Virus record (IMG/VR): IMGVR_UViG_3300042868_007959
Coordinates: 1-64,000 of that record
Direction: 5' to 3' (one strand)
Length of the DNA stretch: 64,000 nucleotides
The notes under the pieces are model-generated. The model did not search any database. It was not told the origin of the DNA and saw only the letters and a program-made list of their open reading frames with translations. The position numbers and the translations under genes are program-made. Positions 1 through 64,000 of this stretch are shown one piece after another. Numbering within the stretch: position 1 is the stretch's first letter; every line of letters starts with the position of its first letter.

Positions 1-537
1 CCCTAATACTTTATTTTGCCCATCGGCAGCATGAAAATAATCTGAAATAAACGGATTGTATTTTATTTCTTCCGCCATACCTTTTAATGTAATTGGATCA
101 TCTGGTAACTCCTGCACTATACCACCAACACCAACTACTTGCTCTCTAGATGACATTTCACCTTCATCTCTAGTAGTTCTCATAATTTTATGATACCCCA
201 AACTAATATCAAAATTAATATCCCCACCCAAAAGAATGTCATTGGTATAACCAATAATTCCTGCAGTTTGGTTTTTCCTTCCTGTTTTGGTTCTACCATA
301 AACACCAAAGGCACCATTTTTATTATGTTTAATATTATGTCTGTTAGTGTGGAACCATATTTCTTTACCTACTAGTTCAGGTGATCCACCTTCTAAATAA
401 CCGTGTTGTGCCTTTGACGCAATAACTGGATCTGACATTCCTGAGTGCCAAGGTGGTGTTTCATTTAGTAATCTATCTCTCATCTCCATTAATAGATTTA
501 CCTTCCCTATGTTAATTCTTTTATCTTTAGTTCTCAT
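1..537 (-). CDS. Hypothetical protein, truncated by the window edge; leader ends RLLNE
   Basis: Manual translation from ATG at 537 (MRTKDKRINIGKVNLLMEMRDRLLNETPPW...) is open to base 1; TATTTATA motif at 542-550 upstream; absent from the ORF track. Confidence 0.8.
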   Translation of the reverse strand, partial: MRTKDKRINIGKVNLLMEMRDRLLNETPPWHSGMSDPVIASKAQHGYLEGGSPELVGKEIWFHTNRHNIKHNKNGAFGVYGRTKTGRKNQTAGIIGYTNDILLGGDINFDISLGYHKIMRTTRDEGEMSSREQVVGVGGIVQELPDDPITLKGMAEEIKYNPFISDYFHAADGQNKVLG

Positions 538-562
538 ATAATATAAATATCACTTATTTTAT

Positions 563-1492
563 TCAGTAAGACAATTTATCAAGTAAAGTTTCGTTAAACT
601 GATTCCAGTCTATGTCTCCATTACCACCATATCTGAAATGTCTATCTTCATTTATTCTTATTTTTTCATCTGGTAATATTGGGTTATCTCCTCCCCCATA
701 ATAATTCTCTTGTTCTGCGATCTTCCATAAAATTTCCTCGGGTAATGCGTAACCTGATTCTATTTCATCCATTAAAACTTCCCCAAAATACGAATTATCT
801 ACTAATTCACCTAACTCTATTTCACCTTCGTATTGTAATTCATCATAGTTTTTACCTTGGCTATCTACTTTATTTGTTAGTTTACCGTTAAATCTACTCA
901 AATAATCATTTATCGCATCTAAGATATCTGAATGTAATGAGTTGATATCTGCACTGTGCTGAGCATCTCCTGCAGCACAACCAATATCACTACCATACTC
1001 TGATTCTATAAACTCCTTAAAATCTTCTTCGTTTTCTTCACCATCTAAATTCTCTAAATATTTTTCTTTTAATATTTTCATATTATTTTGATCAATTTTA
1101 TCTATCAACCAATCATCAACATCAAAACATTCATAGTCATACCCATAATCGTAATCCCCTTCTAAAAAATTTTTCACAATTGTCTGTATACCATACTCAC
1201 CGTCATTAAAAAATTCTGAAATCTCATTTGCGGTATATATAACAGGTATATAGTAAGGTGTCCTATTCTTATATTCAGTTAAATATTTATAAATGACATT
1301 AAATTCTTTCTCCGTTGATCCAAGATCTAAATCTTTTAGGGTGTTTTTCATAAATTTTTCTGGATCAGAATCAAATATCTTAAATAATTTATTATAAACA
1401 TTTTCAGGAAATAATTCCCCAAATTTATCAATGTCCTCATCCGTAGAGTCATCACCAAACTCTAATAATATTTTTCTAATTGTACCCTTCAT
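563..1492 (-). CDS. Acidic hypothetical protein with leader MKGTIRKILLE
   Basis: ORF track; leader motif; D/E-rich body resembling 49884, 52665 and 57678. Confidence 0.8.
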   Translation of the reverse strand: MKGTIRKILLEFGDDSTDEDIDKFGELFPENVYNKLFKIFDSDPEKFMKNTLKDLDLGSTEKEFNVIYKYLTEYKNRTPYYIPVIYTANEISEFFNDGEYGIQTIVKNFLEGDYDYGYDYECFDVDDWLIDKIDQNNMKILKEKYLENLDGEENEEDFKEFIESEYGSDIGCAAGDAQHSADINSLHSDILDAINDYLSRFNGKLTNKVDSQGKNYDELQYEGEIELGELVDNSYFGEVLMDEIESGYALPEEILWKIAEQENYYGGGDNPILPDEKIRINEDRHFRYGGNGDIDWNQFNETLLDKLSY

Positions 1493-2057
1493 TATATTCT
1501 ATTTTTTCTATTAATCCATCTTGCATATATAGATAATCTTCATCAGTTAAATGATCCTCAAAACTTAATTTTGTATCATCATGTGCGTCATAACTATATA
1601 ATCCATACCATTTTATGAATTCCATAAAATCCCCAACTTTCCTTATATCTAATTTTCTTTGTATTTCTCCACTATGTTTAGTCATATCAATAATAAAAGG
1701 TTGTTCAGTATATGAAAAAAAATCTTCGTATACTATTTCTGGTATATAATCAATAAAATTATCTTTTTTCAGATTAAATGAGACTAAATCATAAACTTTC
1801 TCCGCATCAGTAACGGATAACCCAAAAGAATGTTGTATATGTTCTACAATTCTTTCTGCAAATATATTTTTTTTAGATAATTGAATATATAAACCACTTC
1901 TACTATCTGGAATTATTGGTTTACCGTCTAAATCAATAATAGTTGTTCTTACTTTTCCGTTCTCCAAAAAAAAATCATCCTTAATCATATTATAAATTCT
2001 CTTTATAATACCTTCTTGAGCAAATTCATTTAATATCTTCTTTATTTTGAAATTCAT
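1476..2057 (-). CDS. Hypothetical protein with leader MNFKIKKILNE
   Basis: ORF track; TATTTATA at 2072-2080. Confidence 0.8.
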   Translation of the reverse strand: MNFKIKKILNEFAQEGIIKRIYNMIKDDFFLENGKVRTTIIDLDGKPIIPDSRSGLYIQLSKKNIFAERIVEHIQHSFGLSVTDAEKVYDLVSFNLKKDNFIDYIPEIVYEDFFSYTEQPFIIDMTKHSGEIQRKLDIRKVGDFMEFIKWYGLYSYDAHDDTKLSFEDHLTDEDYLYMQDGLIEKIEYNEGYN

Positions 2058-2116
2058 TCTTATTATTTTTATATAAATATACTTAAATTATAATAAAATA
2101 TTTCTATATTTGTAGA

Positions 2117-2386
2117 ATGGAAAGAAAAAAAGTGAAAACTGAAACCATCAAAAACGATGACTTCAAAAAAAGAGAGGTTGTGGAAGAGAAAAAAACCATC
2201 ATTAAAAGTGTTTCTAATGACAGTAAAGTAAAATGGGAGAAGGTTAAAGGTGTTAGTGGGAAAATAATTAGATATAAAGTGGGAGATGTTACCAGAAAAG
2301 AAGAGTTATCTAAAAAAAAATACCGTCAACTTTATGTGGGGGTTGACGGTAATGATATTTATTTTTATTATGAAATTATAGAATAA
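2117..2386 (+). CDS. Hypothetical basic protein
   Basis: ORF track; TATATTTG promoter at 2105-2112. Confidence 0.75.
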   Translation: MERKKVKTETIKNDDFKKREVVEEKKTIIKSVSNDSKVKWEKVKGVSGKIIRYKVGDVTRKEELSKKKYRQLYVGVDGNDIYFYYEIIE

Positions 2387-2388
2387 TG

Positions 2389-2784
2389 TTATCTATTTCT
2401 CTCTCTTTCAGAAGTTATAGAGTTTTCTAAATCTTCCATTATTATATCATTTGTATCAATTACCATTTGATATGCTTCTAATGCGTCTACAATATGTTTA
2501 GATAATCTTTCAAAAGAAACATTAGTCATATTAGATCTATTAGATTTGTCCATTATCTTTTCTAGTTCATACATTGTTTCCTCCATCTCTTCATTTAAGT
2601 CTTTAATCGATCCTGTCAATTCGTATACATATTTAGTATAATTATATCCTGTCCCTTTAAACATACCACCGATACCCTTAATTGATGATATTAAACCTTC
2701 ATTAGTGTTTTCACTATTTTCTACTATTCTTTTTAATTCAGTATTAGAAAGTTCTATAACCTTACCATTTTTTTTGATTTTCAT
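2389..2784 (-). CDS. Coiled-coil hypothetical protein with leader (..LKRIVE)
   Basis: ORF track; TATTTAT at 2800-2807. Confidence 0.8.
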   Translation of the reverse strand: MKIKKNGKVIELSNTELKRIVENSENTNEGLISSIKGIGGMFKGTGYNYTKYVYELTGSIKDLNEEMEETMYELEKIMDKSNRSNMTNVSFERLSKHIVDALEAYQMVIDTNDIIMEDLENSITSERERNR

Positions 2785-2875
2785 AACCTATTTTATTTAA
2801 TAAATATATTCTTATTAAGAAAAATTTTTTTTATTAATAAATTTTTCGTATATTTGTATTATAAATTAATTGACT

Positions 2876-3280
2876 ATGATTTTTAAGTACACACAACCTA
2901 AAGGTGAGAAAGACATTAAATGTAATGGTGATTGTATGGTTAGAGCAGTAACTAATATCACTAAAGAAGATTATAATAAAGTACATAAAATTATGTATGG
3001 TCACGGGTGGAGAGCTTCTAGAGGTTCGTCTAAAGGTAAATGGGAGGAACAAATTACTAAAACTCTTGATGAATTAGGATTTAAATTTAAAAGAATTTCC
3101 TTTCCTGGTGTGAAAGGACAAAATAGAATGACAGGTAGAGAACTGTCTATGTTGAACCCTAACAGTAGGTATATTATTAGAGTATCGAAACATGTGTCTG
3201 TATTGGATTGTGGTAAACTATTAGACACTTGGGATTGTTCTGATAAGTGTGTCTACTTTGTGTGGGAAATTATCAATTAG
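2876..3280 (+). CDS. Conserved phage protein, possible papain-like (Cys-His-Asp) fold
   Basis: GDCMVRA...KHVSVL...LDTWDC pattern; start moved to ATG 2876; TATATTTG at 2849-2856. Confidence 0.5.
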   Translation: MIFKYTQPKGEKDIKCNGDCMVRAVTNITKEDYNKVHKIMYGHGWRASRGSSKGKWEEQITKTLDELGFKFKRISFPGVKGQNRMTGRELSMLNPNSRYIIRVSKHVSVLDCGKLLDTWDCSDKCVYFVWEIIN

Positions 3281-3284
3281 AGGT

Positions 3285-3479
3285 ATGGAAAATAAAATAG
3301 TTAAATGTTGTAAAGAATGTCCTTGGGATATTAGGAATAAAAATAATGACTCAATAGTAGAACATTCTAAAAAATGGAAGAAGAAACATAATTGTCATAT
3401 GTTGATAAAAGGTAGGGAATACAAACTTTGGGATGATTTCCCAAAGTTCCAGTGTATAGGGAACAAATCTATTTTTTAG
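3285..3479 (+). CDS. Small Cys-rich hypothetical protein
   Basis: CCKEC..HNC..C; start at ATG 3285 right after the previous stop. Confidence 0.6.
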   Translation: MENKIVKCCKECPWDIRNKNNDSIVEHSKKWKKKHNCHMLIKGREYKLWDDFPKFQCIGNKSIF

Positions 3480-4170
3480 TATCTACTTGATCCAATTCTT
3501 TAATTTTTTCTATTAGTTTTGCATACGTATTTTTTTCAGTTATCCCATTAGGATTTAATCCATTCTCTTTTTGGAATTTTCGTATTGCATCCATAGTAAA
3601 TTTACCGTATTTAGAATCTACCCCATCTTTTTTTGGACCAAATTTACCGATAAAATAATCCATCTTAATTAACATAGTTTGTATTTCACCTACTAGGTTG
3701 TTATAACAACCTTTTCTAATGATACTACTACCTAATACGTCAGTTTCATCTGCGGCACAATCGATTGTAGATTGTGTTTGTTTTTTTATGGTTTTACCAC
3801 CACCCTCTAATCCGTAACAAACATTTTTTAAAAACAGACACACTTGTTCTTTATCTTTAGTCAGTTTTGTTTGAAATTCTCTAAGTTCTTCTATAATATC
3901 CTCAATAAATTCGTCGAGTACCACACTCTCCTCAACCTTCGATGAAGAAGAACAAAAATCTCCCTCTTTCACTACCTCTCTTTGGGTATCACCAAAAACA
4001 TATATAACTTCTGAAGCAGATGTTTCTGCAACACACTCATTTTTATAAACTAACGTGTCACCATTTTGGGTACTTTTCGCACAAACAGGATTCCATTCCC
4101 CACCACATTTATAGTAGTCTTCTTTAAGGATTAACTTATTAAACTGATTTTCAGTTATTTTAATTTTCAT
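3469..4170 (-). CDS. Leader + Kazal-like domain + peptidoglycan-binding domain (PG_binding_1)
   Basis: C-x7-C (CGGEWNPVC), YKNEC and GDFC; C-terminal EIQTML..DSKYGKFTMDAIRKFQKENGLNPNGI. Confidence 0.7.
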   Translation of the reverse strand: MKIKITENQFNKLILKEDYYKCGGEWNPVCAKSTQNGDTLVYKNECVAETSASEVIYVFGDTQREVVKEGDFCSSSSKVEESVVLDEFIEDIIEELREFQTKLTKDKEQVCLFLKNVCYGLEGGGKTIKKQTQSTIDCAADETDVLGSSIIRKGCYNNLVGEIQTMLIKMDYFIGKFGPKKDGVDSKYGKFTMDAIRKFQKENGLNPNGITEKNTYAKLIEKIKELDQVDTKK

Positions 4171-4171
4171 C

Positions 4172-4411
4172 TTAATATTTACCGTTTATATATATAAATA
4201 AGACTTCAGGTATTCTCACACACTGACTCATATTACCATTCGAATCATAACAACCAATAACCTCCAAACCCCTTACAATATTTTTAATGTCTCTAGGTGC
4301 CTTCATAGTAACATTTTCGACATATTGTTTATTGTATAATTTATTTGAATCATAAAATGATTCATTTATAATTTTTTTTAGTTGGGATTCTGATATAATA
4401 ATTTTTTTCAT
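4172..4411 (-). CDS. Small protein with leader MKKIIISESQLKKIINE
   Basis: Start moved to ATG 4411, just after the upstream stop. Confidence 0.8.
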   Translation of the reverse strand: MKKIIISESQLKKIINESFYDSNKLYNKQYVENVTMKAPRDIKNIVRGLEVIGCYDSNGNMSQCVRIPEVLFIYINGKY

Positions 4412-4412
4412 C

Positions 4413-5195
4413 TTAGTATGTTGCTTTATATCCATCACAATTTTTGATACACCAATCACCTAAAGCTTTAATTCTATTTTGTTCTTCAGTAGGTATACCT
4501 GTAGAAGGCATTTTATTAACATATCCAGTTGTAAATGTTTTACTACAAAGACTACAAGATAAATCTTTTCCACTTTCTTTTTTATTACCTCTTAAACAAA
4601 ACTCAAATCCTTTATAATCAGGATCTGTAACACTAAATATATATTTTTTAACACAGTCTTTTAAATTTTCACAATCAACTGTATCTATAATTTTTATGGG
4701 ATCGATAATATAATCATCTATATCATCTTGCCAATCTTTGTCATCTTGCCAATCTTTGTTATCTTGACAATTACAATCGGTACAAAATTTTGGTTTAGGT
4801 AATGATTTAGAGAATGACAATTTTTTACACATCATTTGCCAAGTATTAAACCCGACTTTACCGTCAGCAGTTAACCCAAATTTGTTTTGAAACTCTTCTA
4901 CTGCCCCTTTAGTTTGGTTTTTAAATACTCCATCACATTTCGTCCAGTCAGAATAACACCAATCACCACTCATACCACCACCACTGTACTTAGTATTAAA
5001 TTGGTTTACGTATAATAAATGCTGAATCATTTTAACAACGTCACCGTTTGATCCGTACATTGCCAACTTTCTTTTACATATTATTTCACATAAATCATCA
5101 CCTATTTGTATGATACCAGTGTAAGCCTCATTTAGAACACTTTTAACTATCTTACTTAATTGACTTTCAGTTAATTTAATTACTCTTTTTTTCAT
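4413..5195 (-). CDS. Leader + peptidoglycan-binding domain + Cys-rich C-terminus
   Basis: GSNGDVVKMIQHLL...DGVF..QTKGAVEEFQNKFGLTADGKVGFNTW. Confidence 0.75.
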   Translation of the reverse strand: MKKRVIKLTESQLSKIVKSVLNEAYTGIIQIGDDLCEIICKRKLAMYGSNGDVVKMIQHLLYVNQFNTKYSGGGMSGDWCYSDWTKCDGVFKNQTKGAVEEFQNKFGLTADGKVGFNTWQMMCKKLSFSKSLPKPKFCTDCNCQDNKDWQDDKDWQDDIDDYIIDPIKIIDTVDCENLKDCVKKYIFSVTDPDYKGFEFCLRGNKKESGKDLSCSLCSKTFTTGYVNKMPSTGIPTEEQNRIKALGDWCIKNCDGYKATY

Positions 5196-5197
5196 TA

Positions 5198-5482
5198 TTA
5201 ATAATATATATCTTCATTATTTTCTTCACCATAATTTCCACCGAAAGATTCTGTTTGTATCCAGTCATTAAATAGATTTGCGTATTCTTCATCAGACATC
5301 TCATCGACAACCCCACCTAACCAGTTTTCAAATTCCTCAACTCTGGATGGGGTAAGATCTCCCCAACCAAACTTAAATTTCATTATATGTAAAACGTTAT
5401 CAATATCTATTGTAGATTCTCCCAATAATTTTCGATTTGCCTCTAAAATAACTTGTCTTTTAATTTTTAACAGTCTGCTCAT
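5198..5482 (-). CDS. Hypothetical protein with leader (..RKLLGE)
   Basis: ORF track; TATTTAT at 5495-5502. Confidence 0.75.
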   Translation of the reverse strand: MSRLLKIKRQVILEANRKLLGESTIDIDNVLHIMKFKFGWGDLTPSRVEEFENWLGGVVDEMSDEEYANLFNDWIQTESFGGNYGEENNEDIYY

Positions 5483-5523
5483 TTCTTTTATATAATAAAT
5501 ATAACATTATTTGAAAAAAAATA

Positions 5524-6039
5524 TTAATCTAATGGATAATTAATATATAGCTCTATTATATCAATTAAACGAGTATTAGAAACAAACTCAGGTAAATTTG
5601 TCACTACAATATCTCTAATTATATCACTTATTTCATTATTTATTTCCCATCCATCCTTGTGATTGGAAATTAATGAATCAGTAATTTCATATAAATCCAT
5701 ATCATCATTATCATCATATACTTCTACTGTACCTTCAGGTGAAATATTGATGTAAAGTCTAACTACCTCTCCGAATAATGAATTCGCATCAATTGTTATA
5801 TATTTTTTTAGTTCGACTGAATGGATACCAAAATGAAAATCATAAGTACCCGTATTTGTGTAATCGGCAGTATGGAAATCTAATTTTCTTAGTTTTTTTA
5901 AAAACGATACTTCATATTTTAAAAAATTATTAAAATATTCTTTTTCATCTATTACAAAATCGGACAATTCAGATCGTCTTCCTAACCGATGTTCGGGATT
6001 TGAGAAATACCCTATTAATTTTTTTACATAGATACTCAT
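5524..6039 (-). CDS. Hypothetical protein
   Basis: ORF track; TATTTAT at 6045-6052. Confidence 0.75.
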   Translation of the reverse strand: MSIYVKKLIGYFSNPEHRLGRRSELSDFVIDEKEYFNNFLKYEVSFLKKLRKLDFHTADYTNTGTYDFHFGIHSVELKKYITIDANSLFGEVVRLYINISPEGTVEVYDDNDDMDLYEITDSLISNHKDGWEINNEISDIIRDIVVTNLPEFVSNTRLIDIIELYINYPLD

Positions 6040-6072
6040 ATTGAATAAATATGAAAATTTATGATAAAAAAT

Positions 6073-6103
6073 TTTGCCAATTAAAAAATAATATATATAT
6101 TTG
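6073..6103 (+). promoter_or_regulatory. Bacteroidota primary-sigma promoter
   Basis: TTTG-N19-TATATTTG. Confidence 0.85.
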
Positions 6104-6122
6104 TATTATAAAACAATCGACT

Positions 6123-6284
6123 ATGAAAACTATGGTAATTAGAAATCTAAATGGTACTGACAGAAAGGTAACTAAATTTTTGTTTATTCCTGAATTTATT
6201 AAAGGAAAAATAAAATGGTTAACATTTGTGACAATACACGAAGATTACGTTGACGGTGAATGGATTCAAATAAGAAAGAAATGA
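6123..6284 (+). CDS. Small hypothetical protein
   Basis: ATG 6123 downstream of a consensus promoter at 6073-6103. Confidence 0.65.
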   Translation: MKTMVIRNLNGTDRKVTKFLFIPEFIKGKIKWLTFVTIHEDYVDGEWIQIRKK

Positions 6285-6568
6285 AACTAAGTAACATTTG
6301 TGAAATAAGAACCAATTTTGGTGATGCTGATTTTTGGTTACAACGAAAAGGTAGTGTAGAAACTGTTGGTACCCCTACCAAAGAGTTTAATCCTGAAAAT
6401 ATAGGTATTAAAGTTATTAGAACTGATATACTTGTTCCTGATTATCTTTACTACATTTTAACGTATTATCAAAGTATAGGATATTTTTCTAAAATATCAA
6501 AAGGGACACTCAATCTAAAAAATATTAGAACTGAGGATATTAGAAATATTGAGTTAGCTCAAAAATAA
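6281..6568 (+). CDS. Stand-alone protein resembling a type I R-M specificity-subunit (TRD) segment
   Basis: LVPDYLYYIL...SKGTLNLKNIRTEDIRNI resembles HsdS TRD C-terminal motifs; ATGA overlap with the previous gene. Confidence 0.45.
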   Translation: MKLSNICEIRTNFGDADFWLQRKGSVETVGTPTKEFNPENIGIKVIRTDILVPDYLYYILTYYQSIGYFSKISKGTLNLKNIRTEDIRNIELAQK

Positions 6569-6601
6569 AAAACCCATCTTGGTAGCGAACCTGATGGGTT
6601 T
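6569..6601. terminator. Bidirectional intrinsic terminator
   Basis: AAAACCCATC...GATGGGTTT with A/T tracts on both sides. Confidence 0.75.
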
Positions 6602-6656
6602 ATTTTGTCCGTAGACAACAACGGTCCTAATCCGTTTTATCTTTAATATCTTTTAT
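6569..6656 (-). ncRNA. Candidate small structured RNA (about 85 nt)
   Basis: TATTTATA at 6657-6665 with no ORF after it; hairpins ACGG/CCGU and UUGUC-UACG-GACAA; terminal hairpin plus U-tract. Confidence 0.45.
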
Positions 6657-6699
6657 TATAAATATTTTACTTTTAAAATTAATTTCAGTATTTTTAAAT

Positions 6700-7101
6700 A
6701 TGGATAACAATAGTATAAATAACTGGGAACTACACCAAAAACTTATGGAGAAAAAATATGGTAAAACCCCTATTACTGATAAATATAATTTTGAAAATAA
6801 TAGTGAGTTAGAAAAAGAATATAAGTCTAAAAATAGAAAGTTGTTCTCTATCCAAAATATCGATTTTAGGGAAGATTATATTGTTTTAGAATCCTATTTA
6901 CGAGATAGGAAAAAATATTATGTTAGTAACACCCTTACAATCCATACTGATACACCAGTAGGTAAAAATAACGAAGTAAAGTTATTGTGCGAACACTTTT
7001 GGGTGATGAAATCTATTAGTGAATTTATTTCGCAAGAAGAAAATAGGGTAGGGGGTTATAAAAACTTATTATCAGATTTATTAACCAAAGAAAAAAATTA
7101 A
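6700..7101 (+). CDS. Hypothetical protein
   Basis: ORF track, 133 aa. Confidence 0.75.
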   Translation: MDNNSINNWELHQKLMEKKYGKTPITDKYNFENNSELEKEYKSKNRKLFSIQNIDFREDYIVLESYLRDRKKYYVSNTLTIHTDTPVGKNNEVKLLCEHFWVMKSISEFISQEENRVGGYKNLLSDLLTKEKN

Positions 7102-7205
7102 TTCTCTTTAGAATATTCTTTTAATAATCTCTCATTATTTTTTATTAATTCTAATCTTTGTTTAAGATTATTAGTATTTCTTTTATATTTTTTTGACTTA
7201 GCCAT
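7098..7205 (-). CDS. Small basic protein (35 aa, MAKSKKYKRN...)
   Basis: Manual translation; fills the gap after 7217..7822. Confidence 0.5.
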   Translation of the reverse strand: MAKSKKYKRNTNNLKQRLELIKNNERLLKEYSKEN

Positions 7206-7216
7206 AATTTTTATTT

Positions 7217-7822
7217 TTAATTATTATATTTTAGTGTGAAAAAATCTCTACCATTTAAATATATTTCATGGTGATCCAATAAAGATCCATCACTTATCAG
7301 TCGTTCATAATCTTTTGTGGGTACGATAGACATTTTACTATTGTAAATTAAAATATTTTCTTTAAATCCATCTTCTATAAAATATTCAAATTCTGATATT
7401 TTTTCGAATTCACTTTCATATGTTTCTTGATCGTCACCAGTGATAATTGCGAAATTAAAGTTTTTATCGCTTAAAGGTAATGTTTCCTTTATAACATCCT
7501 TTCTTTTATACATTTTTTCCCAAACATTAAAGGCATCACCCCTAATATCTCCATCTCTAGAAATCATCAACCCATTAGGGTGGCAAAACATTAAAGCCAC
7601 TTCTAATACTGTAGGACCAAATCCTTTTTCTGCCGCAATCATTGGAAAATAATAGGTACCATCTTTATTTCTAGATAATCCTACAAATCCTAAAATTTCA
7701 CCGTTAACAAAGTCATACAATGATATATTCATATCATCATATATGGAAATTATAATATTTCTAGGTAGAGATGACATTTTTTTGTATTCTTCTTTTAATA
7801 TTCTCCGTATTATTTCTTTCAT
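7217..7822 (-). CDS. Leader + putative GNAT-fold protein
   Basis: IAAEKGFGPTVLEVAL (acetyl-CoA-loop-like), DAFNVWEK; leader MKEIIRRILKE. Confidence 0.45.
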   Translation of the reverse strand: MKEIIRRILKEEYKKMSSLPRNIIISIYDDMNISLYDFVNGEILGFVGLSRNKDGTYYFPMIAAEKGFGPTVLEVALMFCHPNGLMISRDGDIRGDAFNVWEKMYKRKDVIKETLPLSDKNFNFAIITGDDQETYESEFEKISEFEYFIEDGFKENILIYNSKMSIVPTKDYERLISDGSLLDHHEIYLNGRDFFTLKYNN

Positions 7823-7856
7823 ATAATAATAATAATAATAAATATATTTCTATATC

Positions 7857-9017
7857 CTAAAAAGGCATTTTTTCTGATATCTCTAACGATAATTCTTTAA
7901 TATATTTTTTAAAAATAATTTCTGCCAATTCCTCATCCACACCAAAATTATTTACGACATAATCAATATCCATTGAACCCATCATCCATCCACTCTTCCA
8001 TCTATGTACATCCCAAGGTTTATAAGTGTATTCTTCCCAAGGATACATAGGAAACTTTACTGAGGCAATTTTTTCTGACATAGTACCCCCATAATTTTTA
8101 TCCAATATTTCGTATTCAGTATCTTCTAACATTGTTTTTACAATGTAATCGTAGAACTTTTGTTTTCTATCTACTGATTCTGTAACGTAACTTTTACCTT
8201 CACCATCTTCAAATCCTATTAATTGACCAGTTTTAGAATCGTATTCTTTTTCCACCCAATCCCCATAGGCATCTTCATAATACACCAACAATTCTTTACC
8301 AGTGTGGGGAATTTCTAACATTACTTGTACATATTGTGGTAGTGAAACCCCCCCAACTATAAAAGAGTCAGACATATGGATTGTTATACGCCACCCATAA
8401 ATCATTCTAAAAATATCACCCCATTCTTCTATAGGGATATTGAAATTATGGAAATCAACCATATAAGGTTTTTTCAATAAAGGAATTATTTTTTTATAGT
8501 ATGAATTTTTATCTTCTACTGATTCTGTAATATTTTTTTTCGATCTAATATCATATATTTCACCATCTGATTTTTCTCGATAAATCAATTCGTTATTGGA
8601 ATTAAATTCACTTACTATCCAAAAACCATTATTTTCGTAGTATATTTGATTTTCATTTTGATCGTACCTATATATAGATAGGTTTCCCATATCTAACTCC
8701 TCATGTTCAATTAAATTACCATAGTTATCATATACCTTCCTAAGATAATCTCCATTCGGGTATTCTTTATATGTAAGGTGATCATTATCCCAACGGTAAA
8801 GTTCCCAATACCCATCAGGTGTTTCATAATATAGTGGATTATTATCTTTTTTATCTAATACCTCATCCATACCAGTTATGTAAACAGGTTTATTAAAAAC
8901 AATAGATAATATTTGATCATGACTTTTTTTATCGTGAAACCCCATTTCCGATAAATCTTTAAAATACGGTTTTTGAATTATCTTTGCGACTTTATTATAT
9001 ATATTTTCTTTTTCCAT
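7857..9017 (-). CDS. Three-module polyprotein (ITE|SV and VTE|SV junctions) with YYE..GxW..EYD beta-repeats
   Basis: KNITESVEDK and SYVTESVDRK junctions; the third module starts YDYIVKTMLEDT. Confidence 0.75.
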   Translation of the reverse strand: MEKENIYNKVAKIIQKPYFKDLSEMGFHDKKSHDQILSIVFNKPVYITGMDEVLDKKDNNPLYYETPDGYWELYRWDNDHLTYKEYPNGDYLRKVYDNYGNLIEHEELDMGNLSIYRYDQNENQIYYENNGFWIVSEFNSNNELIYREKSDGEIYDIRSKKNITESVEDKNSYYKKIIPLLKKPYMVDFHNFNIPIEEWGDIFRMIYGWRITIHMSDSFIVGGVSLPQYVQVMLEIPHTGKELLVYYEDAYGDWVEKEYDSKTGQLIGFEDGEGKSYVTESVDRKQKFYDYIVKTMLEDTEYEILDKNYGGTMSEKIASVKFPMYPWEEYTYKPWDVHRWKSGWMMGSMDIDYVVNNFGVDEELAEIIFKKYIKELSLEISEKMPF

Positions 9018-9053
9018 TATAATAATAAATATAGAGGAGAAAAGAAAATAAAA

Positions 9054-9605
9054 TTACCAGTTAAAATATAAATTTCTATCTATATCTATTCGTTTTCTAG
9101 TTTCTGGTAAAGGTAATCTTAATTCTTTAAGAATAATATTATGATTTGTTAAAATCTGATGTTCCAAATAATTAATACTAAGTCCTATACCACTTTTATA
9201 AGTATTAATTCCAGTAATTTCTAAATTTCTAATAAATTCATAACTATTTGGTAATAAAAAATCTGGTTCATAGGACTGACCGTAAAAATGTCTGTTAGGT
9301 ATATGTTGACTATATGACTTTTCCATCATTTCCCTATTGATATCATAAACCACTATATCCCATACATACCAAAAATATTCTTCTTTAACACATAAATTAT
9401 TGATGAAATGTTCATAAAATCTACCTATTATAGAAAAAAGGAAATTATTGGTAATATTTTTATCTTCAACACCCAAAGGATGTAAATTAAGTACGTCTAC
9501 CCCATCATCAAAAAATACATACCCCCAACGGTTTCCTGATGGGAAACGTTCTAATGAAAAATCGTGTAAACCTATTACTTTATCTGCGTATTTTTTTGGG
9601 TCCAT
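9054..9605 (-). CDS. Hypothetical protein
   Basis: ORF track; consensus host-type promoter at 9610-9641. Confidence 0.75.
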   Translation of the reverse strand: MDPKKYADKVIGLHDFSLERFPSGNRWGYVFFDDGVDVLNLHPLGVEDKNITNNFLFSIIGRFYEHFINNLCVKEEYFWYVWDIVVYDINREMMEKSYSQHIPNRHFYGQSYEPDFLLPNSYEFIRNLEITGINTYKSGIGLSINYLEHQILTNHNIILKELRLPLPETRKRIDIDRNLYFNW

Positions 9606-9609
9606 AAGA

Positions 9610-9641
9610 CAAATATAGACAAATAAAATAATAAAATCAAA
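9610..9641 (-). promoter_or_regulatory. Bacteroidota primary-sigma promoter
   Basis: TTTG-N20-TATATTTG. Confidence 0.85.
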
Positions 9642-9646
9642 TTATA

Positions 9647-10468
9647 TTAGGATTTCTTAATGTCCTTACTCTGATCCTCTACAAATGATTCTTTAATACC
9701 TGTATCTTTTAAAAACTTTTTGTGAGACTCCTTATAAGATTTTTGTGTTTCATCATCCGAATTTTTGGTGAACTGCCAATTCCAATAAAGTGAATCGTTT
9801 ATCTTAAACCCATAATACTCATGACTTTCTTTTTGTGTATCAACAACGTTATTACCATTCCAGTTCTGTCCCGTACAAATATACCCAGACTCAATATTTT
9901 TAATTAAATTAGATTCACCTAACGTTGTGTGTCTATTTTGAATCCATGTAAGTCTTTCCATTAAGTTTTGGTAGTACATATTTGCCTGTCCCCATCTTAC
10001 AGATGAAAAGAATACCACCGCATCTGATTCAAATAACTCCTTACTAATTTTCCATAGTTCATCGGAAGGTTCATTTATATTCACCCAACACCTATGAAAA
10101 CCAGAAGGATTTTTAGACTTATCCTTTAACATTGCCTTTAGTATACCACAACTGTTCCCATCTTTTCTTGATACGTTACCCTCACAAGGTAATATTTTCA
10201 TTTCTGTTACATCCATAAATTCTACAATATCACCTAACTCTTCTTTTATGTATAAGGCAATTAATCTAGATTTAGGTATATCGATATTATCATCATCGAA
10301 CTGATATCTATTAGAACAAGAAAGTAATAAAACTTTCTTTTTTTTCTTTAACTCATCTATTGTTTTTTTAAGGTTTCTAAAACTTGCGGTATTTGGTGAA
10401 TCATCTTTTGATTCAGACACAATACGCATCATATCTTTTATCCTATTTAATTCTTCTTGTAAATTCAT
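9647..10468 (-). CDS. Leader + flavodoxin-like FMN reductase / iron-sulfur flavoprotein family protein
   Basis: VLLLSCSNR, ILPCEG..C..C, ESDAVVFFSSVRWG..QNLMERL; start moved to MNLQEE. Confidence 0.8.
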   Translation of the reverse strand: MNLQEELNRIKDMMRIVSESKDDSPNTASFRNLKKTIDELKKKKKVLLLSCSNRYQFDDDNIDIPKSRLIALYIKEELGDIVEFMDVTEMKILPCEGNVSRKDGNSCGILKAMLKDKSKNPSGFHRCWVNINEPSDELWKISKELFESDAVVFFSSVRWGQANMYYQNLMERLTWIQNRHTTLGESNLIKNIESGYICTGQNWNGNNVVDTQKESHEYYGFKINDSLYWNWQFTKNSDDETQKSYKESHKKFLKDTGIKESFVEDQSKDIKKS

Positions 10469-10475
10469 AATAATT

Positions 10476-11084
10476 TTAATATCTTGTATTATTAGTGACA
10501 AAATCACCTAAGAATAATCTATAGTTATCCCATAATATTTTAAGATTTTTACCCTCAATATTAAACATATCGGAACAATAACTAACGAATTTTGGTGGTG
10601 GGGTTTCTAGGTTTAATAAATATAGGATATCTATATTCTCATTACTACTATATCTTAACGAAATACTATTGACAAAAAAAGGTACCTTTAATACTGAAGA
10701 GTTAACTTGATAGGTATCATCTTCAAGAATATTTAATATCTTATCTAAATACGTAACCATTCTATCATCCGATTCGTTAATAGTTTTTTTATTATAAACA
10801 ATATCTATTAAAAAATCTTTATATTTTTCCCATACATAATCGATTTGATTATCATCTTCTAACACATAATTATCATATAGATAATCTACTAATCCCAGTG
10901 GTATAGAATTATATCGTAAAATCCCTTTCATATTTGCTTCAGTAAATGCTCTATGGTTACTCCAAGGTAACTTAAAAAATAATAAGAATGTCGTATCGGC
11001 AAGAGATTGAGATTCTTGAAATTTCGTGTTGGTAATTAAATCATTAATGATATAATTTAAATATTTTTCTATTCTACTGTTCAT
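10476..11084 (-). CDS. Two-module polyprotein (INE|S)
   Basis: YLNYIINDLITNT...INESDDRMVTYLDKILNILEDDT. Confidence 0.75.
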   Translation of the reverse strand: MNSRIEKYLNYIINDLITNTKFQESQSLADTTFLLFFKLPWSNHRAFTEANMKGILRYNSIPLGLVDYLYDNYVLEDDNQIDYVWEKYKDFLIDIVYNKKTINESDDRMVTYLDKILNILEDDTYQVNSSVLKVPFFVNSISLRYSSNENIDILYLLNLETPPPKFVSYCSDMFNIEGKNLKILWDNYRLFLGDFVTNNTRY

Positions 11085-11754
11085 TTATAAAAATTTCTCC
11101 CATCTTATTCATTAATAAAACCGTTGATCCTAAACCAAAACTTGTTACTATCGAAGGATTTTTATTTGTGTACTCCCTAAATATTTCCAACATCTCTTTA
11201 AGGATATAGTCCATATATGTGTCACAAAATTTCTCAAATGACTCTACAGTACCATCATTTTCTAAGTATAGTCCATATGAATTTTTAAAATCATGTATTT
11301 TTACCACATACATATCACTTCTATCCTCGAATTGTTCATATGTCATACTTTCTAAAAGACTGTCAACAGTTTGATATATAATTTTAATTAATTTTTGTTT
11401 TAGATCCTCACTAAAACCGTCAAATTTTAAAAAATCTGATGGGTTACCCATCATCCATTGGTGATGTGAGGTAATATTTTCAGTAATAGTTTCTATATTA
11501 CCACCATATCTTCTATCTTTTAATTTTGAGACATATCTATCCCATACATATCTAACCTCTGATCGGGCAACCCCATAATTATCTTCAATATATTCCACAA
11601 ATAAAATGTAAGGTGTTCCTTGATTCTTTAAAAAATATTCCCAACCCACAACACCAAATGGTGAGATAAGTTTTAAAGGGAGATCACTAATTTTACTATC
11701 GTCTACTAAAAAATCAACAATTCTATTCAAATATTGTATGTTTCTAACACTCAT
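11074..11754 (-). CDS. Module-family protein (YLNRIVDFLVDD) plus a second segment after ITE|N
   Basis: Start moved to ATG 11754; TATTTAT at 11767-11774. Confidence 0.75.
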   Translation of the reverse strand: MSVRNIQYLNRIVDFLVDDSKISDLPLKLISPFGVVGWEYFLKNQGTPYILFVEYIEDNYGVARSEVRYVWDRYVSKLKDRRYGGNIETITENITSHHQWMMGNPSDFLKFDGFSEDLKQKLIKIIYQTVDSLLESMTYEQFEDRSDMYVVKIHDFKNSYGLYLENDGTVESFEKFCDTYMDYILKEMLEIFREYTNKNPSIVTSFGLGSTVLLMNKMGEIFINEQ

Positions 11755-11816
11755 ATATGTTTTTAAATAAATATCGTATAAAAACAAAAATATAAATGTA
11801 GATACGAATAGATTTA

Positions 11817-12065
11817 TTATTTTACAATTCTACTAATTAATAAATTAATCAGACTTTGTAACTCCTCAAAAGAATAGAATCTAATATTTGGATCAGTATT
11901 AAAAACATCAACATACCACTCATCATTTATTATTTCGTCATTTGATCTAGTAATGAATGTCAAACCATCTACTATGTCTAACGCATAGTAATAGGTATCA
12001 TCTTCATCATGTTCTTTCATTTCTTCTTTACTAAAACCCAATAGTTGTATTTCTCTTTCTGTCAT
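11817..12065 (-). CDS. Hypothetical protein
   Basis: ORF track. Confidence 0.7.
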   Translation of the reverse strand: MTEREIQLLGFSKEEMKEHDEDDTYYYALDIVDGLTFITRSNDEIINDEWYVDVFNTDPNIRFYSFEELQSLINLLISRIVK

Positions 12066-12104
12066 GTTTATTTTATATAAGGGTAAAAATTTTTTTTTAA
12101 TAAA

Positions 12105-13445
12105 TCAATGATATATAGGATCTCGTACACCCCATTCATTTATTAGTATTTGATTTATTTCATTAATATAATCTTCCCACACACTATATGATTCGTCTTT
12201 AGTTAATCCATAAGTGTCACTACAATAGTTAAAGAAATCCTCCCTATCGAAATGCATAATTCTACTATATACTAAATGAGTAAAAGGGACGAAGATATTT
12301 ATCCAATCCGATGGCCACATACGATGAGGTTCTATTTGTGTATCATTTACAATAAATTCTAAAACTTTATCTAAATAATTTTTTCTCCTATCATTAGATT
12401 CTTTTATTAACCTATCCCTTTTAGGAAATTTATCAAACATAATCTTACTATATTTTTCCCACACAACATCAAACTCTTCTGAAGTTGTACCATAATGTTT
12501 ATTACAGTAATCTGAAAATTCATTATAAAATACTTCATTCGGTGATAATAAGGACATAAATGAAGAATAAAAATTTATCGATGGGTATACTATCATTTGT
12601 AATTTAGGGACAATACTTGTATCACCAATTAAAGATTCTACAACCTTATCTAAAAATCTATTATTAGTTTCTACCGATTCATTAAGACTATTATCTTCCA
12701 TTTTATCCTCTAATTCTTTTTTTAATTTGGTGAATAATATTTTTATATACCTATTAAAAATTTCTAATATTAGAGATGTATCGGTTATTCCATACTGATT
12801 ACTTATGTAATTTACTTCTACATCATTTAATGGATAGTCTCCCATAAAATTTAAATGATAATCTGCCCCATTCCAATCCTCAGTATATATCTCACCATCA
12901 CCATAAAATGGATATACAATTCTCGCCACAGGTTCGTCTTTAATTGTTTTAATCTTATATTGAGTATCTTCTAACATAAAATTAACAATCTTATCTATAA
13001 CCATATTTTCTTTATCCCCTACAGATTCATTAAGACTATTTTCACTATAATCATCTGAATACCCTTCAGAGTTTTCATAATATATTGCCATACTCTTATC
13101 ATTATATTCGTATTTTTCCCAGTACCCATCACTCTCTTCATAATATATCATATTCCCCATTTCATCGTAATCTCTTAATGTCCACGGACCATTATCCCAC
13201 TCAACGTATAAAGGAAGTTTAGGTGGGTTAGTAGGGATATTAATAGATATAATTGTTGCCTCACTATTTATATTTCTATCTATTTCTAAAGAATTTTTAT
13301 CTTTATTAAAAAGTAATGAAAATACATCTAACCATTTATCGGTAGGTATTTTGAACATCCTTAAGTCCTCAATATAAGGGGGTTTCATAACACTTACTAC
13401 CTTTTGGGAGTAATTATCATCATTTATAGATTCATTAATTTTCAT
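12105..13445 (-). CDS. Four-module polyprotein with minimal leader MKINE
   Basis: LNESVGDK, LNESVETN and IKESNDRR junctions. Confidence 0.8.
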   Translation of the reverse strand: MKINESINDDNYSQKVVSVMKPPYIEDLRMFKIPTDKWLDVFSLLFNKDKNSLEIDRNINSEATIISINIPTNPPKLPLYVEWDNGPWTLRDYDEMGNMIYYEESDGYWEKYEYNDKSMAIYYENSEGYSDDYSENSLNESVGDKENMVIDKIVNFMLEDTQYKIKTIKDEPVARIVYPFYGDGEIYTEDWNGADYHLNFMGDYPLNDVEVNYISNQYGITDTSLILEIFNRYIKILFTKLKKELEDKMEDNSLNESVETNNRFLDKVVESLIGDTSIVPKLQMIVYPSINFYSSFMSLLSPNEVFYNEFSDYCNKHYGTTSEEFDVVWEKYSKIMFDKFPKRDRLIKESNDRRKNYLDKVLEFIVNDTQIEPHRMWPSDWINIFVPFTHLVYSRIMHFDREDFFNYCSDTYGLTKDESYSVWEDYINEINQILINEWGVRDPIYH

Positions 13446-13449
13446 ATAA

Positions 13450-13458
13450 TATAAATAT
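13450..13458 (-). promoter_or_regulatory. Putative phage late promoter ATATTTATA (representative of more than 25 copies)
   Basis: Same motif about 3-40 nt upstream of genes starting at 537, 2057, 13445, 24116, 27120, 35101, 39786, 40041, 43072, 48461 and 59709. Confidence 0.65.
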
Positions 13459-13467
13459 TACTATAAA

Positions 13468-13497
13468 TAAAAAAACCTCACCGTTTCTGATGAGGTT
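13468..13497 (-). terminator. Intrinsic terminator
   Basis: AACCTCA-N10-TGAGGTT followed by a U-tract on the minus strand. Confidence 0.65.
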
Positions 13498-13523
13498 AGT
13501 TTTTTGAAACCTTGTTGTTTATT

Positions 13524-14414
13524 TTATTTATTTTTTAGAAGTTCTATTAGTTCTTCTTTTGAGAGATTACTTAATTGTTCTTCATATGTTTCTTCTTTTA
13601 TTTCATTCCCACATTCAGGACAAAACTTCCAAGAAGACTTTTTAAGTTTTGTTAAACATTTCGAACATCTCTCAATTAAATCTTTTTTCTCTAATGGTTT
13701 CTGTGATTCTGGTAAAATCTTCCACACTGAAGTAGATACAGTCCATATATTAAAATTCTTATTTACTGTTTTAAATGTTTGATCACTTTCAGAACCTTTT
13801 TCCACTCTACCTGTCTCCACAGATTTAGATTTTTTTGAGAGACTTCTACTTCTTGGTTGTTGTTCAAATTTATTTGATCGTATATTATTACTAAAACTTA
13901 ATGTGTCATTAGTACTAGTTAAACTTACATCCATATTGGATTGTGAAGTATAGTTAAGATTTGAACTGTAAAAGTTATTACCAATTGGTGCCGTTAAATT
14001 GTTATTAATATAGGTTGGATTATAGGTTGGGTAAGTCGTAAATGAGTTTAACCTAACTTCGATTTGTTCTTCTTCCTCATAAAATAAAATTTCAACATCT
14101 CCATTGTTTGCAATTGCATTCATTGTTTCATTCGTTGAGTCCACTGTGTAAGTTTCAAACTTAAATTTGTTGGGGACATCAATGTACCTCTCAAGAAATA
14201 CTCTTTCACCTGGTCGTAATATAATACCACCACCGTTAATAAATTCTCCGTTTATTTTGATTTTTGATAGGACGTTTTTTCTTGATGGGTTATAAAGTTC
14301 TACTTCGAACTCCGATCCGTCCTTTAGATAAACACTCTGACCGAATTGTTTAACTCTTTGTTTTTCTTTTGTGATGTACGCACATGGTACATCATTGTTT
14401 AATTTGTAATTCAT
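13524..14414 (-). CDS. Conserved phage protein with C-terminal zinc ribbon
   Basis: EFEVELYNP..GIILRPGERVFLERY domain; CSKC..CPEC; likely start MNYKL. Confidence 0.75.
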   Translation of the reverse strand: MNYKLNNDVPCAYITKEKQRVKQFGQSVYLKDGSEFEVELYNPSRKNVLSKIKINGEFINGGGIILRPGERVFLERYIDVPNKFKFETYTVDSTNETMNAIANNGDVEILFYEEEEQIEVRLNSFTTYPTYNPTYINNNLTAPIGNNFYSSNLNYTSQSNMDVSLTSTNDTLSFSNNIRSNKFEQQPRSRSLSKKSKSVETGRVEKGSESDQTFKTVNKNFNIWTVSTSVWKILPESQKPLEKKDLIERCSKCLTKLKKSSWKFCPECGNEIKEETYEEQLSNLSKEELIELLKNK

Positions 14415-14561
14415 TTTCCTTATTTTATTTTTTATTATTATTGAACTCCGATTTGTTGGTATCTTTTCCAACTCAAATGACACAAGGACACTCGGAACCC
14501 AGTAACAAGGTTTCAATTATAAATATAAGGTATTTTTATTTTATTGTAAATAGTAAAATAT

Positions 14562-15014
14562 TTACCACCAACTGAACCCACCGAATTTAGTGGCATTAAA
14601 ACCAAATTTTTTATTCAATATAGATACTAATTCAGATTCCCATAATTTAGTCTTATTAAAATAATTGTTTAAAGTCTCCATCATCTCTTCACTAATAACA
14701 ATCATATCAAAATTAGTGTCCATAGCATATGTAATATCAGGTCTTTCGTAACAAGGTTCTGGTAGTTCATCGGAAAGTTCTTTAGGGTAATTACCATCCC
14801 CCCTATATCCTTTCCTCACAAGTTTAAAAATATAATCATCATGATTATCAGATTCAGGTAATACAAAACCAATTGCGTAAGGATCACAACAAATCCCCAT
14901 ACCACAGTTGTATTCCGCCCAATCCATCCATGAATCAGTTAAATTAGGGTATTCAATATCTAGTACTCTCTCTATAGTACTAATCATTTTACTTTCTGTT
15001 ATAATAATTTTCAT
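14562..15014 (-). CDS. Hypothetical protein with leader MKIIITE
   Basis: ORF track. Confidence 0.8.
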   Translation of the reverse strand: MKIIITESKMISTIERVLDIEYPNLTDSWMDWAEYNCGMGICCDPYAIGFVLPESDNHDDYIFKLVRKGYRGDGNYPKELSDELPEPCYERPDITYAMDTNFDMIVISEEMMETLNNYFNKTKLWESELVSILNKKFGFNATKFGGFSWW

Positions 15015-15337
15015 TTGTTAAAAATTTCAAGGTATAAATCTATTATGTATTGTCCATACCAATTCCAAATTTTATTTGATGTATCAAAATCCAATCCGTA
15101 ATGTCTATCCATAATCGTATAAAAACATTCAGGTACCAACTCAAAAAACGGATTATACCTTGAATGGTTTAAATGTATAGATATGTTACAATCAAATAAA
15201 TACCAATGGTATCCTTTTAGTTCTGTATTGGTTATTATGTCATTTATGACATAATCATTAAATCTTTTATTATCACTTATATTTACAGATTCATTAATAA
15301 GTCTTTTGAATTGATTTTCTGTTATAATAATCTTCAT
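15011..15337 (-). CDS. Leader + single module (MKIIITENQFKRLINE|SV)
   Basis: Start moved to ATG 15337; module motifs present. Confidence 0.8.
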   Translation of the reverse strand: MKIIITENQFKRLINESVNISDNKRFNDYVINDIITNTELKGYHWYLFDCNISIHLNHSRYNPFFELVPECFYTIMDRHYGLDFDTSNKIWNWYGQYIIDLYLEIFNK

Positions 15338-15651
15338 TTTAAAAATCCCCAATCTTGTATTTCATATAATTTTTGCATATATAGTTTCCAAACAATAAGA
15401 CACTCCTGTCCAGTAAGACCATAGGTGTCCTTACAATAATGATCAAAATAAATTAACTGAGAATCTAATCCACTATATACGGTGTTGTCTAATAAACCAA
15501 ATGTATGTTTAAAAACTGATCTAAATCCTGTTCTACCTGCAGTACTTCTACCATTACCTATATAATAAGGTGGATTAAACCAAGTATTACCTATTTCGGT
15601 ATCATCCACAAGGTACTCCACAATCTTATTTAAATATATCTCTTTATCCAT
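15334..15651 (-). CDS. Single leaderless module (YLNKIVEYLVDDT...YCKDTYGL..VWKLY)
   Basis: Full module consensus. Confidence 0.8.
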   Translation of the reverse strand: MDKEIYLNKIVEYLVDDTEIGNTWFNPPYYIGNGRSTAGRTGFRSVFKHTFGLLDNTVYSGLDSQLIYFDHYCKDTYGLTGQECLIVWKLYMQKLYEIQDWGFLK

Positions 15652-15658
15652 AACAGTC

Positions 15659-15982
15659 TTAAAGTTTTTTCATGTCTACTCCACCAGCACTACCCTCAGT
15701 TTTGGAACTTCTTGCAAAACCAATTACTGAAGTTACATTTTCTTTAGATAAAGTTTTCTCCACACCATTTTTACTTTTCACAATACATCCACCGTCACTT
15801 GTTTTGGAGATATCCGCAACATTTATATCCATATAATATTTGGAGAATCTAATTATAGTAGTTCTATCATCAGTACTTACAGAAACAGTTCCGTCATTAT
15901 TTACTTTAAATGTTGCACCATATAAAACGAAATTTTCGTTAATAAGTCTTTTGAATTGATTTTCCGATATAATAATTTTCAT
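15659..15982 (-). CDS. Hypothetical protein with leader MKIIISENQFKRLINE
   Basis: Leader DNA 43/47 identical to that of 15011..15337. Confidence 0.8.
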   Translation of the reverse strand: MKIIISENQFKRLINENFVLYGATFKVNNDGTVSVSTDDRTTIIRFSKYYMDINVADISKTSDGGCIVKSKNGVEKTLSKENVTSVIGFARSSKTEGSAGGVDMKKL

Positions 15983-16005
15983 TATATTTTGTTTTTATAT
16001 AAACA

Positions 16006-16830
16006 TCACTTAAGTAAGTTATAGTACTCTTTGAAGTGTTTTATTCTATCAGGTAAACCAATTGTACCCCCATTTACTCTTTTTGTGACTGCGGTTACTG
16101 TTGAATCGTCCGCACCTTTGTCACAGATACTCCATAACTTATTAGAATCAAAAAAGAACGCCGCAGATGCCAATGGATACTTAGTCGCAACCAAATCAGG
16201 GTTAGAAACACAATCTTCACCGATAAATTTGGTAAAATTAGTGTAATTTGACTTACCAGTTAACTGAATATACCCTCTACCTCTAAATTTAAACCCTTCT
16301 TTGGTAGTTTCGTCACCATTACCCATTCTACTTGCGTAAACACGAGCCGCAATCTTCTCAGGTTGACGTGCATATGACTCATTTAAGTTACCTGGAAAGT
16401 ATTTACCAAATATTTTCTTCAAACCGTCCGCAGAATAGTTTAAATTCTCTGAAACTGCCTTAAAACCACCTGATTCGTGACCACATTGAGCTAAAAAGTG
16501 AGCTAAACGTAAGTTATTTGTAATATTAAACTTTTTTGCAGTCTCAGGAATCTGTGCAATGACAGAATCAGGTATATGACCCTTTAATTTTTCAATATTT
16601 AATGACCCACCTGAAGGAATTACAACATCTTCTTTTATTATTACGGTTGACCCAAACATTTTTAACCATGTTCCGTCACCAACAACACCATCTGAGGTTA
16701 ATCCATTAGCCGATTGCCATTCTTTTACCGCTTTTTCTGTTCCGGGTCCGAATGATCCATCCGCAGTAAGACCTAATTTTGTTTGGAGTTTTTTTACGTC
16801 TTCTCCTTTAGACCCATTTTTTAATAACAT
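16006..16830 (-). CDS. Endolysin: PG-binding domain + glycoside hydrolase family 19
   Basis: RLAHFLAQCGHESGGF, FRGRGYIQLTGKSNY, VTKRVNGGTIGLPDR. Confidence 0.93.
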   Translation of the reverse strand: MLLKNGSKGEDVKKLQTKLGLTADGSFGPGTEKAVKEWQSANGLTSDGVVGDGTWLKMFGSTVIIKEDVVIPSGGSLNIEKLKGHIPDSVIAQIPETAKKFNITNNLRLAHFLAQCGHESGGFKAVSENLNYSADGLKKIFGKYFPGNLNESYARQPEKIAARVYASRMGNGDETTKEGFKFRGRGYIQLTGKSNYTNFTKFIGEDCVSNPDLVATKYPLASAAFFFDSNKLWSICDKGADDSTVTAVTKRVNGGTIGLPDRIKHFKEYYNLLK

Positions 16831-16896
16831 AACCTTTAATTTTATAATAAATATTCTAAAAATATTTTAAATCTTTTTTTAGTGAATATATGTAAT

Positions 16897-16924
16897 AAAA
16901 AAAACCCAGTATTTTAACTGGGTT
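16897..16924 (-). terminator. Intrinsic terminator between the TCS operon and the endolysin
   Basis: AACCCAGT-N6-ACTGGGTT plus U-tract. Confidence 0.75.
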
Positions 16925-16952
16925 CTTATTTTAATTAAATATTCTCATCTTC

Positions 16953-17435
16953 TTAGTTTATTTCACCATCTACCGATGATTCTTCTGTAGGGTACTCCTC
17001 AACAACCAAAGGAGTTTCTTCTTTAACTTGTGTATCTACAACAGTTGATCCTTGTGGTGGTCTTGGTGTTGTCGGATATTCCGCAACATTAGAAAAACTA
17101 TTTCCGTCTTCCTCATCAACTTTCTGAATTAACATCTTATCTCTGTCTTCAGAGTTGAACCAATAATCAACAACTTTATTAAGATTACCTACGAAGGCCC
17201 CGAATAAAATTAACAACATTTCTTTCCAGTTTTCTGCAATTTCAATTTGAAACATAACTGCCATATTAATACCAAAAATAATGAAGAAAAACAAGAATAA
17301 AATAATCCCTGTAATCTTCCATCTATTAGATTGCATTTGTTGCAACATATAATAGAAACGATTTTTATCCTCCACTTTAACATAAGGAGTTTCCCCGAAT
17401 AACATTTTTTTTAATCTACTTACCATTTTTTTCAT
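16953..17435 (-). CDS. Two-TM membrane protein, holin-like
   Basis: Two hydrophobic helices; LFGAFVGNLNKVVDYWFNS resembles phage holin motifs; next to the endolysin. Confidence 0.5.
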   Translation of the reverse strand: MKKMVSRLKKMLFGETPYVKVEDKNRFYYMLQQMQSNRWKITGIILFLFFFIIFGINMAVMFQIEIAENWKEMLLILFGAFVGNLNKVVDYWFNSEDRDKMLIQKVDEEDGNSFSNVAEYPTTPRPPQGSTVVDTQVKEETPLVVEEYPTEESSVDGEIN

Positions 17436-17443
17436 TTTTTTTA

Positions 17444-18124
17444 TTATTTATCTTTGTTAGGACTTGCACCATATTTTACCCCAAGTATTGTCCCCACTAT
17501 ACTGAAACTATTTGTTAACAGAATACCAAACATATTACTCCAAGTGGATCCAATAATCTCAGTATCCTTTCCTATTGTCATAGAATAAACATATATTCCC
17601 GTTGTGACACACCCAACACCTATAATTACATAAAGTGCAACCTTAACAATATTATTAATCAACTCAAACTGAGTTTTCTTTTGAACTATATCTAAATTGT
17701 TTTCTGCCTCATTTTTAGCATTTTCTGCAACGACTCTTGCCTGTTCAGATTGTTTCATAGCCTCAATCAGTTCGGCACTTATTTTTTCATTCTCTAGTTT
17801 CCATTCAAGAAGTTCAGAGTTTTGACTTTCAATCCGATTGTTTTGATCCTCCATACTGGTTAAAGTATTTTGGAGTTCCTCCACCATTCTTTGGTTTTCA
17901 TCGTTGAGTATAGTCAAATCTTTGTTCTGAACCTGAACCTGTTTGGTTACCTCCAAACGTTTACGTCTAGAATCTTTATCTTTATCCGTACATTTTTTTA
18001 AATAGTCTTTAAACAAATCGTTGTCCGATTCAAACAACTTAATAATGTTTCCTTCAAGTCCGATATTCTTGGACTCAAAGAGTTTAATTAAATTGTTTTC
18101 ACTATTTTTATCTAACTTTATCAT
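17444..18124 (-). CDS. Coiled-coil protein with two C-terminal TM helices
   Basis: Long heptad region then two hydrophobic segments; ATGA overlap with the receiver gene. Confidence 0.7.
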   Translation of the reverse strand: MIKLDKNSENNLIKLFESKNIGLEGNIIKLFESDNDLFKDYLKKCTDKDKDSRRKRLEVTKQVQVQNKDLTILNDENQRMVEELQNTLTSMEDQNNRIESQNSELLEWKLENEKISAELIEAMKQSEQARVVAENAKNEAENNLDIVQKKTQFELINNIVKVALYVIIGVGCVTTGIYVYSMTIGKDTEIIGSTWSNMFGILLTNSFSIVGTILGVKYGASPNKDK

Positions 18125-18558
18125 TTATATACTTTGAAAGGTAAGGTTCTATTTTTATAACCTTCATAATCTTTTCTGAACTCCTCTAAACGTGGCTCAA
18201 TGTCGTCAGATTTGATAATCCAAAACTGAGCTCCCGCTTGAACTGCCTTTGATTGTTCTTCTGGTTCGTTTGATGATGAAATAATTCCAACAACTACGTG
18301 ATTACCGTATTCAAAATTAATTTTTCTAATTAATTCTATACCATCAAAAGAACTACCAATGATGTTTAAATCAACAAACACACAATCAGGTTTATCATTA
18401 TCATCCCCACTTTTGAACCATTTTTCGAATTTTTTTGCCGCTTCGTCAGAACTATTTAACGCGTTTAAAGACAAACTTATGTCAAGTAACGAACAAGCGT
18501 CCTCAAATACTAAATGGAATAAATCCTCGTCATCCACCAATAAAATTGAATCAATCAT
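18121..18558 (-). CDS. Stand-alone response regulator receiver domain
   Basis: ILLVDDE, VFVDLNI (phospho-Asp), ISSS, IIKS; no output domain. Confidence 0.92.
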   Translation of the reverse strand: MIDSILLVDDEDLFHLVFEDACSLLDISLSLNALNSSDEAAKKFEKWFKSGDDNDKPDCVFVDLNIIGSSFDGIELIRKINFEYGNHVVVGIISSSNEPEEQSKAVQAGAQFWIIKSDDIEPRLEEFRKDYEGYKNRTLPFKVYK

Positions 18559-18570
18559 TTTTTTCTTTTT

Positions 18571-20169
18571 TTATTTTATTTTTATTTTCATTTTAGTTCC
18601 TATTTCATTTTTCTCACAAGTAATTTTAAACTTGTGTTCTTCCAAAATTGCAACGCAAATATTTAATCCCAAACCAGTACCTGATTCCTTTTGTCCTTCT
18701 TTTCTTGTATATGGTTTACATAGGTAATCAAAATCTTCTTGTGTTAACCCCCTACCATTATCTTGAATGTAAACAGTATTCTCATCAGAATATATTTTAA
18801 CAAACTTAGTGTCAGAATCATTGTACTTTAAACCATTCCTGATTAAGTTGTCAACTGCAGTACAGAATAACGCTTCGTTTACTTCTATTGTTGGTAAGTC
18901 CTCAATAATTACTTGACTACTATATGCGGTTGATGATAGGTAATCAGATAGTATCACTTTTAAATCGCATTCCGCCTTATTTAAAACAACATCTTTTTTA
19001 ACAAGATTTGTAAACTCATATACCCCTTTATACACTTTTTGTGAATGTTTAAGACCTTCCTTAATCATTCTAATTGGTGCCTCTATTTTTAAATCGGTAA
19101 TGTCTTCGGGTTTTAATCTTCTTTCTAAAGAACTTAATCCTCTTGGCATATATGTATTGATACCTGAGTGCATATCGTGTCTTAATATTTTAGCGGCATG
19201 TTCTAAATAAGTGTTCTTTTTTTCAATCTCTTTCTTTTGTTCGTGAGTAGTGGTGACATCTGTTGCAATTTTCATAACACGATAAATCTTACCATCCATA
19301 CCAATGATTGGATTATAGGTTGCTTGAAGATGTATTAAGGAACCATCCTTTTTAACTCTAGTGATTTCACCAGTAAATAATATACCATCATTTAATTTTT
19401 CCCAAAAAAGAGAATATTCCTCACTTTTTGAGTGGTCCTCATCTATAAAAATCCTATGGTGTTTCCCAACCACTTCATCCAGTGATGAATATCCCATAGT
19501 ATTTAAAAACAATTCATTAGCGAAAATTATATTCCCCTTCAAATCAAACTCAATAACAGCGTTGGATTTATTTATCGCGTTCATTCTATTACGAATTTCC
19601 ACTTCTTTTTTCTTAAGATCTGTAACATCTTGTCTAATTGATGAGAATCCCTCCAACTTACCGTGTTTGTCAAATTTTGCCTTGATGTAGGTATCGACAT
19701 AATATAGTTCACCTGATTTTCCTTTGTTGGTAACAACATCATTCCATATCTCACCTTTCATTACTTTTTCATACATTTTACCCCAATATCCATCAGGTTG
19801 TAATCCTGAGTTTACAATAACATGATCCTTACCTTTAACCTCATCTAAAGACCAACCTGAAACATCCTCAAACTTTTTATTAACGTATGTAATTTTACCG
19901 TATTTATCGGCAACAGAAACGATGGTTGCAGAATCAATAAAATCTTCACTATCTTTTATTTGTTTTAATAAACCATCTTTTAACTCTACGGTTTGGGATT
20001 TCATTAAAAAATAAAATAATGGAGAAAATAATAAAAAGCAAGATATCTCAATAATTTTTGTTATATCAGTGGATCCAATAATCCCCGATAAAACAAAAAT
20101 TTTAGTTAAAAGAAAAGTAACCATCAAGATTACAGAAGGTATTATTAATAATTTACGTTTTTTAATCAT
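18571..20169 (-). CDS. Membrane PAS-PAS sensor histidine kinase
   Basis: Two N-terminal TMs, two PAS/PAC domains, H-box LRHD, N-box NLIRNGLKY, DNGRG, GTGLGL. Confidence 0.93.
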   Translation of the reverse strand: MIKKRKLLIIPSVILMVTFLLTKIFVLSGIIGSTDITKIIEISCFLLFSPLFYFLMKSQTVELKDGLLKQIKDSEDFIDSATIVSVADKYGKITYVNKKFEDVSGWSLDEVKGKDHVIVNSGLQPDGYWGKMYEKVMKGEIWNDVVTNKGKSGELYYVDTYIKAKFDKHGKLEGFSSIRQDVTDLKKKEVEIRNRMNAINKSNAVIEFDLKGNIIFANELFLNTMGYSSLDEVVGKHHRIFIDEDHSKSEEYSLFWEKLNDGILFTGEITRVKKDGSLIHLQATYNPIIGMDGKIYRVMKIATDVTTTHEQKKEIEKKNTYLEHAAKILRHDMHSGINTYMPRGLSSLERRLKPEDITDLKIEAPIRMIKEGLKHSQKVYKGVYEFTNLVKKDVVLNKAECDLKVILSDYLSSTAYSSQVIIEDLPTIEVNEALFCTAVDNLIRNGLKYNDSDTKFVKIYSDENTVYIQDNGRGLTQEDFDYLCKPYTRKEGQKESGTGLGLNICVAILEEHKFKITCEKNEIGTKMKIKIK

Positions 20170-20173
20170 ACAA

Positions 20174-20231
20174 ATAAATATAGAAAAAATATTAAAAACT
20201 ATTTACTTTAATTAATTTTTTCATATTTATA
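20174..20231. promoter_or_regulatory. Divergent pair of putative late promoters (HK operon and L,D-transpeptidase-like gene)
   Basis: TATTTAT on minus at 20174-20181; ATATTTATA on plus at 20223-20231. Confidence 0.6.
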
Positions 20232-20245
20232 AAAAAATTAAAATT

Positions 20246-20842
20246 ATGAACTATACAAAAGAACAGGTTGAGGCTGCCGTAAAAGCCAAAGGTTATGTTT
20301 GGTTTGAGGACGCAAACAATAAAGGGTATGATGTAAACATTGTCGGTATTAGAAATTCAAGTACTGGACAAAAAGTGACTAACGTATTTGACGATTACAT
20401 AACATTATCTTACAAAGTTGATGGACAATGGAAATTCCATATTTGGCCAGCAACTACTGATCCAGGTACTAAAGGTGTTATGCAATTTGGTAACAAGGCA
20501 GGTGTCGCAAGATTAGTAGAGGGACAATACAGAGGGTCACATACAATGAGACTTCATGCTGGGAAATATGAAGCATTGGGTCAAAACAAACCAGTTAAAG
20601 TTTTCAGAGATCCTAATAAGAATATGGAATATGATGAAAATAAAATTCAAGAAGGTGTATTTGGAATTAATATACACAAAGCAGGTGCCGACTCAACTTA
20701 TGTTGAAAATTGGTCAGAAGGTTGTCAAGTGTTTAAAAAGTCAAAGGACTTTGAAGAATTTATGTCTATCTGTAGGAAAGCAAAAGGGGTACACGGTAAT
20801 TCATTTACCTATACACTAATCGAAACTAACGACATTAAATAA
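20246..20842 (+). CDS. L,D-transpeptidase (YkuD)-like catalytic protein
   Basis: GINIHKAG...WSEGCQV matches H-x(14-17)-S-x-G-C. Confidence 0.7.
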   Translation: MNYTKEQVEAAVKAKGYVWFEDANNKGYDVNIVGIRNSSTGQKVTNVFDDYITLSYKVDGQWKFHIWPATTDPGTKGVMQFGNKAGVARLVEGQYRGSHTMRLHAGKYEALGQNKPVKVFRDPNKNMEYDENKIQEGVFGINIHKAGADSTYVENWSEGCQVFKKSKDFEEFMSICRKAKGVHGNSFTYTLIETNDIK

Positions 20843-20862
20843 ATCTACCAACATTAAATAAT

Positions 20863-20888
20863 AAAAGGTTCTTAGGGACCTTTTTTTT
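20863..20888 (+). terminator. Intrinsic terminator
   Basis: AAAAGGTTC-TTAG-GGACCTTTT plus T-tract. Confidence 0.75.
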
Positions 20889-21013
20889 ATGATCCAAATA
20901 AAAAATCTCATCAAGAGGGGTTGGGGTGATTGAACAGTTCGGTCGTACAACTGATTAAATAGAAGATATCATATTACGAAAAATATTTTATTATACCAAA
21001 GTATTTATTTAAT

Positions 21014-21397
21014 ATGAAAAGAACCATTAAAAGAATATTAAAGGAAGAACTAACCGAAACAGAATATATGGGCGGAATTATTCCCTCACATTTTTTAGAG
21101 GAACTGGGAATTAAATTATTTAAAGAAGAAGATGTTGCCAGTCTTACAGAAATACAATTCGATACAAAACGTGTTGTAATAGATCTTTTTACTCTTGACG
21201 GAGACGAAGGATATGGTAGTTATGAAGATGCGATGAGTATACCTGATGGTTTTCAATACCAATACGGTTTTAACATTAATGATTTACCTGTAAGTTTTAT
21301 AAAGTACTTAATAAAAGAACTGAATGATAACTATGGTACCAATTATTTGTACCCATTTTTAGATATAATACCAAAAGGTATGTTTAAGAACCTTTAA
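21014..21397 (+). CDS. Hypothetical protein with leader MKRTIKRILKE
   Basis: Plus-strand leader gene with TATTTAT at 21002-21008. Confidence 0.8.
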   Translation: MKRTIKRILKEELTETEYMGGIIPSHFLEELGIKLFKEEDVASLTEIQFDTKRVVIDLFTLDGDEGYGSYEDAMSIPDGFQYQYGFNINDLPVSFIKYLIKELNDNYGTNYLYPFLDIIPKGMFKNL

Positions 21398-23636
21398 TAT
21401 AAGAATCAAATTTATCTATAATGATATTTTTATATGTATCCCATACATATTTAATATCGTCATCAGTCAAACCATACATATCTTTAGTATAATTAGAAAA
21501 AGAAGCGGGATAATTAATACGAAAAAGTAAATTATAACTTAAAGAAGATAGACGGTAAAAAGGTGCGAAGAATATATCGTCATTAATCGAAACTTTAGTA
21601 TCAGCCACAAGAAATTCCACAATTTTATTTAGATATTCATCTTTTCTATCTACAGATTCATTAATTCTATCACCATTCTTTTTTAATAACATTTCTTCAT
21701 ATATAATAGTAGATAATTTTTGTATGTATCTATCATATAACTCTTGTACAGTATCTATATCACATATACTATAAGTGTTACAAATATAATCTATATCTTC
21801 TCCTTCATCTAAATTAAAACCACTACCATTTGACCAATCATAAATATCATATATACTATAATCATATGCATCCTCATCCACATCCTCATCAGGATTAGTA
21901 AAAGGGTACCATATTTCTACTTTAGTTTCTGAATGATCACTAAACCTATTAATGTAAATATTATATTCGGTATCGTCTATCATAAAATCTACAATCTTAT
22001 TTAGATAATCAGATTTTCTATCTACAGATTCATTTATATTATTACCTTTAACCCTTAACATATCATCGTATATTTTAGTGAATAATTTCTCAGTGTATTT
22101 TTTAAATATATCTTCTATGGTTTTTACACTACGTATATTGTACACATCCCACATATATTCAATCTCCACTCTATTAAGGATATATTCACTCGATTCCTTA
22201 ATAGTAGATACCTCATATATAGTATAAGGGAATCCAGAGTCTTGTGCAGAATAAGGATACCTTATATAGACAAAAATTTCTGTAGAATCGACATTATATT
22301 GGGAAATACTAAGTTCATATTCGGTATCGTCTACCATATAATCAGAAATCTTATCTATTAGATCATCCTTTCTATCCACTGATTCATTAATGGGGACTTT
22401 AAATATATTAAGGATATTTTTTTTATATTTACTCCACACCCCTTTTACTTCTGAATTAGTTAACCCATAACTATCTTTACAATAGTTAAAAAAGTTTCTT
22501 TTCAACATATCATCAGATATTTTTTTTAAGTAGACTGTAGAAAACCATATAGATGCAAACGATGGTTTAAAAATTCCAAAATCTCCTTCTCCCATAGATA
22601 TTTCCGTGTCATCTACAAGAAATCCCACAATCTTATCTAAATAATCAGATTTTCTATCCACAGATTCGTTAATGGTAGGTACACCATTAATGATAGAAAA
22701 CCCATTAATTTTAGGGGTTAAAACTTTAAGATATCTTTTCCATAATTTTCTTATTTCCTCATCATCTGTCAATCCATACGTGTCTTTACAATAGTTAAAA
22801 AAGTTTCTTACATAAGAATTACCAATAAGATATTTTAATTCTAAATGATCTGTCATAGGTATTAGACCATAGAAATGATTAAAAGTAGGTTTAGCGTGAC
22901 CAGTAGGATAAGGTGGATACCACACTTTATTCTTTTGATCCACCATAGTGTCATCCACAAGGTAATCTATAATTTTATCCATATATTCACCTTTAGAAAT
23001 TTTATCCACAGATTCATTAATATTATCCTTACCAAATACAATATCCCTCATAACATCCTTATATGTTTCCCATACATAAACAATACCCTCTTCTGAAGTA
23101 ATTCCAAACGACTCATCAATGTATTCCATAAAACCGTCTATAGGGATATATGTCTCAAAAAGAAGTCTGTGAAAAGGTGTGAAATTATTACTACCTTGTC
23201 TAAGTGATCTCTTATATGTAAAAGGAAAAAATATCATCCTATTTTCATAGTCTACTTTAGTATCATCTACAAGAAATCCCACAACCTTATCTAAATATCT
23301 TTTTTTATTATCCACAGATTCATTAATGGGTTTAAGATCATACATAATAGATTCTTTATTATATCTATCCTTAATAATGGTTTTATAGTTGTCCCATATA
23401 TATTTTGTCTCATCGTAATTTAAACCATATGTATCCCTACAAGTTATCTGAACATCTGAAGGCATACCCCACGAAAGTTTATTTTTTAAATCATCGATAA
23501 AACTAGGTAAAGGTTTACCATTCGGACCTATCGGAGAAAAAGGATATATTATAACACCCGTTTCATATCTAATTATAGTATCATCAACAAACCACTTAAG
23601 AATCTTATCTAAATATATTTTTTTATTATCTTCCAT
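21384..23636 (-). CDS. Seven-module polyprotein with six INE|SVD junctions
   Basis: Six INESVD motifs, each followed by (Y/L)(L/I/M)(D/N)K(I/V)..(F/Y)(L/M)(V/I).DT; start could be 23642. Confidence 0.9.
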   Translation of the reverse strand: MEDNKKIYLDKILKWFVDDTIIRYETGVIIYPFSPIGPNGKPLPSFIDDLKNKLSWGMPSDVQITCRDTYGLNYDETKYIWDNYKTIIKDRYNKESIMYDLKPINESVDNKKRYLDKVVGFLVDDTKVDYENRMIFFPFTYKRSLRQGSNNFTPFHRLLFETYIPIDGFMEYIDESFGITSEEGIVYVWETYKDVMRDIVFGKDNINESVDKISKGEYMDKIIDYLVDDTMVDQKNKVWYPPYPTGHAKPTFNHFYGLIPMTDHLELKYLIGNSYVRNFFNYCKDTYGLTDDEEIRKLWKRYLKVLTPKINGFSIINGVPTINESVDRKSDYLDKIVGFLVDDTEISMGEGDFGIFKPSFASIWFSTVYLKKISDDMLKRNFFNYCKDSYGLTNSEVKGVWSKYKKNILNIFKVPINESVDRKDDLIDKISDYMVDDTEYELSISQYNVDSTEIFVYIRYPYSAQDSGFPYTIYEVSTIKESSEYILNRVEIEYMWDVYNIRSVKTIEDIFKKYTEKLFTKIYDDMLRVKGNNINESVDRKSDYLNKIVDFMIDDTEYNIYINRFSDHSETKVEIWYPFTNPDEDVDEDAYDYSIYDIYDWSNGSGFNLDEGEDIDYICNTYSICDIDTVQELYDRYIQKLSTIIYEEMLLKKNGDRINESVDRKDEYLNKIVEFLVADTKVSINDDIFFAPFYRLSSLSYNLLFRINYPASFSNYTKDMYGLTDDDIKYVWDTYKNIIIDKFDSYIKGS

Positions 23637-23760
23637 ATCCATATTATAAATACCTTAATATTTGGAAACGTAAATTTTTCTGGAAAATTTTTAACCCTAT
23701 ATACCGTTCACCAGAAATGGGTGTTCATTGTCACTGAACAAACCTATGTATTGAACAATA

Positions 23761-23790
23761 AAAAAACCCCACTCTTATTAGGAATGGGGT
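23761..23790 (-). terminator. Intrinsic terminator
   Basis: ACCCCA...TGGGGT plus U-tract on the minus strand. Confidence 0.6.
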
Positions 23791-23813
23791 AATATATTAT
23801 AAGGTTTTTATTT

Positions 23814-24116
23814 TTACCATTTTTCTCCTTCGTCATCTTTATTTCTAAGATCTTCTAATAAATCCATAAAGATTACACTCTCATCTATATAATGTAATTG
23901 ATATCTAAATTCCTCCATTATCTTTTCTGCGGCATCATAAATTTCATTTTCATACCATCCTGGATCAATATCTTGATGAGATAATTCACTTTCTATGGAC
24001 GAAACAATATCTTCGATGGAAATTGAATTACCCATTGACATATCTTGTGATTCTTTTACGGTTTTTTTAACTATTCTAGTTAAATCGTTCTCTGTTAATC
24101 TTACTATCTTTTTCAT
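23814..24116 (-). CDS. Acidic protein with leader MKKIVRLTENDLTRIVKKTVKE
   Basis: ORF track; TATTTATA at 24135-24143. Confidence 0.8.
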   Translation of the reverse strand: MKKIVRLTENDLTRIVKKTVKESQDMSMGNSISIEDIVSSIESELSHQDIDPGWYENEIYDAAEKIMEEFRYQLHYIDESVIFMDLLEDLRNKDDEGEKW

Positions 24117-24234
24117 ATTATAATTTTTTTATTATATAAATATACTATAATTCTCAAAATTAAAAATTTACTTGAAAAATTTTTGGGTAGTTGGGGAAGA
24201 ATGAAAATGGGGTCGACATTTGGAGAGATGAAAT

Positions 24235-24450
24235 AAAAAAAGGTTCGAACCTAAACTTAAAAATTTCCTGGAAAATTCATGGACAATATCGCCTCCCCTA
24301 CCACAACCAAAACATACCCAGAGGGAAGGGGGGATACGATGGGGGGTGTCTGGGGGACCCTCCCTCTTACTCTATAGGAGGGGGGTTTATTGTGTCTCTT
24401 ATCAAAGACCCCCTCCCCATTAGGATTATATGTATATATCTATCTCATTT
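24235..24450 (-). ncRNA. Candidate GC-rich structured RNA
   Basis: Consensus promoter at 24458-24489, no ORF, several GC stems, AGGTTCGAACCT hairpin plus U-tract. Confidence 0.4.
24323..24356 (+). other. Canonical G-quadruplex motif
   Basis: GGG-AA-GGGGGG-ATACGAT-GGGGGG-TGTCT-GGGGG. Confidence 0.6.
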
Positions 24451-24457
24451 CATACTA

Positions 24458-24489
24458 CAAATATACGAATAATATATTAGAAAATCAAA
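24458..24489 (-). promoter_or_regulatory. Bacteroidota primary-sigma promoter with no downstream ORF
   Basis: TTTG-N20-TATATTTG. Confidence 0.8.
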
Positions 24490-24499
24490 TTATAGGGCA

Positions 24500-24720
24500 T
24501 AAAAAAAGGAGATAGTTTCATATTCTGTTGTAATTAATACTTACTGAATAATCTTTCTATCTCCTTCTATCGTCTCTACTCAGTCTATGAACTCTGAGGA
24601 GACTTTACGTGTTAACCTTCCGTTCATGTATAAGAAGAACTTGTCATTCTCTACACTATCTTCTCCATAAGGGTGGGGAGGAGAAGAGGAAAGGATCCCA
24701 CATAACTAAATCAAACAACT
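24500..24720 (-). ncRNA. Candidate structured RNA
   Basis: ATTG-N20-TAATATTG at 24727-24758; stems TCTTCTCC/GGAGAAGA, GTCTC-CTCAG/CTGAG-GAGAC, and AAGGAGATAG/CTATCTCCTT plus U-tract. Confidence 0.4.
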
Positions 24721-24760
24721 ATGATACAATATTAAGTATATTATTTTAAAAAGTCAATAG

Positions 24761-25786
24761 TTATCTATTATAATTTATCATTTCTTCATATATAATAGGA
24801 CGTAGTTTATTTATATATCTATTATATAGTTCTTGTGTGATCCATCTTTGAGTTATACCAAATTGTTCTTCTAAATAATCTCTATCAGTTTCATTCAGAA
24901 AGAACTGTTCCCAGTCTACTTCCATTTCATCCATTTGAAATTCATCAGAGTCACCACTAGGGAAAGTTATCTCCACTCTTACATGTCGTTCTAAGTCATC
25001 TTCACCTAATTCTTCCATAAAGATATCCCATGTGGTGTCTTGTACCATAAAGTCTACTATTCTATTAAGTGTATCCTCTTTTCTTTCTACAGATTCATTC
25101 ATAGGGTTTTTAGATGATCCTAATAGTTCTTTTACTTTATCATATAATAAAGAATAATACCTTTGAGATATATTAGTAATAAGATTCCAATCTTTTATAC
25201 TATATGTATCATTAACATAATTAACAAAATTCAAATCATAACCTCTCCTTAATAATAATGGTAATACTTTATCAATACTGTATGAGTTAAATCCTTCAGA
25301 AGGGTAAACTATTACCACTCTATCTCTATGAAAATAGTATTCAGTATCATCTAACATATACTGTGAGATCTTATCTACTAATAGATCTTCCTTATTCTCT
25401 TTAGATTCATTCATTGGTTTACGTTCATAATTATCAAAGTCGTTTAATATGTTTGTAAATAAGATTGTATAATACTTTAAATATATTTTTTCTAGAATGG
25501 TTTCATCTTTTATACTATAGTTGTCATCCATATAGTTATAATCATATAAATTAAAAAAGATTACATCCACCCCTTTCTCTTTAAAATCATTTAGATGAGA
25601 TCTAATTTCACTCTCATTTAAATATATTAGATAATTATACATTGGATATTTTACCTCACATATTATCTCACCCATAAACCTATGGTAGACTTCATATGTA
25701 GTATCACCCAGTAGACTCTCTACAACTCTATCTACTAATAGATCCTCTCTATTCTCTTTAACAATACCTTTAATGGTTACCTTCAT
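24761..25786 (-). CDS. Three-module polyprotein (IVKE|N leader, MNE|S junctions)
   Basis: PMNESKENKEDLLVDKI..DDT and PMNESVERK. Confidence 0.85.
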   Translation of the reverse strand: MKVTIKGIVKENREDLLVDRVVESLLGDTTYEVYHRFMGEIICEVKYPMYNYLIYLNESEIRSHLNDFKEKGVDVIFFNLYDYNYMDDNYSIKDETILEKIYLKYYTILFTNILNDFDNYERKPMNESKENKEDLLVDKISQYMLDDTEYYFHRDRVVIVYPSEGFNSYSIDKVLPLLLRRGYDLNFVNYVNDTYSIKDWNLITNISQRYYSLLYDKVKELLGSSKNPMNESVERKEDTLNRIVDFMVQDTTWDIFMEELGEDDLERHVRVEITFPSGDSDEFQMDEMEVDWEQFFLNETDRDYLEEQFGITQRWITQELYNRYINKLRPIIYEEMINYNR

Positions 25787-26046
25787 TTTCTTTAATAATA
25801 TATTAATAAATATTAGGATATGTCAGAAATGATCCGTAACTTTATATTGTCAGTGGTTCATAACCGAGACGGGTCAGAGAAACAAGTTCTTCTCTAAGAG
25901 GGTGGACTCCGACCTGTCTTATATATTTATAATTAGTTCACCTATGATCAACCGACCTCTGATCTCTTCATACTATATATCTATATGTACGCCTGTTTCG
26001 GTATTACCACCAACATAACAAAGGTAGTAATAATAATCGACATATC

Positions 26047-27120
26047 CTAAAATAATCCACTATTTTTTATATAATGATGCCACACATATTGTATTTCTTC
26101 TATATGTAACCCATACATATTTTCACAATATATAGAAAACGCCCTGAAGGAATGTACTGGAAGATGTTGTTGTTTGTTAGGAGTAAGTAGGAGTATATTA
26201 CTAAAGTATGGATATTTAATTTCTCTCTCTTCATAATCTATAATAGTATCATCTATTATATACTGTACAATTTTATCTAAGTATATTTTTTTACTGTCTA
26301 CAGATTCATTCATTGGTTTGGAATTTATCTTATGATTAAATATAACTTTATATTGATCCCATACATATACTGATTCCTCATATGTTAATCCATATGTATC
26401 ATTACAATATTCAGAGAACGCATTAAATAATGGAGATTCAATTGTTGCGTAATATAATGGTGTTGATAAACCCCATTGGGAATTAATATAAGGAAGAAAA
26501 GGATATGTTACTAACTTTTGTTCATAGTCTAGTTCTGTATCATCGATTATATACTGTGATATATTGTCTAGATATTTTTCTTTTCTCTCTACAGATTCAT
26601 TAATAGATCCTTTATCGTCAACAATAGATTTATATTTTTCCCACACATATATAATTTCTTCACCTGTCAATCCATATATATCTTTACAATATTTAAGAAA
26701 AGAATAGTAGTAAGGAGAAGGTATTATAAAGGGTGGAATAATAGGAATGGGATTATATAGATATGGTAGTTTACATAGATTCTTATTGTAATCTATCTCT
26801 GTATCATCTATTATATACTGTACAATCTTATCTAGATATATTTCTTTATTGTCTACGGATTCATTGATAGATCCAGGAAGTTTAATCTTTCTATTAATTT
26901 GAAATAAAAGATTACCATAGACATATAAACAATCATCACTGTTTAAACCATAGTCAAACTCTAATATATCCCATACCGTACTGAAGAATCCATTTGAAAG
27001 AAACTCTACATCATAGGTTCTATTAGATCCATCTAATATCTCTACTGTAGAATGAAGATAATTTATTTTAATATCCTCTAACAAATACTCCACTATCTTA
27101 TTTAAATGTGTTTTATCCAT
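26047..27120 (-). CDS. Four-module polyprotein (INE|SV, MNE|SV)
   Basis: Three junctions, each followed by YLD(K/N)I.QYIIDDT. Confidence 0.85.
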   Translation of the reverse strand: MDKTHLNKIVEYLLEDIKINYLHSTVEILDGSNRTYDVEFLSNGFFSTVWDILEFDYGLNSDDCLYVYGNLLFQINRKIKLPGSINESVDNKEIYLDKIVQYIIDDTEIDYNKNLCKLPYLYNPIPIIPPFIIPSPYYYSFLKYCKDIYGLTGEEIIYVWEKYKSIVDDKGSINESVERKEKYLDNISQYIIDDTELDYEQKLVTYPFLPYINSQWGLSTPLYYATIESPLFNAFSEYCNDTYGLTYEESVYVWDQYKVIFNHKINSKPMNESVDSKKIYLDKIVQYIIDDTIIDYEEREIKYPYFSNILLLTPNKQQHLPVHSFRAFSIYCENMYGLHIEEIQYVWHHYIKNSGLF

Positions 27121-27135
27121 ACCTATAAATATATG

Positions 27136-27198
27136 TTAACGGTTGAATGTAATGTTATCACCATGTTCCCATTCTCCTACTTCTATCTCATCTTCCAT
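27136..27198 (-). CDS. Possible 20-aa acidic peptide (MEDEIEVGEWEHGDNITFNR)
   Basis: Manual translation; TATTTAT motifs immediately upstream. Confidence 0.3.
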   Translation of the reverse strand: MEDEIEVGEWEHGDNITFNR

Positions 27199-27215
27199 AT
27201 AAATAAATATACGTA

Positions 27216-27410
27216 GTGGTAAAAAGTGGTAAGGTTCTAGTTTTGTTAATAACTTTTTTATCGAAATAGTTGATTTTTACATATTTTTTCCGTATATTTG
27301 TATATAGGTTTTTGAAAATTTCAGAAATATTATAGGGAGAATTAACGCACTACGCAATGTTATTTTACCCTTTCTCTTTAAACCTTATTCAATTTCCCAC
27401 TTTTTACCAC
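27216..27410. repeat. 14-bp perfect inverted repeat flanking a promoter
   Basis: GTGGTAAAAAGTGG (27216-27229) and CCACTTTTTACCAC (27397-27410). Confidence 0.85.
27270..27300 (+). promoter_or_regulatory. Bacteroidota-type promoter inside the inverted repeat
   Basis: TTGA-N19-TATATTTG. Confidence 0.7.
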
Positions 27411-27588
27411 ATTAAACATCGATTATAAAATATAGTCTATTTTAATGAGGCAAACACATTTCTACGTATAGGTACAGTTTATAGAATTAATTGTGGGGGT
27501 TTCTGGTACACTCTAATAAACTATCTTTTAAGAAATATCTTCCTATACCATACAGATGTCATAGTGTCTCAGACGGTCTTAAATTCAT

Positions 27589-27639
27589 TATTAGGTTGTA
27601 GACTTATATTGTATGAATATTAGGTTGTAGACTTATATT
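27589..27639. repeat. 22-bp direct repeat, two copies with a 7-bp spacer
   Basis: TATTAGGTTGTAGACTTATATT at 27589-27610 and 27618-27639. Confidence 0.85.
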
Positions 27640-28373
27640 ATTTTATCTCTTTTAACATACCTATTAATATATGAACATAGTGGTTGTATATTACTATGGT
27701 GATTTAGTTTTATAATATCTTCTTCACACTTACCTGATGATAATGGAATTATATGATCCAAATCCCATCCATAGTTTTTAGTTTTATGATCACATAAACC
27801 ATAGTTATTCCAGTTCATCCATTCTTCCCATTGTGATTCCATATATAATTTAAATTCTTCGTATGTGCAACCTAATATCTTATATGTTTTAGATTTTTTT
27901 GTATACCCATTTTTTTTTAGGGTTACATTAATTCTATTACGAATTGAGTTAGTCAGTTTATATATAGTATTTTGATTATATCTTTGTCTACGATACCCTT
28001 GTAACCTTTCTTTATGTTTTTCCCTATATTCTTTATTTTTTATAGATAGTATTTCTTTATTTTTTTCAGTATATATTTTGTCATATTCTTTTTTCTTATC
28101 TTTAATAATTTCTTTATTTTTTTCTAAATATAACTTCCTCTTTTCTTTGTAATTTTTACTATAATATAGTTTAGAATATTCATTTGTTTTTAATCTATTT
28201 TTTTCTTTATTTTTTTCTCTATATTCTTTTTTATGGAGATATAATCTTTCTTTATTTTTTTCACTATAAAGTTTTTGGTATTCCTTTAAACATAACTTAC
28301 ATTTAGTTCTACCTTTAGGAAATTCAGTTAATTCTTTTTCTTCCTTACATTTGGTACATACTTTCTTTTCCAT
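27633..28373 (-). CDS. HNH / endonuclease VII-like homing endonuclease
   Basis: N-terminal CTKC..CKLC; LGCTYEEFK..MNWNNYG..WDLDHIIPLS..HHSNIQPL. Confidence 0.8.
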   Translation of the reverse strand: MEKKVCTKCKEEKELTEFPKGRTKCKLCLKEYQKLYSEKNKERLYLHKKEYREKNKEKNRLKTNEYSKLYYSKNYKEKRKLYLEKNKEIIKDKKKEYDKIYTEKNKEILSIKNKEYREKHKERLQGYRRQRYNQNTIYKLTNSIRNRINVTLKKNGYTKKSKTYKILGCTYEEFKLYMESQWEEWMNWNNYGLCDHKTKNYGWDLDHIIPLSSGKCEEDIIKLNHHSNIQPLCSYINRYVKRDKII

Positions 28374-28403
28374 ATAAAAATGTCAAAAACGTTTGATAAC
28401 CCT

Positions 28404-29117
28404 TTATATTATTTCCTTTCTATTTTTACCTCTTTGTTTACCATCGTGTCTGTATCTTTGATGTCTACTTTTTATATCTACCCTCCAACAGAAACCTCCC
28501 GCAGTCATACGTTCACCTTTATCAACCTTACAAATATTACCTGTCGTAGTGTTATTTTCTTTTGCCGCATCACTTATTGATTCATATGTCTTTATTATAT
28601 TGCCAAAGATATCCAACTTATGAACCCTTACAATTCTATTTTTATTTACATTTATAATGGTTTTTTCCTTTTTTAATACCTCATACCTGTGATGTTGATT
28701 ATATGTATTATCACACCATTCCAAATTTCCTACCCTATTATCATCTGTTATACCATTAATATGATTAATTTGTGGTAAATTATTGGGATTCGGTATAAAT
28801 GATTTGGCAACCTCTCTGTGTACCAATACTGATAATCTTTTTACTTTCGATGTTGTACACATATCATCATTGTAACTTAGATGAATCGATACATAGTTCT
28901 TTTTATTTAATGTACCAACAAGAATACCTTCATCAATTTTAATTAATGTTTGTTTGTATGGTTTACTAGTTTTTTTACTTATTCTGTTGGATACGGTATA
29001 CCCCTCCAAACGTTTAACCCTACCCATGTTTGATACGTAAAAGGTGTTCTCATGACCCACCATCGGTTTCCATACTTCACCTTCAATATTCTTTAAATCT
29101 TTATTTCTGTGTACCAT
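28404..29117 (-). CDS. NUMOD4-HNH-NUMOD1 homing endonuclease
   Basis: EVWKPMVG..YVSNMGRVK; VHREVA..FIPNP..QINHINGITDDNRVGNLEWC; YESISDAA. Confidence 0.9.
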   Translation of the reverse strand: MVHRNKDLKNIEGEVWKPMVGHENTFYVSNMGRVKRLEGYTVSNRISKKTSKPYKQTLIKIDEGILVGTLNKKNYVSIHLSYNDDMCTTSKVKRLSVLVHREVAKSFIPNPNNLPQINHINGITDDNRVGNLEWCDNTYNQHHRYEVLKKEKTIINVNKNRIVRVHKLDIFGNIIKTYESISDAAKENNTTTGNICKVDKGERMTAGGFCWRVDIKSRHQRYRHDGKQRGKNRKEII

Positions 29118-29135
29118 AATAAAACTATTATACCA

Positions 29136-29143
29136 CAAATATA
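29136..29143 (-). promoter_or_regulatory. -7 element upstream of the NUMOD4-HNH gene
   Basis: TATATTTG. Confidence 0.65.
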
Positions 29144-29213
29144 ATAAAATAATTCATATAAACAAAAAAAACCCCATATTTCTATAGAGGTTCTAATATT
29201 AGTTATTGTAGAT

Positions 29214-29420
29214 TCATATAAATTTTCTATTCGATATATTATGTACCTTCTTAACTTTAGAATAAGATCTAACACCTTGTTTCCTAATCTTTATCATCTT
29301 ATTTTTCATAATCAGATCCTGTTTAATCATCCCATCGTTTTGGAGTTTCATATTCCTTTCATGTAGACTATAATTAACCGAACAAGAAACTAATAGTATA
29401 AGTATTATTATAAATTTCAT
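29214..29420 (-). CDS. Small putative lipoprotein
   Basis: MKFIIILILLVSC lipobox-like signal. Confidence 0.6.
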   Translation of the reverse strand: MKFIIILILLVSCSVNYSLHERNMKLQNDGMIKQDLIMKNKMIKIRKQGVRSYSKVKKVHNISNRKFI

Positions 29421-29429
29421 ATATATTCT

Positions 29430-29798
29430 CTATTTCATTACTATATGTTTACCACAATTCTTTAATTCTTCCACATAGGTTAATAACTCTTCTACTGTCT
29501 CAAAGATCACTTCATTCTTTTCCCCACTATTAGAGACAATTACACAATAAGGTTTATAATAAAATGTTTCATCCTCTATGTATTTTTCTGTTGATCTTTT
29601 ATTATACTCTTCTATGGTTCCCCAGTATTCGTCATCCCATTTTCCATATACACCATAAAATTTTTCATACTTAGGGAATATCCCATATCTGGTACCTACT
29701 TTTATTGAACCGTTTCTTACGGATAAACCTATATCCCACACTTCTGTCTTTGTGTGGACATATATTTCTGATATATTATCAGTGAACAATATTTTCAT
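29430..29798 (-). CDS. Hypothetical protein (early-type operon)
   Basis: ORF track; tightly packed operon. Confidence 0.75.
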   Translation of the reverse strand: MKILFTDNISEIYVHTKTEVWDIGLSVRNGSIKVGTRYGIFPKYEKFYGVYGKWDDEYWGTIEEYNKRSTEKYIEDETFYYKPYCVIVSNSGEKNEVIFETVEELLTYVEELKNCGKHIVMK

Positions 29799-29804
29799 AA
29801 TTTA

Positions 29805-30005
29805 TTATTTATTTAATTCTTTACGTTCCTCAATTAAATTCTCTATTTCTTCTATGGGTAGAGTTAATATTAATTGTCTTAACATTTGATATTCCATCCC
29901 AACTTGTTTTAATATATACTCCATCGTTTCCCCATCAACCTCTACCTTCTTTAACTCTTGTATGATGTCATAAATGGTGGTGAAATTTTCTTTTAATACT
30001 GTCAT
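29805..30005 (-). CDS. Hypothetical protein
   Basis: ORF track. Confidence 0.7.
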   Translation of the reverse strand: MTVLKENFTTIYDIIQELKKVEVDGETMEYILKQVGMEYQMLRQLILTLPIEEIENLIEERKELNK

Positions 30006-30014
30006 AATCTTATT

Positions 30015-30236
30015 TTAATTATGTTTAGTTATATCTAACAGATAATTTAAATCCATTTTTAATGAATCTCTACCCATTTGTAATAAATGATTCTTTATTC
30101 CCGTAATTGGATCGGTATCGTAATAAACTGTTGTTGCCTGACCATTGATACCTTTAATACAAAAATACTTATCATTAACGTTATACGTTTCTAAATTAAA
30201 CAGTTCAACTAAGTGTAATATTTCCTCTTTATTCAT
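30015..30236 (-). CDS. Hypothetical protein
   Basis: ORF track. Confidence 0.7.
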   Translation of the reverse strand: MNKEEILHLVELFNLETYNVNDKYFCIKGINGQATTVYYDTDPITGIKNHLLQMGRDSLKMDLNYLLDITKHN

Positions 30237-30443
30237 AACTTACTATTTTTGTTTATTATATTATTTATTTCTTTTTAATGGTTCCTTCTTAAATGAGTAT
30301 CCAGTTATGTCAGTATACCTCAGTAACTCTTTATCTCCTTCGATATCTATACTACCATTACCAATTCTAACCATAACGATTTTAAACCCCAATTTATTTG
30401 AGAACCATTTAATTAATCTTACATTTAATCTTTTCATACTTTA

Positions 30444-30698
30444 TTATCTACCTATTTTATTAAAGTCTTCGGGAGTTAATTCCTCCATCCTTTTGTCTTT
30501 CCAATTAGTCCCAATAACGGCAAGTGCTTGTCCCATATCAAAACCAGTTTCAGAATAACAGAATAATTCTTCACCATCATCACCAAATACATGAGTTATA
30601 TCTACTGTATCGTGAGACCAAACGTACAACCATTTTTCTTCAGTTGACCCATAAGGTCCTTCAGATTCATATTTTATTTTCCTATACTGACTACTCAT
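30444..30698 (-). CDS. Hypothetical protein
   Basis: ORF track. Confidence 0.7.
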   Translation of the reverse strand: MSSQYRKIKYESEGPYGSTEEKWLYVWSHDTVDITHVFGDDGEELFCYSETGFDMGQALAVIGTNWKDKRMEELTPEDFNKIGR

Positions 30699-30704
30699 CT
30701 TTAT

Positions 30705-31079
30705 TTATTTAAAGTAATTTATATGTCTTTTAGATATTGGATGTTCATTACCTTTTGAATCCCTAACCATATACAACCCTGATTTGGTTTTTCTCATAAT
30801 GGTAAAAATTTCTTCATTTCTATAACTTCTCCAAGGTTGTGACATTCTTAAATCTCTCCCAAAATCAATTGTCGTTTCTTTTCCTATGTATTCTTCTTCA
30901 CTTACATATTCTGATTTAAGTTCATCACCAACTTCTTTTTTCCAAAGTTGTTTCATCCTTCCACGAGAAAGGAAATCACACATTGTTTCCCACCAGTTAA
31001 TATAACCTTTTTTAGGATGAACGTCTTCTTTCCAACGACCTGTTCCTTTTAATTTCTTTTCTCTTCCGTAAGGTTTCAT
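30705..31079 (-). CDS. Hypothetical protein
   Basis: ORF track. Confidence 0.7.
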   Translation of the reverse strand: MKPYGREKKLKGTGRWKEDVHPKKGYINWWETMCDFLSRGRMKQLWKKEVGDELKSEYVSEEEYIGKETTIDFGRDLRMSQPWRSYRNEEIFTIMRKTKSGLYMVRDSKGNEHPISKRHINYFK

Positions 31080-31145
31080 TATATTTAATCTTCTATACCA
31101 TTATCTAAAATGTCCTGTAATAAATCTGTGTATTGTTTGTCTAAT

Positions 31146-31352
31146 TTATTCATCTGTTCCTAAGTTTTTTAATCCTTCAATAACTTCCTTATTAAACTCT
31201 AAGGCAAAATCTCTTTCTATCATGTTAATAAGTGCTTGTTCAGCATCTAGTTTACCTTCAACAGTTGCCATTTCAACACAATCATCATCCGTTTTCTCAC
31301 TCCAAAACATCATATGTTTGAGTAAATCATTCCCATCAATTTTAATATTCAT
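31146..31352 (-). CDS. Hypothetical protein
   Basis: ORF track. Confidence 0.7.
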   Translation of the reverse strand: MNIKIDGNDLLKHMMFWSEKTDDDCVEMATVEGKLDAEQALINMIERDFALEFNKEVIEGLKNLGTDE

Positions 31353-31845
31353 AACTTTCTAATTTAATCATTGCAAAATATTCAAAATCTGATATAGTGA
31401 ATTCTTCTATCCTACCAGGTGTTGATTTTAGATATTCAACAATCACCTTATTTTCAGTTATATCATTTACAACTATCTCAACAGGAGTTGACCCTAAATC
31501 TAAAGTAAATTTTTTTCCAATTAGTTGTTCTTTACCATAATGCTCCAATTGATTTTCGTTGAAGATATGTAATAATCCGTATTCATCCATTTCACCAATC
31601 ACCCTGATGTCACCAGCAATTGTTTCAAATACACCTACAATTGTACAAGGAAATTTATAACCTTTTGGTTTGTGAGTCTTGTCTCCCACTTTAAATTTTG
31701 TTTCAGTTTGATTAATGATACCTTTGAGTCGTTTAATTTCCTCAATTACATCATCACCCAATTCAATCTTAGACATCATTGTTAGGTCTACCACTTGAGA
31801 GTATAATACTTTAATTAACTCGTCTTTTGCTTCTTCTTTATTCAT
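31342..31845 (-). CDS. Multidomain protein with a central DfrB/R67-like SH3 domain
   Basis: FKVGDKTHKPKGYKFPCTIVGVF..IGE..LHIFNENQLE aligns by eye with R67 FGMGDRVRKKSG..GQIVGWY..VQIYPVAALE. Confidence 0.5.
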   Translation of the reverse strand: MNKEEAKDELIKVLYSQVVDLTMMSKIELGDDVIEEIKRLKGIINQTETKFKVGDKTHKPKGYKFPCTIVGVFETIAGDIRVIGEMDEYGLLHIFNENQLEHYGKEQLIGKKFTLDLGSTPVEIVVNDITENKVIVEYLKSTPGRIEEFTISDFEYFAMIKLESYEY

Positions 31846-32218
31846 AACTTTCAATTGTTTTATCGTTGTATGTTATTGTGATTAGTTTGGTTGGGGTATT
31901 CCATTCATTATTCATTCTCCATTCTATGTCTTCAAGGTTGATAGTACGATTCCATGAATAATCCCATTTTTCTTTACATAAACCCATTCTCGCTACCAAA
32001 CTCAGTTCTCGTTCCTCAATCTTTAGTCCCCACTTTTCAGAGAATGTTTTATCGTAAGTACATAAACCAACAAACATTTCTTTGTCGGGTTTTCTGTAGG
32101 TTTTTTTACCATCCAATCGTGCAACTAAAAGACACATCCCAATAGAATTATCCTTTTCATATTCCTTTGAATAATTCTCATATGCTTTATTCAATAAATC
32201 TTGTTGTTCTTTACTCAT
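31838..32218 (-). CDS. Hypothetical protein
   Basis: ORF track. Confidence 0.7.
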   Translation of the reverse strand: MSKEQQDLLNKAYENYSKEYEKDNSIGMCLLVARLDGKKTYRKPDKEMFVGLCTYDKTFSEKWGLKIEERELSLVARMGLCKEKWDYSWNRTINLEDIEWRMNNEWNTPTKLITITYNDKTIESYE

Positions 32219-32224
32219 AACTTT

Positions 32225-32461
32225 CTATTGTTTGTTTCCAAAGTGTGATATATCGTATGATATCTTTTCTTTTTCTTCAACCGTGTTGTCACTTTTAATT
32301 TCACCAATTGCTCTTGATGAAACCCACACCGTTTGTTTTTGATTAAGTATTTCGTTCACCTTTTTTGAGGCGTCGCTATCATTAAATTGAATGGTCTTTC
32401 CTTCATCTGTTGTGTATCCAACAATCTCACCATTATATTCTACAGGGATTTCTTTATTCAT
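32225..32461 (-). CDS. Hypothetical protein
   Basis: ORF track. Confidence 0.7.
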   Translation of the reverse strand: MNKEIPVEYNGEIVGYTTDEGKTIQFNDSDASKKVNEILNQKQTVWVSSRAIGEIKSDNTVEEKEKISYDISHFGNKQ

Positions 32462-32607
32462 CTTTGTTTTGTTTTTTTATTTTTAATGATTCAACACCCA
32501 CAACGTCATCTTCTTTTAATCCGTGTAAATGTAAAGGAATTTTAAGAGATCTAAATAAATTTTGTTGTAAGTATTCAATATCTTCAATTTCTTCTTTTGT
32601 TAATTCT

Positions 32608-32892
32608 TCACTCATCTTCATCTTTGTTTAGTAATTTACGACCTTCTTCCCATATTGGTGATCCACACATATAAGGATGTTCAATAACATCTTCAAGAAA
32701 TTCCTCAAGTTCTTTTATTCTATTATCCTTTTCTTCTTTATTTAATCTCCTTTCAATTATGGATTCAAGTTCTGTTGATATTTCATTTTCAATGTCATCA
32801 CCCAAATTATCCCACCAATCATCGAATCCCCATCTAACATAAAGAACATCAAGTATCTCTAAAACACATTTTTTGATTTCTAATTTACTCAT
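32608..32892 (-). CDS. Hypothetical acidic protein
   Basis: ORF track. Confidence 0.7.
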   Translation of the reverse strand: MSKLEIKKCVLEILDVLYVRWGFDDWWDNLGDDIENEISTELESIIERRLNKEEKDNRIKELEEFLEDVIEHPYMCGSPIWEEGRKLLNKDEDE

Positions 32893-33107
32893 CTTGATAT
32901 TATCTTACATTTATCTTTACTAATGTCGTGTGATTTTTCACCAACCTTTACTCTATAATAGGAACCATAAAAATTTGACCAATCTTTAACAACCTCAAAC
33001 TGTTCACCTTGTTTAAATTTTTTCTCCACAAGTCCAGATCTATAGTAATTCAATAATTCGTGAAGGTAATGTTCACACAAACAATCTTTTGTTACCTCTA
33101 TTGTCAT
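32889..33107 (-). CDS. Hypothetical protein
   Basis: ORF track; ATGA overlap. Confidence 0.7.
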   Translation of the reverse strand: MTIEVTKDCLCEHYLHELLNYYRSGLVEKKFKQGEQFEVVKDWSNFYGSYYRVKVGEKSHDISKDKCKIISR

Positions 33108-33108
33108 T

Positions 33109-33273
33109 TTAATTTTGTTTTTCGTATATATTTCTATTTTGTTCCATCTTACTAAAACCTAGTATCTGATGTTCAGTTACATTGATAACCCATTCCTCAA
33201 AATACTTATGATACTTTTTGTGGTTATCTTTATAAAATACTTCTTCTAACCAAACATAAAGTTCTGGTGTCAT
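33109..33273 (-). CDS. Small hypothetical protein (54 aa), first gene of the operon
   Basis: Manual translation MTPELYVWLEEVFYK...; consensus promoter at 33299-33330. Confidence 0.65.
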   Translation of the reverse strand: MTPELYVWLEEVFYKDNHKKYHKYFEEWVINVTEHQILGFSKMEQNRNIYEKQN

Positions 33274-33298
33274 ACTATCAGTTTAATAAAATAATAAA

Positions 33299-33330
33299 CA
33301 AATATATGATTTTTATAACACATAATCAAA
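33299..33330 (-). promoter_or_regulatory. Bacteroidota primary-sigma promoter for the 33273-29214 operon
   Basis: TTTG-N20-TATATTTG. Confidence 0.85.
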
Positions 33331-33343
33331 TATTTTTAAAATA

Positions 33344-33370
33344 AAAAACCCCTATATTTCTATAGAGGGT
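33344..33370 (-). terminator. Intrinsic terminator; related copy near 29164-29192
   Basis: ACCCCTATATTTCTATAGAGGGT with U-tract on the minus strand. Confidence 0.6.
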
Positions 33371-33402
33371 ATTATAATATTTCTTGTTATATCTAAAAAA
33401 AT

Positions 33403-34164
33403 CTATATGTATTGTTCAAAAATTTTATTATAATGCTCATAACCTACAATATTTTTATTTCTAATAATTTTAATTTCATTTAAATTATATCTCCACTCAG
33501 GTTCAACTATTCTAGGTTTTGCACCGTGAAAGTGTATTATTTTTGAATTTTCATTTATCCCCCAATACGGTTTCCAATTATATTCCAATGGTAATTTACC
33601 GATATTTCCTTTATATATATCATTGTACATTGTTTGATCCCAAACCGATAAACTATCAAAATTAGTGTTAATATAGTTTAATATTTTTTCATCGTCAATT
33701 AAGAATGATTTAACATTGAATAACATTACACCCGCATTAATATAAGACCAATTATTAACATCAAATTCTGGACACGCAGAGAAATATTTTGGTTTAATAG
33801 TATTGATATCGGAATAATCTCCTTTTTGGAAAATAACATCGTAATCAGTATAAAGACAAAATTCATCATCATAACCTAATTTACTTAATAAAAATGGGAT
33901 TTCAGTCCTTAAAAACGTTCCTGATGAAATAGTTAATGAACCTTCTTTTTTTGTTCTTTCCGAATTAACAAATGTATCATAACATCTATGTCTATGTTCG
34001 ATAATAGTTACACCATCAGGTAAATCTAACTCCTCCTTCTTCCCATCAAAAATAACAAACACTTCGAAATCTGTATTTTGTAGTGCAGAATTAACTGAAT
34101 GTTTAAGTAATTTTATATTGTCTGTCTTACATGTATCACTATTTGTTGCTAAAAACAATTTCAT
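33403..34164 (-). CDS. Glycosyltransferase family 8
   Basis: TFLR..IP, LYTDYDVIF (DxD), NAGVMLFN, DQTMYN, IIHFHGAKP. Confidence 0.9.
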   Translation of the reverse strand: MKLFLATNSDTCKTDNIKLLKHSVNSALQNTDFEVFVIFDGKKEELDLPDGVTIIEHRHRCYDTFVNSERTKKEGSLTISSGTFLRTEIPFLLSKLGYDDEFCLYTDYDVIFQKGDYSDINTIKPKYFSACPEFDVNNWSYINAGVMLFNVKSFLIDDEKILNYINTNFDSLSVWDQTMYNDIYKGNIGKLPLEYNWKPYWGINENSKIIHFHGAKPRIVEPEWRYNLNEIKIIRNKNIVGYEHYNKIFEQYI

Positions 34165-34165
34165 A

Positions 34166-35101
34166 TTATGTTGGTAATTTTTTCCCTTTGTGATGAGTTT
34201 TCTCACTCTCTATTCTTATCTTTATTTTTGGTGAATAACCTTTAGGTAATTTATTATTGATACCCTCAAATTCCCCCATTTCATTATCCATTCTTATAAC
34301 AATTTGTTTTTCTTTTATGTTCATCATAATTTGTCCAACAGTATGCATATTATACATATTTTTAGTCCTATATGGATTTAAGAATGGATCGTCATCATAT
34401 TTTTGTTTTAATGTATTAATTACATCCATATCTGTTTTGGCATCTTTTAAATGTTTTTTCGCCAATTCCATTCTAGATACAGATGATTTTCTTTTTTCAC
34501 CTGTAGTGTAACCCGCATCTTTTTGGTATACACCATGATTTGATCTAACAACTATTTTAGAATCCTCTTTTAATTTTTTAATTATTGGTGCATGTTTAGA
34601 TGTCATTTCAATAACATAAATATCTTTACCATCTGATACAAATGTCTCACCTCTTAAACCCCATTTACTTTTTGTTCCAGTAAACTCAATTAATGACTTT
34701 ACTGCGGATCTCATATCTTTTTTTGTGAGAGCTTCTCTTATTTTTTGCCCATCTTTTGAGTATACCCTCTTTTCAGTTTTATCGTTTTTAGTTTTTCTTT
34801 GTTTGAGTACTTTTTCACCTTCTTTTTCATCGGAAGCAGTTGATAATGCAGAATTTACTATACTGATTCCATACTCATTCATTCCCTCACTCCAATCAGT
34901 ATCAACATCCCTCCAATAGGCAATTTCAACACCGTCAACTATTTCGTGAACCAATTCAATTTTCGCCTTATAACCTCTATCCCTATTTTTTGCTAAAACA
35001 ATGGTATCTTTTAATTTAACTCCTGCAATTACACATTCATTTAATACTCTTGGTTCCGTTTCTTCGAGTAATATTCTTCTTATATTGTTTTGTAAATTCA
35101 T
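34166..35101 (-). CDS. Leader + N-terminal-nucleophile (Ntn) hydrolase, Cys23 after VLNE
   Basis: CVIAG..VLAKNRD, SEGMNEYGISIVNSAL, VRSNH are typical of Cys-Ntn hydrolases. Confidence 0.8.
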   Translation of the reverse strand: MNLQNNIRRILLEETEPRVLNECVIAGVKLKDTIVLAKNRDRGYKAKIELVHEIVDGVEIAYWRDVDTDWSEGMNEYGISIVNSALSTASDEKEGEKVLKQRKTKNDKTEKRVYSKDGQKIREALTKKDMRSAVKSLIEFTGTKSKWGLRGETFVSDGKDIYVIEMTSKHAPIIKKLKEDSKIVVRSNHGVYQKDAGYTTGEKRKSSVSRMELAKKHLKDAKTDMDVINTLKQKYDDDPFLNPYRTKNMYNMHTVGQIMMNIKEKQIVIRMDNEMGEFEGINNKLPKGYSPKIKIRIESEKTHHKGKKLPT

Positions 35102-35175
35102 ACATATAAATATATTACAAAATAAAAAAACCCCTACATTTATTTAAAGGTTTATATTAAAGTAATAGTGATTAT

Positions 35176-35334
35176 TTATTCTCTTTCATATGTGGTAATA
35201 ATTTCTTCTCCCACTTGTAAGGTTACTATATGAGTTGGGGTAGTTTCTTTATAAACTTCTTCAGTAATATATAAATTTTCCCACTCCACATCGGTGTTTT
35301 TCATTACCCATTGGATTCTTTCTTCCCAAGTCAT
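35176..35334 (-). CDS. Small hypothetical protein (52 aa), similar to the C-terminus of 31838..32218
   Basis: Manual translation ...TPTHIVTLQVGEEIITTYE. Confidence 0.6.
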   Translation of the reverse strand: MTWEERIQWVMKNTDVEWENLYITEEVYKETTPTHIVTLQVGEEIITTYERE

Positions 35335-35366
35335 TTTTCGTTTTATACCCATATTATTTAGTTTAA

Positions 35367-35666
35367 TTAATCTACAACACCATTACCATAATATAAGTCA
35401 AAACTTTTTTTATTATGATCATCTGACTTTAACCATTCTTTATACTTTAATTCAAACCAATTATCTTGAAATGTGTAGTGACTACCATTACAGTATCTAA
35501 GTTTGTTATTTAGATTATAGAATTGTTCGAATAACCCAATCTCACTTTCATCAGATATTTCTTTATTATATTTAATAACTGAACTCATATCCCTATAACG
35601 AAAACCATTTTCAGTTACAACTGATTCGTCTCTAGGAGACCAGTAATCTAAAATTGTTTTAACCAT
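35367..35666 (-). CDS. Hypothetical protein
   Basis: ORF track. Confidence 0.7.
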   Translation of the reverse strand: MVKTILDYWSPRDESVVTENGFRYRDMSSVIKYNKEISDESEIGLFEQFYNLNNKLRYCNGSHYTFQDNWFELKYKEWLKSDDHNKKSFDLYYGNGVVD

Positions 35667-35667
35667 A

Positions 35668-35853
35668 TTATTTTATATTATTTTTTCCGTATTCTTTCCA
35701 TTCTTTTTTGGGGATGATCGTATCATTCATATCTAAACAACTCCATTCACATGTATTGTGATCATAAAAATGAACATGTATTCTATCTACGTGAACTTTT
35801 GGTGAACAAGATGATAGTAACAACAAAACTAATATTTTTTTTATATTACTCAT
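35668..35853 (-). CDS. Small putative lipoprotein
   Basis: ILVLLLLSSC lipobox. Confidence 0.65.
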   Translation of the reverse strand: MSNIKKILVLLLLSSCSPKVHVDRIHVHFYDHNTCEWSCLDMNDTIIPKKEWKEYGKNNIK

Positions 35854-36082
35854 CCTCTAACTCAACTATTGTGTTCTCAATATCACCTATTTTATCCTTT
35901 ACTAATTTTCGCATGTTTTCCATTTGAGATAACATTGACAATCTAAGGTTATGGAACTCTTCGTCCTTTATTTCACTAAAAGAACTATAATGTTTAAAAC
36001 AATATTCAAAACCCTCGTTGTCCATCCTATAATCAACATTTAACCAATGTTCCAATTGATCTTCTAATTCTTCTCTATTCAT
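35846..36082 (-). CDS. Hypothetical protein
   Basis: ORF track. Confidence 0.7.
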   Translation of the reverse strand: MNREELEDQLEHWLNVDYRMDNEGFEYCFKHYSSFSEIKDEEFHNLRLSMLSQMENMRKLVKDKIGDIENTIVELEDE

Positions 36083-36237
36083 CTTCTTTATTTAATTTTC
36101 CTAACATTTCTTCTATTTCGTATCCGTTTTCTTCCAGTTCCTTTTGAATCTTTTTATCATTTATGAATTTGGCATCTTCCCACGCTTCCTTAACACTACC
36201 CCATTTAAACAACAATCTAAAAAAATCATATATTAAC

Positions 36238-36450
36238 TTAAACATTGTTAATAGTTTCTAGAAAATCCCACACGTTATTTGTAAACTCCTCATAAAGATC
36301 ACCATCCTCATCATCAGATAAGTCAATGATATAATTATCAAGACAATCATCAACGACTACTTCCAATATCTCACCAAGAGTCTGATCATCATTTTTAAAT
36401 TCAATGTACTTATCTTTAATGTACTTTTTTTGATATTGTGTTAATTCCAT
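36238..36450 (-). CDS. Hypothetical acidic protein
   Basis: Start moved to MELTQ. Confidence 0.7.
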   Translation of the reverse strand: MELTQYQKKYIKDKYIEFKNDDQTLGEILEVVVDDCLDNYIIDLSDDEDGDLYEEFTNNVWDFLETINNV

Positions 36451-36467
36451 TCTATATAAGTTTAAAG

Positions 36468-36710
36468 TTATTTTATAATAACAGTGCCTTCCATAACACC
36501 CCAACTCGATTTTTCCCTAAAGTAAACCACATTCGTAGTAGTATCTTTGGTACATATCCACATTTGGTTTTCTTTCCATGTTACATTTAAGACAACTTCG
36601 TTTGTTTTAAGTTTTAACTCTTCAGTACCTCCCCATCTTCTCGCTCTAGCATTATCTGTACAAGAGGACAATCCAATTACCCCCATTAGTAAAATTATTA
36701 TTTTTTTCAT
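36468..36710 (-). CDS. Putative lipoprotein
   Basis: MKKIIILLMGVIGLSSC lipobox. Confidence 0.75.
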   Translation of the reverse strand: MKKIIILLMGVIGLSSCTDNARARRWGGTEELKLKTNEVVLNVTWKENQMWICTKDTTTNVVYFREKSSWGVMEGTVIIK

Positions 36711-36762
36711 ATATAATTTATTATTTAAACAAAATTAATGATAATATATTTAATTAACAAAT

Positions 36763-36798
36763 AAAAATCCCTCATTTAATTAAAAAAGAGGGATTTTT
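36763..36798. terminator. Intrinsic terminator
   Basis: AAAAATCCCTC...GAGGGATTTTT. Confidence 0.75.
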
Positions 36799-36827
36799 AA
36801 ATTGTCATAGTAAAATTATTTTATATA

Positions 36828-38261
36828 TTACTTTATCATTTTATTAAATTTTTTAATAGTATGTGCCAAATCTAAATCTTTCCCGTTAAATGGTTTCGTT
36901 GGGGATATCGTATTTTTTTCATTATTCATCGCAAAATTATCTAAATTCTCAAATAAAGTTTTCAAATCTGGTGTGAAATTATTTAAAACCCAACAAGCCA
37001 AAATTCTATATACAGGAAGTGTATCTATTTGTTGTTCCTTATTAACCCAACCTTCATTCCAATATGAAAAAAGAACACCAACCCAATCCATTTTTTCTCC
37101 AGGTTTAAGATTTAGTCTACTCCTAATTTCTGTAAGATTTGCAGTTTTTTCTGAATGTTCACAATTATACCCCAAATTCTTTGAGTTTAAAATCAAACTA
37201 TCTATCAAATTTTTTATCTTAGTTTTAGATCTTTTTTCACCTATTTTTCCGTATTTTGGGTGAGATATGGATGATAAATCTTTTATACCTTTTTCTAAAT
37301 CTAATTTCAATTCTTCTGGTGTATCAAAGTCAACGGGTTCACCATCAGATTCTCTATCGTCATAATTGTTTAAAACCTCAACAGATTTTTTTAAATCTTC
37401 CAAACCTATTTTATTATTTTCCTCTTTTTTAGGTGGGAATGATTTAGAAATCACTTCTGTAGATGTTAATAAACCAACCCTATCTTCTAATAAGTGTTGT
37501 ATTTCATGTGCAAAAGTTTGTTCATAATATGTCAACCCACCAATTAAAGGAGATGGTACAAAAACCCTACAATCATTTATATCGTTACCCCCTGAAACTG
37601 TTGACCCTAACGCACCTAACCACGCAGTTAATTCATTACTCCCATTTTGTATTAGTGCATCATATTCTTTGTCAAAAATATGTCCCAAACTGGAATTTTC
37701 TAAATTAGAATCGATATAGGCATCTGAAACAAATGCAAAATTATTTTCATTACTACCATATCTGTTAAGCATAACTAATTCAATATTATCAATAACCTTT
37801 AAATAATTTTTAAATTTAGTTTCCACTTCAGGCATACTTATACCAAACATTTCCATATGCTTTGATTTGGTTTTTGTATCATTTAACCAATTTCTCCACC
37901 AAGTTTTTGCCTTTTCTAATAATGGAGTAATTTTTGCCCTATCAGAATTTCTCGTATCATTGAGTTTTTGGTAAAATAATTTTTTTTGTTGTTCAAATGA
38001 ATCATCTATACCACTATATGTATCTTTATAATTTTTAGGTGTTTCGTCCTCACTAAATCCATAATTAACACATTTTTTCTTAACAATATCCCAGTATTGT
38101 CCTTCAGTACATTCAGGCCACTCTAATTTGTCACTACCTGTAGGTTTTAACATTTCGATTGCGTTAGATTCAGTAATTAAATTATTACGTGAGTTATTAT
38201 CTTCGTTGATAATACCCATCATCTTTTTAATTTTTTGTATCTCTTCTATTAAATTTTTCAT
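36828..38261 (-). CDS. Leader + putative zincin metallopeptidase (HExxH)
   Basis: TFAHEIQHLLE; leader MKNLIEEIQKIKKMMGIINE. Confidence 0.55.
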   Translation of the reverse strand: MKNLIEEIQKIKKMMGIINEDNNSRNNLITESNAIEMLKPTGSDKLEWPECTEGQYWDIVKKKCVNYGFSEDETPKNYKDTYSGIDDSFEQQKKLFYQKLNDTRNSDRAKITPLLEKAKTWWRNWLNDTKTKSKHMEMFGISMPEVETKFKNYLKVIDNIELVMLNRYGSNENNFAFVSDAYIDSNLENSSLGHIFDKEYDALIQNGSNELTAWLGALGSTVSGGNDINDCRVFVPSPLIGGLTYYEQTFAHEIQHLLEDRVGLLTSTEVISKSFPPKKEENNKIGLEDLKKSVEVLNNYDDRESDGEPVDFDTPEELKLDLEKGIKDLSSISHPKYGKIGEKRSKTKIKNLIDSLILNSKNLGYNCEHSEKTANLTEIRSRLNLKPGEKMDWVGVLFSYWNEGWVNKEQQIDTLPVYRILACWVLNNFTPDLKTLFENLDNFAMNNEKNTISPTKPFNGKDLDLAHTIKKFNKMIK

Positions 38262-38279
38262 ATGTTATTCACTTATATT

Positions 38280-38939
38280 TTATTTACATTGTCCCCACTC
38301 AAAACTTCTAACTCTACATCTTTTTACACTTTTAAGACTGATGTTGAATGAGCAAAGGATTGCGTTAGCTAACCATATAGCTATCAATGTAACTAATACA
38401 ACACTAGCAATAGTTAATATTAATGCTGGCATTGTAAAGGATCCAAAAATTGTGACTAATGCCATACTAGTACCAAAAAATTCACTTAATACTTCTTCAT
38501 TATCAGATACGCTTTTTTCTGCCTCAGATTTTTTAGATTTTATATTTTTAAATAATTTTTTTAAATCTTTTACTGTTAAAGTATGTAAAAAATCTATAAA
38601 TTTATCCATATATTCTTTTATTGTATCTAATATTTCTTCTGCCTTATCTTTAAATTTATCTTTAACTATTTGACCAAATTTCTTTTCTACATAACCATCC
38701 ATATCAGACATCTGACAAATTTCTGTATTGTCTAAAGAATTAATTACGTCTTCCTGACTAGTTAAAGAAATGCCGACCTCTTTCATTATCTCATCACCAC
38801 CCTCAGATGTCAATTCATCCATAAATGACATTTTATTATCATCATCTATATCATATTCTCTAAGTAATTTCTTATTATCACCTAATTGATATTCAAAAAG
38901 ATGTTTCATTTTTCTAAGTTCTAATTCAATGTTTTTCAT
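38280..38939 (-). CDS. Leader protein with hydrophobic C-terminal segment
   Basis: ..KKLLRE leader; hydrophobic stretch after VLSE. Confidence 0.75.
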   Translation of the reverse strand: MKNIELELRKMKHLFEYQLGDNKKLLREYDIDDDNKMSFMDELTSEGGDEIMKEVGISLTSQEDVINSLDNTEICQMSDMDGYVEKKFGQIVKDKFKDKAEEILDTIKEYMDKFIDFLHTLTVKDLKKLFKNIKSKKSEAEKSVSDNEEVLSEFFGTSMALVTIFGSFTMPALILTIASVVLVTLIAIWLANAILCSFNISLKSVKRCRVRSFEWGQCK

Positions 38940-38956
38940 AATATGTATGTTTTATT

Positions 38957-39250
38957 TTATTTACAAATCGTACTTTGTATTGCTGACCACCAAGTATCTG
39001 ACTCATCAACCTCTGAATCACCAGTCATTCCGTACTCATCTAATTCACTTCTAATTTCGATTGTAGCTTCTTTCCACATCCTCAAAGGCTTCTTTATTTC
39101 ATCCCACGATTCAGGATTTTCTTTTCTATTTCCTAAATGATTTTCTAATAATTTCATTCCCTCTTCATATGTGTCGACACTCATTATATTACAAATGTCT
39201 TTCTTTTTATTAGTTTCTTCCTTTAATATTTTTCTAATTATAGATTTCAT
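38957..39250 (-). CDS. Hypothetical protein with leader MKSIIRKILKE
   Basis: ORF track. Confidence 0.8.
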   Translation of the reverse strand: MKSIIRKILKEETNKKKDICNIMSVDTYEEGMKLLENHLGNRKENPESWDEIKKPLRMWKEATIEIRSELDEYGMTGDSEVDESDTWWSAIQSTICK

Positions 39251-39255
39251 ATTAC

Positions 39256-39786
39256 TTATCTTTTACTGATGATATCCTTAAGTTTTTCTAATGAAACTTT
39301 TAATATCTCACCTTGTTCTCTTGGTCTTAATTGACTCATTTGTTTTGCAGTTGATATCGAATACCTACTATCATTTTCGAACCACTGCCCATCTTTAAAA
39401 ACAAAAATAGGGTACCAATTATATGAATATACTACGTATGACCTATTTTCATATTGGGAATGGGTATTACTACCTTTAAATGGTACCTTAGCCATAACTA
39501 AATCTCTACCTGTTTTATTACTAGTAGCAACTCTTTTTTTAGTTATATCAGTTCTCACCAACTCATCGTACTCATCTTTGAAGTAATTGTCTTTAAATAA
39601 CTGATAAAGTTCAAATGCGTCTACACCTGAAAACCCGAAGTTTTTATTAATAAAAGCAATAACCTTACTGTATGGGGTATCTACTCCAAACCCCTCAGAT
39701 TTTAATGTCTTGATAATATATTTTTCTAATTTTTCTTTTCTATTATCAACCTCTTCTTTTAATATTTTTTTGATAGTATTTTTCAT
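39256..39786 (-). CDS. Hypothetical protein with leader MKNTIKKILKE
   Basis: ORF track; TATTTATA at 39790-39798. Confidence 0.8.
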   Translation of the reverse strand: MKNTIKKILKEEVDNRKEKLEKYIIKTLKSEGFGVDTPYSKVIAFINKNFGFSGVDAFELYQLFKDNYFKDEYDELVRTDITKKRVATSNKTGRDLVMAKVPFKGSNTHSQYENRSYVVYSYNWYPIFVFKDGQWFENDSRYSISTAKQMSQLRPREQGEILKVSLEKLKDIISKR

Positions 39787-39823
39787 ATATATAAATATAT
39801 TGTTTTCTTAAAAAAATGGACAT

Positions 39824-39848
39824 AAAAAAATCCATACAATGTATGGAT
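39824..39848 (-). terminator. Intrinsic terminator
   Basis: ATCCATAC-AAT-GTATGGAT plus U-tract. Confidence 0.75.
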
Positions 39849-39870
39849 CTTTATTTAATCTAATAAGATA

Positions 39871-40041
39871 TTAGGATTTTTTAACTTTATCAATGTATGA
39901 CCATATAAAACCTACTGCAGTCATTAATCCACCTGTAATTTCAGTTACTAAAGCTTCGTCAAAATAACCTAACATAACTACTGCACCACCAATTGCGGTT
40001 AGTGAATGTCTAATTAAACCTAAAATTTGTTCTTTACTCAT
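39871..40041 (-). CDS. Small two-TM protein, putative holin (56 aa)
   Basis: Manual translation MSKEQILGLIRHSLTAIGGAVVMLG...GFIWSYIDK; TATTTATA at 40072-40080 and a terminator after it. Confidence 0.65.
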   Translation of the reverse strand: MSKEQILGLIRHSLTAIGGAVVMLGYFDEALVTEITGGLMTAVGFIWSYIDKVKKS

Positions 40042-40125
40042 TTTTTTATTTTTAGTTCTTTATTATTATTATATAAATATAGTAGAATATGTAAAACTAT
40101 ATACCATTTAATAGTTACGTCTGTT

Positions 40126-40365
40126 CTAAAGATCATCAAGACACCATATAGGTGTTTTTTCTCCAACATAAGCATCCATAACATTAAAATGAAAATATTC
40201 TAATGCCTCTTCTTCTGTCATCTCAATGGATAGTATCTCAATACACTTACTAACAGAATAAATTAACCTCATAGAGTGTTGATCAATACCAATTATTGCA
40301 TCGTCAAAACCATCTGCTTTAAGTATCTCATCTTCAGGAAACCATTCTAAAATCTTATCTAACAT
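40126..40365 (-). CDS. Conserved phage hypothetical protein
   Basis: ADGFDDAIIG..AYVGEKTP. Confidence 0.75.
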   Translation of the reverse strand: MLDKILEWFPEDEILKADGFDDAIIGIDQHSMRLIYSVSKCIEILSIEMTEEEALEYFHFNVMDAYVGEKTPIWCLDDL

Positions 40366-40369
40366 AATT

Positions 40370-40504
40370 TTATTTTTTAGAAACTTTTTCTATTTTTTTA
40401 TAATGTGTTTTACCATAGGCATCACAATCAGCCTTTTTAGTAGTTTTACAACTAATTACAATCGTTAAAGTAACGATTAATAAGTAAACTATTTTACGAT
40501 TCAT
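40370..40504 (-). CDS. Small putative lipoprotein (44 aa)
   Basis: Manual translation MNRKIVYLLIVTLTIVISCKTTKKADCDAYG...; overlaps the sigma stop. Confidence 0.6.
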   Translation of the reverse strand: MNRKIVYLLIVTLTIVISCKTTKKADCDAYGKTHYKKIEKVSKK

Positions 40505-41021
40505 ATACTTTGTTTTTTAATTTTTTTATTATATTATTTTTAGCTCTATGGAGATTTGATTTAGATGTACCTTCATGTATATTTAATCTATCCGATATTT
40601 CTTTATGTGTTAAATCCTCATAGTAATACATAAGTATTGCAGTTTTATGTGATGCGGGTAATGTATCTAAAACTAAACTTATATCATTTAATTTTTCTTC
40701 ATTATTATTATCATCTTCTTCAACAGGTGAATCTACATTGTCACAATACTCGATAGGGTACTTTTTTTTCCTTAAAAAATCTATAGACATATTCTTAAAA
40801 ATTCTGTAGATCCAACCATCAAAACTACCTTTACCGTCATACTTATCAATACAACTATAAAGTTTTATGAAACCATTTTGTAGTATGTCTTCCGCATCCA
40901 TATCATTTTTTATATACCTCTTTACTGTAGTATACGCAATTTTCCTATAACATCGATACATTTCTGATTGTGAAATTTTATCACCCCTTAAACAACCTTC
41001 GATTACCTCATTTAAATCCAT
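40494..41021 (-). CDS. ECF RNA polymerase sigma factor, Bacteroidota type
   Basis: DAEDILQNGFIK, SFDGWIYRI..N..IDFLRK (region 2); LP..AILMYYYEDLTHKEIS..EGTSKSNLHRAK (region 4). Confidence 0.92.
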   Translation of the reverse strand: MDLNEVIEGCLRGDKISQSEMYRCYRKIAYTTVKRYIKNDMDAEDILQNGFIKLYSCIDKYDGKGSFDGWIYRIFKNMSIDFLRKKKYPIEYCDNVDSPVEEDDNNNEEKLNDISLVLDTLPASHKTAILMYYYEDLTHKEISDRLNIHEGTSKSNLHRAKNNIIKKLKNKVYES

Positions 41022-41077
41022 ATATAAATAATATTAGAAAACAAAGATAATATAAAATAATTAATAAATGAAAAATT

Positions 41078-43072
41078 TTAATTAATTATTTTTCTAATTG
41101 TCCCGTCATCGTAAATTTCTAACAATAAACCTTTAGTTTGTTGATCAACTTCCTGACCTAATAAATTTATATATTTAACAATTTTTTTATCTTTGATTTG
41201 TTTAGATACACTTATTGGTCCATATATTTTAAATTGCCCATCTATATCATATTGGTTTAATCTATAATAAGTTAACTCATTTAAGTTATAATCAATAAAA
41301 GAATATTTTATTTCTGTGTTACTATTATATGCTGCTTCTTTAATTGAGATGGTTTCCCAAAAAACCCCATCTAAACTCATTTCCAAATCAAAGTAACTAG
41401 AATTATGTTCAGATGCAGTTGCCCACTTTATCACATTATATTGTTGGTATGGGTACCCCTCAAATTCAATTAGTTCTACAGGTAATGATATAGGGTTAGA
41501 TATTCTTATAGTATACTCCTCAATTTCACCATATCCATACCCAGTTGAGTAGTAGGCATCCACGTTTGGAGTTGAATTCCAAACTGAAAGGACTCTCATA
41601 AGGACATCTCCTGTTGTCGCATCTAAGGGGATTGTTATTGATTGTGATGTTGAATTTGCAGTTGGTTTTAACAAAACATTCTCAGATGTCTGAAACGTAC
41701 CGTCACCATTCCAATCAATCCAAGCACCATAACCTTGACCTGGTGGTACTGTATTTGACGCAGTAACAGATAAATTATAAGGTTCACCTTTTGTGACATT
41801 CCCAATAATTGAGGTGAAATCAGAATAAGCATCACCATCATTAGTAGTTGTGTTATTAATGTCACTAATAGTCACATTAGTAATATGATCACCATCAGCA
41901 ATTCCTGATGAATATGGAGGTGCACTTTTTAATGTTATATTTACAATATTTGACACACCAGAAGGGCAAGTACCGTCTTTAGATGTTGTTCTAACATAAA
42001 CGTTTGGTTGTTGTATATTTAATTGGATGTTAAAGGGGTTAGTTGGGGTAACGAATGTATTACTAACCGTACCAAAATTATTGTAAGAGAATTCAATTTT
42101 TGTAATTGTTCCACCATTACCTGTAGTAGTTAAAGAAACGGCATCATTCACTGTTGTTAAAATTTTATCTGAACTTAATGTTCCTCCATTTGTCGGAGTC
42201 GTACAAACTGTTACTGATGTTACTGTTGCCTGAAACCCAGACCTAATACCTAAACCATCTGAAGTAAATCTTAAAGTTAGTTGACCTAAAGAGTTTTCCG
42301 CAGTAATGCTTGTCGGTAATGATGTACCATTTAATGTGGTCAATAAAGTAGAACTTGTATTTGGTCCGTCATAGACATACAGATAATCCCAACCTGACTC
42401 TAGATTAAATGATGAAAAATTTAATTGTAATTTTTTTGTATTATCTGATGGTGTTAAAGTTACTGTTTGGTCTAAACTATTGGCGTAATTATCTGTTGTC
42501 CCACCCCTATCTGTTATGGTATATGTTAATGTGGATGTTAGAGTTTGACTACAATTTGACTCAAAAGGGATAATAGTATTAGAATTACTATTCGAAGACG
42601 TAACACCAAAATCATCTAAATACCATACATTCATTCCTGACGCTCTCGTATCCCTTATTCGAATATAGACATTTACTAAATTTAAAATAGTTAAATCAAT
42701 TGTCCTTTTATTATATGTTGCGGTAGGATTGGCGGAATATGTATTACGAGTTGTCCAGTTTGTATTATCAGTAGATGTTTCCACTACAAAATTGTGTGTC
42801 GCGGAAGTACCACTTCTTCTTATCCAAAAAGTCACTACTGACGGATTTGATATTATGGGTGTCCTTATGAAATCTCCTTGACCATTAAATGATAAATTAT
42901 TATTACCAGTTCTTACTGATGCCGTACTATATCCTATTGATGATTGATCCCAAGTTCCTCCCTGAGTTGGTAATGATCCATTAAAACTTTCATAAATTAA
43001 ATATTGACTACATTGTGTGATACCCAAAAAAGAAATTAGGGTAAATAGTGAGATTAATATTATTCTTTTCAT
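41078..43072 (-). CDS. Secreted surface protein: signal peptide + CUB + GEVED + LPVEL Ig-like + T9SS-CTD-like tail
   Basis: LESGWDYLYVYDGP (CUB); AWIDWNGDGTF..GEIEEY (GEVED); LPVELIEF..YYRLNQYDIDG; NLLGQEV..IYDDGTIRKII. Confidence 0.8.
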   Translation of the reverse strand: MKRIILISLFTLISFLGITQCSQYLIYESFNGSLPTQGGTWDQSSIGYSTASVRTGNNNLSFNGQGDFIRTPIISNPSVVTFWIRRSGTSATHNFVVETSTDNTNWTTRNTYSANPTATYNKRTIDLTILNLVNVYIRIRDTRASGMNVWYLDDFGVTSSNSNSNTIIPFESNCSQTLTSTLTYTITDRGGTTDNYANSLDQTVTLTPSDNTKKLQLNFSSFNLESGWDYLYVYDGPNTSSTLLTTLNGTSLPTSITAENSLGQLTLRFTSDGLGIRSGFQATVTSVTVCTTPTNGGTLSSDKILTTVNDAVSLTTTGNGGTITKIEFSYNNFGTVSNTFVTPTNPFNIQLNIQQPNVYVRTTSKDGTCPSGVSNIVNITLKSAPPYSSGIADGDHITNVTISDINNTTTNDGDAYSDFTSIIGNVTKGEPYNLSVTASNTVPPGQGYGAWIDWNGDGTFQTSENVLLKPTANSTSQSITIPLDATTGDVLMRVLSVWNSTPNVDAYYSTGYGYGEIEEYTIRISNPISLPVELIEFEGYPYQQYNVIKWATASEHNSSYFDLEMSLDGVFWETISIKEAAYNSNTEIKYSFIDYNLNELTYYRLNQYDIDGQFKIYGPISVSKQIKDKKIVKYINLLGQEVDQQTKGLLLEIYDDGTIRKIIN

Positions 43073-43254
43073 AGTATTGTGTATAAAATATCGTTATATA
43101 TTATAAATATAAGGATATGACACTATATCTCAATTGATTCTAAGAAAAAAACTATGTTATTTATCATAGATACACTTTACATGAATATTTTCACATATAT
43201 TATAATTTTTATTTAATAAACTAACTATAATGGGTATTAAGTTATAAATATAAT

Positions 43255-43650
43255 TTAAAAAGTATATTTAGATTTAACTTTTTCTGAAATAGGTATTGGA
43301 TCACCGTTCTCATCAATCCTAACGAATTTTATGTTTGTACTTAAAACCACATTTTGTGTACCAGAATAAACATTGTGGGATCTAGCCTCTAAATGTAAAG
43401 TTAGGGATGTATTACCAACACCTAAAACTTTACCATATATTTTTATTAATTGTCCTTCTTTGGCAGGTTTCTTAAATAAACATTCATCTATTTTAACTGT
43501 AACCATTCTGGGTGTATCAGATACCTCCATCGCATATGCAGCACCCGCAGCGTCTAACCACGCCAATAATTTTCCACCAAATAAATTCCCATGAAACCCT
43601 AAGTCAGACTTCTTTATTGGGTGAGTGGAAATTAAATTAAAATCATTCAT
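43255..43650 (-). CDS. Acyl-CoA thioesterase (HotDog fold)
   Basis: DLGFHGNLFGGKLLAWLD, MVTVKID..FKKP, VGNTSL. Confidence 0.88.
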   Translation of the reverse strand: MNDFNLISTHPIKKSDLGFHGNLFGGKLLAWLDAAGAAYAMEVSDTPRMVTVKIDECLFKKPAKEGQLIKIYGKVLGVGNTSLTLHLEARSHNVYSGTQNVVLSTNIKFVRIDENGDPIPISEKVKSKYTF

Positions 43651-44221
43651 ATATTTCTTTTTTCTTTTTCTTATATTGTTTTCTACCAACAGGAACATAA
43701 GAATCGTTTCCACCTATCATAACTTTTTCCCCATCGAATGTAGGTATCCCATTAATAGTCCTCATGTTCATAATCGCCTTCTCATCATACTTACAAATAG
43801 ATTTTAGTTCTTCTATATCATCGGATAATGTCATAAGATAAATTGACCCCTCAAAGGGTTCACCCTTAAAATCTGATCTTAATCCATATGCAATAACATC
43901 ACAATCTAATTCATCAACAATATCAGTTAATTGCCAAACTTGTTCTTTAGTTAAAAACTGAGACTCATCAACAAAAATACAGTCACAACCAAAACAATTT
44001 TCTGATACAAACTCAAAAAGATTAGTGGATTGATCAAAAGAATACGCATCTCTACTTATACCTACTCTAGAAGTAATTTTATTTTTACCATATCTATCAT
44101 CTAAATTCGATGTAAATAATATGATGTTTCTTTCTCTTTCTTCGTAATTAAACGCAGTTTTTAATAAATCTAATGATTTACCTGCACCCATTGTTGAATA
44201 TCTAAAGTATAACTTTGCCAT
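43643..44221 (-). CDS. tdk: Thymidine kinase
   Basis: YSTMGAGKS, IFVDESQFL, YGLRSDF..PFEGS, IGGNDSY. Confidence 0.95.
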   Translation of the reverse strand: MAKLYFRYSTMGAGKSLDLLKTAFNYEERERNIILFTSNLDDRYGKNKITSRVGISRDAYSFDQSTNLFEFVSENCFGCDCIFVDESQFLTKEQVWQLTDIVDELDCDVIAYGLRSDFKGEPFEGSIYLMTLSDDIEELKSICKYDEKAIMNMRTINGIPTFDGEKVMIGGNDSYVPVGRKQYKKKKKEIYE

Positions 44222-44279
44222 AATTTTTTTTATAATTATAAGTATTTATTATTATAAAATAAAGTATTATTCTACAAAT

Positions 44280-44705
44280 ATGAAATATAAATTAACTAAA
44301 GAAGAGATAGGTAATCTTTTATCAGATTACGAATATATGGGTTACGATGAAGAATCCGCAAAAGATGATTTAGTAGATTTAGTTTCATACTTCAACAATT
44401 TAAAATCTCCTTTAACTTTATATAGAATAATTTGTTCTGATAGTATAGAAGAAATAAACATTACAAAGGTAGGATCACACTATTCATTAGATAAAAAAAA
44501 TCTAACAAATAATCATTATAGAAGAGGTAGTATTGCGGGAGATTGTAGAGGTGAGAAGGTTTTCATATTGACTGTGACTGCGGACAACTCTTTGATAAAT
44601 GTTATGGAGACGTTATCCAATAACATTTTATACCCTCATGAAAAAGAAATAACCCTCAAAAATGAGGGTTATGGTAGTAATGTTATAAAAATAGAAGAAT
44701 TATAA
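44280..44705 (+). CDS. Possible ADP-ribosyltransferase-fold protein
   Basis: LYR, HYS and ExE (HEKE) in R-S-E spacing. Confidence 0.35.
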   Translation: MKYKLTKEEIGNLLSDYEYMGYDEESAKDDLVDLVSYFNNLKSPLTLYRIICSDSIEEINITKVGSHYSLDKKNLTNNHYRRGSIAGDCRGEKVFILTVTADNSLINVMETLSNNILYPHEKEITLKNEGYGSNVIKIEEL

Positions 44706-45809
44706 TAAGTGAGCTTTCGACTCAACCATACCAGAATTAGTTATTTCTACAAAAGTTGCCTTTTCATTAAATTCCGATATAGTCCTACAACCGCTATAAG
44801 ATAATGCGGATTTAACTCCATCATTTAAACCTTCAATAATAAAACTAACTCCTCCTTTGAATGGTATCAATGTTGATTCCCCTTCAATATGTCTCTCTAC
44901 TTGACCGTGACTTGATTTAGTTTCTAAACTAGCGGAACCTCTATATCTTTTATATAATGATCCATTATTTTTTTCGACAATCTTACCAGGAGATTCTTTG
45001 GTGCCTGCCAATAACGAACCTAACATCACACAATTTGCACCAGCAGCTAAAGCTTTAGCAATATCACCACTATTTCTAATTCCACCATCTGCCATCACAG
45101 GTATAGATATATTTGAACCTACTACACAATCATTAATTGATGTTACATTTGGTACCCCATGACCAGTTTTTATTCTTGTTGTACACAGACTACCTCCACC
45201 GATACCGACTCTTAAACCGTCAGCACCCCATTCACAAAGATCCATAGCTGATCTCGTAGTAGATATGTTACCTGCAATGATATCTACATGTGAGGGTAAA
45301 CATTTCCTTAACTCAGAAATCATATTTTTAACATTAAGATGGTGACCGTGCGCAACATCAATAATTAATATATTTGCACCACTCTCAACCAATTTAGTTG
45401 ATCTAATAATATCTGAAGACATTACCCCAATCGCTGCCATAACAGGAATGTCCTTAATTTCTGTGTGCCAATCATCGTACATAACTCCCCACTCTTCATA
45501 TGTTGAATTATCTCTAAAATGTTTTCTAACTTTTTTGACTTCTTCACATTGTTCTTCTACTGTCATAAATCTATGAATACAACCTACACCACCTAGTTCT
45601 GCCATTTTAATTGCCATTTCAGATTCACATACTGTATCCATACAAGATGCGACATAAGGTGTTAATAAACCATATCTTCTACTAACTTTAGTTTCTAATC
45701 TAATATGTGATCTACTACTAATGTCTGAGTACTTAGGAACTAATAATACATCGTCATATGTTAAAGATTTTTCTACTTTTAATTTATTCTGACTTTTCAT
45801 TTTATTCAA
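44700..45809 (-). CDS. guaB: IMP dehydrogenase / GMP reductase family, no CBS subdomain
   Basis: LTYDDVLLVP, IDVAHGH, VGIGGGSLCTTR, MADGGI, MLGSLLAG, YRGSAS; guaB versus guaC not resolved. Confidence 0.85.
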   Translation of the reverse strand: MNKMKSQNKLKVEKSLTYDDVLLVPKYSDISSRSHIRLETKVSRRYGLLTPYVASCMDTVCESEMAIKMAELGGVGCIHRFMTVEEQCEEVKKVRKHFRDNSTYEEWGVMYDDWHTEIKDIPVMAAIGVMSSDIIRSTKLVESGANILIIDVAHGHHLNVKNMISELRKCLPSHVDIIAGNISTTRSAMDLCEWGADGLRVGIGGGSLCTTRIKTGHGVPNVTSINDCVVGSNISIPVMADGGIRNSGDIAKALAAGANCVMLGSLLAGTKESPGKIVEKNNGSLYKRYRGSASLETKSSHGQVERHIEGESTLIPFKGGVSFIIEGLNDGVKSALSYSGCRTISEFNEKATFVEITNSGMVESKAHLL

Positions 45810-46109
45810 TCATTTTTTCATTGTTATTTTCTGATATATATTCGCCCCACTCTTCCGATAAGACATGAAATATTACACCAGGTAAACATAATATTATAGG
45901 TATAATTAAAAATATAACAGAAATTATTTTTAACCCCCAAAATAATATTTTACTCATCTGTTTTAGTTTTTTTACGTTTACGTGTTATTTTTTTAACGGA
46001 TTCAACTACCTCAACCTCATCTCCTTTCTCCTCAGAAATTTTGATTTCTACATAATCAGGAAAGAACATATTCATTCCGATACCTGTACACACTCTAATT
46101 GTTTTTTCT

Positions 46110-46292
46110 TTACTCATACTTTTTGTTTATCATTCTTATTAATTCATTGTAACCTAAAAAATCCTCAAATTTTATATAATAAAGATTCACATAATTTTTG
46201 GCGGATTCAAAATGGCACTCTTTCACACAACTCTGTATCACCGAAACACATTTCTGTTTTGCCTCTATTTGTTTAAGAAGTTCCATCTTCAA
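46110..46292 (-). CDS. Hypothetical protein
   Basis: ORF track. Confidence 0.65.
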   Translation of the reverse strand: MKMELLKQIEAKQKCVSVIQSCVKECHFESAKNYVNLYYIKFEDFLGYNELIRMINKKYE

Positions 46293-46575
46293 TTATTTTT
46301 AATAATGTTATTATCTTATCACACATTTCATATTCTTCTATAGATTCGTAATAAGATAGACATTTATTTAAACTATTCGTCCAGTCACTCTTTTTTAATT
46401 CTGTTGTTAACATAGTATTCTCTAAAGGGTTAATTACCCTAAAAATAATTAAAGACTCTAAATTCTCCTCTATTGATTTTTTAACGCCTTCTACAATTAA
46501 TGAACATATTAACCATTTATTATCCTGAAGAAAAATTTTTTGACTGTCCCCATTACTAACATAAAAATCTTTCAT
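46273..46575 (-). CDS. Hypothetical protein
   Basis: ORF track. Confidence 0.7.
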   Translation of the reverse strand: MKDFYVSNGDSQKIFLQDNKWLICSLIVEGVKKSIEENLESLIIFRVINPLENTMLTTELKKSDWTNSLNKCLSYYESIEEYEMCDKIITLLKIIEDGTS

Positions 46576-46844
46576 AATGCCAAAACTAATTTTTTATACT
46601 CCTCATATAATTTTGTCACATATAAGTTTGAAATTGTTATACAGTAAGATTGGTGTATCCCTAAATTAGAAAGATCACGATTTATTAACCTGATTAATAT
46701 ATTTCTACCAAACTGTGTAGTAATATCAAATGTTTCTTCTGTCAAAGACATTTTTATTTTTGAAGGTAACCCATTATTGTCAAACAAAGGGATAAAATTA
46801 TTATCCAAAAATTTATCCATATTTTTAAGATTAAGAACATCCAT
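46572..46844 (-). CDS. Hypothetical protein
   Basis: ORF track; TATATTTG at 46861-46868. Confidence 0.7.
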   Translation of the reverse strand: MDVLNLKNMDKFLDNNFIPLFDNNGLPSKIKMSLTEETFDITTQFGRNILIRLINRDLSNLGIHQSYCITISNLYVTKLYEEYKKLVLAL

Positions 46845-46879
46845 ATCAAAAGGTTTTAGACAAATATAAAAATAATTTT

Positions 46880-47299
46880 CTAATTATCCAAATTTATTTC
46901 ATTAATTAATTTATGTAATTTATGATCATTCAGTCCCAACCTTTCTTTACACTCTAAAAGTTCCGAACTATTCATTTCATAATTCTGATAATAACTTTCA
47001 TATGACACTAGTAGATTATTCATTAACTCCACAAAATCATAAAATACAGTTCTATCTCTAGTATTATTTAATATAATTAATGGACCTTCTTTATCCCCTC
47101 TATGTACTTTTTCTAATAATAAGTGGGAACTACTCTTTATAATACTAACTTTTAATTGATCAAAAATGTGATCAATATTGACTCTTTGATCCTTAATATC
47201 ATTTATTTTTTTACGTAAAGTAGTTAAGTATTCCTCATCTAAAGTATGTTCTTTACCTAAATGTTTTTTTAAGGCATTAATTAGATATTCATTTTCCAT
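46880..47299 (-). CDS. Hypothetical protein
   Basis: ORF track. Confidence 0.7.
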   Translation of the reverse strand: MENEYLINALKKHLGKEHTLDEEYLTTLRKKINDIKDQRVNIDHIFDQLKVSIIKSSSHLLLEKVHRGDKEGPLIILNNTRDRTVFYDFVELMNNLLVSYESYYQNYEMNSSELLECKERLGLNDHKLHKLINEINLDN

Positions 47300-47383
47300 A
47301 AGTAAGTATAAAAAATTTATTTAATAAAATCAACATATATTTTTTTTATATTGTTTTTTTTATTAACTTCGAATAAAAAATTT

Positions 47384-47911
47384 ATGAATATTTTTGTTTT
47401 AGATTACGACACAAAAAAATGTGCACAAATGCATTGTGATAAACATGTTGTTAAAATGATTTTAGAGACTGCACAGTTACTCTGCGGTGTACACCATATG
47501 ACAAACAGTGTAAGTGACATAGAAGTACCATATAAGTTATCTCATAGGAATCACCCATGTTCTATTTGGGTAAGGGGTTGTGTTGAGAATTATGTATGGT
47601 TATGTGATTTAGGTATCGAACTATGTAAAGAATATACATATAGATATGGTAAGCGACATAAATCACAGGATGTGATCGAGTGGTGTATGTTAAATATACC
47701 TAATATTAAAGAGATTGGTGATATCACACCTTTTCCATTGGCAATGAATGACGAATGTAAAATAAATGGTGAGGTAGTAGAATCTTACAGAAAATACTAT
47801 ATTATGTATAAGAAAGATTTTGCTAAATGGACTGGTAGAGAAATTCCTTTATGGTTTAATCCTTCAAATGATTCATCAGTACCCCACCAAGTGAAGATAC
47901 TTGTCTCATAA
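47384..47911 (+). CDS. Pyrimidine-dimer DNA glycosylase (DenV/PDG superfamily)
   Basis: MNIFVLD..HCDKHVVKMILETAQLL, HRNHPCSIW, EYTYRYGKRHKS. Confidence 0.8.
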   Translation: MNIFVLDYDTKKCAQMHCDKHVVKMILETAQLLCGVHHMTNSVSDIEVPYKLSHRNHPCSIWVRGCVENYVWLCDLGIELCKEYTYRYGKRHKSQDVIEWCMLNIPNIKEIGDITPFPLAMNDECKINGEVVESYRKYYIMYKKDFAKWTGREIPLWFNPSNDSSVPHQVKILVS

Positions 47912-48461
47912 TCTCATTTATTGCGGCATCCCCTAAAGAAACTTTTCTTTTAGTATAGTCAATACCTAAGACACCGATAAATCTATCATCAATACTTTTT
48001 ATTGCGAATAAATAACCTGATTTGCAACTATTTTCTTCTGCAATATATTTTAAACCGTATGTGGGAATAGTATCATCCTTAAAATCAGGTATTTTAATCA
48101 CATCATTATTAACCAATTCATTCAGTGATTTTGAAAATAGGTTAACAGGTATATTCTGTAAACTATGTTGTATGGATGAAGCCCCAATACCAACTGTTTC
48201 ATAGATAATTGAGAATTTTGCGATAGATTTACCTGTTGGGTAAAAATGACCACCATTATGGAATTGTGTCACCCATATCCTATCGGCATTATTATCTCCC
48301 TTTATCTCATCAATTTTATGTGTAACTAATTCACTTACTTGAAGTACCTCTGCAACCATATCAGGTTTTTTAGTTTTTCTTTTCTCAACCCAATTTTTGA
48401 CTAAAAATATTGTAACTGGACTTATGACACCAGTGATAAATGCAATCGCTATCTCAACCAT
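47856..48461 (-). CDS. N-terminal TM + GAF-like domain protein (architecture like T4 holin T)
   Basis: Hydrophobic N-terminus; RIWVTQFHNG..FIGVLGIDY GAF-like pattern; TATTTATA at 48476-48484. Confidence 0.5.
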   Translation of the reverse strand: MVEIAIAFITGVISPVTIFLVKNWVEKRKTKKPDMVAEVLQVSELVTHKIDEIKGDNNADRIWVTQFHNGGHFYPTGKSIAKFSIIYETVGIGASSIQHSLQNIPVNLFSKSLNELVNNDVIKIPDFKDDTIPTYGLKYIAEENSCKSGYLFAIKSIDDRFIGVLGIDYTKRKVSLGDAAINEIMRQVSSLGGVLMNHLKD

Positions 48462-48515
48462 ATTAATCTTTTAATTATAAATATATCACCTAACTAAAAA
48501 GTATTAGATAAAGGC

Positions 48516-48543
48516 AAAAAAAATGGGGGACTAAACCCCCATT
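48516..48543 (-). terminator. Intrinsic terminator
   Basis: AATGGGGG-N6-CCCCCATT plus U-tract. Confidence 0.7.
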
Positions 48544-48561
48544 CATATCGTATCTATTGAT

Positions 48562-49356
48562 TTACAACAAACTCTCAGAAAGACTCCACAACATTTTGTT
48601 TACATCTAAATTTTGTTCGATTGATCTAATTGATCGACTTCTAGATCTTCTAACTTTACCGTTGTCTCTTGGTGTAACAATCAATGTACCACCCTGTAAC
48701 ATATTTTCCTGTACTCTATTGAATACACTCCACAAATCGTTACCAGAATCTTCATCTCTTCTGATGTGTAACATCTGATTCAAATCAATTAATTTATCAG
48801 AACCCCATCTTTCATCTGCAACCATTTTGGCGAAATCATATTGTTGAGTCATCGTTAAATCTTTGGACATCATATCCTGAACTCTACCAACAACCAATGG
48901 GATTTTCTCTGTTGTCATATTAATAACTTTAAGAATATCCTCTTTTTGAAACCCTTTGTGCATCACTCGGAACTCATCAAAAGTTTTATCTGCGATAACC
49001 AAACCATTAGAACAAACTAATCTGAATAGTCCCACATGAAACTTAAATGAAGATGAACCATCGTGTGAATTGGTTAATAAAATTTCTGGATGGGTATCAC
49101 CAATCTCTCTAGATAAATTAATGTTGTTTTCATTACGAAAACGTAACATATGTTTTTTAAATGGGCTTTTAGCTTCGTACCCCTTTCTAGTTGATGATTG
49201 CATCGCCTTTGTAGGTAACCAACCTTGTTCACTTAAAATTTCGATCACTTCCGTAGTTGGGATGAATCGATAAACATTCGACAAATGGTTTGATGGGGCT
49301 TGTGTAAGAGCCGATGGACAAACTGAACCAATTTGATTTAAATTTAAATATTCCAT
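48562..49356 (-). CDS. DUF932/DUF945 family protein
   Basis: YRFIPT, KHMLRFR, LTNSHDGSSSF..GLFRLVCSNGL, LWSVFNRVQEN. Confidence 0.88.
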   Translation of the reverse strand: MEYLNLNQIGSVCPSALTQAPSNHLSNVYRFIPTTEVIEILSEQGWLPTKAMQSSTRKGYEAKSPFKKHMLRFRNENNINLSREIGDTHPEILLTNSHDGSSSFKFHVGLFRLVCSNGLVIADKTFDEFRVMHKGFQKEDILKVINMTTEKIPLVVGRVQDMMSKDLTMTQQYDFAKMVADERWGSDKLIDLNQMLHIRRDEDSGNDLWSVFNRVQENMLQGGTLIVTPRDNGKVRRSRSRSIRSIEQNLDVNKMLWSLSESLL

Positions 49357-49378
49357 AGTTTTTATTTTTTATTTGTTA

Positions 49379-49410
49379 TAAAGTTAAGTATAATTTATTA
49401 AACTGCCAAA
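49379..49410 (-). promoter_or_regulatory. Bacteroidota-type promoter (variant -7)
   Basis: TTTG-N20-TAACTTTA. Confidence 0.7.
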
Positions 49411-49784
49411 ATTTCTTTTAATTTATTTACACGATTAGTGTAAGTTTTTTGATAAAACTTATCAAACGACTCTTTAATATAGACAAAACTAACAGGTCCA
49501 CCCATATATTTATACGCAGTCCCCCAATTCATTCCGTCATCTACCATATCAATCACACCTATAGAAACAGAATTTATACTAGTGTTACCAATAATAACAT
49601 TGATACCAGTTTCAGGTGAATACAAACCTCTTTTACAATCTTCACCTTTAGGACTTTCTACAAACCCTCTTTTTCGAAATTCTGACATTACATAATCGAA
49701 CATATCTGTACCCATTTCCTTTTTAAGGGAATTAAGTTCACTTTTCAGTTCTTTGATTTTAGTTACTTTCTCTAATACTTTCAT
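49398..49784 (-). CDS. Hypothetical protein
   Basis: ORF track; promoter at 49807-49838. Confidence 0.75.
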   Translation of the reverse strand: MKVLEKVTKIKELKSELNSLKKEMGTDMFDYVMSEFRKRGFVESPKGEDCKRGLYSPETGINVIIGNTSINSVSIGVIDMVDDGMNWGTAYKYMGGPVSFVYIKESFDKFYQKTYTNRVNKLKEILAV

Positions 49785-49806
49785 AGTTATTATTTTTTAG
49801 TTATTG

Positions 49807-49838
49807 TAAATTTAAGTCTTTTTTTTCAAACTACCAAA
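49807..49838 (-). promoter_or_regulatory. Bacteroidota-type promoter (variant -7)
   Basis: TTTG-N20-TAAATTTA. Confidence 0.7.
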
Positions 49839-49883
49839 CATTTTAATCTTTTTTTTTAATATTTATTGTATATTATTATTTAT

Positions 49884-51698
49884 ATGAGAAAATTAAACAG
49901 AGCAGAAATAAGATTTCTTAAATATTTAGATGAACATTTAGACGATGTGTTTGATAAAACGTCAGCACTTAAAGTGTTAAGAGATGATTTAGGTTTAGAT
50001 TCAAAAGAGGCGGCACACTTATATAGTGTTTGGTACTTCACCAAAGGAGATACAGATTATAGTGAGGTAGACTACGATGATGATAATAGTTTAGTATCTT
50101 TTATAAGGAAAATGAGTTCTTTTAATAGTAATTCTGATAGAGAATCTTATATAGATATGTTATATGAAGATGAACTTGAGAAATTAGAGAGAATTTATGG
50201 TGAATGGATTAATATTCGTTGTGGTGGTTGGAGAAGTACTTTACCATGTATCGTATGGGATAGTGATGGTATCACATTAGAATTAGATTATGATGATTGG
50301 AAAGAACATTTTTCAGGATTACATGAACAAAGTTTCTATATCTATGATAAAGCGTATAGTGATTATGGTAGTGATTATGACGAAATGGATGATTCAGAGT
50401 TTGATTACGCTTATAGTAATGATGAAACTATAGAACTTTTTGAAGAATTAGCGTTAATCGTAGGTAAAAATACTTGGCCTGGTAAAGATAATGGAGAGAT
50501 ATCGGAAAAAGATATATCTAATTTTTTAGAAAGTATTTTACCATCAGATGTATATGAATCGATAGTTAGTGATTATGTAACTGAACTAGGATATGTGGTT
50601 ACAAATGCTAGAAATAAATCAACAAGAGAAACTTACTCGAATGAAATAAAATATGACGTTAACAAATCCAGTTGTAGTACAAGTAATAATTGTATCGAAA
50701 TACCATATGATGATTTAATCGAAATAATTAATGAAAATGGTTTAGTAAATTTATCTGAATTAAAAGACGCTGAAATACAACCAGACATTGATCTAGAAAA
50801 TGGTTATTACGATTCTTGGGTAGATGATGATGGGGTTGATGAGGTAATAACTGAATTTAACAGAACATTAAGACGATCCATAGATTCAATTATAGAAGAT
50901 GGTGGAATAGATATTAATGAATTAATAGAAAAAAGAGAGGGTTTTTATAAATTTATTAAAGATTTAGGTTTTGTTTTAATAAACTCAACAAATAAGGGTG
51001 ATTGGTATAAAAGTAAGGATGATAAAATACATTTTTATATGAACGATGTAGATTTTGGGGAAGATAAGATTAAATTTACATATGAAGGTAAATCACATTT
51101 AGTTCCGATAGAAGATTTAAGTGATTGGTCACAAGGTAGTGTATTAGATTTAAATGAAAGTGTTAGATATAACAAGATTAAATTACTGAAAGAGAATAAA
51201 GAAATAATTAATAAAATATCGATATTCGATTTTGATGGTACACTTATGGAGACACCTCATCCAGAGAAGGGTAAGTTATTTTGGGAAGAAACTACAGGTA
51301 TGAAATATCCTCATATTGGGTGGTGGAGTAAACCTGAATCTTTAGATACTAAAGTATTTAACATTAGGACTATAACCCCAACTGTTAAAGCGTATAAGAA
51401 AGAAATGGGGGATCCTAATACATTAGTCATTATGTTAACAGGTAGGTTACCACAACAACACGATCAAGTGGAAGGTTTATTGTCCTCAAACGGGATTTAC
51501 TTTGACGAGTACCATTATAAAGGTAACGGTGATACTTTAGGTAGTAAAATAAATACTATTAGAACATTATTAAGTAAATACCCAACAGTTGAGTCCATTG
51601 AGATGTGGGAGGATAGAGAACCTCACGCAATTGAGTTTGAGAAATGGGGTGAAGAAAATGGTGTAACTATAAAAGTTAATTTAGTATTAAAGAAGTAA
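49884..51698 (+). CDS. Acidic N-terminal region fused via LNE|SV..LLKE to a HAD-family phosphatase
   Basis: FDFDGTL, MLTGR, MWEDR; similar to RNA-repair HAD domains. Confidence 0.8.
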   Translation: MRKLNRAEIRFLKYLDEHLDDVFDKTSALKVLRDDLGLDSKEAAHLYSVWYFTKGDTDYSEVDYDDDNSLVSFIRKMSSFNSNSDRESYIDMLYEDELEKLERIYGEWINIRCGGWRSTLPCIVWDSDGITLELDYDDWKEHFSGLHEQSFYIYDKAYSDYGSDYDEMDDSEFDYAYSNDETIELFEELALIVGKNTWPGKDNGEISEKDISNFLESILPSDVYESIVSDYVTELGYVVTNARNKSTRETYSNEIKYDVNKSSCSTSNNCIEIPYDDLIEIINENGLVNLSELKDAEIQPDIDLENGYYDSWVDDDGVDEVITEFNRTLRRSIDSIIEDGGIDINELIEKREGFYKFIKDLGFVLINSTNKGDWYKSKDDKIHFYMNDVDFGEDKIKFTYEGKSHLVPIEDLSDWSQGSVLDLNESVRYNKIKLLKENKEIINKISIFDFDGTLMETPHPEKGKLFWEETTGMKYPHIGWWSKPESLDTKVFNIRTITPTVKAYKKEMGDPNTLVIMLTGRLPQQHDQVEGLLSSNGIYFDEYHYKGNGDTLGSKINTIRTLLSKYPTVESIEMWEDREPHAIEFEKWGEENGVTIKVNLVLKK

Positions 51699-51701
51699 AA
51701 A

Positions 51702-52022
51702 TTATTTATCCTTTTTAGGTGAAGGTAAATATTTTAAATCTGTATAACTCATATAGATATATTCTGTTACCATATCTACATTACTGTAATATATATTCCA
51801 TTTATCATACCCGAAATAGTCAGGTATAAATTCCTCATCGTCCACATATTCTAAAAAGTCTTGACCATCAGTTACATAGTGTTCATAACACCAGTTATAG
51901 TAATCACTGTCAACTAACTCCCTATAGTAGTCATCACCATCTCCCTCTACTTTAAAAACTAATGTAAGAATATTATCCAAATCACAGATAATATCATAAA
52001 CCTCTTGTATTGTGTAATTCAT
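51702..52022 (-). CDS. Hypothetical acidic protein
   Basis: ORF track; TATTTAT at 52037-52044. Confidence 0.7.
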   Translation of the reverse strand: MNYTIQEVYDIICDLDNILTLVFKVEGDGDDYYRELVDSDYYNWCYEHYVTDGQDFLEYVDDEEFIPDYFGYDKWNIYYSNVDMVTEYIYMSYTDLKYLPSPKKDK

Positions 52023-52045
52023 AATATATTTTGAAAATAAATATA

Positions 52046-52393
52046 TTAAAATATAACAATACGTAATTTTAGTTTAAATTTTTTACATAAATCTATCATA
52101 TGTTTTGTACCCTTACTCTTCCCATCCCAAAAAATAATTGCACCATCAGCCACTTTAGCCATCTCTTCATTTCTCATGTATCCCGCTCTTTTACCGTATA
52201 AATCCCACATTGCGGGGTATTCTTCTAATTTATGATGGTTCTGGTGGGCATAATCTTCACCTAATGAATCCGCACCTTTAGCTTTTCCAGATATGATAGA
52301 AATTTCTTTCTGATTTTTTAAAAAGTAATCTAGTTTTTGTTTTAATAGTTCGTAGTCATTAAATGTCCTACTACCTGCAACTATGACTTTCAT
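52046..52393 (-). CDS. SLOG-family (DUF2493/YspA-like) protein
   Basis: VIVAGSR, ISGKAKGAD, AGYMRNEEM, FWDGKSKGT. Confidence 0.9.
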   Translation of the reverse strand: MKVIVAGSRTFNDYELLKQKLDYFLKNQKEISIISGKAKGADSLGEDYAHQNHHKLEEYPAMWDLYGKRAGYMRNEEMAKVADGAIIFWDGKSKGTKHMIDLCKKFKLKLRIVIF

Positions 52394-52614
52394 TGATTGT
52401 TTCTACTCTCTAATTCTATTAATTTATCTAAGTATTGTTTCGCCTTTTTGAGATCCTCAATACCATTCTTGTGTCTCCATCTAGTAACATATTTAACAAC
52501 ATTACCTTCAAAAAAATCTAAATTATGTGAATGCGAATAGTCCCACATTTCTATTCCTTTATTGTAGTGGGATGGGTGTACAACTCTTTCGTTCGGGTTA
52601 ATAGATTTATCCAT
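52390..52614 (-). CDS. DUF3310 family protein
   Basis: HPSHY, GNVVKYVTRWRHKNGIEDLKKAKQY. Confidence 0.9.
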   Translation of the reverse strand: MDKSINPNERVVHPSHYNKGIEMWDYSHSHNLDFFEGNVVKYVTRWRHKNGIEDLKKAKQYLDKLIELESRNNQ

Positions 52615-52664
52615 ATTTTTTAGTTTTAAGTATATGGATTTTTTATTTAAATGTCAATATACTT

Positions 52665-53795
52665 TTATAATATATGGTGGAAATTATCTACTACAAAATA
52701 ACTTTGGTTGTCTATATCGACTGTCATTAAGTGCTCAGTATTTAACGCTTTGCTAATCATCTCTTTTATCATACCCATCTCATCAAATTGTATGAGTCCG
52801 TCATCTATTGCTTCACTTATTGTCATTTCCGATTCATTAACATAATCAATTGGGTTTTCTTTATACTCATCCTCTAATTCATCAAATCTATAATGAAGAT
52901 ACATATTTTTTATGTCCTCATCAGAAATTTCACTATCTCTAAGATCATCAATATCAGATTCTAAATCAGAAATGTATTGTGATATGTTATGATAATCTAG
53001 ATTTAGTTCATTTAATTTAGTTTCTATTTTATTTAAATACTTTTCGAATCTATTATAATCTTCATCATCATCACCTTCTATCTCTTGTTTAATAACCGCC
53101 CTTTCGGATTCTAAAGATTCTATTTTTTTAAGTAGTGAATTCATTTTTTTTTCTTCTAATTTTAATTCACCTTCTAAATCTAATATCATTTCTCTATTGT
53201 TTTCGATTTCTTCTAATGTTTTACCATCATCTATATATTCTAATAAATTATCAATCGATTTATACCCTATCTCTTCCTGAATCTTCTCATTGATGTTATA
53301 GTTTAAAGATTCTTCATCTAAAACAATATATTTTTCTATCAGTGGTCTCCTATACCCACTAAATTCGTTATCATACATTTTTTCTCTAATACTACGAACT
53401 AGGTCATCATATGTACCAACTTCATATATCCCACCATTCTCAATAAATTTATAAATTTTTAAATCGTAAACATCACCTCTAAAAATAAAAAATTCTGGTA
53501 CAACTCCCCATAATTTTGATATCGCTCTAACTTGTCTACTATATCTATCTTCAGAAGTTAATTCCCATTCTATCAATTCATCATATGTTTCATCATCCTC
53601 TATGATATTATTTTTATATAACTTAATAACTCTACCTATTAAATCTCTATCATCTATATGTAAATCATTAACCAAAACTTTATATATACTTTCAGGATTT
53701 CTAGACTCAAGATTACTATGTAAATAATTAAGTAATTTTAATTCAACCTTATTAACGTGATCAACATTTTCCGATATTAATTTTATTAATTTCAT
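52665..53795 (-). CDS. Leader MKLIKLISE + acidic coiled-coil protein
   Basis: Similar layout to 57678..58766. Confidence 0.8.
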   Translation of the reverse strand: MKLIKLISENVDHVNKVELKLLNYLHSNLESRNPESIYKVLVNDLHIDDRDLIGRVIKLYKNNIIEDDETYDELIEWELTSEDRYSRQVRAISKLWGVVPEFFIFRGDVYDLKIYKFIENGGIYEVGTYDDLVRSIREKMYDNEFSGYRRPLIEKYIVLDEESLNYNINEKIQEEIGYKSIDNLLEYIDDGKTLEEIENNREMILDLEGELKLEEKKMNSLLKKIESLESERAVIKQEIEGDDDEDYNRFEKYLNKIETKLNELNLDYHNISQYISDLESDIDDLRDSEISDEDIKNMYLHYRFDELEDEYKENPIDYVNESEMTISEAIDDGLIQFDEMGMIKEMISKALNTEHLMTVDIDNQSYFVVDNFHHIL

Positions 53796-54664
53796 TCTAT
53801 ATATTTTTCTATATCATCTAAAGTTATTTCATTACCATTAATCACATCAATAATTTCATTTACTTTATTATTAAAATCCTCTTCGTAATCTACTTGAATA
53901 CTTTCCACATACTCCTTATCAAGAGTCATATAAATGTTTTTACTATTCCTTTCAAAAAAATCATCAACGTCACTATTTTCCCATTCTAATACATCCGTAG
54001 CAATAACCATATAACTAATCTCTTCCATCTGGTAATAATGATCTCTAGTGTGTTGTTCGCCAGCACCGTCGCAATAATCACAAGGGATTTTACCGCTACC
54101 ATCACAATCGTAACAAGTTTCATTTCCTGCACCACCACATTCACTACATTCTATTTCTTGTTCTTCACCTTCTCCATCTGTTTCTATTTTCATACCCTCT
54201 CCGTCACAATAACCACATTCTAAATTACCCTCTCCGTCACAATTTCTACATTCTACTTCACCACTACCGTGACACTCATCACATTGGTATGTTTCTTCAC
54301 GATAATCCTCTTCTATATTTGGACTAGTACAAGAAATGAATGTTAATCGGAACCCTTCCCCTGTTGAAATTCTATCAGTTAAAAAGTTGTTAACATCTAT
54401 ATTGATAAGATATAAAAATACAAGGTTTTTGGTGTCTTTATTTTCTAAAGATAACTCATGTTTAAAAAAATTTACTAATCTTTTATATTGGTTACTGTAA
54501 ATGATTGATGTGTCTGAAAAACAATCGTCACAATATACTTTTTGCCAAAAAAAATCTTTTAAATCTGGTTCCGAATTAGATAACATGTTTAAACATTTTC
54601 GATAAAAAATATTATCTAATTTAGATTGGTATGAACTTTCTTTAATTATATTAATAAACTTCAT
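53792..54664 (-). CDS. Leader MKFINIIKE + DnaJ-type zinc-finger repeats
   Basis: Six CxxCxGxG repeats; no J-domain HPD motif seen. Confidence 0.75.
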   Translation of the reverse strand: MKFINIIKESSYQSKLDNIFYRKCLNMLSNSEPDLKDFFWQKVYCDDCFSDTSIIYSNQYKRLVNFFKHELSLENKDTKNLVFLYLINIDVNNFLTDRISTGEGFRLTFISCTSPNIEEDYREETYQCDECHGSGEVECRNCDGEGNLECGYCDGEGMKIETDGEGEEQEIECSECGGAGNETCYDCDGSGKIPCDYCDGAGEQHTRDHYYQMEEISYMVIATDVLEWENSDVDDFFERNSKNIYMTLDKEYVESIQVDYEEDFNNKVNEIIDVINGNEITLDDIEKYIE

Positions 54665-54925
54665 TTATAGTTTTTTTACTTTTACTGTTAAATCCCCACT
54701 CCCTTTAATTACTCTATGATATACACCTTTAGGTATTAATGTTCTTTCAGTTAATGGTTTAGGTAGTTCGTTATCAATCTGGATCATCCAATCGGTATCT
54801 CCCACACTCTCTACAATTCTATCTTCCTTGTCTCTGTGCCACACTAATTCACTACTACCCACACTTTCAGAAAATTTTCTAACGTGATAACCATCTACAA
54901 TATTTTCATCAAAAGGAAAATCCAT
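54665..54925 (-). CDS. Small cupin-like protein
   Basis: LVWHRDKEDR..IPKGVYHRVIKG; start moved to MDFPF. Confidence 0.65.
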   Translation of the reverse strand: MDFPFDENIVDGYHVRKFSESVGSSELVWHRDKEDRIVESVGDTDWMIQIDNELPKPLTERTLIPKGVYHRVIKGSGDLTVKVKKL

Positions 54926-54926
54926 A

Positions 54927-55313
54927 TTATCTCTTTTTACGACCTTGACAATGTGCCCTTTGTGAAAACCCTTTTGGGTTATTACAGTCAATAGACTTTT
55001 TATATTTTTGTGACCACTTTTCTTCTAACATATCTGAAGACTTTTTTTCACCTTCTAATTTATTCATAAAGAAATCAAATACTTGATCAATATTAACCTT
55101 TGCTTCAGTTACATGATCATCTGCCCAATCATGACCATTGTTTAAAATGTCATTTACTTTATTCGGATCAAATTCTTTAATCATAATATCTAATTGTCTT
55201 CTCATTTGAGTTAGGTTACTGAAAAACATATAGTTTTCACCTTTAGATTCTTCATTTAAAGTTTCTCTTACTATTCTATAAAGATCCTTTTCTGTCAATG
55301 TTACTTTTTTCAT
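54927..55313 (-). CDS. Leader protein with a basic Cys-containing C-terminal peptide after LEE
   Basis: MKKVTLTEKDLYRIVRETLNE; MLEE|KWSQKYKKSIDCNNPKGFSQRAHCQGRKKR. Confidence 0.8.
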   Translation of the reverse strand: MKKVTLTEKDLYRIVRETLNEESKGENYMFFSNLTQMRRQLDIMIKEFDPNKVNDILNNGHDWADDHVTEAKVNIDQVFDFFMNKLEGEKKSSDMLEEKWSQKYKKSIDCNNPKGFSQRAHCQGRKKR

Positions 55314-55323
55314 ATTTTATTTT

Positions 55324-56088
55324 TTATAAACCTTGTTTTATTGATGCCTCTTGAGAACTAGAAGCGGTTTGTGGTACGCAGTCACCTAAACTATCATCTG
55401 ACATTACTGTCATTAACCCACCAATAAAGTCAGTCATTATGGAGTTAGCCAAACCACCTGTTTTTTCACCGAATTTTTTTCGTATACCATCAGATATTAT
55501 TGTTAACATCTGAGCACTAATAAACCCACCACCTAAAGCTTTTAAAATTGTTTTTGCAATATTTTTTAAGAACCCTTTTTGTTGGTTGTACCTTCTATAC
55601 ATCATCTCAATCGCATCATCTATAGTAAAATTATTTGATTCTTCTTTAGTCAATAAATTGTTAGTAATTAACTCATTTTTCATATCAGTATAAACTCTTT
55701 GGAATAAGTCATATATTTGATTTTTTACTGGTTCCATTCTTTCTGCTGCTAAAGTACCAGGTTTTCTACCTTTCCTACAATCTTCCGCATTTAAATCTTC
55801 TAATCTACCAAATAATGAACCCAAAGGTTCTATTATAGTTTGTAGTTGTGTTCTATAATTACCTAAATTAGCTGATTTCATATCCTCAGCAAATTTTGCC
55901 AAAGATTTTTCTAAATTAGGTAAATTGTCTACATCTGCCGTTTGCGTCGCCTGTTTCTCACTACCGACTGTTTTATTTTTACTTACCCTAGATAGTATAA
56001 GTTTTGCCTTATCTAAAAAATTTTCAGATATTAAAGATTTATTTTTTATTAATCTTCTAAATTGTCTCTCACTAATAATAATTTTCAT
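55324..56088 (-). CDS. Hypothetical protein with leader MKIIISERQF..LISE
   Basis: ORF track. Confidence 0.8.
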   Translation of the reverse strand: MKIIISERQFRRLIKNKSLISENFLDKAKLILSRVSKNKTVGSEKQATQTADVDNLPNLEKSLAKFAEDMKSANLGNYRTQLQTIIEPLGSLFGRLEDLNAEDCRKGRKPGTLAAERMEPVKNQIYDLFQRVYTDMKNELITNNLLTKEESNNFTIDDAIEMMYRRYNQQKGFLKNIAKTILKALGGGFISAQMLTIISDGIRKKFGEKTGGLANSIMTDFIGGLMTVMSDDSLGDCVPQTASSSQEASIKQGL

Positions 56089-56100
56089 AATTCTTTTTTT

Positions 56101-57669
56101 TTACCACCAAGTTCCTCCACCTGACAATCCTAATTGTTTTGCGTATCTTGGTAATCTACAACTCCAATAGCCCGCACTACATTTATCATTTTTTTGAGTA
56201 CAATTATGTCTGTCCGCAAATGCTTTCCTAGCTTTAGGGTCTCTAAGTTTAACTGCGAGATTACCCCCACCTGACTTAGCCCCAAAAGAAACTTTCTTAA
56301 CTTTATCGTTACACATAACATAAACATAAAATTTCTTAGAACCACCTCTTTTAGGTTTACTAAGTTCTACTTTTTTACCTTTATATTCTGCCTCATTTAA
56401 ATTATATTCCTCATTTGGTATATCTAACCACACTAATTTACCTTCATAAATTCCTTGTTTACCTATATCTGTTTTAATAATTTCTAAATCATTATGAGAA
56501 AGATCGACTCCACCTTTTTGATATACTTCCCTAACCTCATTGATAAGGTTGAAGAAGGATTCGCTACCATACCTATATACTGTTTCTGTCAGAGGTATTT
56601 GATTATCAATGTGATATTTTAAACCTTCACTTATAATAGATTTACTTTCCGTTATTAACATTCTATCGTAGTTTAAAGACTCATTCTTTTTAGATTTATA
56701 CCCTTTAACTTTAATAGGACTAGGTGTTTGACCTTTACCTGATTTACCATCTGTTTTTTCTCTTTCTCTCTTACGTCTACATGCAGAATCTTTAGACTCT
56801 TGACTCATGTTCGCCGCCACACTCTTTGCTCTACAAACTGGATACCCACCTTTGTCGGAATCACCTCTTCCACATTCAGGATGTCCACCACCTTCTTTTT
56901 TTCTACATATATTAACCCAAGGTCCTTGTGGTTGTTTAGTCCCTTTATTTTTTTTCTTTGTTCCAAACCAAACCGCCAAATCTTCATGTATTTCTATATT
57001 GTGAAATGAATCTAAATCTTGTGCCATTTCAGGTGACCAAGACTCATTAGTTTTACCAGAGCAATAACTCCCACTACATCTTTTTTTACCATCTAACCCC
57101 GCAATTGTACCTTTACAAACTTGAACTGCGTGTCCATTAGCGTAAGCAGAAGGGTAAACATCGTATTTAGATTTGGCAGAACTTACACCTCTAGCACAAA
57201 GTTTATTAGATTTTTTCTTTTTTCTTTCATCTAATCTTTCTGTATCTTCCTCATCTTCTTTCTCATTACTAGACGGCATAATACTTATACCATATTTGTT
57301 TAATATCTTCTCAAGTGCAATAGGAATCGCCATAGACACTGCTCCCATACTCATAACTGCCACTATCTTTGCAATATCTTTAGATTGTGCCTTTAAAAAC
57401 TCAATATCCTTTTCAGATACCTCTTTTTTGGATAATAAGTCACCTAAAATCTTTACCGCTTTAACAGTTTCACTTTTTTCTCTTTTTGCTATCTTAACAA
57501 AATTTTTCCATGAGTTAATCATATCATCTTTTTTGTTATTTAAAAAAGATTTCATTTTTTCACCAAACTCATTAACTACTTTAGGTTCTTCTTCTGAAAA
57601 TAATCCAGTTGACTTATTATCAAACCTCATTTCATTAAATAGTTTTTTTAATTTTTCTCTATCTATCAT
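56101..57669 (-). CDS. Mosaic polyprotein of basic Cys-rich modules separated by (I/L)xE sites
   Basis: LDE|RKKKK..YPSAYAN; IHE|DLAVWF; LITE|S; LNE|AEYKGKKV..RHNC..AGYWSC. Confidence 0.75.
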   Translation of the reverse strand: MIDREKLKKLFNEMRFDNKSTGLFSEEEPKVVNEFGEKMKSFLNNKKDDMINSWKNFVKIAKREKSETVKAVKILGDLLSKKEVSEKDIEFLKAQSKDIAKIVAVMSMGAVSMAIPIALEKILNKYGISIMPSSNEKEDEEDTERLDERKKKKSNKLCARGVSSAKSKYDVYPSAYANGHAVQVCKGTIAGLDGKKRCSGSYCSGKTNESWSPEMAQDLDSFHNIEIHEDLAVWFGTKKKNKGTKQPQGPWVNICRKKEGGGHPECGRGDSDKGGYPVCRAKSVAANMSQESKDSACRRKREREKTDGKSGKGQTPSPIKVKGYKSKKNESLNYDRMLITESKSIISEGLKYHIDNQIPLTETVYRYGSESFFNLINEVREVYQKGGVDLSHNDLEIIKTDIGKQGIYEGKLVWLDIPNEEYNLNEAEYKGKKVELSKPKRGGSKKFYVYVMCNDKVKKVSFGAKSGGGNLAVKLRDPKARKAFADRHNCTQKNDKCSAGYWSCRLPRYAKQLGLSGGGTWW

Positions 57670-57677
57670 ACTTATAA

Positions 57678-58766
57678 TTAATCTATTCTATATATATAAT
57701 AATATTCCCCATTGTATCTTTCATAACTTTCATTACCATCATAAGATGCTAATGTGACACCTCTATCTTCATTTTCAGCCAAATAAGACTCTAATCCTGA
57801 CTCATCAAAATCGTAGTAGTATCGTATTGCATCTTCTTTAGACAACCCAAATTCGTCAGTAAAATAAGATAAACCACCATCTATTACCCTTTCTCTTATC
57901 TCTTCATCATATTTTTCAATCAACTCCTCTCTAGCAGTATCAACTAAACTATCTAGTTCAGATTTCTTATCTTCTAATTGGTCCCCTAAAGTTTCCATTT
58001 CAGAACTTAATTCTCTCATTTTAATAGTTACATCGTCAATAGCTGAATCGTTTTCACCCTCTTCATTATCTTCTTCTAGATCACTCATCTCATCGTCTAA
58101 ATCAGATATTTCTGATTCAATCTCCTCAATTCTATATTCGATATTACTTATTTGTTCCTCAAATTCATCTTTATCGTATCCTGCTTCAGAAATTATATCA
58201 TCATCATCCATATCATCTACCCTATAATTTGCTTCTTCAGATGCGAAATGACTAAGACTATAATCATTAAGTTCGATATAGTCTTCAATTAGTGATGTAT
58301 CGATATTATCATACCCACCTTGATTGTCTACCCATCCATCAAAATACTTCTCCATTGCCGATGCAACGTCACTATCTGTCCCAACTGCAAATTTTTCATC
58401 ATCTTCTATATTACGGAAAACTTTTAACCCATAGTGTTCTTCATCGGTGTCTTCTATCATAATAGGAGGTAAATTTGCCCACTCCGACAAAGCTGCATGT
58501 TCATCATAGTAGTTAGAAATGTCATCAATATCATCTAAATCTGAATCTGTAACCCCTTCATAATTACCATCTTCATTAAAATTGTTTACAAATAAATGTA
58601 ACAATTCTAATTTTAGTGTCATATCCTCAATATTCAAAGTTTTTGTTAAAAATCCCCATATATCAGAAACATCATCAGTCTCACCTAAAGAAAGTGTCAT
58701 TGCCCTAAGAACTCTTTTATGTATTGGTAAAATGGTATTTTCAGTTATAAGTTTACTTAATTTCAT
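57678..58766 (-). CDS. Leader MKLSKLITE + acidic coiled-coil protein
   Basis: Similar to 52665..53795; TATTTAT at 58793-58800. Confidence 0.8.
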   Translation of the reverse strand: MKLSKLITENTILPIHKRVLRAMTLSLGETDDVSDIWGFLTKTLNIEDMTLKLELLHLFVNNFNEDGNYEGVTDSDLDDIDDISNYYDEHAALSEWANLPPIMIEDTDEEHYGLKVFRNIEDDEKFAVGTDSDVASAMEKYFDGWVDNQGGYDNIDTSLIEDYIELNDYSLSHFASEEANYRVDDMDDDDIISEAGYDKDEFEEQISNIEYRIEEIESEISDLDDEMSDLEEDNEEGENDSAIDDVTIKMRELSSEMETLGDQLEDKKSELDSLVDTAREELIEKYDEEIRERVIDGGLSYFTDEFGLSKEDAIRYYYDFDESGLESYLAENEDRGVTLASYDGNESYERYNGEYYYIYRID

Positions 58767-58840
58767 TTTTTTTAATATTTACATTTATATTAATAAATAT
58801 TACTTTTATAAGTAAAATAAACAATATTAAATATTTTATT

Positions 58841-59029
58841 ATGTTAATTGTTAATGTCAAAGGTGGTAATATAGAAAGAGCCTTAAAAGAACTTAAAGGA
58901 AAGTTCATAAAAACAAATATTGCGAAGGAATGTACAAACAGAAAAGAGTACGTAAAAAAGTCTATTATAGAAAGACAACAAGTACAAAAGGCACAGTACA
59001 TTCAAAATAAAAAAAGAAATAACGAGTAA
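58841..59029 (+). CDS. rpsU: Ribosomal protein bS21
   Basis: MLIVNV..NIERALK..K.KF..R..Y.K.S..R....KAQYIQ matches Bacteroidota bS21. Confidence 0.85.
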   Translation: MLIVNVKGGNIERALKELKGKFIKTNIAKECTNRKEYVKKSIIERQQVQKAQYIQNKKRNNE

Positions 59030-59524
59030 ATGGAAAAAGGAGTTTTAAATTTATTGAACGAACAAATATGGTTCGAAAATAGAGCGTCTCATTATTATTT
59101 AAACCTATCGGTTTTATGTGAGTCAAAAGGTTTTAAAGGTATATCTAAATTTTTTAGAGAACAGTCTAATGAAGAAAGAGAACATATGTTAAAGATATGT
59201 GATTACATTTTAGAACGAGATCAAAAACCAATTATTCCGTCAAATACGTTTTTAGATGATAGTGAATTAGATTTCGATAACATCTTAAAGATATTTGAGG
59301 ATAGTCTTTTTAACGAAAGAGAAATCACTAATTCATTTCATAAAATTATCATAACTTGTAGAGAATTAGGGGATTTCACAACTGAAAACTTCATCCAATG
59401 GTTTATAGAAGAACAAAGAGAAGAAGAATCTAAATTTAAGTCCCTAATTGATGAATTAAAGATTATAGGTAGTAACACCACAAGTGGGTCTGCATTATAT
59501 TTATTTGATAAAAATATTTCTTAA
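59030..59524 (+). CDS. ftnA: Non-heme ferritin
   Basis: LNEQIWFENRASHYY, FFREQSNEEREHM, WFIEEQREEE ferroxidase residues. Confidence 0.9.
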   Translation: MEKGVLNLLNEQIWFENRASHYYLNLSVLCESKGFKGISKFFREQSNEEREHMLKICDYILERDQKPIIPSNTFLDDSELDFDNILKIFEDSLFNEREITNSFHKIIITCRELGDFTTENFIQWFIEEQREEESKFKSLIDELKIIGSNTTSGSALYLFDKNIS

Positions 59525-59709
59525 ATTATTTTTACATAAATATATATCATATCTAAAGATTCAACAAACTTTATATCACCACCTAACCCCTTTTTTTGTG
59601 CCTTAATTTTATAACTATCATAGATAACATCAAAATTATCTTCTAATTCTTCTGTCATTATTTTCCCTAAATAGAATAATGCTTTATCGTTTTGAACTTC
59701 ATTTTTCAT
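59521..59709 (-). CDS. Small hypothetical protein
   Basis: ORF track; TATTTATA at 59726-59734. Confidence 0.65.
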   Translation of the reverse strand: MKNEVQNDKALFYLGKIMTEELEDNFDVIYDSYKIKAQKKGLGGDIKFVESLDMIYIYVKII

Positions 59710-59743
59710 TTCTCACCCATTTAGATATAAATATCTTAAAGGG

Positions 59744-61699
59744 TTAAAATGGTCTATTGATATTTATAATGGGAGTTCTATTTTCAACTACCTCTTCTGT
59801 TGGTAAATCATCTACACCCCAGTATTCTCCTATCATATCTTGTTCTACTTCAGGTACTTCTTCTAATCGGATGTAAGGGTTATGTACCGCATTTATCTGG
59901 AAAATTGAGGACGTATTATTTTCACTACTTTCATCTTTTAATGATATTAAAAATCCCCTATTCAATAGTTCTATATCCCCAAAAGATTTTATTTTTTTAT
60001 CGTACCCATCAGTAAACCTCTTTTTATTTATTTTATTAACCAATAGATTACCAATAGTCTTATGGTATTCAGTAGTTTCTTTATTACAATACGATAATAT
60101 CTGGATCATTCTAAACATTAACTGATTATCTTCTAATTCTATTTCCAAAGCTGACATATTATTAGGTGTGATAATCACAAATATTTTAGTCTTACCACTA
60201 GCAATCTTCAATTTATAATTCTGAGCATCATTATTAATACAATTCTTAAGTTTATTACCTGCCCATCTCATATCCAACTCAGAAGTTAACTCCTTAATTT
60301 TTATATCATATGGTAGGTTTAACTCATCAAAAACAATTGGTTCAATTATATTGGCTGAATATTTTTCTTTTTCTTTATCTAATTCTTGTTTCATATTTTC
60401 ATATGTAGGTTTAATCAAAATATTCCTACTTAATAATGATTTTTGTAGTAATGGTGATACCCATTCTCCATCTGAATTAAATAATTTATTAATACTCTTT
60501 ACAAAATTATAGGATTCTTGTGCATTCATTTTAAATTTAAAAATGATATATAGTAACCATCTTTCAGAATCTACCATTTTATCAATATATTGTATATGTG
60601 ATAAATCAAAATCACAATTATGGTATTGGTTATTTGTTAGACAAAGCATCTTAGAGAAATGACTATTTTTTAATATCAATTCTGCCTTAAACTTTTGTTT
60701 TTTGTTAATATCATTTTTAGTTAAATTATATGCCCCCATAAATGTTAACGGGTTAAATGATAATTGTTCTAAAATACCAAATATTAGTTCATTCTTTTTA
60801 TTATATTTTTTAGGTGTAAGTGACCATATAATATCATTATATTTCGCCCAATTACCTAATACCTCTGTTGGTATAGTATATTTGGGGTTTAACCACTTAA
60901 CACTTTCAGGAATTACTACATCATTAGGATTGGATCTATAAGCCCAAGTAGATTTCTTATGATCAAAGTATTTAATTAATGAGAAATACTCCTTCAATTT
61001 AGAATAGTATTTCATATACATATCTTTATACTTAGAACCAAAATATACTCCAAATGAACGTCTAGACATTCTAACAATATTCTCTACTATTAAGGGTTGA
61101 CTTAATAACTCCATACACGAATCTACATTACAAAAACAATTTAGTTCGTCCATCTTTTTAAACAATCTTATTGCAGTATGTGCAGGTGTGTATATCGCAG
61201 TAACCTCTAATTGTTTATTTTCTAAAAAACTTTTAAAGTCCTCAGTATATATAAGAATGTTAGTTGTTAAATCAATACCAACTTGACAACAATTAAAATC
61301 GAACCCATTTAAAATGTATTCATAATCTGTTTTGGGTGAAGACAGTGAAGAATTCTTCCTAATATAAATGTTATTCAGATACCCATCTCTATCTACTTTA
61401 ACTATTTGGTATGTGGTGTTAGTATCATACGCCATTTTAGTAACCATATACCCATCACCTTCAATGTTCAATGAGTTAGTTCTAACTGGCGCATTTGACG
61501 ATGGACTATCATATCCCTTATCCTCAATAAATATATCTAAATCGTTTATAGGGTAATTACCACCCCAAACCATATTTAAGATAGTATTCGCCACTGCACC
61601 ACCAGCCAAAAATCCGCTACTAGGGATGTTGTCATACTTACTCAATTCAATTAGTATCTCACTAACTAAAGATTTTTTTTCTAAAACATTATTCATCAT
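59744..61699 (-). CDS. Nucleotidyltransferase (CCA/poly(A)-polymerase-like head) with a PcfJ-like C-terminal domain
   Basis: FLAGGAV..NDLDIF; FDFNCCQ; DMRWAGNKLKNCI..ALEI. Confidence 0.7.
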   Translation of the reverse strand: MMNNVLEKKSLVSEILIELSKYDNIPSSGFLAGGAVANTILNMVWGGNYPINDLDIFIEDKGYDSPSSNAPVRTNSLNIEGDGYMVTKMAYDTNTTYQIVKVDRDGYLNNIYIRKNSSLSSPKTDYEYILNGFDFNCCQVGIDLTTNILIYTEDFKSFLENKQLEVTAIYTPAHTAIRLFKKMDELNCFCNVDSCMELLSQPLIVENIVRMSRRSFGVYFGSKYKDMYMKYYSKLKEYFSLIKYFDHKKSTWAYRSNPNDVVIPESVKWLNPKYTIPTEVLGNWAKYNDIIWSLTPKKYNKKNELIFGILEQLSFNPLTFMGAYNLTKNDINKKQKFKAELILKNSHFSKMLCLTNNQYHNCDFDLSHIQYIDKMVDSERWLLYIIFKFKMNAQESYNFVKSINKLFNSDGEWVSPLLQKSLLSRNILIKPTYENMKQELDKEKEKYSANIIEPIVFDELNLPYDIKIKELTSELDMRWAGNKLKNCINNDAQNYKLKIASGKTKIFVIITPNNMSALEIELEDNQLMFRMIQILSYCNKETTEYHKTIGNLLVNKINKKRFTDGYDKKIKSFGDIELLNRGFLISLKDESSENNTSSIFQINAVHNPYIRLEEVPEVEQDMIGEYWGVDDLPTEEVVENRTPIININRPF

Positions 61700-61880
61700 C
61701 TTTATTGTTTTTATAGTTCTTATACAAAAAAAAGGAAGGTATTGTTATACCTAAAAATAAAATAATATACAATATTATTGGGTAAATTATTATTATAGTT
61801 AAAAATAGGCAAAAACATATGACACCTATTAAAGAATAAAATCTAATTTTACCCCTATCTATTTTATCAAAATCAAACAT
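61689..61880 (-). CDS. Small membrane protein
   Basis: Long hydrophobic segment. Confidence 0.65.
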   Translation of the reverse strand: MFDFDKIDRGKIRFYSLIGVICFCLFLTIIIIYPIILYIILFLGITIPSFFLYKNYKNNKDDE

Positions 61881-61881
61881 A

Positions 61882-62850
61882 TTACATTATATCTTCTAAA
61901 TAATTTTTCACCTCGTTGGAGATTTCTCTTCTACTCGCACCAATTGTAATTAAATCAACTACCATATCTACAATTTCATCTGATATGGTATTGATGAAAT
62001 CATCATCATTATCGTCATCATCACCTATAAATGGTGAATAACTATTACTATATGTTTCAGTAATTATTTTTTTCTTATGAATATATTTTATATTACCCAA
62101 ATGAGAAATTAATTTTTCACCTGCAATGAGAGAATCTGATACTTCACTGATAACCACATATTCTTGATTAGTATGTTGTTTGTAATAACCACAACCCAAA
62201 TTAAGACAGTTGAAGTCGTATTTAGTTGCCAATTGATTAACGTCAGTAAATGGATCATTACTAAATTTAGTATAACCAGATTCGTTTAAAGTCGCCTTAA
62301 TTTTATCCTTAAAATCTAAATCGAAAAGATTAACTCCCCAACAAACTTCACTTATCCAATTATTAGATGGTGCATCAAACTGAATTGCGTACCCCACATT
62401 ATCAAAGAAGGCATCATCAGATTCTTTAGAACCTTTCATACCTATCTCTTCTTCAACAAAGAAAGCCCCTTTTAAGTTATCGAATTTGTTGAAGAGTTCT
62501 AAACAAACAAAGACACCACACTTATCATCCCCACCAATACCTGTTTGTATTTCTGTAGTGGGATGAAAGGCAATTAGATTATCGTCATTTTCTTTAATGA
62601 TTAGACGTTCTTTATTTTCAATTAAGGTAATATGTGATCTATGAACTGTATCCATATGTGAAACGACACAAGGGAAATGTTCTTGCGGATAGGTTACCAT
62701 ACCCTTAGTAAGATAGAGATTACCTTTTTTATCGGTGTAATACTCTATACCGTTAGTTTTTGCAAACTCTATTATGTAGTCTCTAACCATACTTTCATCA
62801 CCAGATATTGATGGTAGGGACAAAACTTCTTTTAAAAAATCTAAATTCAT
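61882..62850 (-). CDS. Zinc peptidase, M20/M28/M42 clan
   Basis: SISGDE, SHMDTV, GGDDKCG, VEEEIG, QFD. Confidence 0.88.
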   Translation of the reverse strand: MNLDFLKEVLSLPSISGDESMVRDYIIEFAKTNGIEYYTDKKGNLYLTKGMVTYPQEHFPCVVSHMDTVHRSHITLIENKERLIIKENDDNLIAFHPTTEIQTGIGGDDKCGVFVCLELFNKFDNLKGAFFVEEEIGMKGSKESDDAFFDNVGYAIQFDAPSNNWISEVCWGVNLFDLDFKDKIKATLNESGYTKFSNDPFTDVNQLATKYDFNCLNLGCGYYKQHTNQEYVVISEVSDSLIAGEKLISHLGNIKYIHKKKIITETYSNSYSPFIGDDDDNDDDFINTISDEIVDMVVDLITIGASRREISNEVKNYLEDIM

Positions 62851-62864
62851 ATCTTATTTTTAGA

Positions 62865-62896
62865 CAAATATATGGAATAGATTCCGAATAACCAAA
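62865..62896 (-). promoter_or_regulatory. Bacteroidota primary-sigma promoter
   Basis: TTTG-N20-TATATTTG. Confidence 0.85.
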
Positions 62897-62974
62897 TTTT
62901 TATTGATTTATTATTTACAAAATAATATTAATACTGATATTTATAATAATAACATTTTAAAAAAACTTAATCAA

Positions 62975-63076
62975 ATGGGTTGCGGTTGTAAAAAGAAAAA
63001 ACCAGTGGTTACTACTCAAAGTAGTAATCAAAGTACTACTCAAAGTAGTAATCAGTCAAATAATAGTGGTAACTAA
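62975..63076 (+). CDS. 33-aa peptide MGCGCKKKKPVV(TTQSSNQS)2NNSGN
   Basis: Manual translation; own TATTTATA at 62937-62944; below the ORF-track cutoff. Confidence 0.65.
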   Translation: MGCGCKKKKPVVTTQSSNQSTTQSSNQSNNSGN

Positions 63077-63493
63077 TTAAGTTAATTGATTTGCGGGTCC
63101 TCTAGCAGGCTCAACCGACCACGGTGAGCTATCTATTGGATTCGCAACTCCCCTATTTACATCTTTAAGAGGCCAAACAGTAGAAGATCCACCAGCAGGT
63201 GCACCTTCATCCTCCTCGTCTAATATTTCTTCATCAGTATAATCATCAATACCGATACCATATTCAGTTACGACAAGTCCGTACCCACCTTCTTTATCAT
63301 AGTACCCTAAATAGATATCATTATCATCATACACTACTGTTTCGTATGCATTACTATCAAACCTAAGTCTTTTAGGTTCACCATTAACCCATTTAAGTAT
63401 TTTCTTATACCAACTTTTAGGATCTTTGATTGTTTCACCAAATTCCCTAATTAGTATTTTTTTATATTGACTTTCTGTAATTATTATTTTCAT
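63077..63493 (-). CDS. Hypothetical protein with leader MKIIITESQYKKILIRE
   Basis: ORF track; start adjusted. Confidence 0.8.
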   Translation of the reverse strand: MKIIITESQYKKILIREFGETIKDPKSWYKKILKWVNGEPKRLRFDSNAYETVVYDDNDIYLGYYDKEGGYGLVVTEYGIGIDDYTDEEILDEEDEGAPAGGSSTVWPLKDVNRGVANPIDSSPWSVEPARGPANQLT

Positions 63494-63843
63494 CACCAAT
63501 TTCTTTCTTTATTGTTAATAACATTTAGCAATTTAACTTTTATGTTTTTATTTCCAGTCATATCCATTATTTCCCCTTTTATATCATAGAAAAAACTACC
63601 TACATCTGCACTATCAAAAATAGAATCAATATAAATTATTAAACCAATTTCATTATCAAAAGAAGTTGCAACTTCGACATTTTCTACTATATCCAATATT
63701 TCACAATCAACATCCTCATCAGCATAATCCCAATCCTCATCTTCTGTAGCGTGTTCACACTTATCCCTTAAATTATTTAATGAGATGTCCACTATTTTTT
63801 GATAAACAGTTTTAAGTTGGTTTTCAGTTATTAAAACTTTCAT
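63493..63843 (-). CDS. Hypothetical protein with leader MKVLITENQL
   Basis: ORF track. Confidence 0.8.
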   Translation of the reverse strand: MKVLITENQLKTVYQKIVDISLNNLRDKCEHATEDEDWDYADEDVDCEILDIVENVEVATSFDNEIGLIIYIDSIFDSADVGSFFYDIKGEIMDMTGNKNIKVKLLNVINNKERNW

Positions 63844-64000
63844 TCTATTAATTTTATATAGGATTTATATTGATCTGGCGTCCAATCAGTTGAAAAATCA
63901 AATAAAGTATCTCTAGCCATATCCCTCACAAGTTCTGCATCATCCAAATCCCAATCCAAATCAGGAAACTGATTGGGGTATGTGTCCACTAACTCTATAT
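63840..64000 (-). CDS. C-terminal part of a gene entering from beyond the window
   Basis: Open frame ending ..YIKLIE-TGA, overlapping the next ATG. Confidence 0.7.
   Translation of the reverse strand, partial: IELVDTYPNQFPDLDWDLDDAELVRDMARDTLFDFSTDWTPDQYKSYIKLIE

What the first reader, a model, noticed from the sequence alone, without database searches (positions are those of the whole stretch)
537..62944. Two promoter classes that sort the genes: host TAnnTTTG versus a TATTTAT motif that is the reverse complement of the T4 late promoter
Seen: TTTG-N19-20-TAnnTTT(G/A) precedes leaderless small-gene operons and non-coding segments (6073, 9610, 24458, 33299, 49379, 49807, 62865). (A/G)TATTTAT(A) lies in sense orientation upstream of leader, polyprotein, lysis and membrane genes on both strands (for example 20223, 21002, 44243, 49859 and 62937 on plus). 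Established: TTTG/TAnnTTTG is the Bacteroidota primary-sigma consensus; T4 late promoters are a lone TATAAATA. Inference: TATTTAT is this phage's late promoter, which supports virion association of the leader proteins. Caveat: the motif is AT-only in an AT-rich genome.
Basis: partly seen in the sequence, partly recalled or inferred. Interest (0 to 1): 0.6.

Follow-up and report, generated by a model that had tools for sequence, protein, structure and literature searches.

The report
Phage late promoter box TATTTAT
This uncultured lake-water jumbo phage has two real promoter types, a host-style Bacteroidota one before small early genes and tRNAs and a phage-specific ATATTTAT box before structural and lysis genes. 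The same box is used by two cultured relatives and is most likely read by a diverged copy of the T4 late sigma factor gp55.

Summary
The window is the first 64 kb of a 254-kb, 29% GC lake-metagenome phage with a T4 gp23-type capsid.

In co-directional intergenic gaps genome-wide:
- ATATTTAT occurs 35 times in sense and 2 in antisense (dinucleotide shuffles give about 5).
- TATATTTG occurs 15 times in sense and 0 in antisense.
- De novo, these are the two most strand-biased 8-mers.

The host-type class is TTTG-N19/20-TA(T/A)(A/T)TTT(G/A). The phage class is a T-tract, about 11 nt, then ATATTTAT, with no -33 element. It sits 2-7 or 12-20 nt before the start codon.

The classes rarely coincide: 69 genes have their own phage box, 33 a host-type promoter, and 4 have both. 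The phage box precedes the endolysin, the tail sheath, the capsid operon and large virion-like genes.

The box is kept in IMG/VR relatives despite diverged flanks. It also lies before terminase, portal, sheath and tube genes in Flavobacterium phage immuto and Microcystis phage Mel-JY01. Those two genomes lack canonical sigma factors but share this phage's gp55-like protein.

The "reverse complement of T4" framing is incidental, because in direct orientation TATTTATA matches TATAAATA at 6 of 8 positions. Transcription start sites and timing are untested, since no RNA data exist.

The parts
543..550 (-). Phage-class box ATATTTAT, 5 nt before the start of the gene at 1-537
2073..2080 (-). Phage-class box ATATTTAT, 15 nt before the gene at 1476-2057
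2800..2807 (-). Phage-class box, 15 nt before the gene at 2389-2784
5495..5502 (-). Phage-class box, 12 nt before the gene at 5198-5482
6045..6052 (-). Phage-class box, 5 nt before the gene at 5524-6039
6073..6103 (+). Host-type promoter TTTG-N19-TATATTTG. It lies inside the longest ORF call (6051-6284), so the true start is probably the ATG about 19 nt downstream of the box
7838..7845 (-). Phage-class box, 15 nt before the gene at 7217-7822
9025..9032 (-). Phage-class box, 7 nt before the gene at 7857-9017
9610..9641 (-). Host-type promoter TTTG-N20-TATATTTG, followed by 4 nt and the ATG of the gene at 9054-9605. Predicted leaderless
   Evidence: The 4-nt spacing rule is from PMC6847099
13451..13458 (-). 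Phage-class box, 5 nt before the gene at 12105-13445. It follows a hairpin plus T-run, and a second TTATTTAT lies at 13463-13470
14519..14526 (-). Phage-class box, 2 nt before the TTG start of the gene at 13524-14516. The start codon is uncertain
16847..16854 (-). Phage-class box, 16 nt before the endolysin gene at 16006-16830. A terminator-like hairpin lies upstream
20174..20181 (-). Phage-class box, 4 nt before the ATG of the gene at 18571-20169. Box and spacing are kept in 25 of 28 diverged orthologous upstream regions
20223..20230 (+). Phage-class box, 15 nt before the gene at 20246-20842. Kept in 13 of 14 orthologous regions
21001..21008 (+). Phage-class box GTATTTAT, 5 nt before the gene at 21014-21397
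23646..23653 (-). Phage-class box GTATTTAT, 3 nt before the gene at 21384-23642 (752 aa)
24136..24143 (-). Phage-class box, 19 nt before the gene at 23814-24116
24458..24489 (-). Host-type promoter TTTG-N20-TATATTTG, followed by 4 nt and an ATG that opens only a 2-codon frame. It heads a G/C-tract-rich stretch (24144-24453) with no convincing ORF
25806..25813 (-). Phage-class box, 19 nt before the gene at 24761-25786
27125..27132 (-). Phage-class box, 4 nt before the gene at 26047-27120. Further boxes at 27199-27210 lie upstream in a 512-nt gap
29136..29166 (-). Host-type promoter TTTG-N19-TATATTTG before the HNH/NUMOD homing-endonuclease-like gene at 28404-29138
33299..33330 (-). Host-type promoter, 25 nt before 33109-33273, which is the first gene of a run of small genes
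35106..35113 (-). Phage-class box, 4 nt before the gene at 34166-35101, after a hairpin plus T-run
36730..36761 (-). Host-type promoter (TAATTTTG), 19 nt before 36468-36710, heading a small-gene operon
39791..39798 (-). Phage-class box, 4 nt before the gene at 39256-39786
40073..40080 (-). Phage-class box, 31 nt before the gene at 39871-40041
40494..41021 (-). Gene for a 175-aa ECF-size sigma factor with regions 2 and 4. A weak TTATTTAT lies 2 nt upstream and a TATCTTTG lies 20 nt upstream
43103..43110 (-). Phage-class box, 30 nt before the gene at 41078-43072 (664 aa, with GEVED and CUB domains)
44242..44249 (+). Phage-class box GTATTTAT, 30 nt before the gene at 44280-44705
46861..46892 (-). 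Host-type promoter, 16 nt before 46572-46844. The operon continues to the IMPDH/GMP-reductase-family gene at 44700-45809
48477..48484 (-). Phage-class box, 15 nt before the gene at 47856-48461
49379..49410 (-). Host-type variant TTTGGCAGTTT...TAACTTTA, 22 nt before the DUF932 gene at 48562-49356
49807..49838 (-). Host-type variant TTTGGTAGTTT...TAAATTTA, 22 nt before the gene at 49398-49784
49859..49866 (+). Phage-class box, 17 nt before the first ATG (about 49884) of the 610-aa ORF that ends at 51698
52037..52044 (-). Phage-class box, 14 nt before the gene at 51702-52022
59727..59734 (-). Phage-class box, 17 nt before the gene at 59521-59709
62865..62896 (-). Host-type promoter TTTG-N20-TATATTTG, 14 nt before 61882-62850. 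The operon includes the PcfJ-like gene at 59744-61699
62937..62944 (+). Phage-class box, 30 nt before an ATG that opens a short ORF ending at 63076

Best explanation
The phage uses host core RNA polymerase with two specificity regimes.

(1) Early. The host primary sigma of a Bacteroidota host reads TTTG-N19/20-TA(T/A)(A/T)TTT(G/A) promoters. These head operons of small genes, homing-endonuclease and metabolic genes, the tRNA arrays, and the operon that carries the phage's own RpoD-like sigma. Where 4 nt separate the box from ATG, the mRNA should be leaderless.

(2) Late. A phage-encoded, diverged homologue of T4 gp55 (244 aa, genome 241722-242456, outside the window) directs the core enzyme to a lone -10-like box, ATATTTAT. 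A T-tract lies about 11 nt upstream and there is no -33 element. This box heads the lysis and virion genes. Transcripts are predicted to start about 4-7 nt downstream of the box, which puts the start at or next to the AUG in the 4-nt-spacing cases.

Shown: the motifs, their strand and position bias, their conservation, their gene associations, and the presence of the sigma genes.

Inferred: promoter activity itself, late timing, and which sigma reads which box.
For: Enrichment and orientation.
- ATATTTAT occurs 35 times in sense and 2 in antisense in co-directional gaps, z about 13 against dinucleotide shuffles. TATATTTG is 15 versus 0.
- These are the top two strand-biased 8-mers found de novo.
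- The box is depleted inside genes on both strands.

Architecture.
- The T-tract at -16 to -12 persists in the 55 boxes that have no upstream terminator hairpin. Seven boxes sit 11-15 nt after a hairpin plus T-run.

Sorting.
- 69 genes have their own phage box, 33 have a host-type promoter, and 4 have both.
- Phage-box units have a median gene length of 202 aa, against 126 aa for host-type units (p = 1e-7).
- Phage boxes precede the endolysin, the tail sheath and a 1714-aa appendage-like protein, and the operon of the gp23-type capsid gene.
- Host-type promoters precede the operon of the RpoD-like sigma and the tRNA arrays.

Conservation.
- The box and its 4-nt spacing are kept upstream of orthologues whose flanks have diverged.
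- It is kept in 25 of 28 and 13 of 14 orthologous regions, against 0 of 90 for internal operon genes.
- Across 80 related loci it is 146 sense versus 12 antisense.

Cultured relatives.
- Flavobacterium phage immuto: 27 sense versus 4 antisense, 2.6 expected.
- Microcystis phage Mel-JY01: 9 sense versus 0 antisense, 1.9 expected.
- In both, the box precedes terminase, portal, sheath, tube and hub genes.
- Neither complete genome has any Sigma70_r2 match. Both keep the homologue of the 244-aa protein.

gp55 link.
- phrog_234 'late sigma transcription factor', E = 4e-5.
- The only PDB hit is T4 gp55, 7d7c_F.
- hhalign against T4 gp55 gives E = 4e-4, colinear over about 145 residues.
- T4 gp55 finds this protein as its best hit in the proteome, E = 4e-4.
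- The T4 pocket residues F86, Y97 and R57 are kept (PMC7892883).

No phage RNA polymerase was found.
Against: - There is no transcription start site or expression data. Only DNA runs hold this phage.
- The gp55 homology is weak: hhalign probability is 36%, the AlphaFold model has pLDDT 61, and Foldseek found nothing significant.
- No gp33 or gp45 homologue was found, so the T4 activation mechanism cannot simply be transferred.
- The contig is an estimated 78% complete.
- Some phage boxes lie among early-looking small genes (34-66 kb).
- Boxes only 2-3 nt from the called start codon cannot produce that reading frame unless the start codon or the start-site spacing is different from what was assumed.
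- The box shares ATATTT with the host -7 element, so dual recognition is not excluded.
- Most downstream genes have no known function, so 'late' rests on a few hallmark genes plus the annotated relatives.
Confidence: 0.7

Rival explanations
1. The ATATTTAT box is a promoter, but it is read by one of the phage's canonical sigma factors rather than by the gp55-like protein. The candidates are the early-expressed 265-aa RpoD-like sigma (genome 125314-126111) and the 175-aa ECF-size sigma in the window (40494-41021).
For: Both are clear sigma-70-family proteins with regions 2 and 4. The RpoD-like gene sits right behind two host-type promoters, so it would be made early. That is the timing expected of a sigma that switches on later genes.
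Against: Immuto and Mel-JY01 use the same box before their structural genes. Yet their complete genomes have no Sigma70_r2 match and no tblastn hit to either protein. The box has no -35/-33 partner that a region-4-bearing sigma would normally need.
Confidence: 0.13
2. The box is a weak or -33-independent variant of the host primary-sigma -7 element. On this reading both classes are read by host holoenzyme, and any temporal sorting comes from other factors such as activators, anti-sigma proteins or DNA modification.
For: ATATTTAT and (T)ATATTTG(T) differ by one base. With 4-nt spacing the box occupies the same -12 to -5 register as TAnnTTTG. Flavobacterium johnsoniae promoters also have AT-rich elements near -18 and -28 and a weak -33 (PMC6847099). 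Immuto's early promoters end in TATATTTA rather than G.
Against: The box is equally enriched before structural genes of a cyanobacterial phage (Mel-JY01), whose host sigma has a different specificity. It lacks the nearly invariant G-5 and the T-12 A-11 register. The two classes rarely co-occur and they partition the genes.
Confidence: 0.1
3. The box is not a promoter. It would instead be an RNA-level or DNA-binding element in 5' regions, for example an AU-rich translation enhancer, an RNase processing site, or an operator for a phage regulator.
For: It lies close to start codons. Bacteroidota lack Shine-Dalgarno-led initiation and favour A/U-rich leaders (PMC6847099). No start-site data exist.
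Against: - The distance to the start codon ranges from 2 to more than 40 nt and differs by lineage: 4 or 12-20 nt here, 14-22 nt in immuto, and 22-35 nt with Shine-Dalgarno-like sites in Mel-JY01.
- The box often follows terminator hairpins directly.
- It is absent before internal operon genes.
- It is depleted on the antisense strand of genes as well, which an RNA-level signal would not explain.
Confidence: 0.05
4. The motif is a by-product of AT-rich composition.
For: The genome is 29% GC and the box is made only of A and T.
Against: None of 500 dinucleotide shuffles reaches the observed counts. The sense to antisense ratio is 35:2. The box is kept in 34-36% GC relatives.
Confidence: 0.02

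Closest known systems
Bacteriophage T4 late promoters (TATAAATA, read by gp55 with gp33 and the gp45 sliding clamp)
   Same: - It is a lone AT-only -10-like octamer without a -35 element, placed before virion and lysis genes.
- The phage has a gp23-type capsid and a tail sheath.
- A gp55-like protein is encoded that keeps the T4 pocket residues F86, Y97 and R57.
- In direct orientation 6 of 8 box positions are identical, including the A that T4 gp55 flips at -12 and the A at -8 (PMC7892883).
   Different: - The consensus is (A)TATTTAT(A/T), with TT where T4 has AA. T4's own box is not enriched here in sense orientation.
- There is an extra T-tract about 11 nt upstream.
- The sigma is 244 aa, with an added C-terminal helical domain of about 80 aa.
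- T4 pocket residues H95 and T99 are replaced.
- No gp33 or gp45 was detected. The cultured relative immuto has a family-A polymerase replisome rather than a T4-type one.
- Some boxes sit only 4 nt from the ATG.
Bacteroidota primary-sigma promoters (-33 TTTG / -7 TAnnTTTG; Bayley 2000; Baez 2019, PMC6847099)
   Same: The host-type class fits this consensus in sequence and in 19-20 nt spacing. Box plus 4 nt plus ATG matches the published 4-5 nt distance between the box and the start site.
   Different: - The phage sites are unusually uniform: TATATTTG, with a clear TTTG.
- Some end in A instead of G.
- One subgroup has an extended TTTGGCAG(A/T)TT at -33.
- The phage-specific class is not part of this family.
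Group 2 jumbo phages of Iyer et al. 2021 (PMC7824862)
   Same: These phages have no RNA polymerase of their own and have a gp23-type capsid. They carry both a minimal gp55-type sigma and an RpoD-like sigma. The group includes phages of Bacteroidetes.
   Different: That study describes the proteins, not promoter motifs. It reports gp33 orthologues in group 2, and none was found here.
Flavobacterium phage vB_FspM_immuto_2-6A (NC_055915) and Microcystis phage Mel-JY01 (PP395634)
   Same: They are the nearest cultured relatives by capsid protein (40-42% identity). They share the gp55-like protein (25-26% identity to this phage's protein over the whole alignment; 30-33% in local tblastn matches). 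They have the same nTATTTAT(A) box before structural genes.
   Different: - Their genomes are smaller (160 and 190 kb).
- They have no RpoD-like or ECF-like sigma.
- Their leaders are longer.
- Mel-JY01 infects a cyanobacterium and shows Shine-Dalgarno-like sites.
- In the papers I could search, no promoter analysis of either phage turned up.

Membership tests
Bacteroidota primary-sigma promoter (-33/-7) | -7 element TAnnTTTG (TAHHTTTG) | tested here: met
   TATATTTG is 15 sense versus 0 antisense in co-directional gaps. About 30 bipartite sites were found genome-wide. Some end in A instead of G.
Bacteroidota primary-sigma promoter (-33/-7) | -33 TTTG at about 19-20 nt upstream of the -7 element | tested here: met
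   TTTG-N18-21-TAnnTTTG occurs 10 times in sense in upstream gaps, against 0.1 expected. The spacing is mostly 19 or 20 nt.
Bacteroidota primary-sigma promoter (-33/-7) | Transcription starts 4-5 nt after the G of the -7 element | not testable with these tools
   No RNA run holds the phage. The box plus 4 nt plus ATG arrangement at 9610 and 24458 is consistent with the rule.
Bacteroidota primary-sigma promoter (-33/-7) | The host is a member of Bacteroidota | tested here: inconclusive
   The phage is uncultured and comes from lake water. Its nearest cultured relative infects Flavobacterium, but another relative infects Microcystis.
T4-type late promoter / gp55 system | Lone -10-like AT-rich octamer without a -35 element | tested here: met
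   The logo shows information only in ATATTTAT and in a T-tract at -17 to -13. No TTTG partner is present.
T4-type late promoter / gp55 system | Consensus TATAAATA in sense orientation | tested here: not met
   TATAAATA in sense occurs 3 times against 4.5 expected in co-directional gaps. The box here is TATTTAT(A/T), which matches at 6 of 8 positions.
T4-type late promoter / gp55 system | Located before late (virion, lysis) genes | tested here: met
   Here it precedes the endolysin, the sheath and the capsid operon. In immuto and Mel-JY01 it precedes terminase, portal, sheath, tube, hub and tape-measure genes.
T4-type late promoter / gp55 system | gp55 homologue encoded | tested here: met
   The support is weak but mutually consistent:
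- phrog_234, E = 4e-5.
- The only PDB hit is T4 gp55.
- hhalign E = 4e-4, probability 36%.
- Reciprocal best hit, E = 4e-4.
T4-type late promoter / gp55 system | gp33 co-activator | tested here: inconclusive
   phmmer found no significant hit (best E = 0.07). The C-terminal domain of the 244-aa protein does not resemble gp33. The sequences may be too diverged, and the contig is 78% complete.
T4-type late promoter / gp55 system | gp45 sliding clamp as activator | tested here: inconclusive
   PF09116 gave no match. The contig is incomplete. Immuto's annotation shows no T4-type clamp.
T4-type late promoter / gp55 system | Late timing and dependence on phage protein synthesis | not testable with these tools
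   No expression data exist.

The most novel reading that the evidence does not exclude
A widespread clade of T4-superfamily phages shares a re-specified late-transcription module. The clade comprises abundant uncultured freshwater jumbo phages, Flavobacterium phage immuto and Microcystis phage Mel-JY01.

In this module a 230-255-aa gp55-type sigma with an added C-terminal domain would recognise ATATTTAT, with replacements in the pockets that read the -9 and -8 bases. It would work without gp33 and without a sliding clamp, and on the core polymerases of two different bacterial phyla. That would make it a portable, self-sufficient minimal sigma and promoter pair.
Probability: 0.3. Interest if true: 0.65.

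Novelty: new variant of a known kind. Interest (0 to 1): 0.5.

Why it matters
- It gives a concrete regulatory map, early versus late, for a very abundant but uncultured family of lake phages whose proteins are mostly unannotatable. The boxes can therefore be used to predict which unknown genes are late.
- It shows that the T4 late-promoter system has a diverged branch with a different box that is conserved across hosts of two phyla.
- It names a specific, testable sigma and promoter pair in two cultured systems.
- A short orthogonal promoter with its own small sigma would also be useful for engineering Bacteroidota, where standard promoters do not work.

Tried and rejected
- Megablast of the window against GenBank phages found no match.
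- PHROG and Pfam scans of about 60 proteins left most large proteins blank, so functional sorting rests on a few hallmark genes.
- The sequencing-run search returned only DNA runs from lake-water metagenomes. No transcription start site test was possible, and read laying was not used.
- The AlphaFold2 model of the gp55-like protein has mean pLDDT 61. Foldseek against the PDB found nothing at E <= 0.001. Many of the top weak rows are sigma factors, but this is not evidence.
- I tested whether the extra C-terminal domain is a fused gp33. hhalign probability was 0.2%, so the idea is rejected at sequence level.
- gp45 C-domain, T7-type and multisubunit RNA polymerase Pfam searches gave no match. 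The T7-type control rang in no control genome, so that negative is weak.
- Rfam and tRNA scans of the window found nothing.
- The non-coding stretch after the promoter at 24458 folds no better than shuffles, z = -0.6.
- The uncultured 484-kb phage LR756508 has 43% capsid identity and a weak gp55-like hit. Its structural module has no TATTTAT enrichment, so the box is not universal in the wider group.
- Literature searches for the box, for promoters of immuto or Mel-JY01, and for late promoters in Bacteroidetes phages found no prior description. The library is incomplete.
- A possible third motif was seen but has too few sites to judge.

Full report
**What the window is**

The window is bases 1-64000 of a single 253,879-bp IMG/VR virus contig. 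The contig is 29% GC, has about 340 ORFs, mostly on the minus strand, and has an estimated completeness of 78%. Public runs that hold it are all lake-water metagenome DNA; none is RNA.

The major capsid protein is of the T4 gp23 type (PF07068, E = 4e-62, at genome 248884-250641). A tail sheath lies at 198074-200923. By capsid protein the nearest cultured relatives are Flavobacterium phage vB_FspM_immuto (40% identity), Microcystis phage Mel-JY01 (42%) and, further off, Rhodothermus phage RM378. Most proteins have no PHROG or Pfam match.

**Checking the observation**

I took the longest non-overlapping ORFs as genes and tested upstream gaps of at least 25 nt, read in the sense orientation of the downstream gene. 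With no prior motif, the two most strand-biased 8-mers are ATATTTAT (56 regions in sense, 22 in antisense) and TATATTTG (19 versus 4).

Divergent gaps blur orientation, so I repeated the test on co-directional gaps only and compared with 500 dinucleotide-preserving shuffles:

| Motif | Sense | Antisense | Expected (shuffles) |
|---|---|---|---|
| ATATTTAT | 35 | 2 | 5.1 +/- 2.3 |
| TATATTTG | 15 | 0 | 0.8 |
| TTTG-N18-21-TAnnTTTG | 7 | 0 | 0.1 |

The window alone gives the same picture: [AG]TATTTAT is 15 sense versus 1 antisense in co-directional gaps. T4's own box, TATAAATA, is not enriched in sense orientation (3 observed, 4.5 expected).

The phage box is also positionally constrained. Its 3' end peaks 2-7 nt and 12-20 nt before the start codon. 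Inside coding sequence it is rarer than synonymous-codon shuffles predict on both strands (17 versus 26.5 in sense, 19 versus 35.6 in antisense). That is the pattern expected if stray promoters are selected against.

**Anatomy of the two classes**

The host-type class is TTTG, then 19 or 20 nt, then TA(T/A)(A/T)TTT(G/A). About 30 sites were found genome-wide, 10 of them in the window. In Flavobacterium johnsoniae the -7 element spans T-12 to G-5 and transcription starts 4-5 nt after the G (PMC6847099). So the sites where the box is followed by 4 nt and then ATG (9610, 24458, and 67649 and 130380 outside the window) predict leaderless transcripts. The other sites have 14-25 nt leaders.

The phage class has A before TATTTAT in 61 of 73 cases, a T-tract at -17 to -13 from the first T, no TTTG partner, and A-richness 5-7 nt after the box. 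The T-tract persists in the 55 boxes that have no upstream terminator-like hairpin. Eleven boxes follow such a hairpin, seven of them at 11-15 nt, so the terminator's T-tail doubles as the T-tract.

**Do the classes sort the genes?**

Largely yes. 69 genes have their own phage box, 33 have a host-type promoter, and only 4 have both. When labels are propagated down operons, phage-box units hold 157 genes with a median length of 202 aa, and host-type units hold 103 genes with a median of 126 aa (Mann-Whitney p = 1.4e-7).

Phage boxes precede:
- the endolysin (window 16006-16830);
- the tail sheath and a 1714-aa appendage-like protein;
- the operon containing the capsid gene;
- a GEVED/CUB-domain protein.

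Host-type promoters precede:
- runs of small ORFs;
- an HNH/NUMOD endonuclease, a DUF932 protein and an IMPDH-family gene;
- the operon with a metallophosphatase, a Rad50-like protein and the phage RpoD-like sigma;
- the two tRNA arrays, 28 tRNAs at 75.6-77.6 kb and 91.1-94.4 kb.

The sorting is not perfect. Several phage boxes lie among small genes at 34-66 kb.

**Conservation**

A search with the protein of window 18571-20169 returned 80 IMG/VR loci at 61-93% identity. Upstream of its orthologues, nTATTTAT is kept with the same 4-nt spacing to the ATG. The rest of the intergenic sequence changes, and the upstream neighbour varies between a divergent gene and a terminator hairpin.

I counted non-redundant, diverged upstream regions:

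| Window gene | Regions that keep the box |
|---|---|
| 18571-20169 | 25 of 28 |
| 20246-20842 | 13 of 14 |
| 16006-16830 (endolysin) | 6 of 26 |
| genes inside operons | 0 of 90 |

Over all 80 loci, co-directional gaps hold ATATTTAT 146 times in sense and 12 in antisense, and TATATTTG 40 versus 2. These loci are related to one another, so the counts are not independent.

**Cultured relatives**

In the annotated immuto genome (35% GC), (A/C)TATTTAT(A) lies 14-22 nt before terminase, portal, PhoH, sheath, tube, baseplate hub, tape measure, tail-spike and other late genes. It also lies before the endolysin/holin cluster and groES/groEL. In co-directional gaps the count is 27 sense versus 4 antisense, against 2.6 expected. 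Its early small genes each carry a near-identical GTTG-N19-TATATTTAGG promoter.

In 41.5 kb around the capsid gene of Mel-JY01, TATTTAT is the commonest 7-mer in the 60 nt before genes. It occurs 9 times in sense and 0 in antisense, against 1.9 expected. It lies before terminase, the portal-position gene, tube and others, here with 22-35 nt leaders that carry Shine-Dalgarno-like sites.

So the box travels with the phage lineage across host phyla. That argues against it being a variant of the Bacteroidota host promoter.

**Which factor reads the box?**

The genome encodes three sigma-like proteins:
- an ECF-size sigma in the window (40494-41021);
- a 265-aa RpoD/SigA-like sigma with regions 1.2, 2 and 4 (125314-126111);
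- a 244-aa protein (241722-242456) with only a sub-threshold region-2 match.

The 244-aa protein links to T4 gp55 in four ways:
- it matches phrog_234, 'late sigma transcription factor', at E = 4e-5;
- its only PDB hit is T4 gp55, 7d7c_F, at E = 0.11;
- a profile built from it and its immuto and Mel-JY01 homologues aligns colinearly with T4 gp55 (columns 11-163 against residues 5-153, E = 4e-4, probability 36%);
- T4 gp55 finds it as its best hit in this proteome, at E = 4e-4, with the next hit at 0.03.

It is highly conserved in metagenomes; all 120 listed homologues are at least 76% identical.

The complete immuto and Mel-JY01 genomes have no Sigma70_r2 match at all, but both keep this protein. 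By this phylogenetic profile the gp55-like protein is the best candidate reader of the box. The RpoD-like and ECF-like sigmas are extras of the jumbo lineage whose targets are unknown. No phage RNA polymerase was detected.

**Relation to the T4 late promoter**

TATTTATA is literally the reverse complement of TATAAATA. However, the element acts in sense orientation, and the two octamers are near-palindromic. Aligned directly they agree at 6 of 8 positions and differ only in the central pair (AA in T4, TT here).

In the T4 complex, gp55 flips the non-template A at -12, -9 and -8 into pockets lined by N13, L54, R57, F86, H95, Y97 and T99 (PMC7892883). Direct alignment keeps A at -12 and -8 and changes -9. 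In the sequence alignments:
- F86, Y97 and R57 are kept;
- H95, which lines the -9 pocket, is Y or F in this clade;
- T99, which lines the -8 pocket, is G, Q or S.

This fits a shifted specificity, but it is inference from a weak alignment.

No gp33 or gp45 homologue was found. Immuto has a family-A polymerase replisome. Clamp-coupled activation as in T4 should therefore not be assumed.

**Verdict**

That inference is that a host-type early class and a phage-specific late class exist side by side.

Still inferred are promoter activity, timing and the identity of the sigma.

In the searchable literature I found no description of this box. I rate it a new variant of the known T4-type late-promoter system.

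Noticed in passing
window 40494-41021 (-); genome 125314-126111 (-): The phage encodes two canonical sigma-70-family factors in addition to the gp55-like protein. One is a 175-aa ECF-size sigma and the other a 265-aa RpoD/SigA-like sigma. The 265-aa type has thousands of metagenomic homologues of about 265 aa on phage-sized contigs. Their target promoters are unknown, and both genes are absent from immuto and Mel-JY01.
   Followed up: partly
window 52632-52657 (-); genome 110817-110842 (-) and 253296-253321 (-): Three intergenic sites share TTGACA-N15-(T)CC(A/G)TAT before genes that have neither of the two main motifs. This may be a third, rare promoter class, for example for one of the extra sigmas. 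Three sites cannot be told from chance (0.5 expected per window).
   Followed up: partly
window 24144-24760: This stretch has no convincing ORF and is rich in G and C runs, which is unusual in a 29% GC genome. It lies downstream of a host-type promoter whose ATG opens only a 2-codon frame. It has no Rfam match and its fold is no better than shuffles (z = -0.6).
   Followed up: partly
window 49379-49410 and 49807-49838 (-); genome 75414, 99643, 119624, 229965: A subgroup of host-type promoters has an extended -33 region, TTTGG(C/T)AG(A/T)TT, and often ends in TTTA instead of TTTG. This could be a binding site for a regulator, or a middle-class variant.
   Followed up: no
genome 75.6-77.6 kb and 91.1-94.4 kb (L001 15643-17586; L002 13149-16417): There are 28 tRNA genes in two minus-strand arrays, including one with a 4-base anticodon call. 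Host-type promoters lie at 92510, 94597 and 95019.
   Followed up: partly
genome upstream of 198074-200923 and of 201576-203279: The same upstream sequence, at least 45 nt plus the phage box and the bases after it, is repeated before the tail-sheath gene and before a 567-aa gene 3 kb away. This is a duplicated promoter and 5' region.
   Followed up: no
L100 16800-27000 (immuto record 66.8-77 kb): Immuto's early region has about 20 small genes. Each is preceded by a nearly identical promoter-plus-leader cassette, GTTG-N19-TATATTTAGGTATCAATAATTAAAAC.
   Followed up: no
L104 (LR756508, 151961-193520): The structural module of this 484-kb uncultured phage has 43% capsid identity but lacks the TATTTAT box. 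CTATAAA is the top sense-biased 7-mer (4 versus 0), which hints at yet another late-box variant.
   Followed up: no
window 28404-29138 (-): An HNH/NUMOD homing-endonuclease-like gene has its own host-type promoter. A second HTH-HNH gene lies at genome 93599-94138, next to the tRNA array.
   Followed up: no
genome 241722-242456, residues about 150-240: The gp55-like protein carries a C-terminal helical domain of about 80 aa that T4 gp55 lacks. It is the best-predicted part of the model (pLDDT 85-92) and is conserved in immuto and Mel-JY01 (the Y..IRE motif). It does not resemble gp33.
   Followed up: partly

What the first reader, a model, noticed from the sequence alone, without database searches (positions are those of the whole stretch)
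1..63843. About 29 unrelated proteins share a short basic N-terminal leader ending in (I/L/V)-x-E: a candidate capsid-targeting and maturation-cleavage system
Seen: three leader types recur on unrelated bodies. Type A is MK(I/K)(I/V)x(I/L)(T/S)ExQ..(I/L)xE (genes starting 4170, 4411, 5195, 15014, 15337, 15982, 24116, 55313, 56088, 63493, 63843). Type B is short MKxx(I/L)..(I/L)xE (1492, 2057, 7822, 21014, 25786, 35101, 39250, 39786, 53795, 54664, 58766). Type C is MxxLxEE(I/L)xxIKxMMxIxxE (10468, 38261). The small genes behind host-type promoters (29.2-33.3 kb, 35.2-36.7 kb) lack them. Established: T4 internal proteins carry an N-terminal capsid-targeting sequence (IPIII MKTYQEFIAE) removed by prohead protease gp21, which cuts after (I/L)-x-E; phiKZ gp175 also cuts after Glu. 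Inference: this phage loads dozens of cargo proteins into its head with a portable tag and may eject them into the host.
Basis: partly seen in the sequence, partly recalled or inferred. Interest (0 to 1): 0.92.

Follow-up and report, generated by a model that had tools for sequence, protein, structure and literature searches.

The report
Portable head-targeting leaders on phage proteins
About twenty unrelated proteins of this 282-kb freshwater jumbo phage start with interchangeable short leader peptides that end in the cutting motif of its T4-type head protease, so they are probably loaded into the capsid as cargo, which has not been shown by experiment.

Summary
Nineteen of the 24 listed genes carry leaders that profile models recognise, and five fit only a loose motif. 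N-terminal similarity is about 12 times chance.

The leaders are phage-specific. The same classes recur on hundreds of unrelated proteins in related low-GC phage contigs. They are almost absent from 596 Gb of cellular genomes, and they are conserved at protein level, not DNA level.

Leader classes swap on orthologous bodies, so they are portable modules.

The window's own contig encodes a T4 gp21-type protease (Peptidase_S77), a scaffold-like protein and a Gp23 capsid protein, about 250 kb from the window start. The capsid protein has LLNE|S at the position aligned to the known T4 gp23 cut. All 138 clade capsid proteins have this hydrophobic-hydrophobic-N/T-E|S/A motif there. The leaders end in the same motif, and it also joins about 25 tandem modules in nine genes.

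One leader protein (34166-35101) is an Ntn hydrolase. Its invariant catalytic Cys directly follows an invariant Glu, so that leader must come off exactly there.

Best reading: a greatly expanded T4-style capsid-targeting and propeptide system. Cleavage is well supported but indirectly. Capsid loading and ejection remain inference.

The parts
563..1492 (-). Gene with type B leader (11 aa, ends ILLE|F)
   Evidence: Type B profile 14.5 bits. No Pfam match.
3469..4170 (-). Gene with type A leader (17 aa, ends ILKE|D). Body has a peptidoglycan-binding domain.
   Evidence: Type A profile 28.3 bits. PG_binding_1 E 5.8e-12.
4172..4411 (-). Gene with type A leader (17 aa, ends IINE|S)
   Evidence: Profiles 23.6 and 28.5 bits. 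Also hit by the profile built only from other contigs.
4413..5195 (-). Gene with long type A leader (23 aa, ends VLNE|A). Body has a peptidoglycan-binding domain.
   Evidence: Long-form type A profile 37.8 bits. PG_binding_1 E 7.8e-12.
7217..7822 (-). Gene with type B leader (11 aa, ends ILKE|E)
   Evidence: Type B profile 20.7 bits.
9647..10468 (-). Gene with type C leader (19 aa, ends IVSE|S)
   Evidence: Type C profile 37.3 bits. Orthologues in L065 and L019 (68-72% identical) align from residue 1, so they keep the leader.
14562..15014 (-). Gene with a truncated type A leader (MKIIITE|S only)
   Evidence: Type A profile 16.1 bits.
15011..15337 (-). Type A leader (16 aa, ends LINE|S) fused directly to one repeat module
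   Evidence: Type A profile 33.2 bits. The body aligns with the module family.
15659..15982 (-). Gene with type A leader (16 aa, ends LINE|N)
   Evidence: Type A profile 30.7 bits.
21014..21397 (+). Gene with type B leader (11 aa, ends ILKE|E)
   Evidence: Type B profile 14.5 bits. A homologue in L106 has a degenerate leader.
23814..24116 (-). Gene with long type A leader (22 aa, ends TVKE|S)
   Evidence: Long-form type A profile 34.0 bits. In L143 a 98-aa gene with a near-identical long type A leader and a similar start of the body lies between the protease and scaffold genes; its orthology was judged by eye, not tested by BLAST.
34166..35101 (-). Ntn-hydrolase zymogen. A 22-aa type B/C leader ends VLNE, and the invariant Cys23 follows directly.
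   Evidence: 746 homologues. The leader class varies among them, but E22 and C23 are invariant. Pfam AAT matches 23 of 32 members. AlphaFold2 pTM 0.82, with the first strand starting at residue 24. The top Foldseek matches (E<=1e-3) in the PDB are Ntn hydrolases, best 2x1c at E 1.5e-8.
36828..38261 (-). Gene with type C leader (20 aa, ends IINE|D)
   Evidence: Type C profile 25.4 bits. The body is 63% identical to an L118 protein that has a different 176-aa N-terminus.
38957..39250 (-). Gene with type B leader (11 aa, ends ILKE|E)
   Evidence: Type B profile 24.0 bits.
39256..39786 (-). Gene with type B leader (11 aa, ends ILKE|E)
   Evidence: Type B profile 24.2 bits.
54927..55313 (-). Gene with long type A leader (21 aa, ends TLNE|E). 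Body belongs to the YMFFSNL family.
   Evidence: Long-form type A profile 27.1 bits. Orthologues (55% identical) lie just downstream of the protease gene in L045, and between protease and capsid genes in L032. The same family carries type B leaders in L143 and L183.
55324..56088 (-). Gene with type A leader. A second motif, LISE|N, ends at residue 22.
   Evidence: Type A profile 27.1 bits.
63077..63493 (-). Gene with type A leader (17 aa, ends LIRE|F)
   Evidence: Type A profile 30.5 bits.
63493..63843 (-). Gene with type A leader (MKVLITE|N)
   Evidence: Type A profile 24.3 bits.
1476..2057 (-). Weak candidate: loose motif only (ILNE|F at residue 11)
   Evidence: Fits the loose motif. No profile hit of 5 bits or more.
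24761..25786 (-). Weak leader (IVKE|N at residue 11) followed by repeat modules joined by MNE|S
52665..53795 (-). Weak candidate (LISE|N at residue 9). Coiled-coil protein, paralogue of 57678-58766.
   Evidence: Loose motif only. Paralogy shown.
53792..54664 (-). Weak candidate (IIKE|S at residue 9). Body has DnaJ-type zinc-finger repeats.
57678..58766 (-). Weak candidate (LITE|N at residue 9). Coiled-coil protein.
21384..23642 (-). 752-aa array of about seven repeat modules, with six internal INE|SVD junctions
   Evidence: Six sites observed against 0.12 expected. Module alignment A3. The modelled junction tail is flexible.
26047..27120 (-). 357-aa array of four modules joined by INE|S or MNE|S
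12105..13445 (-). 446-aa module array that starts with the minimal leader MKINE|S
7857..9017 (-). 386-aa module array with ITE|S and VTE|S junctions
10476..11754 (-). Two adjacent two-module genes (10476-11084 and 11074-11754). Their first modules start exactly where internal modules start after the junction.
15334..15651 (-). Stand-alone single module without a leader

Best explanation
The leaders are T4-style capsid-targeting propeptides.

Proposed mechanism:
1. Each leader is a short amphipathic N-terminal helix that docks the protein onto the scaffold core while the prohead assembles.
2. The phage's gp21-family protease then cuts after the Glu of a motif made of two hydrophobic residues, any residue, then Glu. 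The capsid protein is matured at the same kind of site. This frees the cargo inside the head.
3. The same site between tandem modules would cut the module arrays into pieces of about 100 residues.
4. The site in front of Cys23 would activate an Ntn hydrolase only inside the head.

Shown: the leaders exist, are phage-specific, are portable and act at protein level. The protease, scaffold-like protein and capsid protein are encoded on the same contig. The site motif is shared. One leader must be removed precisely after Glu.

Inferred: binding to the core, cleavage by this particular protease, presence in virions and ejection into the host.
For: - Non-chance N-terminal similarity, specific to N-termini.
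- Synonymous codons at leader positions follow background usage, and upstream DNA is not conserved, so selection acts on the peptide.
Nearly all are at ORF starts and continue with the unrequired Q-aromatic-x-x-L consensus. A longer version found only 3 small MAG contigs in 596 Gb of cellular genomes.
- 32 of 71 body families carry different leader classes, or none.
- The window's contig encodes proteins identical to the Peptidase_S77 protease, scaffold-like protein and Gp23 capsid protein of the 281,944-bp relative.
- The capsid-protein site LLNE|S, and the equivalent site in all 138 unique clade capsid proteins, aligns with T4 gp23 LTE65|A and gp24 LRE10|S.
- T4 gp21 cuts after L/I-x-E, and T4 internal proteins carry 10-19-residue targeting propeptides (PMC9026906). 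T4 IPII and IPIII begin MKTYQEFIAE|A. That is the same spacing of hydrophobic residues as type B.
- Leader genes lie inside or next to head modules: after or between protease and capsid genes in L032, L045, L143 and L025, and directly before TerL in this phage.
- The tetrapeptide [ILMV][NT]E[SA] occurs 33 times in the window proteome against 4.4 +/- 2.3 in shuffles, and most copies are at leaders and module junctions.
- In the Ntn hydrolase, Glu-Cys is invariant behind variable leaders. The modelled leader is a detached helix with a low-confidence linker.
- Proteins with recognisable cytoplasmic roles have no leader: kinase, response regulator, sigma factor, thymidine kinase, IMPDH/GMP reductase-family enzyme, bS21, ferritin and the canonical endolysin.
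Against: - There is no proteomic or experimental evidence, and no cultured relative was found.
- The scale is unprecedented: 17% of window genes, and 29 of about 215 genes read in this genome. T4 has about eight head-core proteins of this kind.
- Leader genes are not enriched near head modules. They make up 4.7% of genes within 10 kb of the capsid gene, against 17-23% in leader-rich islands.
- Only about a third to a half of type A leaders from other contigs have Glu at position 15 or 16.
- The residue after the cut in cargo does not track that of the capsid protein across lineages.
- Ntn hydrolases normally process themselves.
- T-E-S-Q and similar are also ordinary helix-capping boxes, so the motif could be structural.
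- The T4 cut positions are carried over by alignment, not measured in this clade.
Confidence: 0.58

Rival explanations
1. The leaders are removable propeptides (pro-segments) but not capsid-targeting signals. They are cut in the cytoplasm, or by the protein itself, and serve to keep enzymes or binding modules inactive or folded until they are processed.
For: The Ntn hydrolase family needs its leader removed, and Ntn hydrolases usually process themselves. Leader genes are mostly outside head modules. The module junctions sit in flexible tails.
Against: Self-processing does not explain why unrelated bodies without a nucleophile share the same leaders. It also does not explain why the residue before the cut is always Glu with hydrophobic residues two or three places earlier, as at the capsid-protein site. 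The T4 gp21 family is known to act inside proheads (PMC9026906).
Confidence: 0.16
2. The leaders are never cut. They are a shared docking helix, a strand followed by an amphipathic helix, that binds a common partner such as a chaperone, a membrane site or a phage hub. The resemblance to the protease site reflects helix-capping preferences in an AT-rich proteome.
For: T/S-E-x-Q/D are typical helix caps. Many leaders from other contigs lack a second Glu. No covariation with the capsid-protein site was seen.
Against: The invariant Glu-Cys junction of the Ntn hydrolase requires removal. The same motif sits at the aligned T4 cut in every clade capsid protein. The motif is enriched 7.5-fold over composition-matched shuffles. 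Small residues (Ala, Ser) are enriched just after the Glu.
Confidence: 0.15
3. The conserved 5' coding sequence acts at the RNA level, as a translation-start enhancer for ribosomes that do not use Shine-Dalgarno pairing, perhaps linked to the phage's own bS21 protein.
For: The codons are A/U-rich. The phage encodes bS21. Hosts of this phage group are reported to lack Shine-Dalgarno use (PMC9723584).
Against: Synonymous codon choice at leader positions matches background. Three different peptide classes are exchanged on orthologues. The motif also occurs internally at module junctions. The leader is nearly absent from cellular genomes, including Flavobacteria. The capsid-protein, scaffold-like and protease genes lack type A, B or C leaders.
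Confidence: 0.04
4. Chance or composition: MK-rich, Ile/Lys/Glu-rich N-termini of an AT-rich genome look alike.
For: 29% GC. About 10 of 99 genes fit the loose motif by chance.
Against: Shuffled and internal controls give a count 12 times lower for similar pairs, and 0-1 profile hits against hundreds.
Confidence: 0.02

Closest known systems
Phage T4 capsid-targeting sequences of internal proteins IPI, IPII, IPIII and Alt, removed by prohead protease gp21
   Same: A short N-terminal peptide sits on unrelated, fast-evolving bodies. It ends with a hydrophobic residue, any residue, then Glu before the cut. The genome encodes a gp21-family (Peptidase_S77) protease, a T4-type portal and a Gp23 capsid protein. 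Type B spacing (hydrophobic, x, x, hydrophobic, hydrophobic, x, Glu) mirrors MKTYQEFIAE.
   Different: No detectable sequence homology to the T4 leader. There are at least three leader classes instead of one. Tens of genes per genome, and hundreds of families across the clade, carry them, against a handful in T4. Leaders run up to 23 residues, sometimes with two candidate sites. The same site also links tandem modules. Packaging has not been demonstrated.
Propeptides and ejection proteins of giant phages phiKZ, 201phi2-1 and SPN3US (proteases gp175 and gp245)
   Same: A jumbo phage with many head-internal proteins, processed after Glu by a diverged gp21 relative. The number of cargo proteins is large (more than 50 head proteins in SPN3US).
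   Different: Those proteases prefer a small residue (S/A/G or A) three places before the cut. Their propeptides are long and dissimilar to one another. Here that position is hydrophobic and the leaders form recognisable sequence classes.
T4 scaffold core proteins gp22, gp67 and gp68, cut at several internal sites
   Same: Multiple internal sites ending in Glu within one polypeptide. The clade's scaffold-like proteins carry a conserved INES site near the C-terminus.
   Different: The module arrays here are folded repeat domains of about 100 residues with a fold that matches nothing in the PDB or BFVD. They are not coiled-coil scaffold, and they are encoded far from the head module.
Ntn-hydrolase precursors (isopenicillin-N acyltransferase, penicillin V acylase, bile-salt hydrolase)
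   Same: The fold matches, and the catalytic Cys must become the N-terminus after the propeptide is removed.
   Different: Known members process themselves or lose only Met, and have no conserved Glu before the Cys. This family has invariant Glu-Cys behind the phage's interchangeable leaders.

Membership tests
T4-type capsid-targeting sequence / gp21-cleaved propeptide | Short N-terminal peptide shared by otherwise unrelated proteins of one phage | tested here: met
   47 similar pairs against about 4 expected. Bodies are unrelated by BLASTP. Profiles hit N-termini only.
T4-type capsid-targeting sequence / gp21-cleaved propeptide | Peptide ends in the protease motif: hydrophobic, any residue, Glu, then the cut | tested here: met
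   All 19 core leaders contain two hydrophobic residues, any residue, then Glu within residues 3-23. Only a third to a half of type A leaders from other contigs have the second Glu.
T4-type capsid-targeting sequence / gp21-cleaved propeptide | Same genome encodes a gp21-family prohead protease and a T4-type head | tested here: met
   Peptidase_S77, Portal_T4, Terminase_6N and Gp23 in L293. Proteins identical to the protease, scaffold-like and capsid proteins are encoded on the window's contig.
T4-type capsid-targeting sequence / gp21-cleaved propeptide | The motif is the one used at the capsid protein's maturation site | tested here: met
   LLNE|S in this phage, and the same motif in 138 of 138 clade capsid proteins, aligned to the T4 gp23 and gp24 cuts. 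The cut itself is inferred from T4.
T4-type capsid-targeting sequence / gp21-cleaved propeptide | Leader is necessary and sufficient to load a protein into the prohead | not testable with these tools
   Needs a packaging assay with leader fusions.
T4-type capsid-targeting sequence / gp21-cleaved propeptide | Leader is absent from the mature virion protein | not testable with these tools
   Indirect support only: the Ntn hydrolase needs Cys23 as its N-terminus.
T4-type capsid-targeting sequence / gp21-cleaved propeptide | Sequence relationship to the T4 leader MKTYQEFIAE | tested here: inconclusive
   Same hydrophobic spacing as type B by inspection. The peptide is too short for a homology test.
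phiKZ/SPN3US-type head propeptides | Small residue (S/A/G) three places before the cut | tested here: not met
   That position is Leu, Ile, Met or Val in the leaders, the junctions and the capsid protein.
Sec, Tat or lipoprotein signal peptides | Hydrophobic core of 10 or more residues, a lipobox, or a twin-arginine motif | tested here: not met
   By inspection (no signal-peptide predictor was run), the leaders are charged amphipathic helices. Lipoprotein-signal-like N-termini occur on other genes, 29214-29420 and 36468-36710.
Ntn hydrolase, peptidase C45 / AAT-like (gene 34166-35101) | Four-layer Ntn fold with the nucleophile at the start of the first strand | tested here: met
   Foldseek 2x1c E 1.5e-8, followed by bile-salt hydrolase, penicillin V acylase, proteasome beta and acid ceramidase. 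The first strand starts at residue 24. Pfam AAT matches 23 of 32 members.
Ntn hydrolase, peptidase C45 / AAT-like (gene 34166-35101) | Autocatalytic removal of the propeptide | not testable with these tools
   Cannot be told apart from cleavage by the phage protease.
Encapsulin cargo-loading peptides | Usually a C-terminal peptide that binds an HK97-fold shell, with no proteolysis | tested here: not met
   The signal here is N-terminal and ends in a protease motif.

The most novel reading that the evidence does not exclude
The leaders are a sequence-readable address label for the phage's injected proteins. More than a tenth of the genes of a large, uncultured clade of Bacteroidetes jumbo phages would encode cargo that is loaded into the head. 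That cargo would be matured there by the T4-type protease and delivered with the DNA. It would include enzymes switched on only by that cut and polyproteins diced into modules of about 100 residues with a new fold.
Probability: 0.4. Interest if true: 0.85.

Novelty: new variant of a known kind. Interest (0 to 1): 0.72.

Why it matters
If this reading is correct, simple profiles could list the proteins a jumbo phage carries into the cell, straight from metagenomic sequence. At present this needs virion proteomics of cultured phages.

Such cargo is where T4 keeps anti-restriction and host-takeover proteins. The leader-bearing ORFans, the peptidoglycan-binding proteins, a second lysozyme, a DHH-like enzyme and the Ntn hydrolase therefore become candidate early-acting or counter-defence factors.

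It would also supply a set of natural packaging tags for a non-model phage group. It would give a possible case of an enzyme activated by a capsid protease.

Tried and rejected
- DNA and protein searches of 50,697 deposited phage genomes found only unannotated huge-phage records or leaderless endolysins. No cultured relative carries the leader.
- Literal motif searches of the literature found nothing.
- PHROGs, Pfam and the ESM Atlas gave no function for the genes next to bS21.
- I suspected that 56101-57669 (522 aa) was the capsid protein because it shares a 29-residue WSPEMAQD..FHNI stretch with clade capsid proteins. A profile of 80 capsid proteins matches only that stretch, so I dropped the idea.
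Walking along the genome from 64 kb upward met only small genes and metabolic genes. The head module was reached by walking the other way on a circularly permuted 281,944-bp relative, and it was then confirmed on this contig.
- I looked for covariation between the residue after the cut in cargo and in the capsid protein. None was seen.
- The repeat module has no fold match in the PDB or BFVD.
- Sequence searches of the PDB with the Ntn hydrolase and its family profile found nothing. Only the fold search did.

Full report
**What the window is.** The window is bases 1-64000 of IMG/VR contig 3300042868_007959, which is 253,879 bp long; window and contig coordinates coincide. It has 29% GC and about 109 genes, nearly all on the minus strand. 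The same sample holds a 28,016-bp contig. Together the two contigs tile a circularly permuted 281,944-bp relative that encodes identical proteins. Recognisable genes include:
- an endolysin (PG_binding_1 plus Glyco_hydro_19);
- a PAS histidine kinase and a response regulator;
- a sigma-70-family factor;
- thymidine kinase;
- an IMPDH/GMP-reductase-type enzyme;
- an HNH endonuclease;
- ferritin and ribosomal protein bS21.

The bS21 gene and the gene content place the phage with the freshwater jumbo phages predicted to infect Bacteroidetes, described in PMC9723584.

- All-against-all comparison of the first 25 residues gave 47 pairs scoring 30 or more. Random internal segments gave 3.4 and shuffled N-termini gave 4.0.
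- A profile built only from leaders of other contigs found nine matches above noise in a six-frame translation of the window. All are on the coding strand and at gene starts.
- Four profiles iterated on 3156 distinct N-termini from 278 related loci hit 264, 259, 61 and 46 N-termini. They hit 0-1 internal or shuffled 30-mers.
- In the window these profiles support 19 genes: all eleven type A starts, six type B starts and both type C starts.
That motif is present in 30 of 99 genes against about 11 expected, so roughly 20 genes are in excess of chance.
- Bodies are unrelated apart from a few paralogues.
- The small genes at 29.2-33.3 kb and 35.2-36.7 kb have no leaders.

**The signal acts at protein level.**
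- The DNA upstream of the start codons is not conserved among leader genes.
- Synonymous codons at the leader positions follow genome-wide usage.
Nearly all are ORF starts in contigs of 25-35% GC. They continue with Q, an aromatic residue, x, x, L, although that was not required.
- A longer version found only three small MAG contigs in 596 Gb of bacterial and archaeal genomes.

The leader is therefore a virus-specific peptide, not a host-like translation feature.

**The leaders are portable.**
- Among 71 families defined by their bodies, 32 carry different leader classes or a degenerate or absent leader.
- The YMFFSNL family (window 54927-55313) has long type A leaders in some phages and type B leaders in others.
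- A DHH-like 500-residue family has type A, type B or a minimal leader, always joined at hydrophobic-x-E-S-G.
- After the leader there is typically a short polar or acidic spacer before the conserved body.

**The head protease and the capsid site.**
- Searching the MKIIITE loci with T4 head proteins found T4-like TerL, portal, gp21 and gp23 genes next to leader genes in seven loci.
- For this phage, L293 shows the following order: a type B leader gene, a type A leader gene, TerL, Portal_T4, two small genes, Peptidase_S77, a 435-residue scaffold-like protein and a Gp23 capsid protein.
- An exact 48-base string from the protease gene lies on the window's own contig. That locus encodes proteins identical to the protease, scaffold-like and capsid proteins.
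- The capsid protein reads ..ENQASALLNE|ST... In a MAFFT alignment of clade capsid proteins with T4, the equivalent site lines up with T4 gp23 FLTE65|A and gp24 LLRE10|S. T4 gp21 is documented to cut after L/I-x-E (PMC9026906).
- All 138 distinct clade capsid proteins have x-[LM]-[IL]-[NT]-E-[SA] there.
- The clade proteases have a conserved motif of two hydrophobic residues, x, then Glu near residue 35. The two relatives' scaffolds examined have INES near the C-terminus.
- The window's leaders end LINE|S, IINE|S, VLNE|A, TLNE|E, ILKE|E, IVSE|S and IINE|D, which is the same kind of motif.

**The same motif links modules inside proteins.**
- [ILMV][NT]E[SA] occurs 33 times in the window proteome, against 4.4 +/- 2.3 in shuffles.
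- About 17 copies are junctions between repeat modules of 85-135 residues. The family spans nine genes and about 25 modules.
- First modules of leaderless genes begin exactly where internal modules begin after the junction.
- An AlphaFold2 model of one module (pTM 0.74) is a compact helix, hairpin and two-helix unit. Its ..PINE tail is of low confidence, so it is probably flexible and exposed.
- The fold matches nothing in the PDB or BFVD.

**An independent argument for removal.**
- Gene 34166-35101 has 746 homologues. Their leaders are of type A, B or C, but all those inspected join the body at two hydrophobic residues, x, E|C-[TV]-[IV]-A. E22 and C23 are invariant in a 32-sequence alignment.
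- The model (pTM 0.82) shows a leader helix at residues 3-15, a low-confidence linker at 13-21, and the first strand starting at residue 24.
- The top Foldseek matches are Ntn hydrolases: isopenicillin-N acyltransferase at E 1.5e-8, bile-salt hydrolases, penicillin V acylase, proteasome beta subunits and acid ceramidase. Pfam AAT matches 23 of 32 members.
- Such enzymes work only when the nucleophile is the N-terminal residue, so this leader must be removed exactly after Glu22.
- Whether the phage protease or the enzyme itself does this cannot be decided here. The invariant Glu with hydrophobic residues before it is the protease's motif, and known self-processing relatives do not share it (the last point is from my own knowledge).

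**Comparison with T4.**
- T4 IPII and IPIII start MKTYQEFIAE|A. gp24 starts MAKINELLRE|S and Alt starts MELITELFDE|D.
- The review PMC9026906 states that the 10-19-residue propeptides of the internal proteins target them to the prohead core and are then removed by gp21. It also suggests that this may be a general way for T4-like phages to load diverse proteins.
- Type B leaders have the same hydrophobic spacing as the T4 leader.
- The system here therefore works like the T4 one, and it meets the features of that kind that could be tested.
- It differs in scale: 19 genes in 64 kb, and 29 of about 215 genes read in this genome. It also differs in having several leader classes, internal junction sites and no demonstrable sequence homology to the T4 leader.

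**What weakens the reading.**
- There is no virion proteome and no cultured relative.
- Leader genes are not concentrated near head modules: 4.7% of genes within 10 kb of capsid genes, against 17-23% in leader islands.
- Many type A leaders from other contigs lack the second Glu.
- I saw no covariation between cargo sites and capsid-protein sites.
- T-E-S-Q-type sequences are also ordinary helix caps.
- A head holding on the order of a hundred different cargo species would be without precedent.

**Verdict.**
- Capsid loading and ejection are plausible by analogy with T4 but unproven.
- I rate this a new, greatly expanded variant of a known kind of system. It has practical value because it would make the cargo readable from sequence alone.

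Noticed in passing
window 58841-59524 (+): Ribosomal protein bS21 (62 aa) and ferritin lie together on the opposite strand, among minus-strand genes. In the published bS21 phages this gene sits inside the head module. Here the head module is about 250 kb away on the contig.
   Followed up: partly
window 7857-27120 (nine genes): A repeat-module family of about 25 modules takes up roughly 14% of the window's coding capacity. Each module starts SVD.K..YLDKIV..L.DDT and has ..YGLT..E...VW..Y near its end. The confident model has no structural match in the PDB or BFVD. Function unknown.
   Followed up: partly
window 56101-57669 (-): A 522-aa protein shares only a 29-residue stretch (WSPEMAQD..FHNI) with the clade's capsid proteins. 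It has an internal LITE|S site at residue 339, and the part after that site is homologous to stand-alone ORFs in L010, L090 and L121.
   Followed up: partly
window 18121-20169 (-): A phage-encoded two-component pair, a membrane PAS histidine kinase and a response regulator, lies next to the lysis-like genes at 16006-18124.
   Followed up: no
window, 5-25 bases upstream of many start codons (for example 2057, 7822, 24116, 35101, 39786, 16830, 62850): A recurring TATATTT(A/G)T element resembles the Bacteroidetes -7 promoter box. It occurs before both leader genes and leaderless genes.
   Followed up: no
L290:7282-8136 (same genome, outside the window): A second lysozyme (Pfam Phage_lysozyme2, 284 aa) carries a type A leader ending LLNE|T, whereas the canonical endolysin at window 16006-16830 has none. 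It is a candidate virion-carried wall hydrolase.
   Followed up: partly
window 41078-43072 (-): A 664-aa protein has a signal-peptide-like N-terminus and CUB, GEVED and discoidin-like domains. Similar secreted-looking proteins follow the capsid gene in L143.
   Followed up: no
window 49884-51698 (+), and contig 64-83 kb (L123, L127): A set of RNA-repair and NAD-salvage genes: HAD_SAK_1 'Swiss army knife' RNA-repair domain, T4-type RNA ligase, CCA-adding enzyme, NAPRTase and a phosphoribosyltransferase. A gene-free gap of about 2.4 kb (L127 4993-7359) might hold tRNAs.
   Followed up: no
L016, L024, L027, L041, L088, L115, L117 (related contigs): Many small leader-bearing proteins in relatives have a zinc-ribbon-like CxxC..W.W body directly after the leader.
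   Followed up: no

What the first reader, a model, noticed from the sequence alone, without database searches (positions are those of the whole stretch)
3469..4170. Leader + atypical two-disulfide Kazal domain + peptidoglycan-binding domain
Seen: C-GGEWNPV-C has the Kazal Cys2-x7-Cys3 spacing, followed by NEC (Cys4) and GDFC (Cys6). Cys1 and Cys5 are both missing, so the loss is pairwise; the predicted P1-P1' is Gly-Glu. Established: Kazal domains inhibit serine proteases, and two-disulfide atypical Kazals exist. Inference: a wall-anchored protease inhibitor delivered to the periplasm, possibly protecting ejected proteins.
Basis: partly seen in the sequence, partly recalled or inferred. Interest (0 to 1): 0.6.

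Follow-up and report, generated by a model that had tools for sequence, protein, structure and literature searches.

The report
Phage Kazal inhibitor with wall-binding domain
A large T4-like phage from lake water encodes a protein joining a divergent two-disulfide Kazal protease-inhibitor domain to a peptidoglycan-binding domain, behind a short N-terminal tag that about 19 proteins of the phage share and that may be a capsid-loading signal; no such inhibitor domain turned up in the isolated-phage records searched.

Summary
Window 3469-4170 (minus strand) is a 233-aa ORF with 18 metagenomic homologue clusters and eight invariant cysteines.

- **Kazal domain (residues 22-73).** Pfam's Kazal models and PROSITE miss it. 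A profile of the domain found 47 outside proteins in 1.84 billion, and 35 of them are Pfam Kazal_1. Profile-profile comparison gave 98% probability. The AlphaFold model (pLDDT 83.5) matches almost only Kazal inhibitors. The best match is the two-disulfide silk inhibitor GmSPI-2.
- **Wall-binding domain.** Residues 158-219 are PG_binding_1 (E 6e-12).
- **The "leader".** It is not a secretion signal. It is a 17-residue motif shared by about 19 ORFs of this 254-kb phage. These include an M23 peptidase and a second wall-binding protein. Fifteen of 18 copies checked carry two [LIVM]-x-E sites, the form of the T4 gp21 cleavage motif. The phage has a gp21-family protease and a gp23-type capsid protein.

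Best reading, inferred and not shown: a capsid-loaded, ejected, wall-tethered inhibitor of a host serine protease. Inhibition, packaging and the target are untested. I rate it a new variant of a known kind, of moderate interest.

The parts
3469..4170 (-). Complete ORF, 233 aa plus stop (protein P0001).
   Evidence: It has 18 homologue clusters of about 230 aa, all with PF01471. RNA-library contigs from two lakes lie on 3542-3802, 3843-4103 and 3904-4098; DNA carry-over is not excluded.
4120..4170 (-). N-terminal motif, residues 1-17 (MKIKITENQFNKLILKE). It contains ITE-7 and LKE-17 and is the candidate capsid-targeting propeptide.
   Evidence: It is the most conserved segment of the protein (mean column entropy 0.36 bits). 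A motif profile (A6) hits 19 places in the genome and 12 in a sister contig. [LIVM]-x-E sites are paired in 15 of 18 copies. There is no hydrophobic core, so it is not a Sec leader.
3952..4107 (-). Two-disulfide (four-Cys) Kazal-type domain, residues 22-73: Cys22, Cys30, Cys46, Cys73.
   Evidence: sequence; fold. By homology with GmSPI-2 the disulfides should be C22-C46 and C30-C73. This pairing is inferred; I had no access to model coordinates.
4084..4104 (-). Predicted reactive-site loop, residues 23-29 (P2 Gly23, P1 Gly24, P1' Glu25, P2' Trp26, P3' Asn27, Pro28, Val29).
   Evidence: Aligned with the CTTEWDPVC loop of GmSPI-2. P2, P1, P1' and P3' are the most variable columns of the domain (1.6-2.0 bits), between invariant C22, W26, P28 and C30.
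3700..3951 (-). Middle region, residues 74-157: an acidic helical stretch and four invariant cysteines (111, 118, 138, 155). Fold unassigned.
   Evidence: Low pLDDT over residues 80-130. Conservation. The atlas search gave no lead.
3514..3699 (-). PG_binding_1 domain, residues 158-219.
   Evidence: Pfam E 5.8e-12. PHROGs endolysin cell-wall-binding regions match. tblastn hits to phage lysins cover only this part. Foldseek finds the phiKZ gp144 PG-binding domain.
4172..4411 (-). Adjacent upstream motif-bearing gene (MKKIIISESQLKKIINE...), about 80 aa from the ATG at 4411.
   Evidence: Its orthologue precedes the Kazal gene in the related contig L004.
4413..5195 (-). Second motif-bearing gene, 260 aa, with PG_binding_1 and a Cys-rich C-terminal part. 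It is a cassette absent from the related contig L004.
   Evidence: Chimeric junction inside the motif-coding sequence.
2389..2784 (-). Motif-like gene, 131 aa (MKIKKNGKVIELSNTELKRIVENSE...), in the same cluster.
   Evidence: 26 bits.

Best explanation
SHOWN: this is a conserved gene of a 254-kb freshwater phage with a T4-type head module. Its protein has three parts. (1) A 17-residue N-terminal motif that about 19 otherwise unrelated ORFs of the phage share, nearly always ending in [LIV]-x-E. (2) A divergent Kazal-type domain of the four-Cys, two-disulfide class. (3) A PG_binding_1 domain.

INFERRED: the motif works like the T4 capsid-targeting sequence. It docks the protein to the prohead core and is removed by the phage's gp21-family protease after Glu17, and perhaps also after Glu7. 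The mature protein then travels in the head and is ejected at infection. The disulfides form outside the reducing cytoplasm. The C-terminal domain tethers the protein to the host's peptidoglycan. The exposed Cys22-Cys30 loop then blocks a host envelope or secreted serine protease of the subtilisin or chymotrypsin type by the canonical substrate-like mechanism. This would shield the co-delivered phage proteins, such as the motif-tagged M23 peptidase.
For: Kazal identity:
- A profile of residues 16-80 (A2) ranks Kazal inhibitors as the top four of 177,635 PDB sequences: CrSPI-1 E 0.029, GmSPI-2 E 0.032, a second CrSPI-1 entry, and Greglin.
- In 1.84 billion proteins the profile finds 47 non-family hits at E<=1e-3. 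Of these, 35 are Pfam Kazal_1 and 34 are Kazal_2.
- hhalign against 32 such repeats gives 98.3% probability.
- The domain model has pLDDT 83.5 with a beta-hairpin, helix and strand.
- With VIA-align, 20 of the 22 chains at Z>=2 among 48,161 are Kazal, follistatin or FIM domains. The top is GmSPI-2: Z 4.2, rmsd 2.4 A, 40 of 40 residues aligned. Foldseek and the ESM atlas agree.

Inhibitor competence:
- GmSPI-2 has two disulfides and the same C-x-x-E-W-x-P-V-C loop, and it strongly inhibits subtilisin and proteinase K (PMC4169406).
- The loop-supporting Asn44 is invariant and Tyr42 alternates only with Phe, while P2, P1, P1' and P3' are the most variable columns.

Wall binding: PG_binding_1 at E 6e-12.

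Tag and head machinery:
- Motif family. Paired [LIVM]-x-E sites occur in 15 of 18 copies against 19% of other ORFs.
- Peptidase_S77 protease and Gp23 capsid protein are present.
- The predicted capsid-protein maturation site LLNE-60 resembles the motif ends LINE, IINE and VLNE.
- T4 gp21 cleaves after Glu, for example at ITE-6 and LTE-619 in Alt. The T4 targeting sequence is the only conserved part of otherwise diverse internal proteins (PMC5694885, PMC9026906, PMC3012670).
- Tagged proteins include wall-directed enzymes: Peptidase_M23 and Phage_lysozyme2 in a relative. Two tagged genes lie between the tail sheath and tail tube genes.
- The tag-coding sequence is a crossover point for cassette gain or loss.

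No secretion signal is present, and the frame extends only 5 codons upstream of the start.
Against: - No experiment or proteome shows packaging, cleavage or inhibition.
- Pfam Kazal_1 and Kazal_2 do not match, even at E<=10 in a one-genome search.
- All structural matches are individually weak (Foldseek E>0.3, Z<=4.2) because the domain is small.
- The hhalign partner set was drawn from the profile's own hits, so that result is partly circular.
- P1 is Gly, Ser, Asn, Asp or Glu across the family. From my own knowledge of the OMTKY3 P1 series, these are poor P1 residues for most serine proteases.
- T4 internal proteins enter the cytoplasm with the DNA, not the periplasm.
- The motif copies are paralogous, so the shared [LIV]-x-E could be inherited and need not be selected independently.
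- The motif is absent from the nearest cultured relative by capsid protein, Flavobacterium phage immuto.
- The host is unknown.
Confidence: 0.4

Rival explanations
1. The Kazal-like domain does not inhibit proteases. It is a small disulfide-stabilised structural or binding module, like the Kazal-like domains of follistatin, SPARC or complement factor I. The protein would then be a wall-binding accessory with some other partner.
For: P1 is Gly in half of the family and otherwise Ser, Asn, Asp or Glu. Follistatin-, FSTL1-, BM-40- and factor-I-type non-inhibitory domains are also among the structural matches. The Pfam inhibitor models do not match. The phage itself encodes no S8 or trypsin-like protease as an obvious partner.
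Against: The closest matches by both sequence and structure are active inhibitors: GmSPI-2, CrSPI-1, infestin, rhodniin, LDTI and Greglin. The loop scaffold (C-x7-C, Trp at P2', Pro-Val, Asn-x-Cys4) is invariant and Tyr42 changes only to Phe, while the contact positions vary. That is the pattern known for canonical inhibitors. OMTKY3 variants with Gly, Ser, Asp, Glu or Asn at P1 still form crystallised complexes with SGPB (titles listed).
Confidence: 0.27
2. The protein is not carried in the virion. It is made late, stays in the cytoplasm, and reaches the wall or the medium only at lysis. There it binds wall debris and neutralises host extracellular proteases that would damage progeny virions. 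The shared N-terminal motif would then serve another purpose, such as a recombination or translation-initiation cassette boundary or a docking helix for a non-capsid partner.
For: Canonical endolysins with PG_binding_1 also lack signal peptides and reach the wall through holin lesions (PHROGs endolysin matches). The motif-coding DNA is demonstrably a crossover site. There is no direct evidence of packaging. T4 internal proteins go to the cytoplasm.
Against: The motif is conserved at the amino-acid level with varied codons, and it is the most constrained part of the protein. It nearly always ends in the cleavage-type [LIV]-x-E. It tags wall-active enzymes of the kind typically found in virions, and two tagged genes sit inside the tail gene block.
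Confidence: 0.25
3. The domain regulates the phage's own prohead protease inside the capsid, for example by limiting over-digestion of cargo.
For: The protein would sit beside the S77 protease if it is packaged. Some family members have Asp or Glu at P1, and gp21-type enzymes cleave after Glu.
Against: Most members have Gly, Ser or Asn at P1. To my knowledge Kazal inhibitors are known only against chymotrypsin- and subtilisin-fold enzymes, not the assemblin fold. A wall-binding domain has no role inside a capsid. The disulfides would not form in the cytoplasm where proheads mature.
Confidence: 0.04
4. Chance cysteine pattern or a non-coding ORF.
For: None beyond the failure of the Pfam and PROSITE Kazal signatures.
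Against: There are 18 homologue clusters with invariant cysteines and domain-wise conservation. There are also library-wide significant profile hits to Kazal proteins and a confident fold.
Confidence: 0.01

Closest known systems
[quoted passage not shown]
   Same: Four cysteines and two disulfides. Seven-residue reactive loop with the same C-x-x-E-W-x-P-V-C sequence. Beta-hairpin, helix and strand fold. Best structural match (Z 4.2, rmsd 2.4 A, 40 of 40 residues aligned, 28% identity) and a top sequence match.
   Different: These are animal secreted single- or two-domain inhibitors with Thr at P1 and proven subtilisin and proteinase K inhibition. The phage domain has Gly at P1. It has five extra residues between Cys3 and Cys4 and a longer segment before the last Cys. 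It is fused to a wall-binding domain, and its activity is untested.
Tandem four-Cys Kazal repeat proteins of bacteria and protists (Pfam Kazal_1/Kazal_2; e.g. P0021 from the diatom Thalassiosira profunda, metagenomic P0022-P0040; bacterial Kazal clusters of the ESM atlas)
   Same: The same C-x7-C-x10-15-C-xn-C pattern without Cys1 and Cys5, and the same P-V-C, Y/F-x-N-x-C-x-A motifs. hhalign probability 98.3%.
   Different: These are arrays of 2-13 repeats, and some carry PKD domains or T9SS sorting tails. The phage protein has a single domain with a different architecture. No close cellular relative was found in one genome each of 185,579 species by pattern scan.
T4 internal proteins IPI, IPII, IPIII and Alt, with their capsid-targeting sequence
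   Same: A short N-terminal peptide is shared by otherwise unrelated, fast-evolving proteins and ends in a hydrophobic-x-Glu site. The phage has gp21-, gp22- and gp23-type head genes in T4 order. The tag is linked to cassette-like gene turnover (PMC9026906, PMC5694885, PMC3012670).
   Different: The T4 sequence is 10 residues (6 in Alt), with no demonstrable sequence similarity to this 17-27-residue motif. T4 cargo acts in the cytoplasm on restriction systems and RNA polymerase, whereas here several cargoes are wall-directed. Packaging and cleavage are proven in T4 and only inferred here.
Phage wall-binding modules of the PG_binding_1 type (e.g. the phiKZ gp144 N-terminal domain, PDB 3bkh)
   Same: The same Pfam family and a Foldseek match at 35% identity over 78 columns.
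   Different: In those proteins the module is joined to a catalytic lysin domain. Here it is joined to an inhibitor-type domain, with no recognisable hydrolase.
Kazal-like proteins of Pandoravirus (BFVD A0A2U7UBD3, A0A2U7U867)
   Same: The only named viral Kazal-like proteins near the model in BFVD.
   Different: These are giant viruses of amoebae, and the match is weak (E 0.58). No phage protein with this fold is named there, and tblastn of the domain finds nothing in 50,697 phage records even at E<=10.

Membership tests
Kazal-type inhibitor domain (Pfam PF00050/PF07648; MEROPS I1) | Match to the curated Pfam Kazal_1 or Kazal_2 model above the gathering score | tested here: not met
   No hit at E<=10 on the protein or in six-frame one-genome searches. 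The PROSITE PS00282 pattern is absent in all 19 sequences.
Kazal-type inhibitor domain (Pfam PF00050/PF07648; MEROPS I1) | Profile-level homology to proteins that Pfam certifies as Kazal | tested here: met
   Of 47 non-family hits at E<=1e-3 in 1.84 billion proteins, 35 are Kazal_1. hhalign gives 98.3% probability and E 1.6e-14, though the partner set came from those hits. In an independent PDB search the top four sequences are Kazal, E 0.03-0.46.
Kazal-type inhibitor domain (Pfam PF00050/PF07648; MEROPS I1) | Cys2-x7-Cys3 reactive loop, Tyr-x-Asn-x-Cys4 and a C-terminal Cys6 | tested here: met
   C22-x7-C30, Y42-K-N44-E-C46 and C73. The cysteines and N44 are invariant in 18 homologue clusters; Tyr42 alternates only with Phe.
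Kazal-type inhibitor domain (Pfam PF00050/PF07648; MEROPS I1) | Six cysteines and three disulfides (classical form) | tested here: not met
   Cys1 and Cys5 are absent. The same holds in the accepted non-classical members GmSPI-2 and CrSPI-1-D1 and in most profile hits.
Kazal-type inhibitor domain (Pfam PF00050/PF07648; MEROPS I1) | Fold of a beta-hairpin, central alpha-helix and third strand | tested here: met
   AF2 pLDDT 83.5 with strands 29-33 and 39-42, helix 45-50 and strand 53-58. PDB and atlas neighbours are almost exclusively Kazal, though each match is weak by itself.
Kazal-type inhibitor domain (Pfam PF00050/PF07648; MEROPS I1) | Tight canonical inhibition of a serine protease | not testable with these tools
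   This needs enzymology. The docking attempt gave no verdict.
PG_binding_1 (PF01471) | Match to the curated model above the gathering score | tested here: met
   46.1 bits against a cut-off of 23, E 5.8e-12, residues 158-219.
PG_binding_1 (PF01471) | Binding to peptidoglycan | not testable with these tools
   This needs a pull-down with purified sacculi.
T4-type capsid-targeting sequence / internal (ejected) head proteins | A short N-terminal peptide shared by otherwise unrelated proteins of one phage | tested here: met
   19 hits in the genome and 12 in the sister contig. The proteins behind the tag include PG_binding_1, Peptidase_M23 and many without a family.
T4-type capsid-targeting sequence / internal (ejected) head proteins | The peptide ends at a prohead-protease site (hydrophobic-x-Glu), and the phage encodes a gp21-family protease | tested here: met
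   [LIVM]-x-E at positions 16-27 in 16 of 18 copies, and two such sites in 15 of 18 copies, against 19% of other ORFs. Peptidase_S77 at 82 bits and a PHROG head maturation protease match at E 2e-39.
T4-type capsid-targeting sequence / internal (ejected) head proteins | Presence in the virion with the peptide removed; ejection into the host | not testable with these tools
   There is no cultured phage and no proteome. This needs virion mass spectrometry.
Sec/Tat/lipoprotein signal peptide | N-terminal hydrophobic core of about 10 or more residues followed by a cleavage site | tested here: not met
   Residues 1-21 are MKIKITENQFNKLILKEDYYK. The longest uncharged stretch is 3 residues, and only 5 codons lie upstream before a stop.

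The most novel reading that the evidence does not exclude
This lake jumbo phage may use a 17-27-residue, protease-removable N-terminal tag to load about 19 diverse cargo proteins into its capsid and eject them into the host envelope. The cargo would include wall hydrolases, wall-binding proteins and this Kazal protein. The Kazal protein would then be the first phage-delivered, peptidoglycan-anchored anti-protease effector. The tag would be a second, independent capsid-targeting system that also drives cassette exchange of cargo genes.
Probability: 0.3. Interest if true: 0.75.

Novelty: new variant of a known kind. Interest (0 to 1): 0.55.

Why it matters
Known phage-encoded protease inhibitors, such as T4 PinA against Lon and lambda CIII against FtsH (cited from my own knowledge), act in the cytoplasm. 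A canonical disulfide-bonded inhibitor fused to a wall anchor would point to host envelope or secreted serine proteases as a barrier to infection that phages actively disarm.

The shared N-terminal tag matters separately. If it is a capsid-targeting signal, it defines the ejected proteome of an uncultured, widespread lake phage from sequence alone. It would also offer a second natural peptide for loading foreign proteins into capsids.

The result also shows that a divergent Kazal domain missed by Pfam can be recovered by family-profile and fold evidence.

Tried and rejected
- **Pfam and PROSITE Kazal signatures.** The Pfam Kazal models found nothing on the protein or on the genome. PROSITE PS00282 found nothing either. 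I took this as divergence, not absence, given the other evidence.
- **Complex prediction.** The Kazal domain with mature subtilisin Carlsberg gave no verdict (score 0.00, controls not run). This is no evidence either way.
- **ESM atlas feature search.** Searches for the middle region (residues 76-160) and for the neighbour's Cys-rich C-terminus gave nothing usable.
- **Genome-contig scans.** The A5 alignment was too diverse to search with. With A2, no relative was found.
- **Viral and phage collections.** The viral-contig scan found only a sister contig with a 100% identical domain. tblastn of the domain against phage records found nothing at E<=10.
- **A phage-encoded target.** A search for S8 or trypsin-like proteases in the phage genome found none.
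- **Host clue.** A search for a T9SS sorting domain found none. The host remains unknown.
- **Promoter box.** A TATATTTATA-like box lies upstream of 73 of 303 genes, including head genes and this gene. It is too common in a 71% A+T genome to indicate timing.
- **Read joint.** The joint 4422->5171 in run X18 rests on a 24-28-base side and does not give an in-frame fusion, so I dismissed it. The cassette difference is supported instead by the contig comparison.
- **PHROGs.** It only re-found the wall-binding and M23 domains.

No other genetic code was used.
Full report
**The gene and its genome.** Window 3469-4170 on the minus strand is a 233-aa ORF (P0001). The frame extends only 5 codons upstream of the ATG before a stop, so no N-terminal extension is hidden. 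The window is the first 64 kb of a single 253,879-bp virus contig with 29% G+C, estimated about 78% complete.

The genome has a T4-type head module in T4 order. It comprises two small ORFs, a Peptidase_S77 (gp21-family) maturation protease at 252079-252768, an acidic 435-aa scaffold-like ORF, and a Gp23-type major capsid protein at 248884-250641. A tail tube gene lies at 193076-193564. An ORF at 198074-200923 looks sheath-like by its N-terminal sequence. The capsid protein is closest to those of Flavobacterium phage immuto, Microcystis phage Mel-JY01, uncultured huge phages and Rhodothermus phage RM378, at 35-43% identity.

The stretch 3300-5300 occurs in lake and freshwater metagenomes of more than 20 studies. 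Short contigs from two RNA libraries lie on the gene (3542-3802, 3843-4103, 3904-4098). DNA carry-over in those libraries cannot be excluded. The host is unknown. The cultured relatives named above all infect diderm bacteria.

**The observation.** The word-index protein search found 18 homologue clusters of 57-98% identity. All are about 230 aa long, all carry PF01471, and all come from metagenomes. In their alignment the four cysteines, W26, P28, N44, Y57 and G70 are invariant, and Tyr42 changes only to Phe. Four further cysteines at 111, 118, 138 and 155 are also invariant.

**Is it a Kazal domain?** The curated signatures fail. Pfam gives no Kazal hit at E<=10 on the protein. Kazal_1 and Kazal_2 find nothing in a six-frame search of the genome. 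The PROSITE pattern is absent. The likely reasons are the missing Cys5 and a Cys3-Cys4 spacing of 15 residues where the classical form has 10.

Family-level evidence supports the Kazal call:
- A profile of residues 16-80 (A2) searched against all PDB sequences ranks CrSPI-1, GmSPI-2, CrSPI-1 domain 1 and Greglin as its four best hits out of 177,635 sequences, at E 0.03-0.46.
- The same profile searched against 1.84 billion representative proteins gives 49 hits at E<=1e-3. Two are family members.
- Of the other 47, Pfam Kazal_1 and 34 Kazal_2.
- Most of the 47 are tandem arrays of the same four-Cys unit, C-x7-C-x10-15-C-xn-C.
- One hit (P0024, a MucBP repeat protein) has no cysteines in the matched repeats and is spurious.
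- Profile-profile comparison of A2 with 32 of these repeats gives 98.3% probability. The partner set came from A2's own hits, so I count this as supportive and not independent.

Structure agrees. The domain model built on a 53-row alignment has mean pLDDT 83.5 and pTM 0.67, with a beta-hairpin, a helix and a third strand. The whole-protein model showed the same elements at pLDDT of about 80. Foldseek finds nothing below E 1e-3, as expected for about 50 residues. Even so, nearly all of its top rows are Kazal inhibitors: GmSPI-2 at rmsd 2.1 A over 38 columns and LDTI at rmsd 1.6 A over 39 columns. An exhaustive alignment to 48,161 PDB representatives gives only 22 chains at Z>=2, and 20 of them are Kazal, follistatin or factor-I-module domains. 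GmSPI-2 leads with Z 4.2, rmsd 2.4 A, 40 of 40 residues aligned and 28% identity. The nearest ESM-atlas clusters are bacterial Kazal_1/Kazal_2 families.

GmSPI-2 is a 36-residue inhibitor with four cysteines and two disulfides. Its P1 is Thr, two residues after the first Cys. It is highly active against subtilisin and proteinase K, and CrSPI-1 domain 1 also has only two disulfides (PMC4169406). Its loop CTTEWDPVC aligns residue for residue with CGGEWNPVC.

I conclude that residues 22-73 are a divergent member of the Kazal superfamily, in the two-disulfide class. That class is common outside animals, so the pairwise loss of Cys1 and Cys5 is a class trait.

**Is it an inhibitor?** This is not shown. 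Three points favour it. The nearest relatives by sequence and shape are active inhibitors. The residues that hold the loop (Trp26, Pro28, Val29, Tyr42 and Asn44; Tyr42 alternates with Phe and Val29 once with Ile) are conserved. And P2, P1, P1' and P3' are the most variable columns of the domain, at 1.6-2.0 bits against 0.63 for residues 28-46. From my own knowledge, that is the pattern described for the contact residues of canonical inhibitors.

One point counts against it. P1 is Gly in 9 homologues, Ser in 3, Asp in 3, Asn in 2 and Glu in 1. From my own knowledge of the ovomucoid P1 series, these are weak P1 residues for most enzymes, although complexes of such variants have been crystallised (titles). 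The phage encodes no S8 or trypsin-like protease and no second Kazal domain. A target would therefore be a host enzyme.

**The C-terminus.** Residues 158-219 match PG_binding_1 at 46 bits, E 5.8e-12. tblastn and PHROGs hits to phage lysins cover only this part. No catalytic domain is recognisable. Residues 74-157, with four invariant cysteines, remain unassigned.

**The 'leader'.** Residues 1-17, MKIKITENQFNKLILKE, have no hydrophobic core, so this is not a secretion signal. It is the most conserved part of the protein, with mean entropy 0.36 bits against 0.58 for the wall-binding domain. The same motif, of the form MK-(I/K)-I-(I/V)-(I/L)-(T/S)-E-x-(Q/D)-(F/L/Y)-x-(K/R)-(L/I)-(I/V)..., opens at least 13 ORFs found by pattern. 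A profile built from it hits 19 places in this genome and 12 in a sister contig. It hits none in Flavobacterium phage immuto.

The proteins behind the motif are unrelated to each other. They include:
- this protein;
- a 260-aa neighbour with PG_binding_1 and a Cys-rich tail;
- a 751-aa Peptidase_M23 protein;
- a Phage_lysozyme2 protein in a related contig;
- many small proteins without a family.

Two of the tagged genes lie between the tail sheath and tail tube genes.

Fifteen of 18 copies carry two [LIVM]-x-E sites, one at positions 7-14 and one at positions 16-27. Only 19% of other ORFs have two such sites in their first 30 residues. In this protein the sites are ITE-7 and LKE-17.

T4's gp21 protease cleaves after Glu at such sites, for example ITE-6 and LTE-619 in Alt. 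The T4 internal proteins are targeted to the prohead core by a short N-terminal capsid-targeting sequence that gp21 then removes. That sequence is the only conserved part of an otherwise diverse and fast-changing set of ejected proteins (PMC5694885, PMC9026906, PMC3012670). By alignment with mature T4 gp23, this phage's capsid protein should be cut near residue 53-60. The site LLNE-60|S lies there and resembles the motif ends LINE|S, IINE|S and VLNE|A.

The motif-coding DNA also acts as a crossover point. A related contig lacks the 260-aa and 94-aa genes. Its 81-aa gene begins with the first codons of the window's 260-aa gene and switches inside the T-E-S-Q-L codons to the body of the window's 87-aa gene.

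Together these observations make a capsid-targeting, protease-removed propeptide the best reading of the 'leader'. It remains an inference. The copies are paralogous, so their shared features are not independent, and no proteome exists.

**Mechanism proposed.** Shown: the domain identities, the tag family and the T4-type head protease. Inferred: the protein is loaded into the prohead by the tag, trimmed after Glu17, carried in the virion and oxidised outside the cell. It is then ejected at infection, tethered to peptidoglycan by the C-terminal domain, and blocks a host serine protease through the Cys22-Cys30 loop. This would protect co-ejected proteins such as the tagged M23 peptidase.

I give the full chain 0.4. 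The main rivals are a non-inhibitory Kazal-like module (0.27) and a protein released only at lysis, with the tag serving another purpose (0.25). Regulation of the phage's own protease is unlikely (0.04).

**Novelty.** Kazal domains and PG_binding_1 are well known, and bacterial four-Cys Kazal proteins are numerous. This context appears to be undescribed: a phage gene, a single Kazal domain fused to a wall anchor, behind a shared tag.
- tblastn of the domain finds nothing in 50,697 phage records, even at E<=10.
- IMG/VR holds only a sister contig.
- The only named viral Kazal-like proteins near the model are from Pandoravirus.
- Full-text searches found no paper on a phage Kazal inhibitor.

I rate it a new variant of a known kind, with interest 0.55. 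The tag family may prove the more valuable lead.

**Limits.** The complex prediction with subtilisin gave no verdict and is not used as evidence. I could not read model coordinates, so the disulfide pairing is inferred by homology. All work used table 11 and referenced sequences only.

Noticed in passing
window 4172-5482 compared with L004:7150-7450: A related lake-phage contig lacks the 260-aa PG_binding gene (4413-5195) and the 94-aa gene (5198-5482). Its 81-aa gene is a chimera: the first codons of the window's 260-aa gene are joined, inside the T-E-S-Q-L codons of the shared motif, to the body of the window's 87-aa gene. So the motif-coding sequence is a recombination point for cassette gain or loss.
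   Followed up: partly
genome G000:C1:111654-113909 (outside the window), with 113906-114817 upstream: A 751-aa protein with the same N-terminal motif and a C-terminal Peptidase_M23 domain (E 2e-33). The adjacent 303-aa ORF has a weaker copy of the motif.
   Followed up: partly
L004:15464-16137 (related contig): A Phage_lysozyme2 (PF18013) protein that opens with the same motif (MRIIITENQLKRVILNE). At least 8 other ORFs in that 16-kb stretch also carry it.
   Followed up: no
window 26047-27120, 11074-11787; 7217-7822, 34166-35101, 39256-39786; many ORFs in L004: There are two further families of ORFs with shared N-terminal motifs. One has the form ...(F/Y)L(D/N)K(I/V)V(D/E)xL.... The other has the form ...I(K/R)(K/R)IL(K/L)EE.... 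The phage group appears to be built from several multigene families that share N-termini.
   Followed up: no
window 18571-20169 (-): A 532-aa PAS-domain histidine kinase (PAS E 2e-17, HATPase_c E 2e-14) encoded by the phage.
   Followed up: no
window 41078-43072 (-): A 664-aa protein with a signal-peptide-like N-terminus and CUB and GEVED domains. No T9SS sorting tail was found anywhere in the genome.
   Followed up: partly
window 49866-51698 (+) and 59744-61699 (-): A 610-aa protein with a HAD_SAK_1 domain (RNA-repair 'Swiss army knife' type), and a 651-aa PcfJ-like protein.
   Followed up: no
window 54927-55313 (-): A motif-bearing 128-aa protein with a weak, sub-threshold match to Tox-REase-5 (E 0.007, 17 bits against a cut-off of 25). 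This could be a tagged nuclease-like cargo or a chance match.
   Followed up: no
whole genome; e.g. upstream of 252768, 251981, 24116, 2784, 5482, 4170: A TATATTTATA-like box (at most 1 mismatch) lies 11-70 nt upstream of 73 of 303 ORFs, about twice as often in gene sense as in antisense. Head protease and scaffold genes are among them. It may be a promoter element, but it is not discriminating in a 71% A+T genome.
   Followed up: partly
window 3542-4103: Contigs from two lake metatranscriptome libraries lie on the gene (0-2 differences from the window). This hints at transcription in nature, but DNA carry-over is not excluded.
   Followed up: partly
genome G000:C1:197122-198021 (outside the window): Two motif-bearing genes (196 aa, and a Cys-rich 94 aa) sit directly downstream of the sheath-like gene and upstream of a 998-aa ORF and the tail tube gene.
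   Followed up: no
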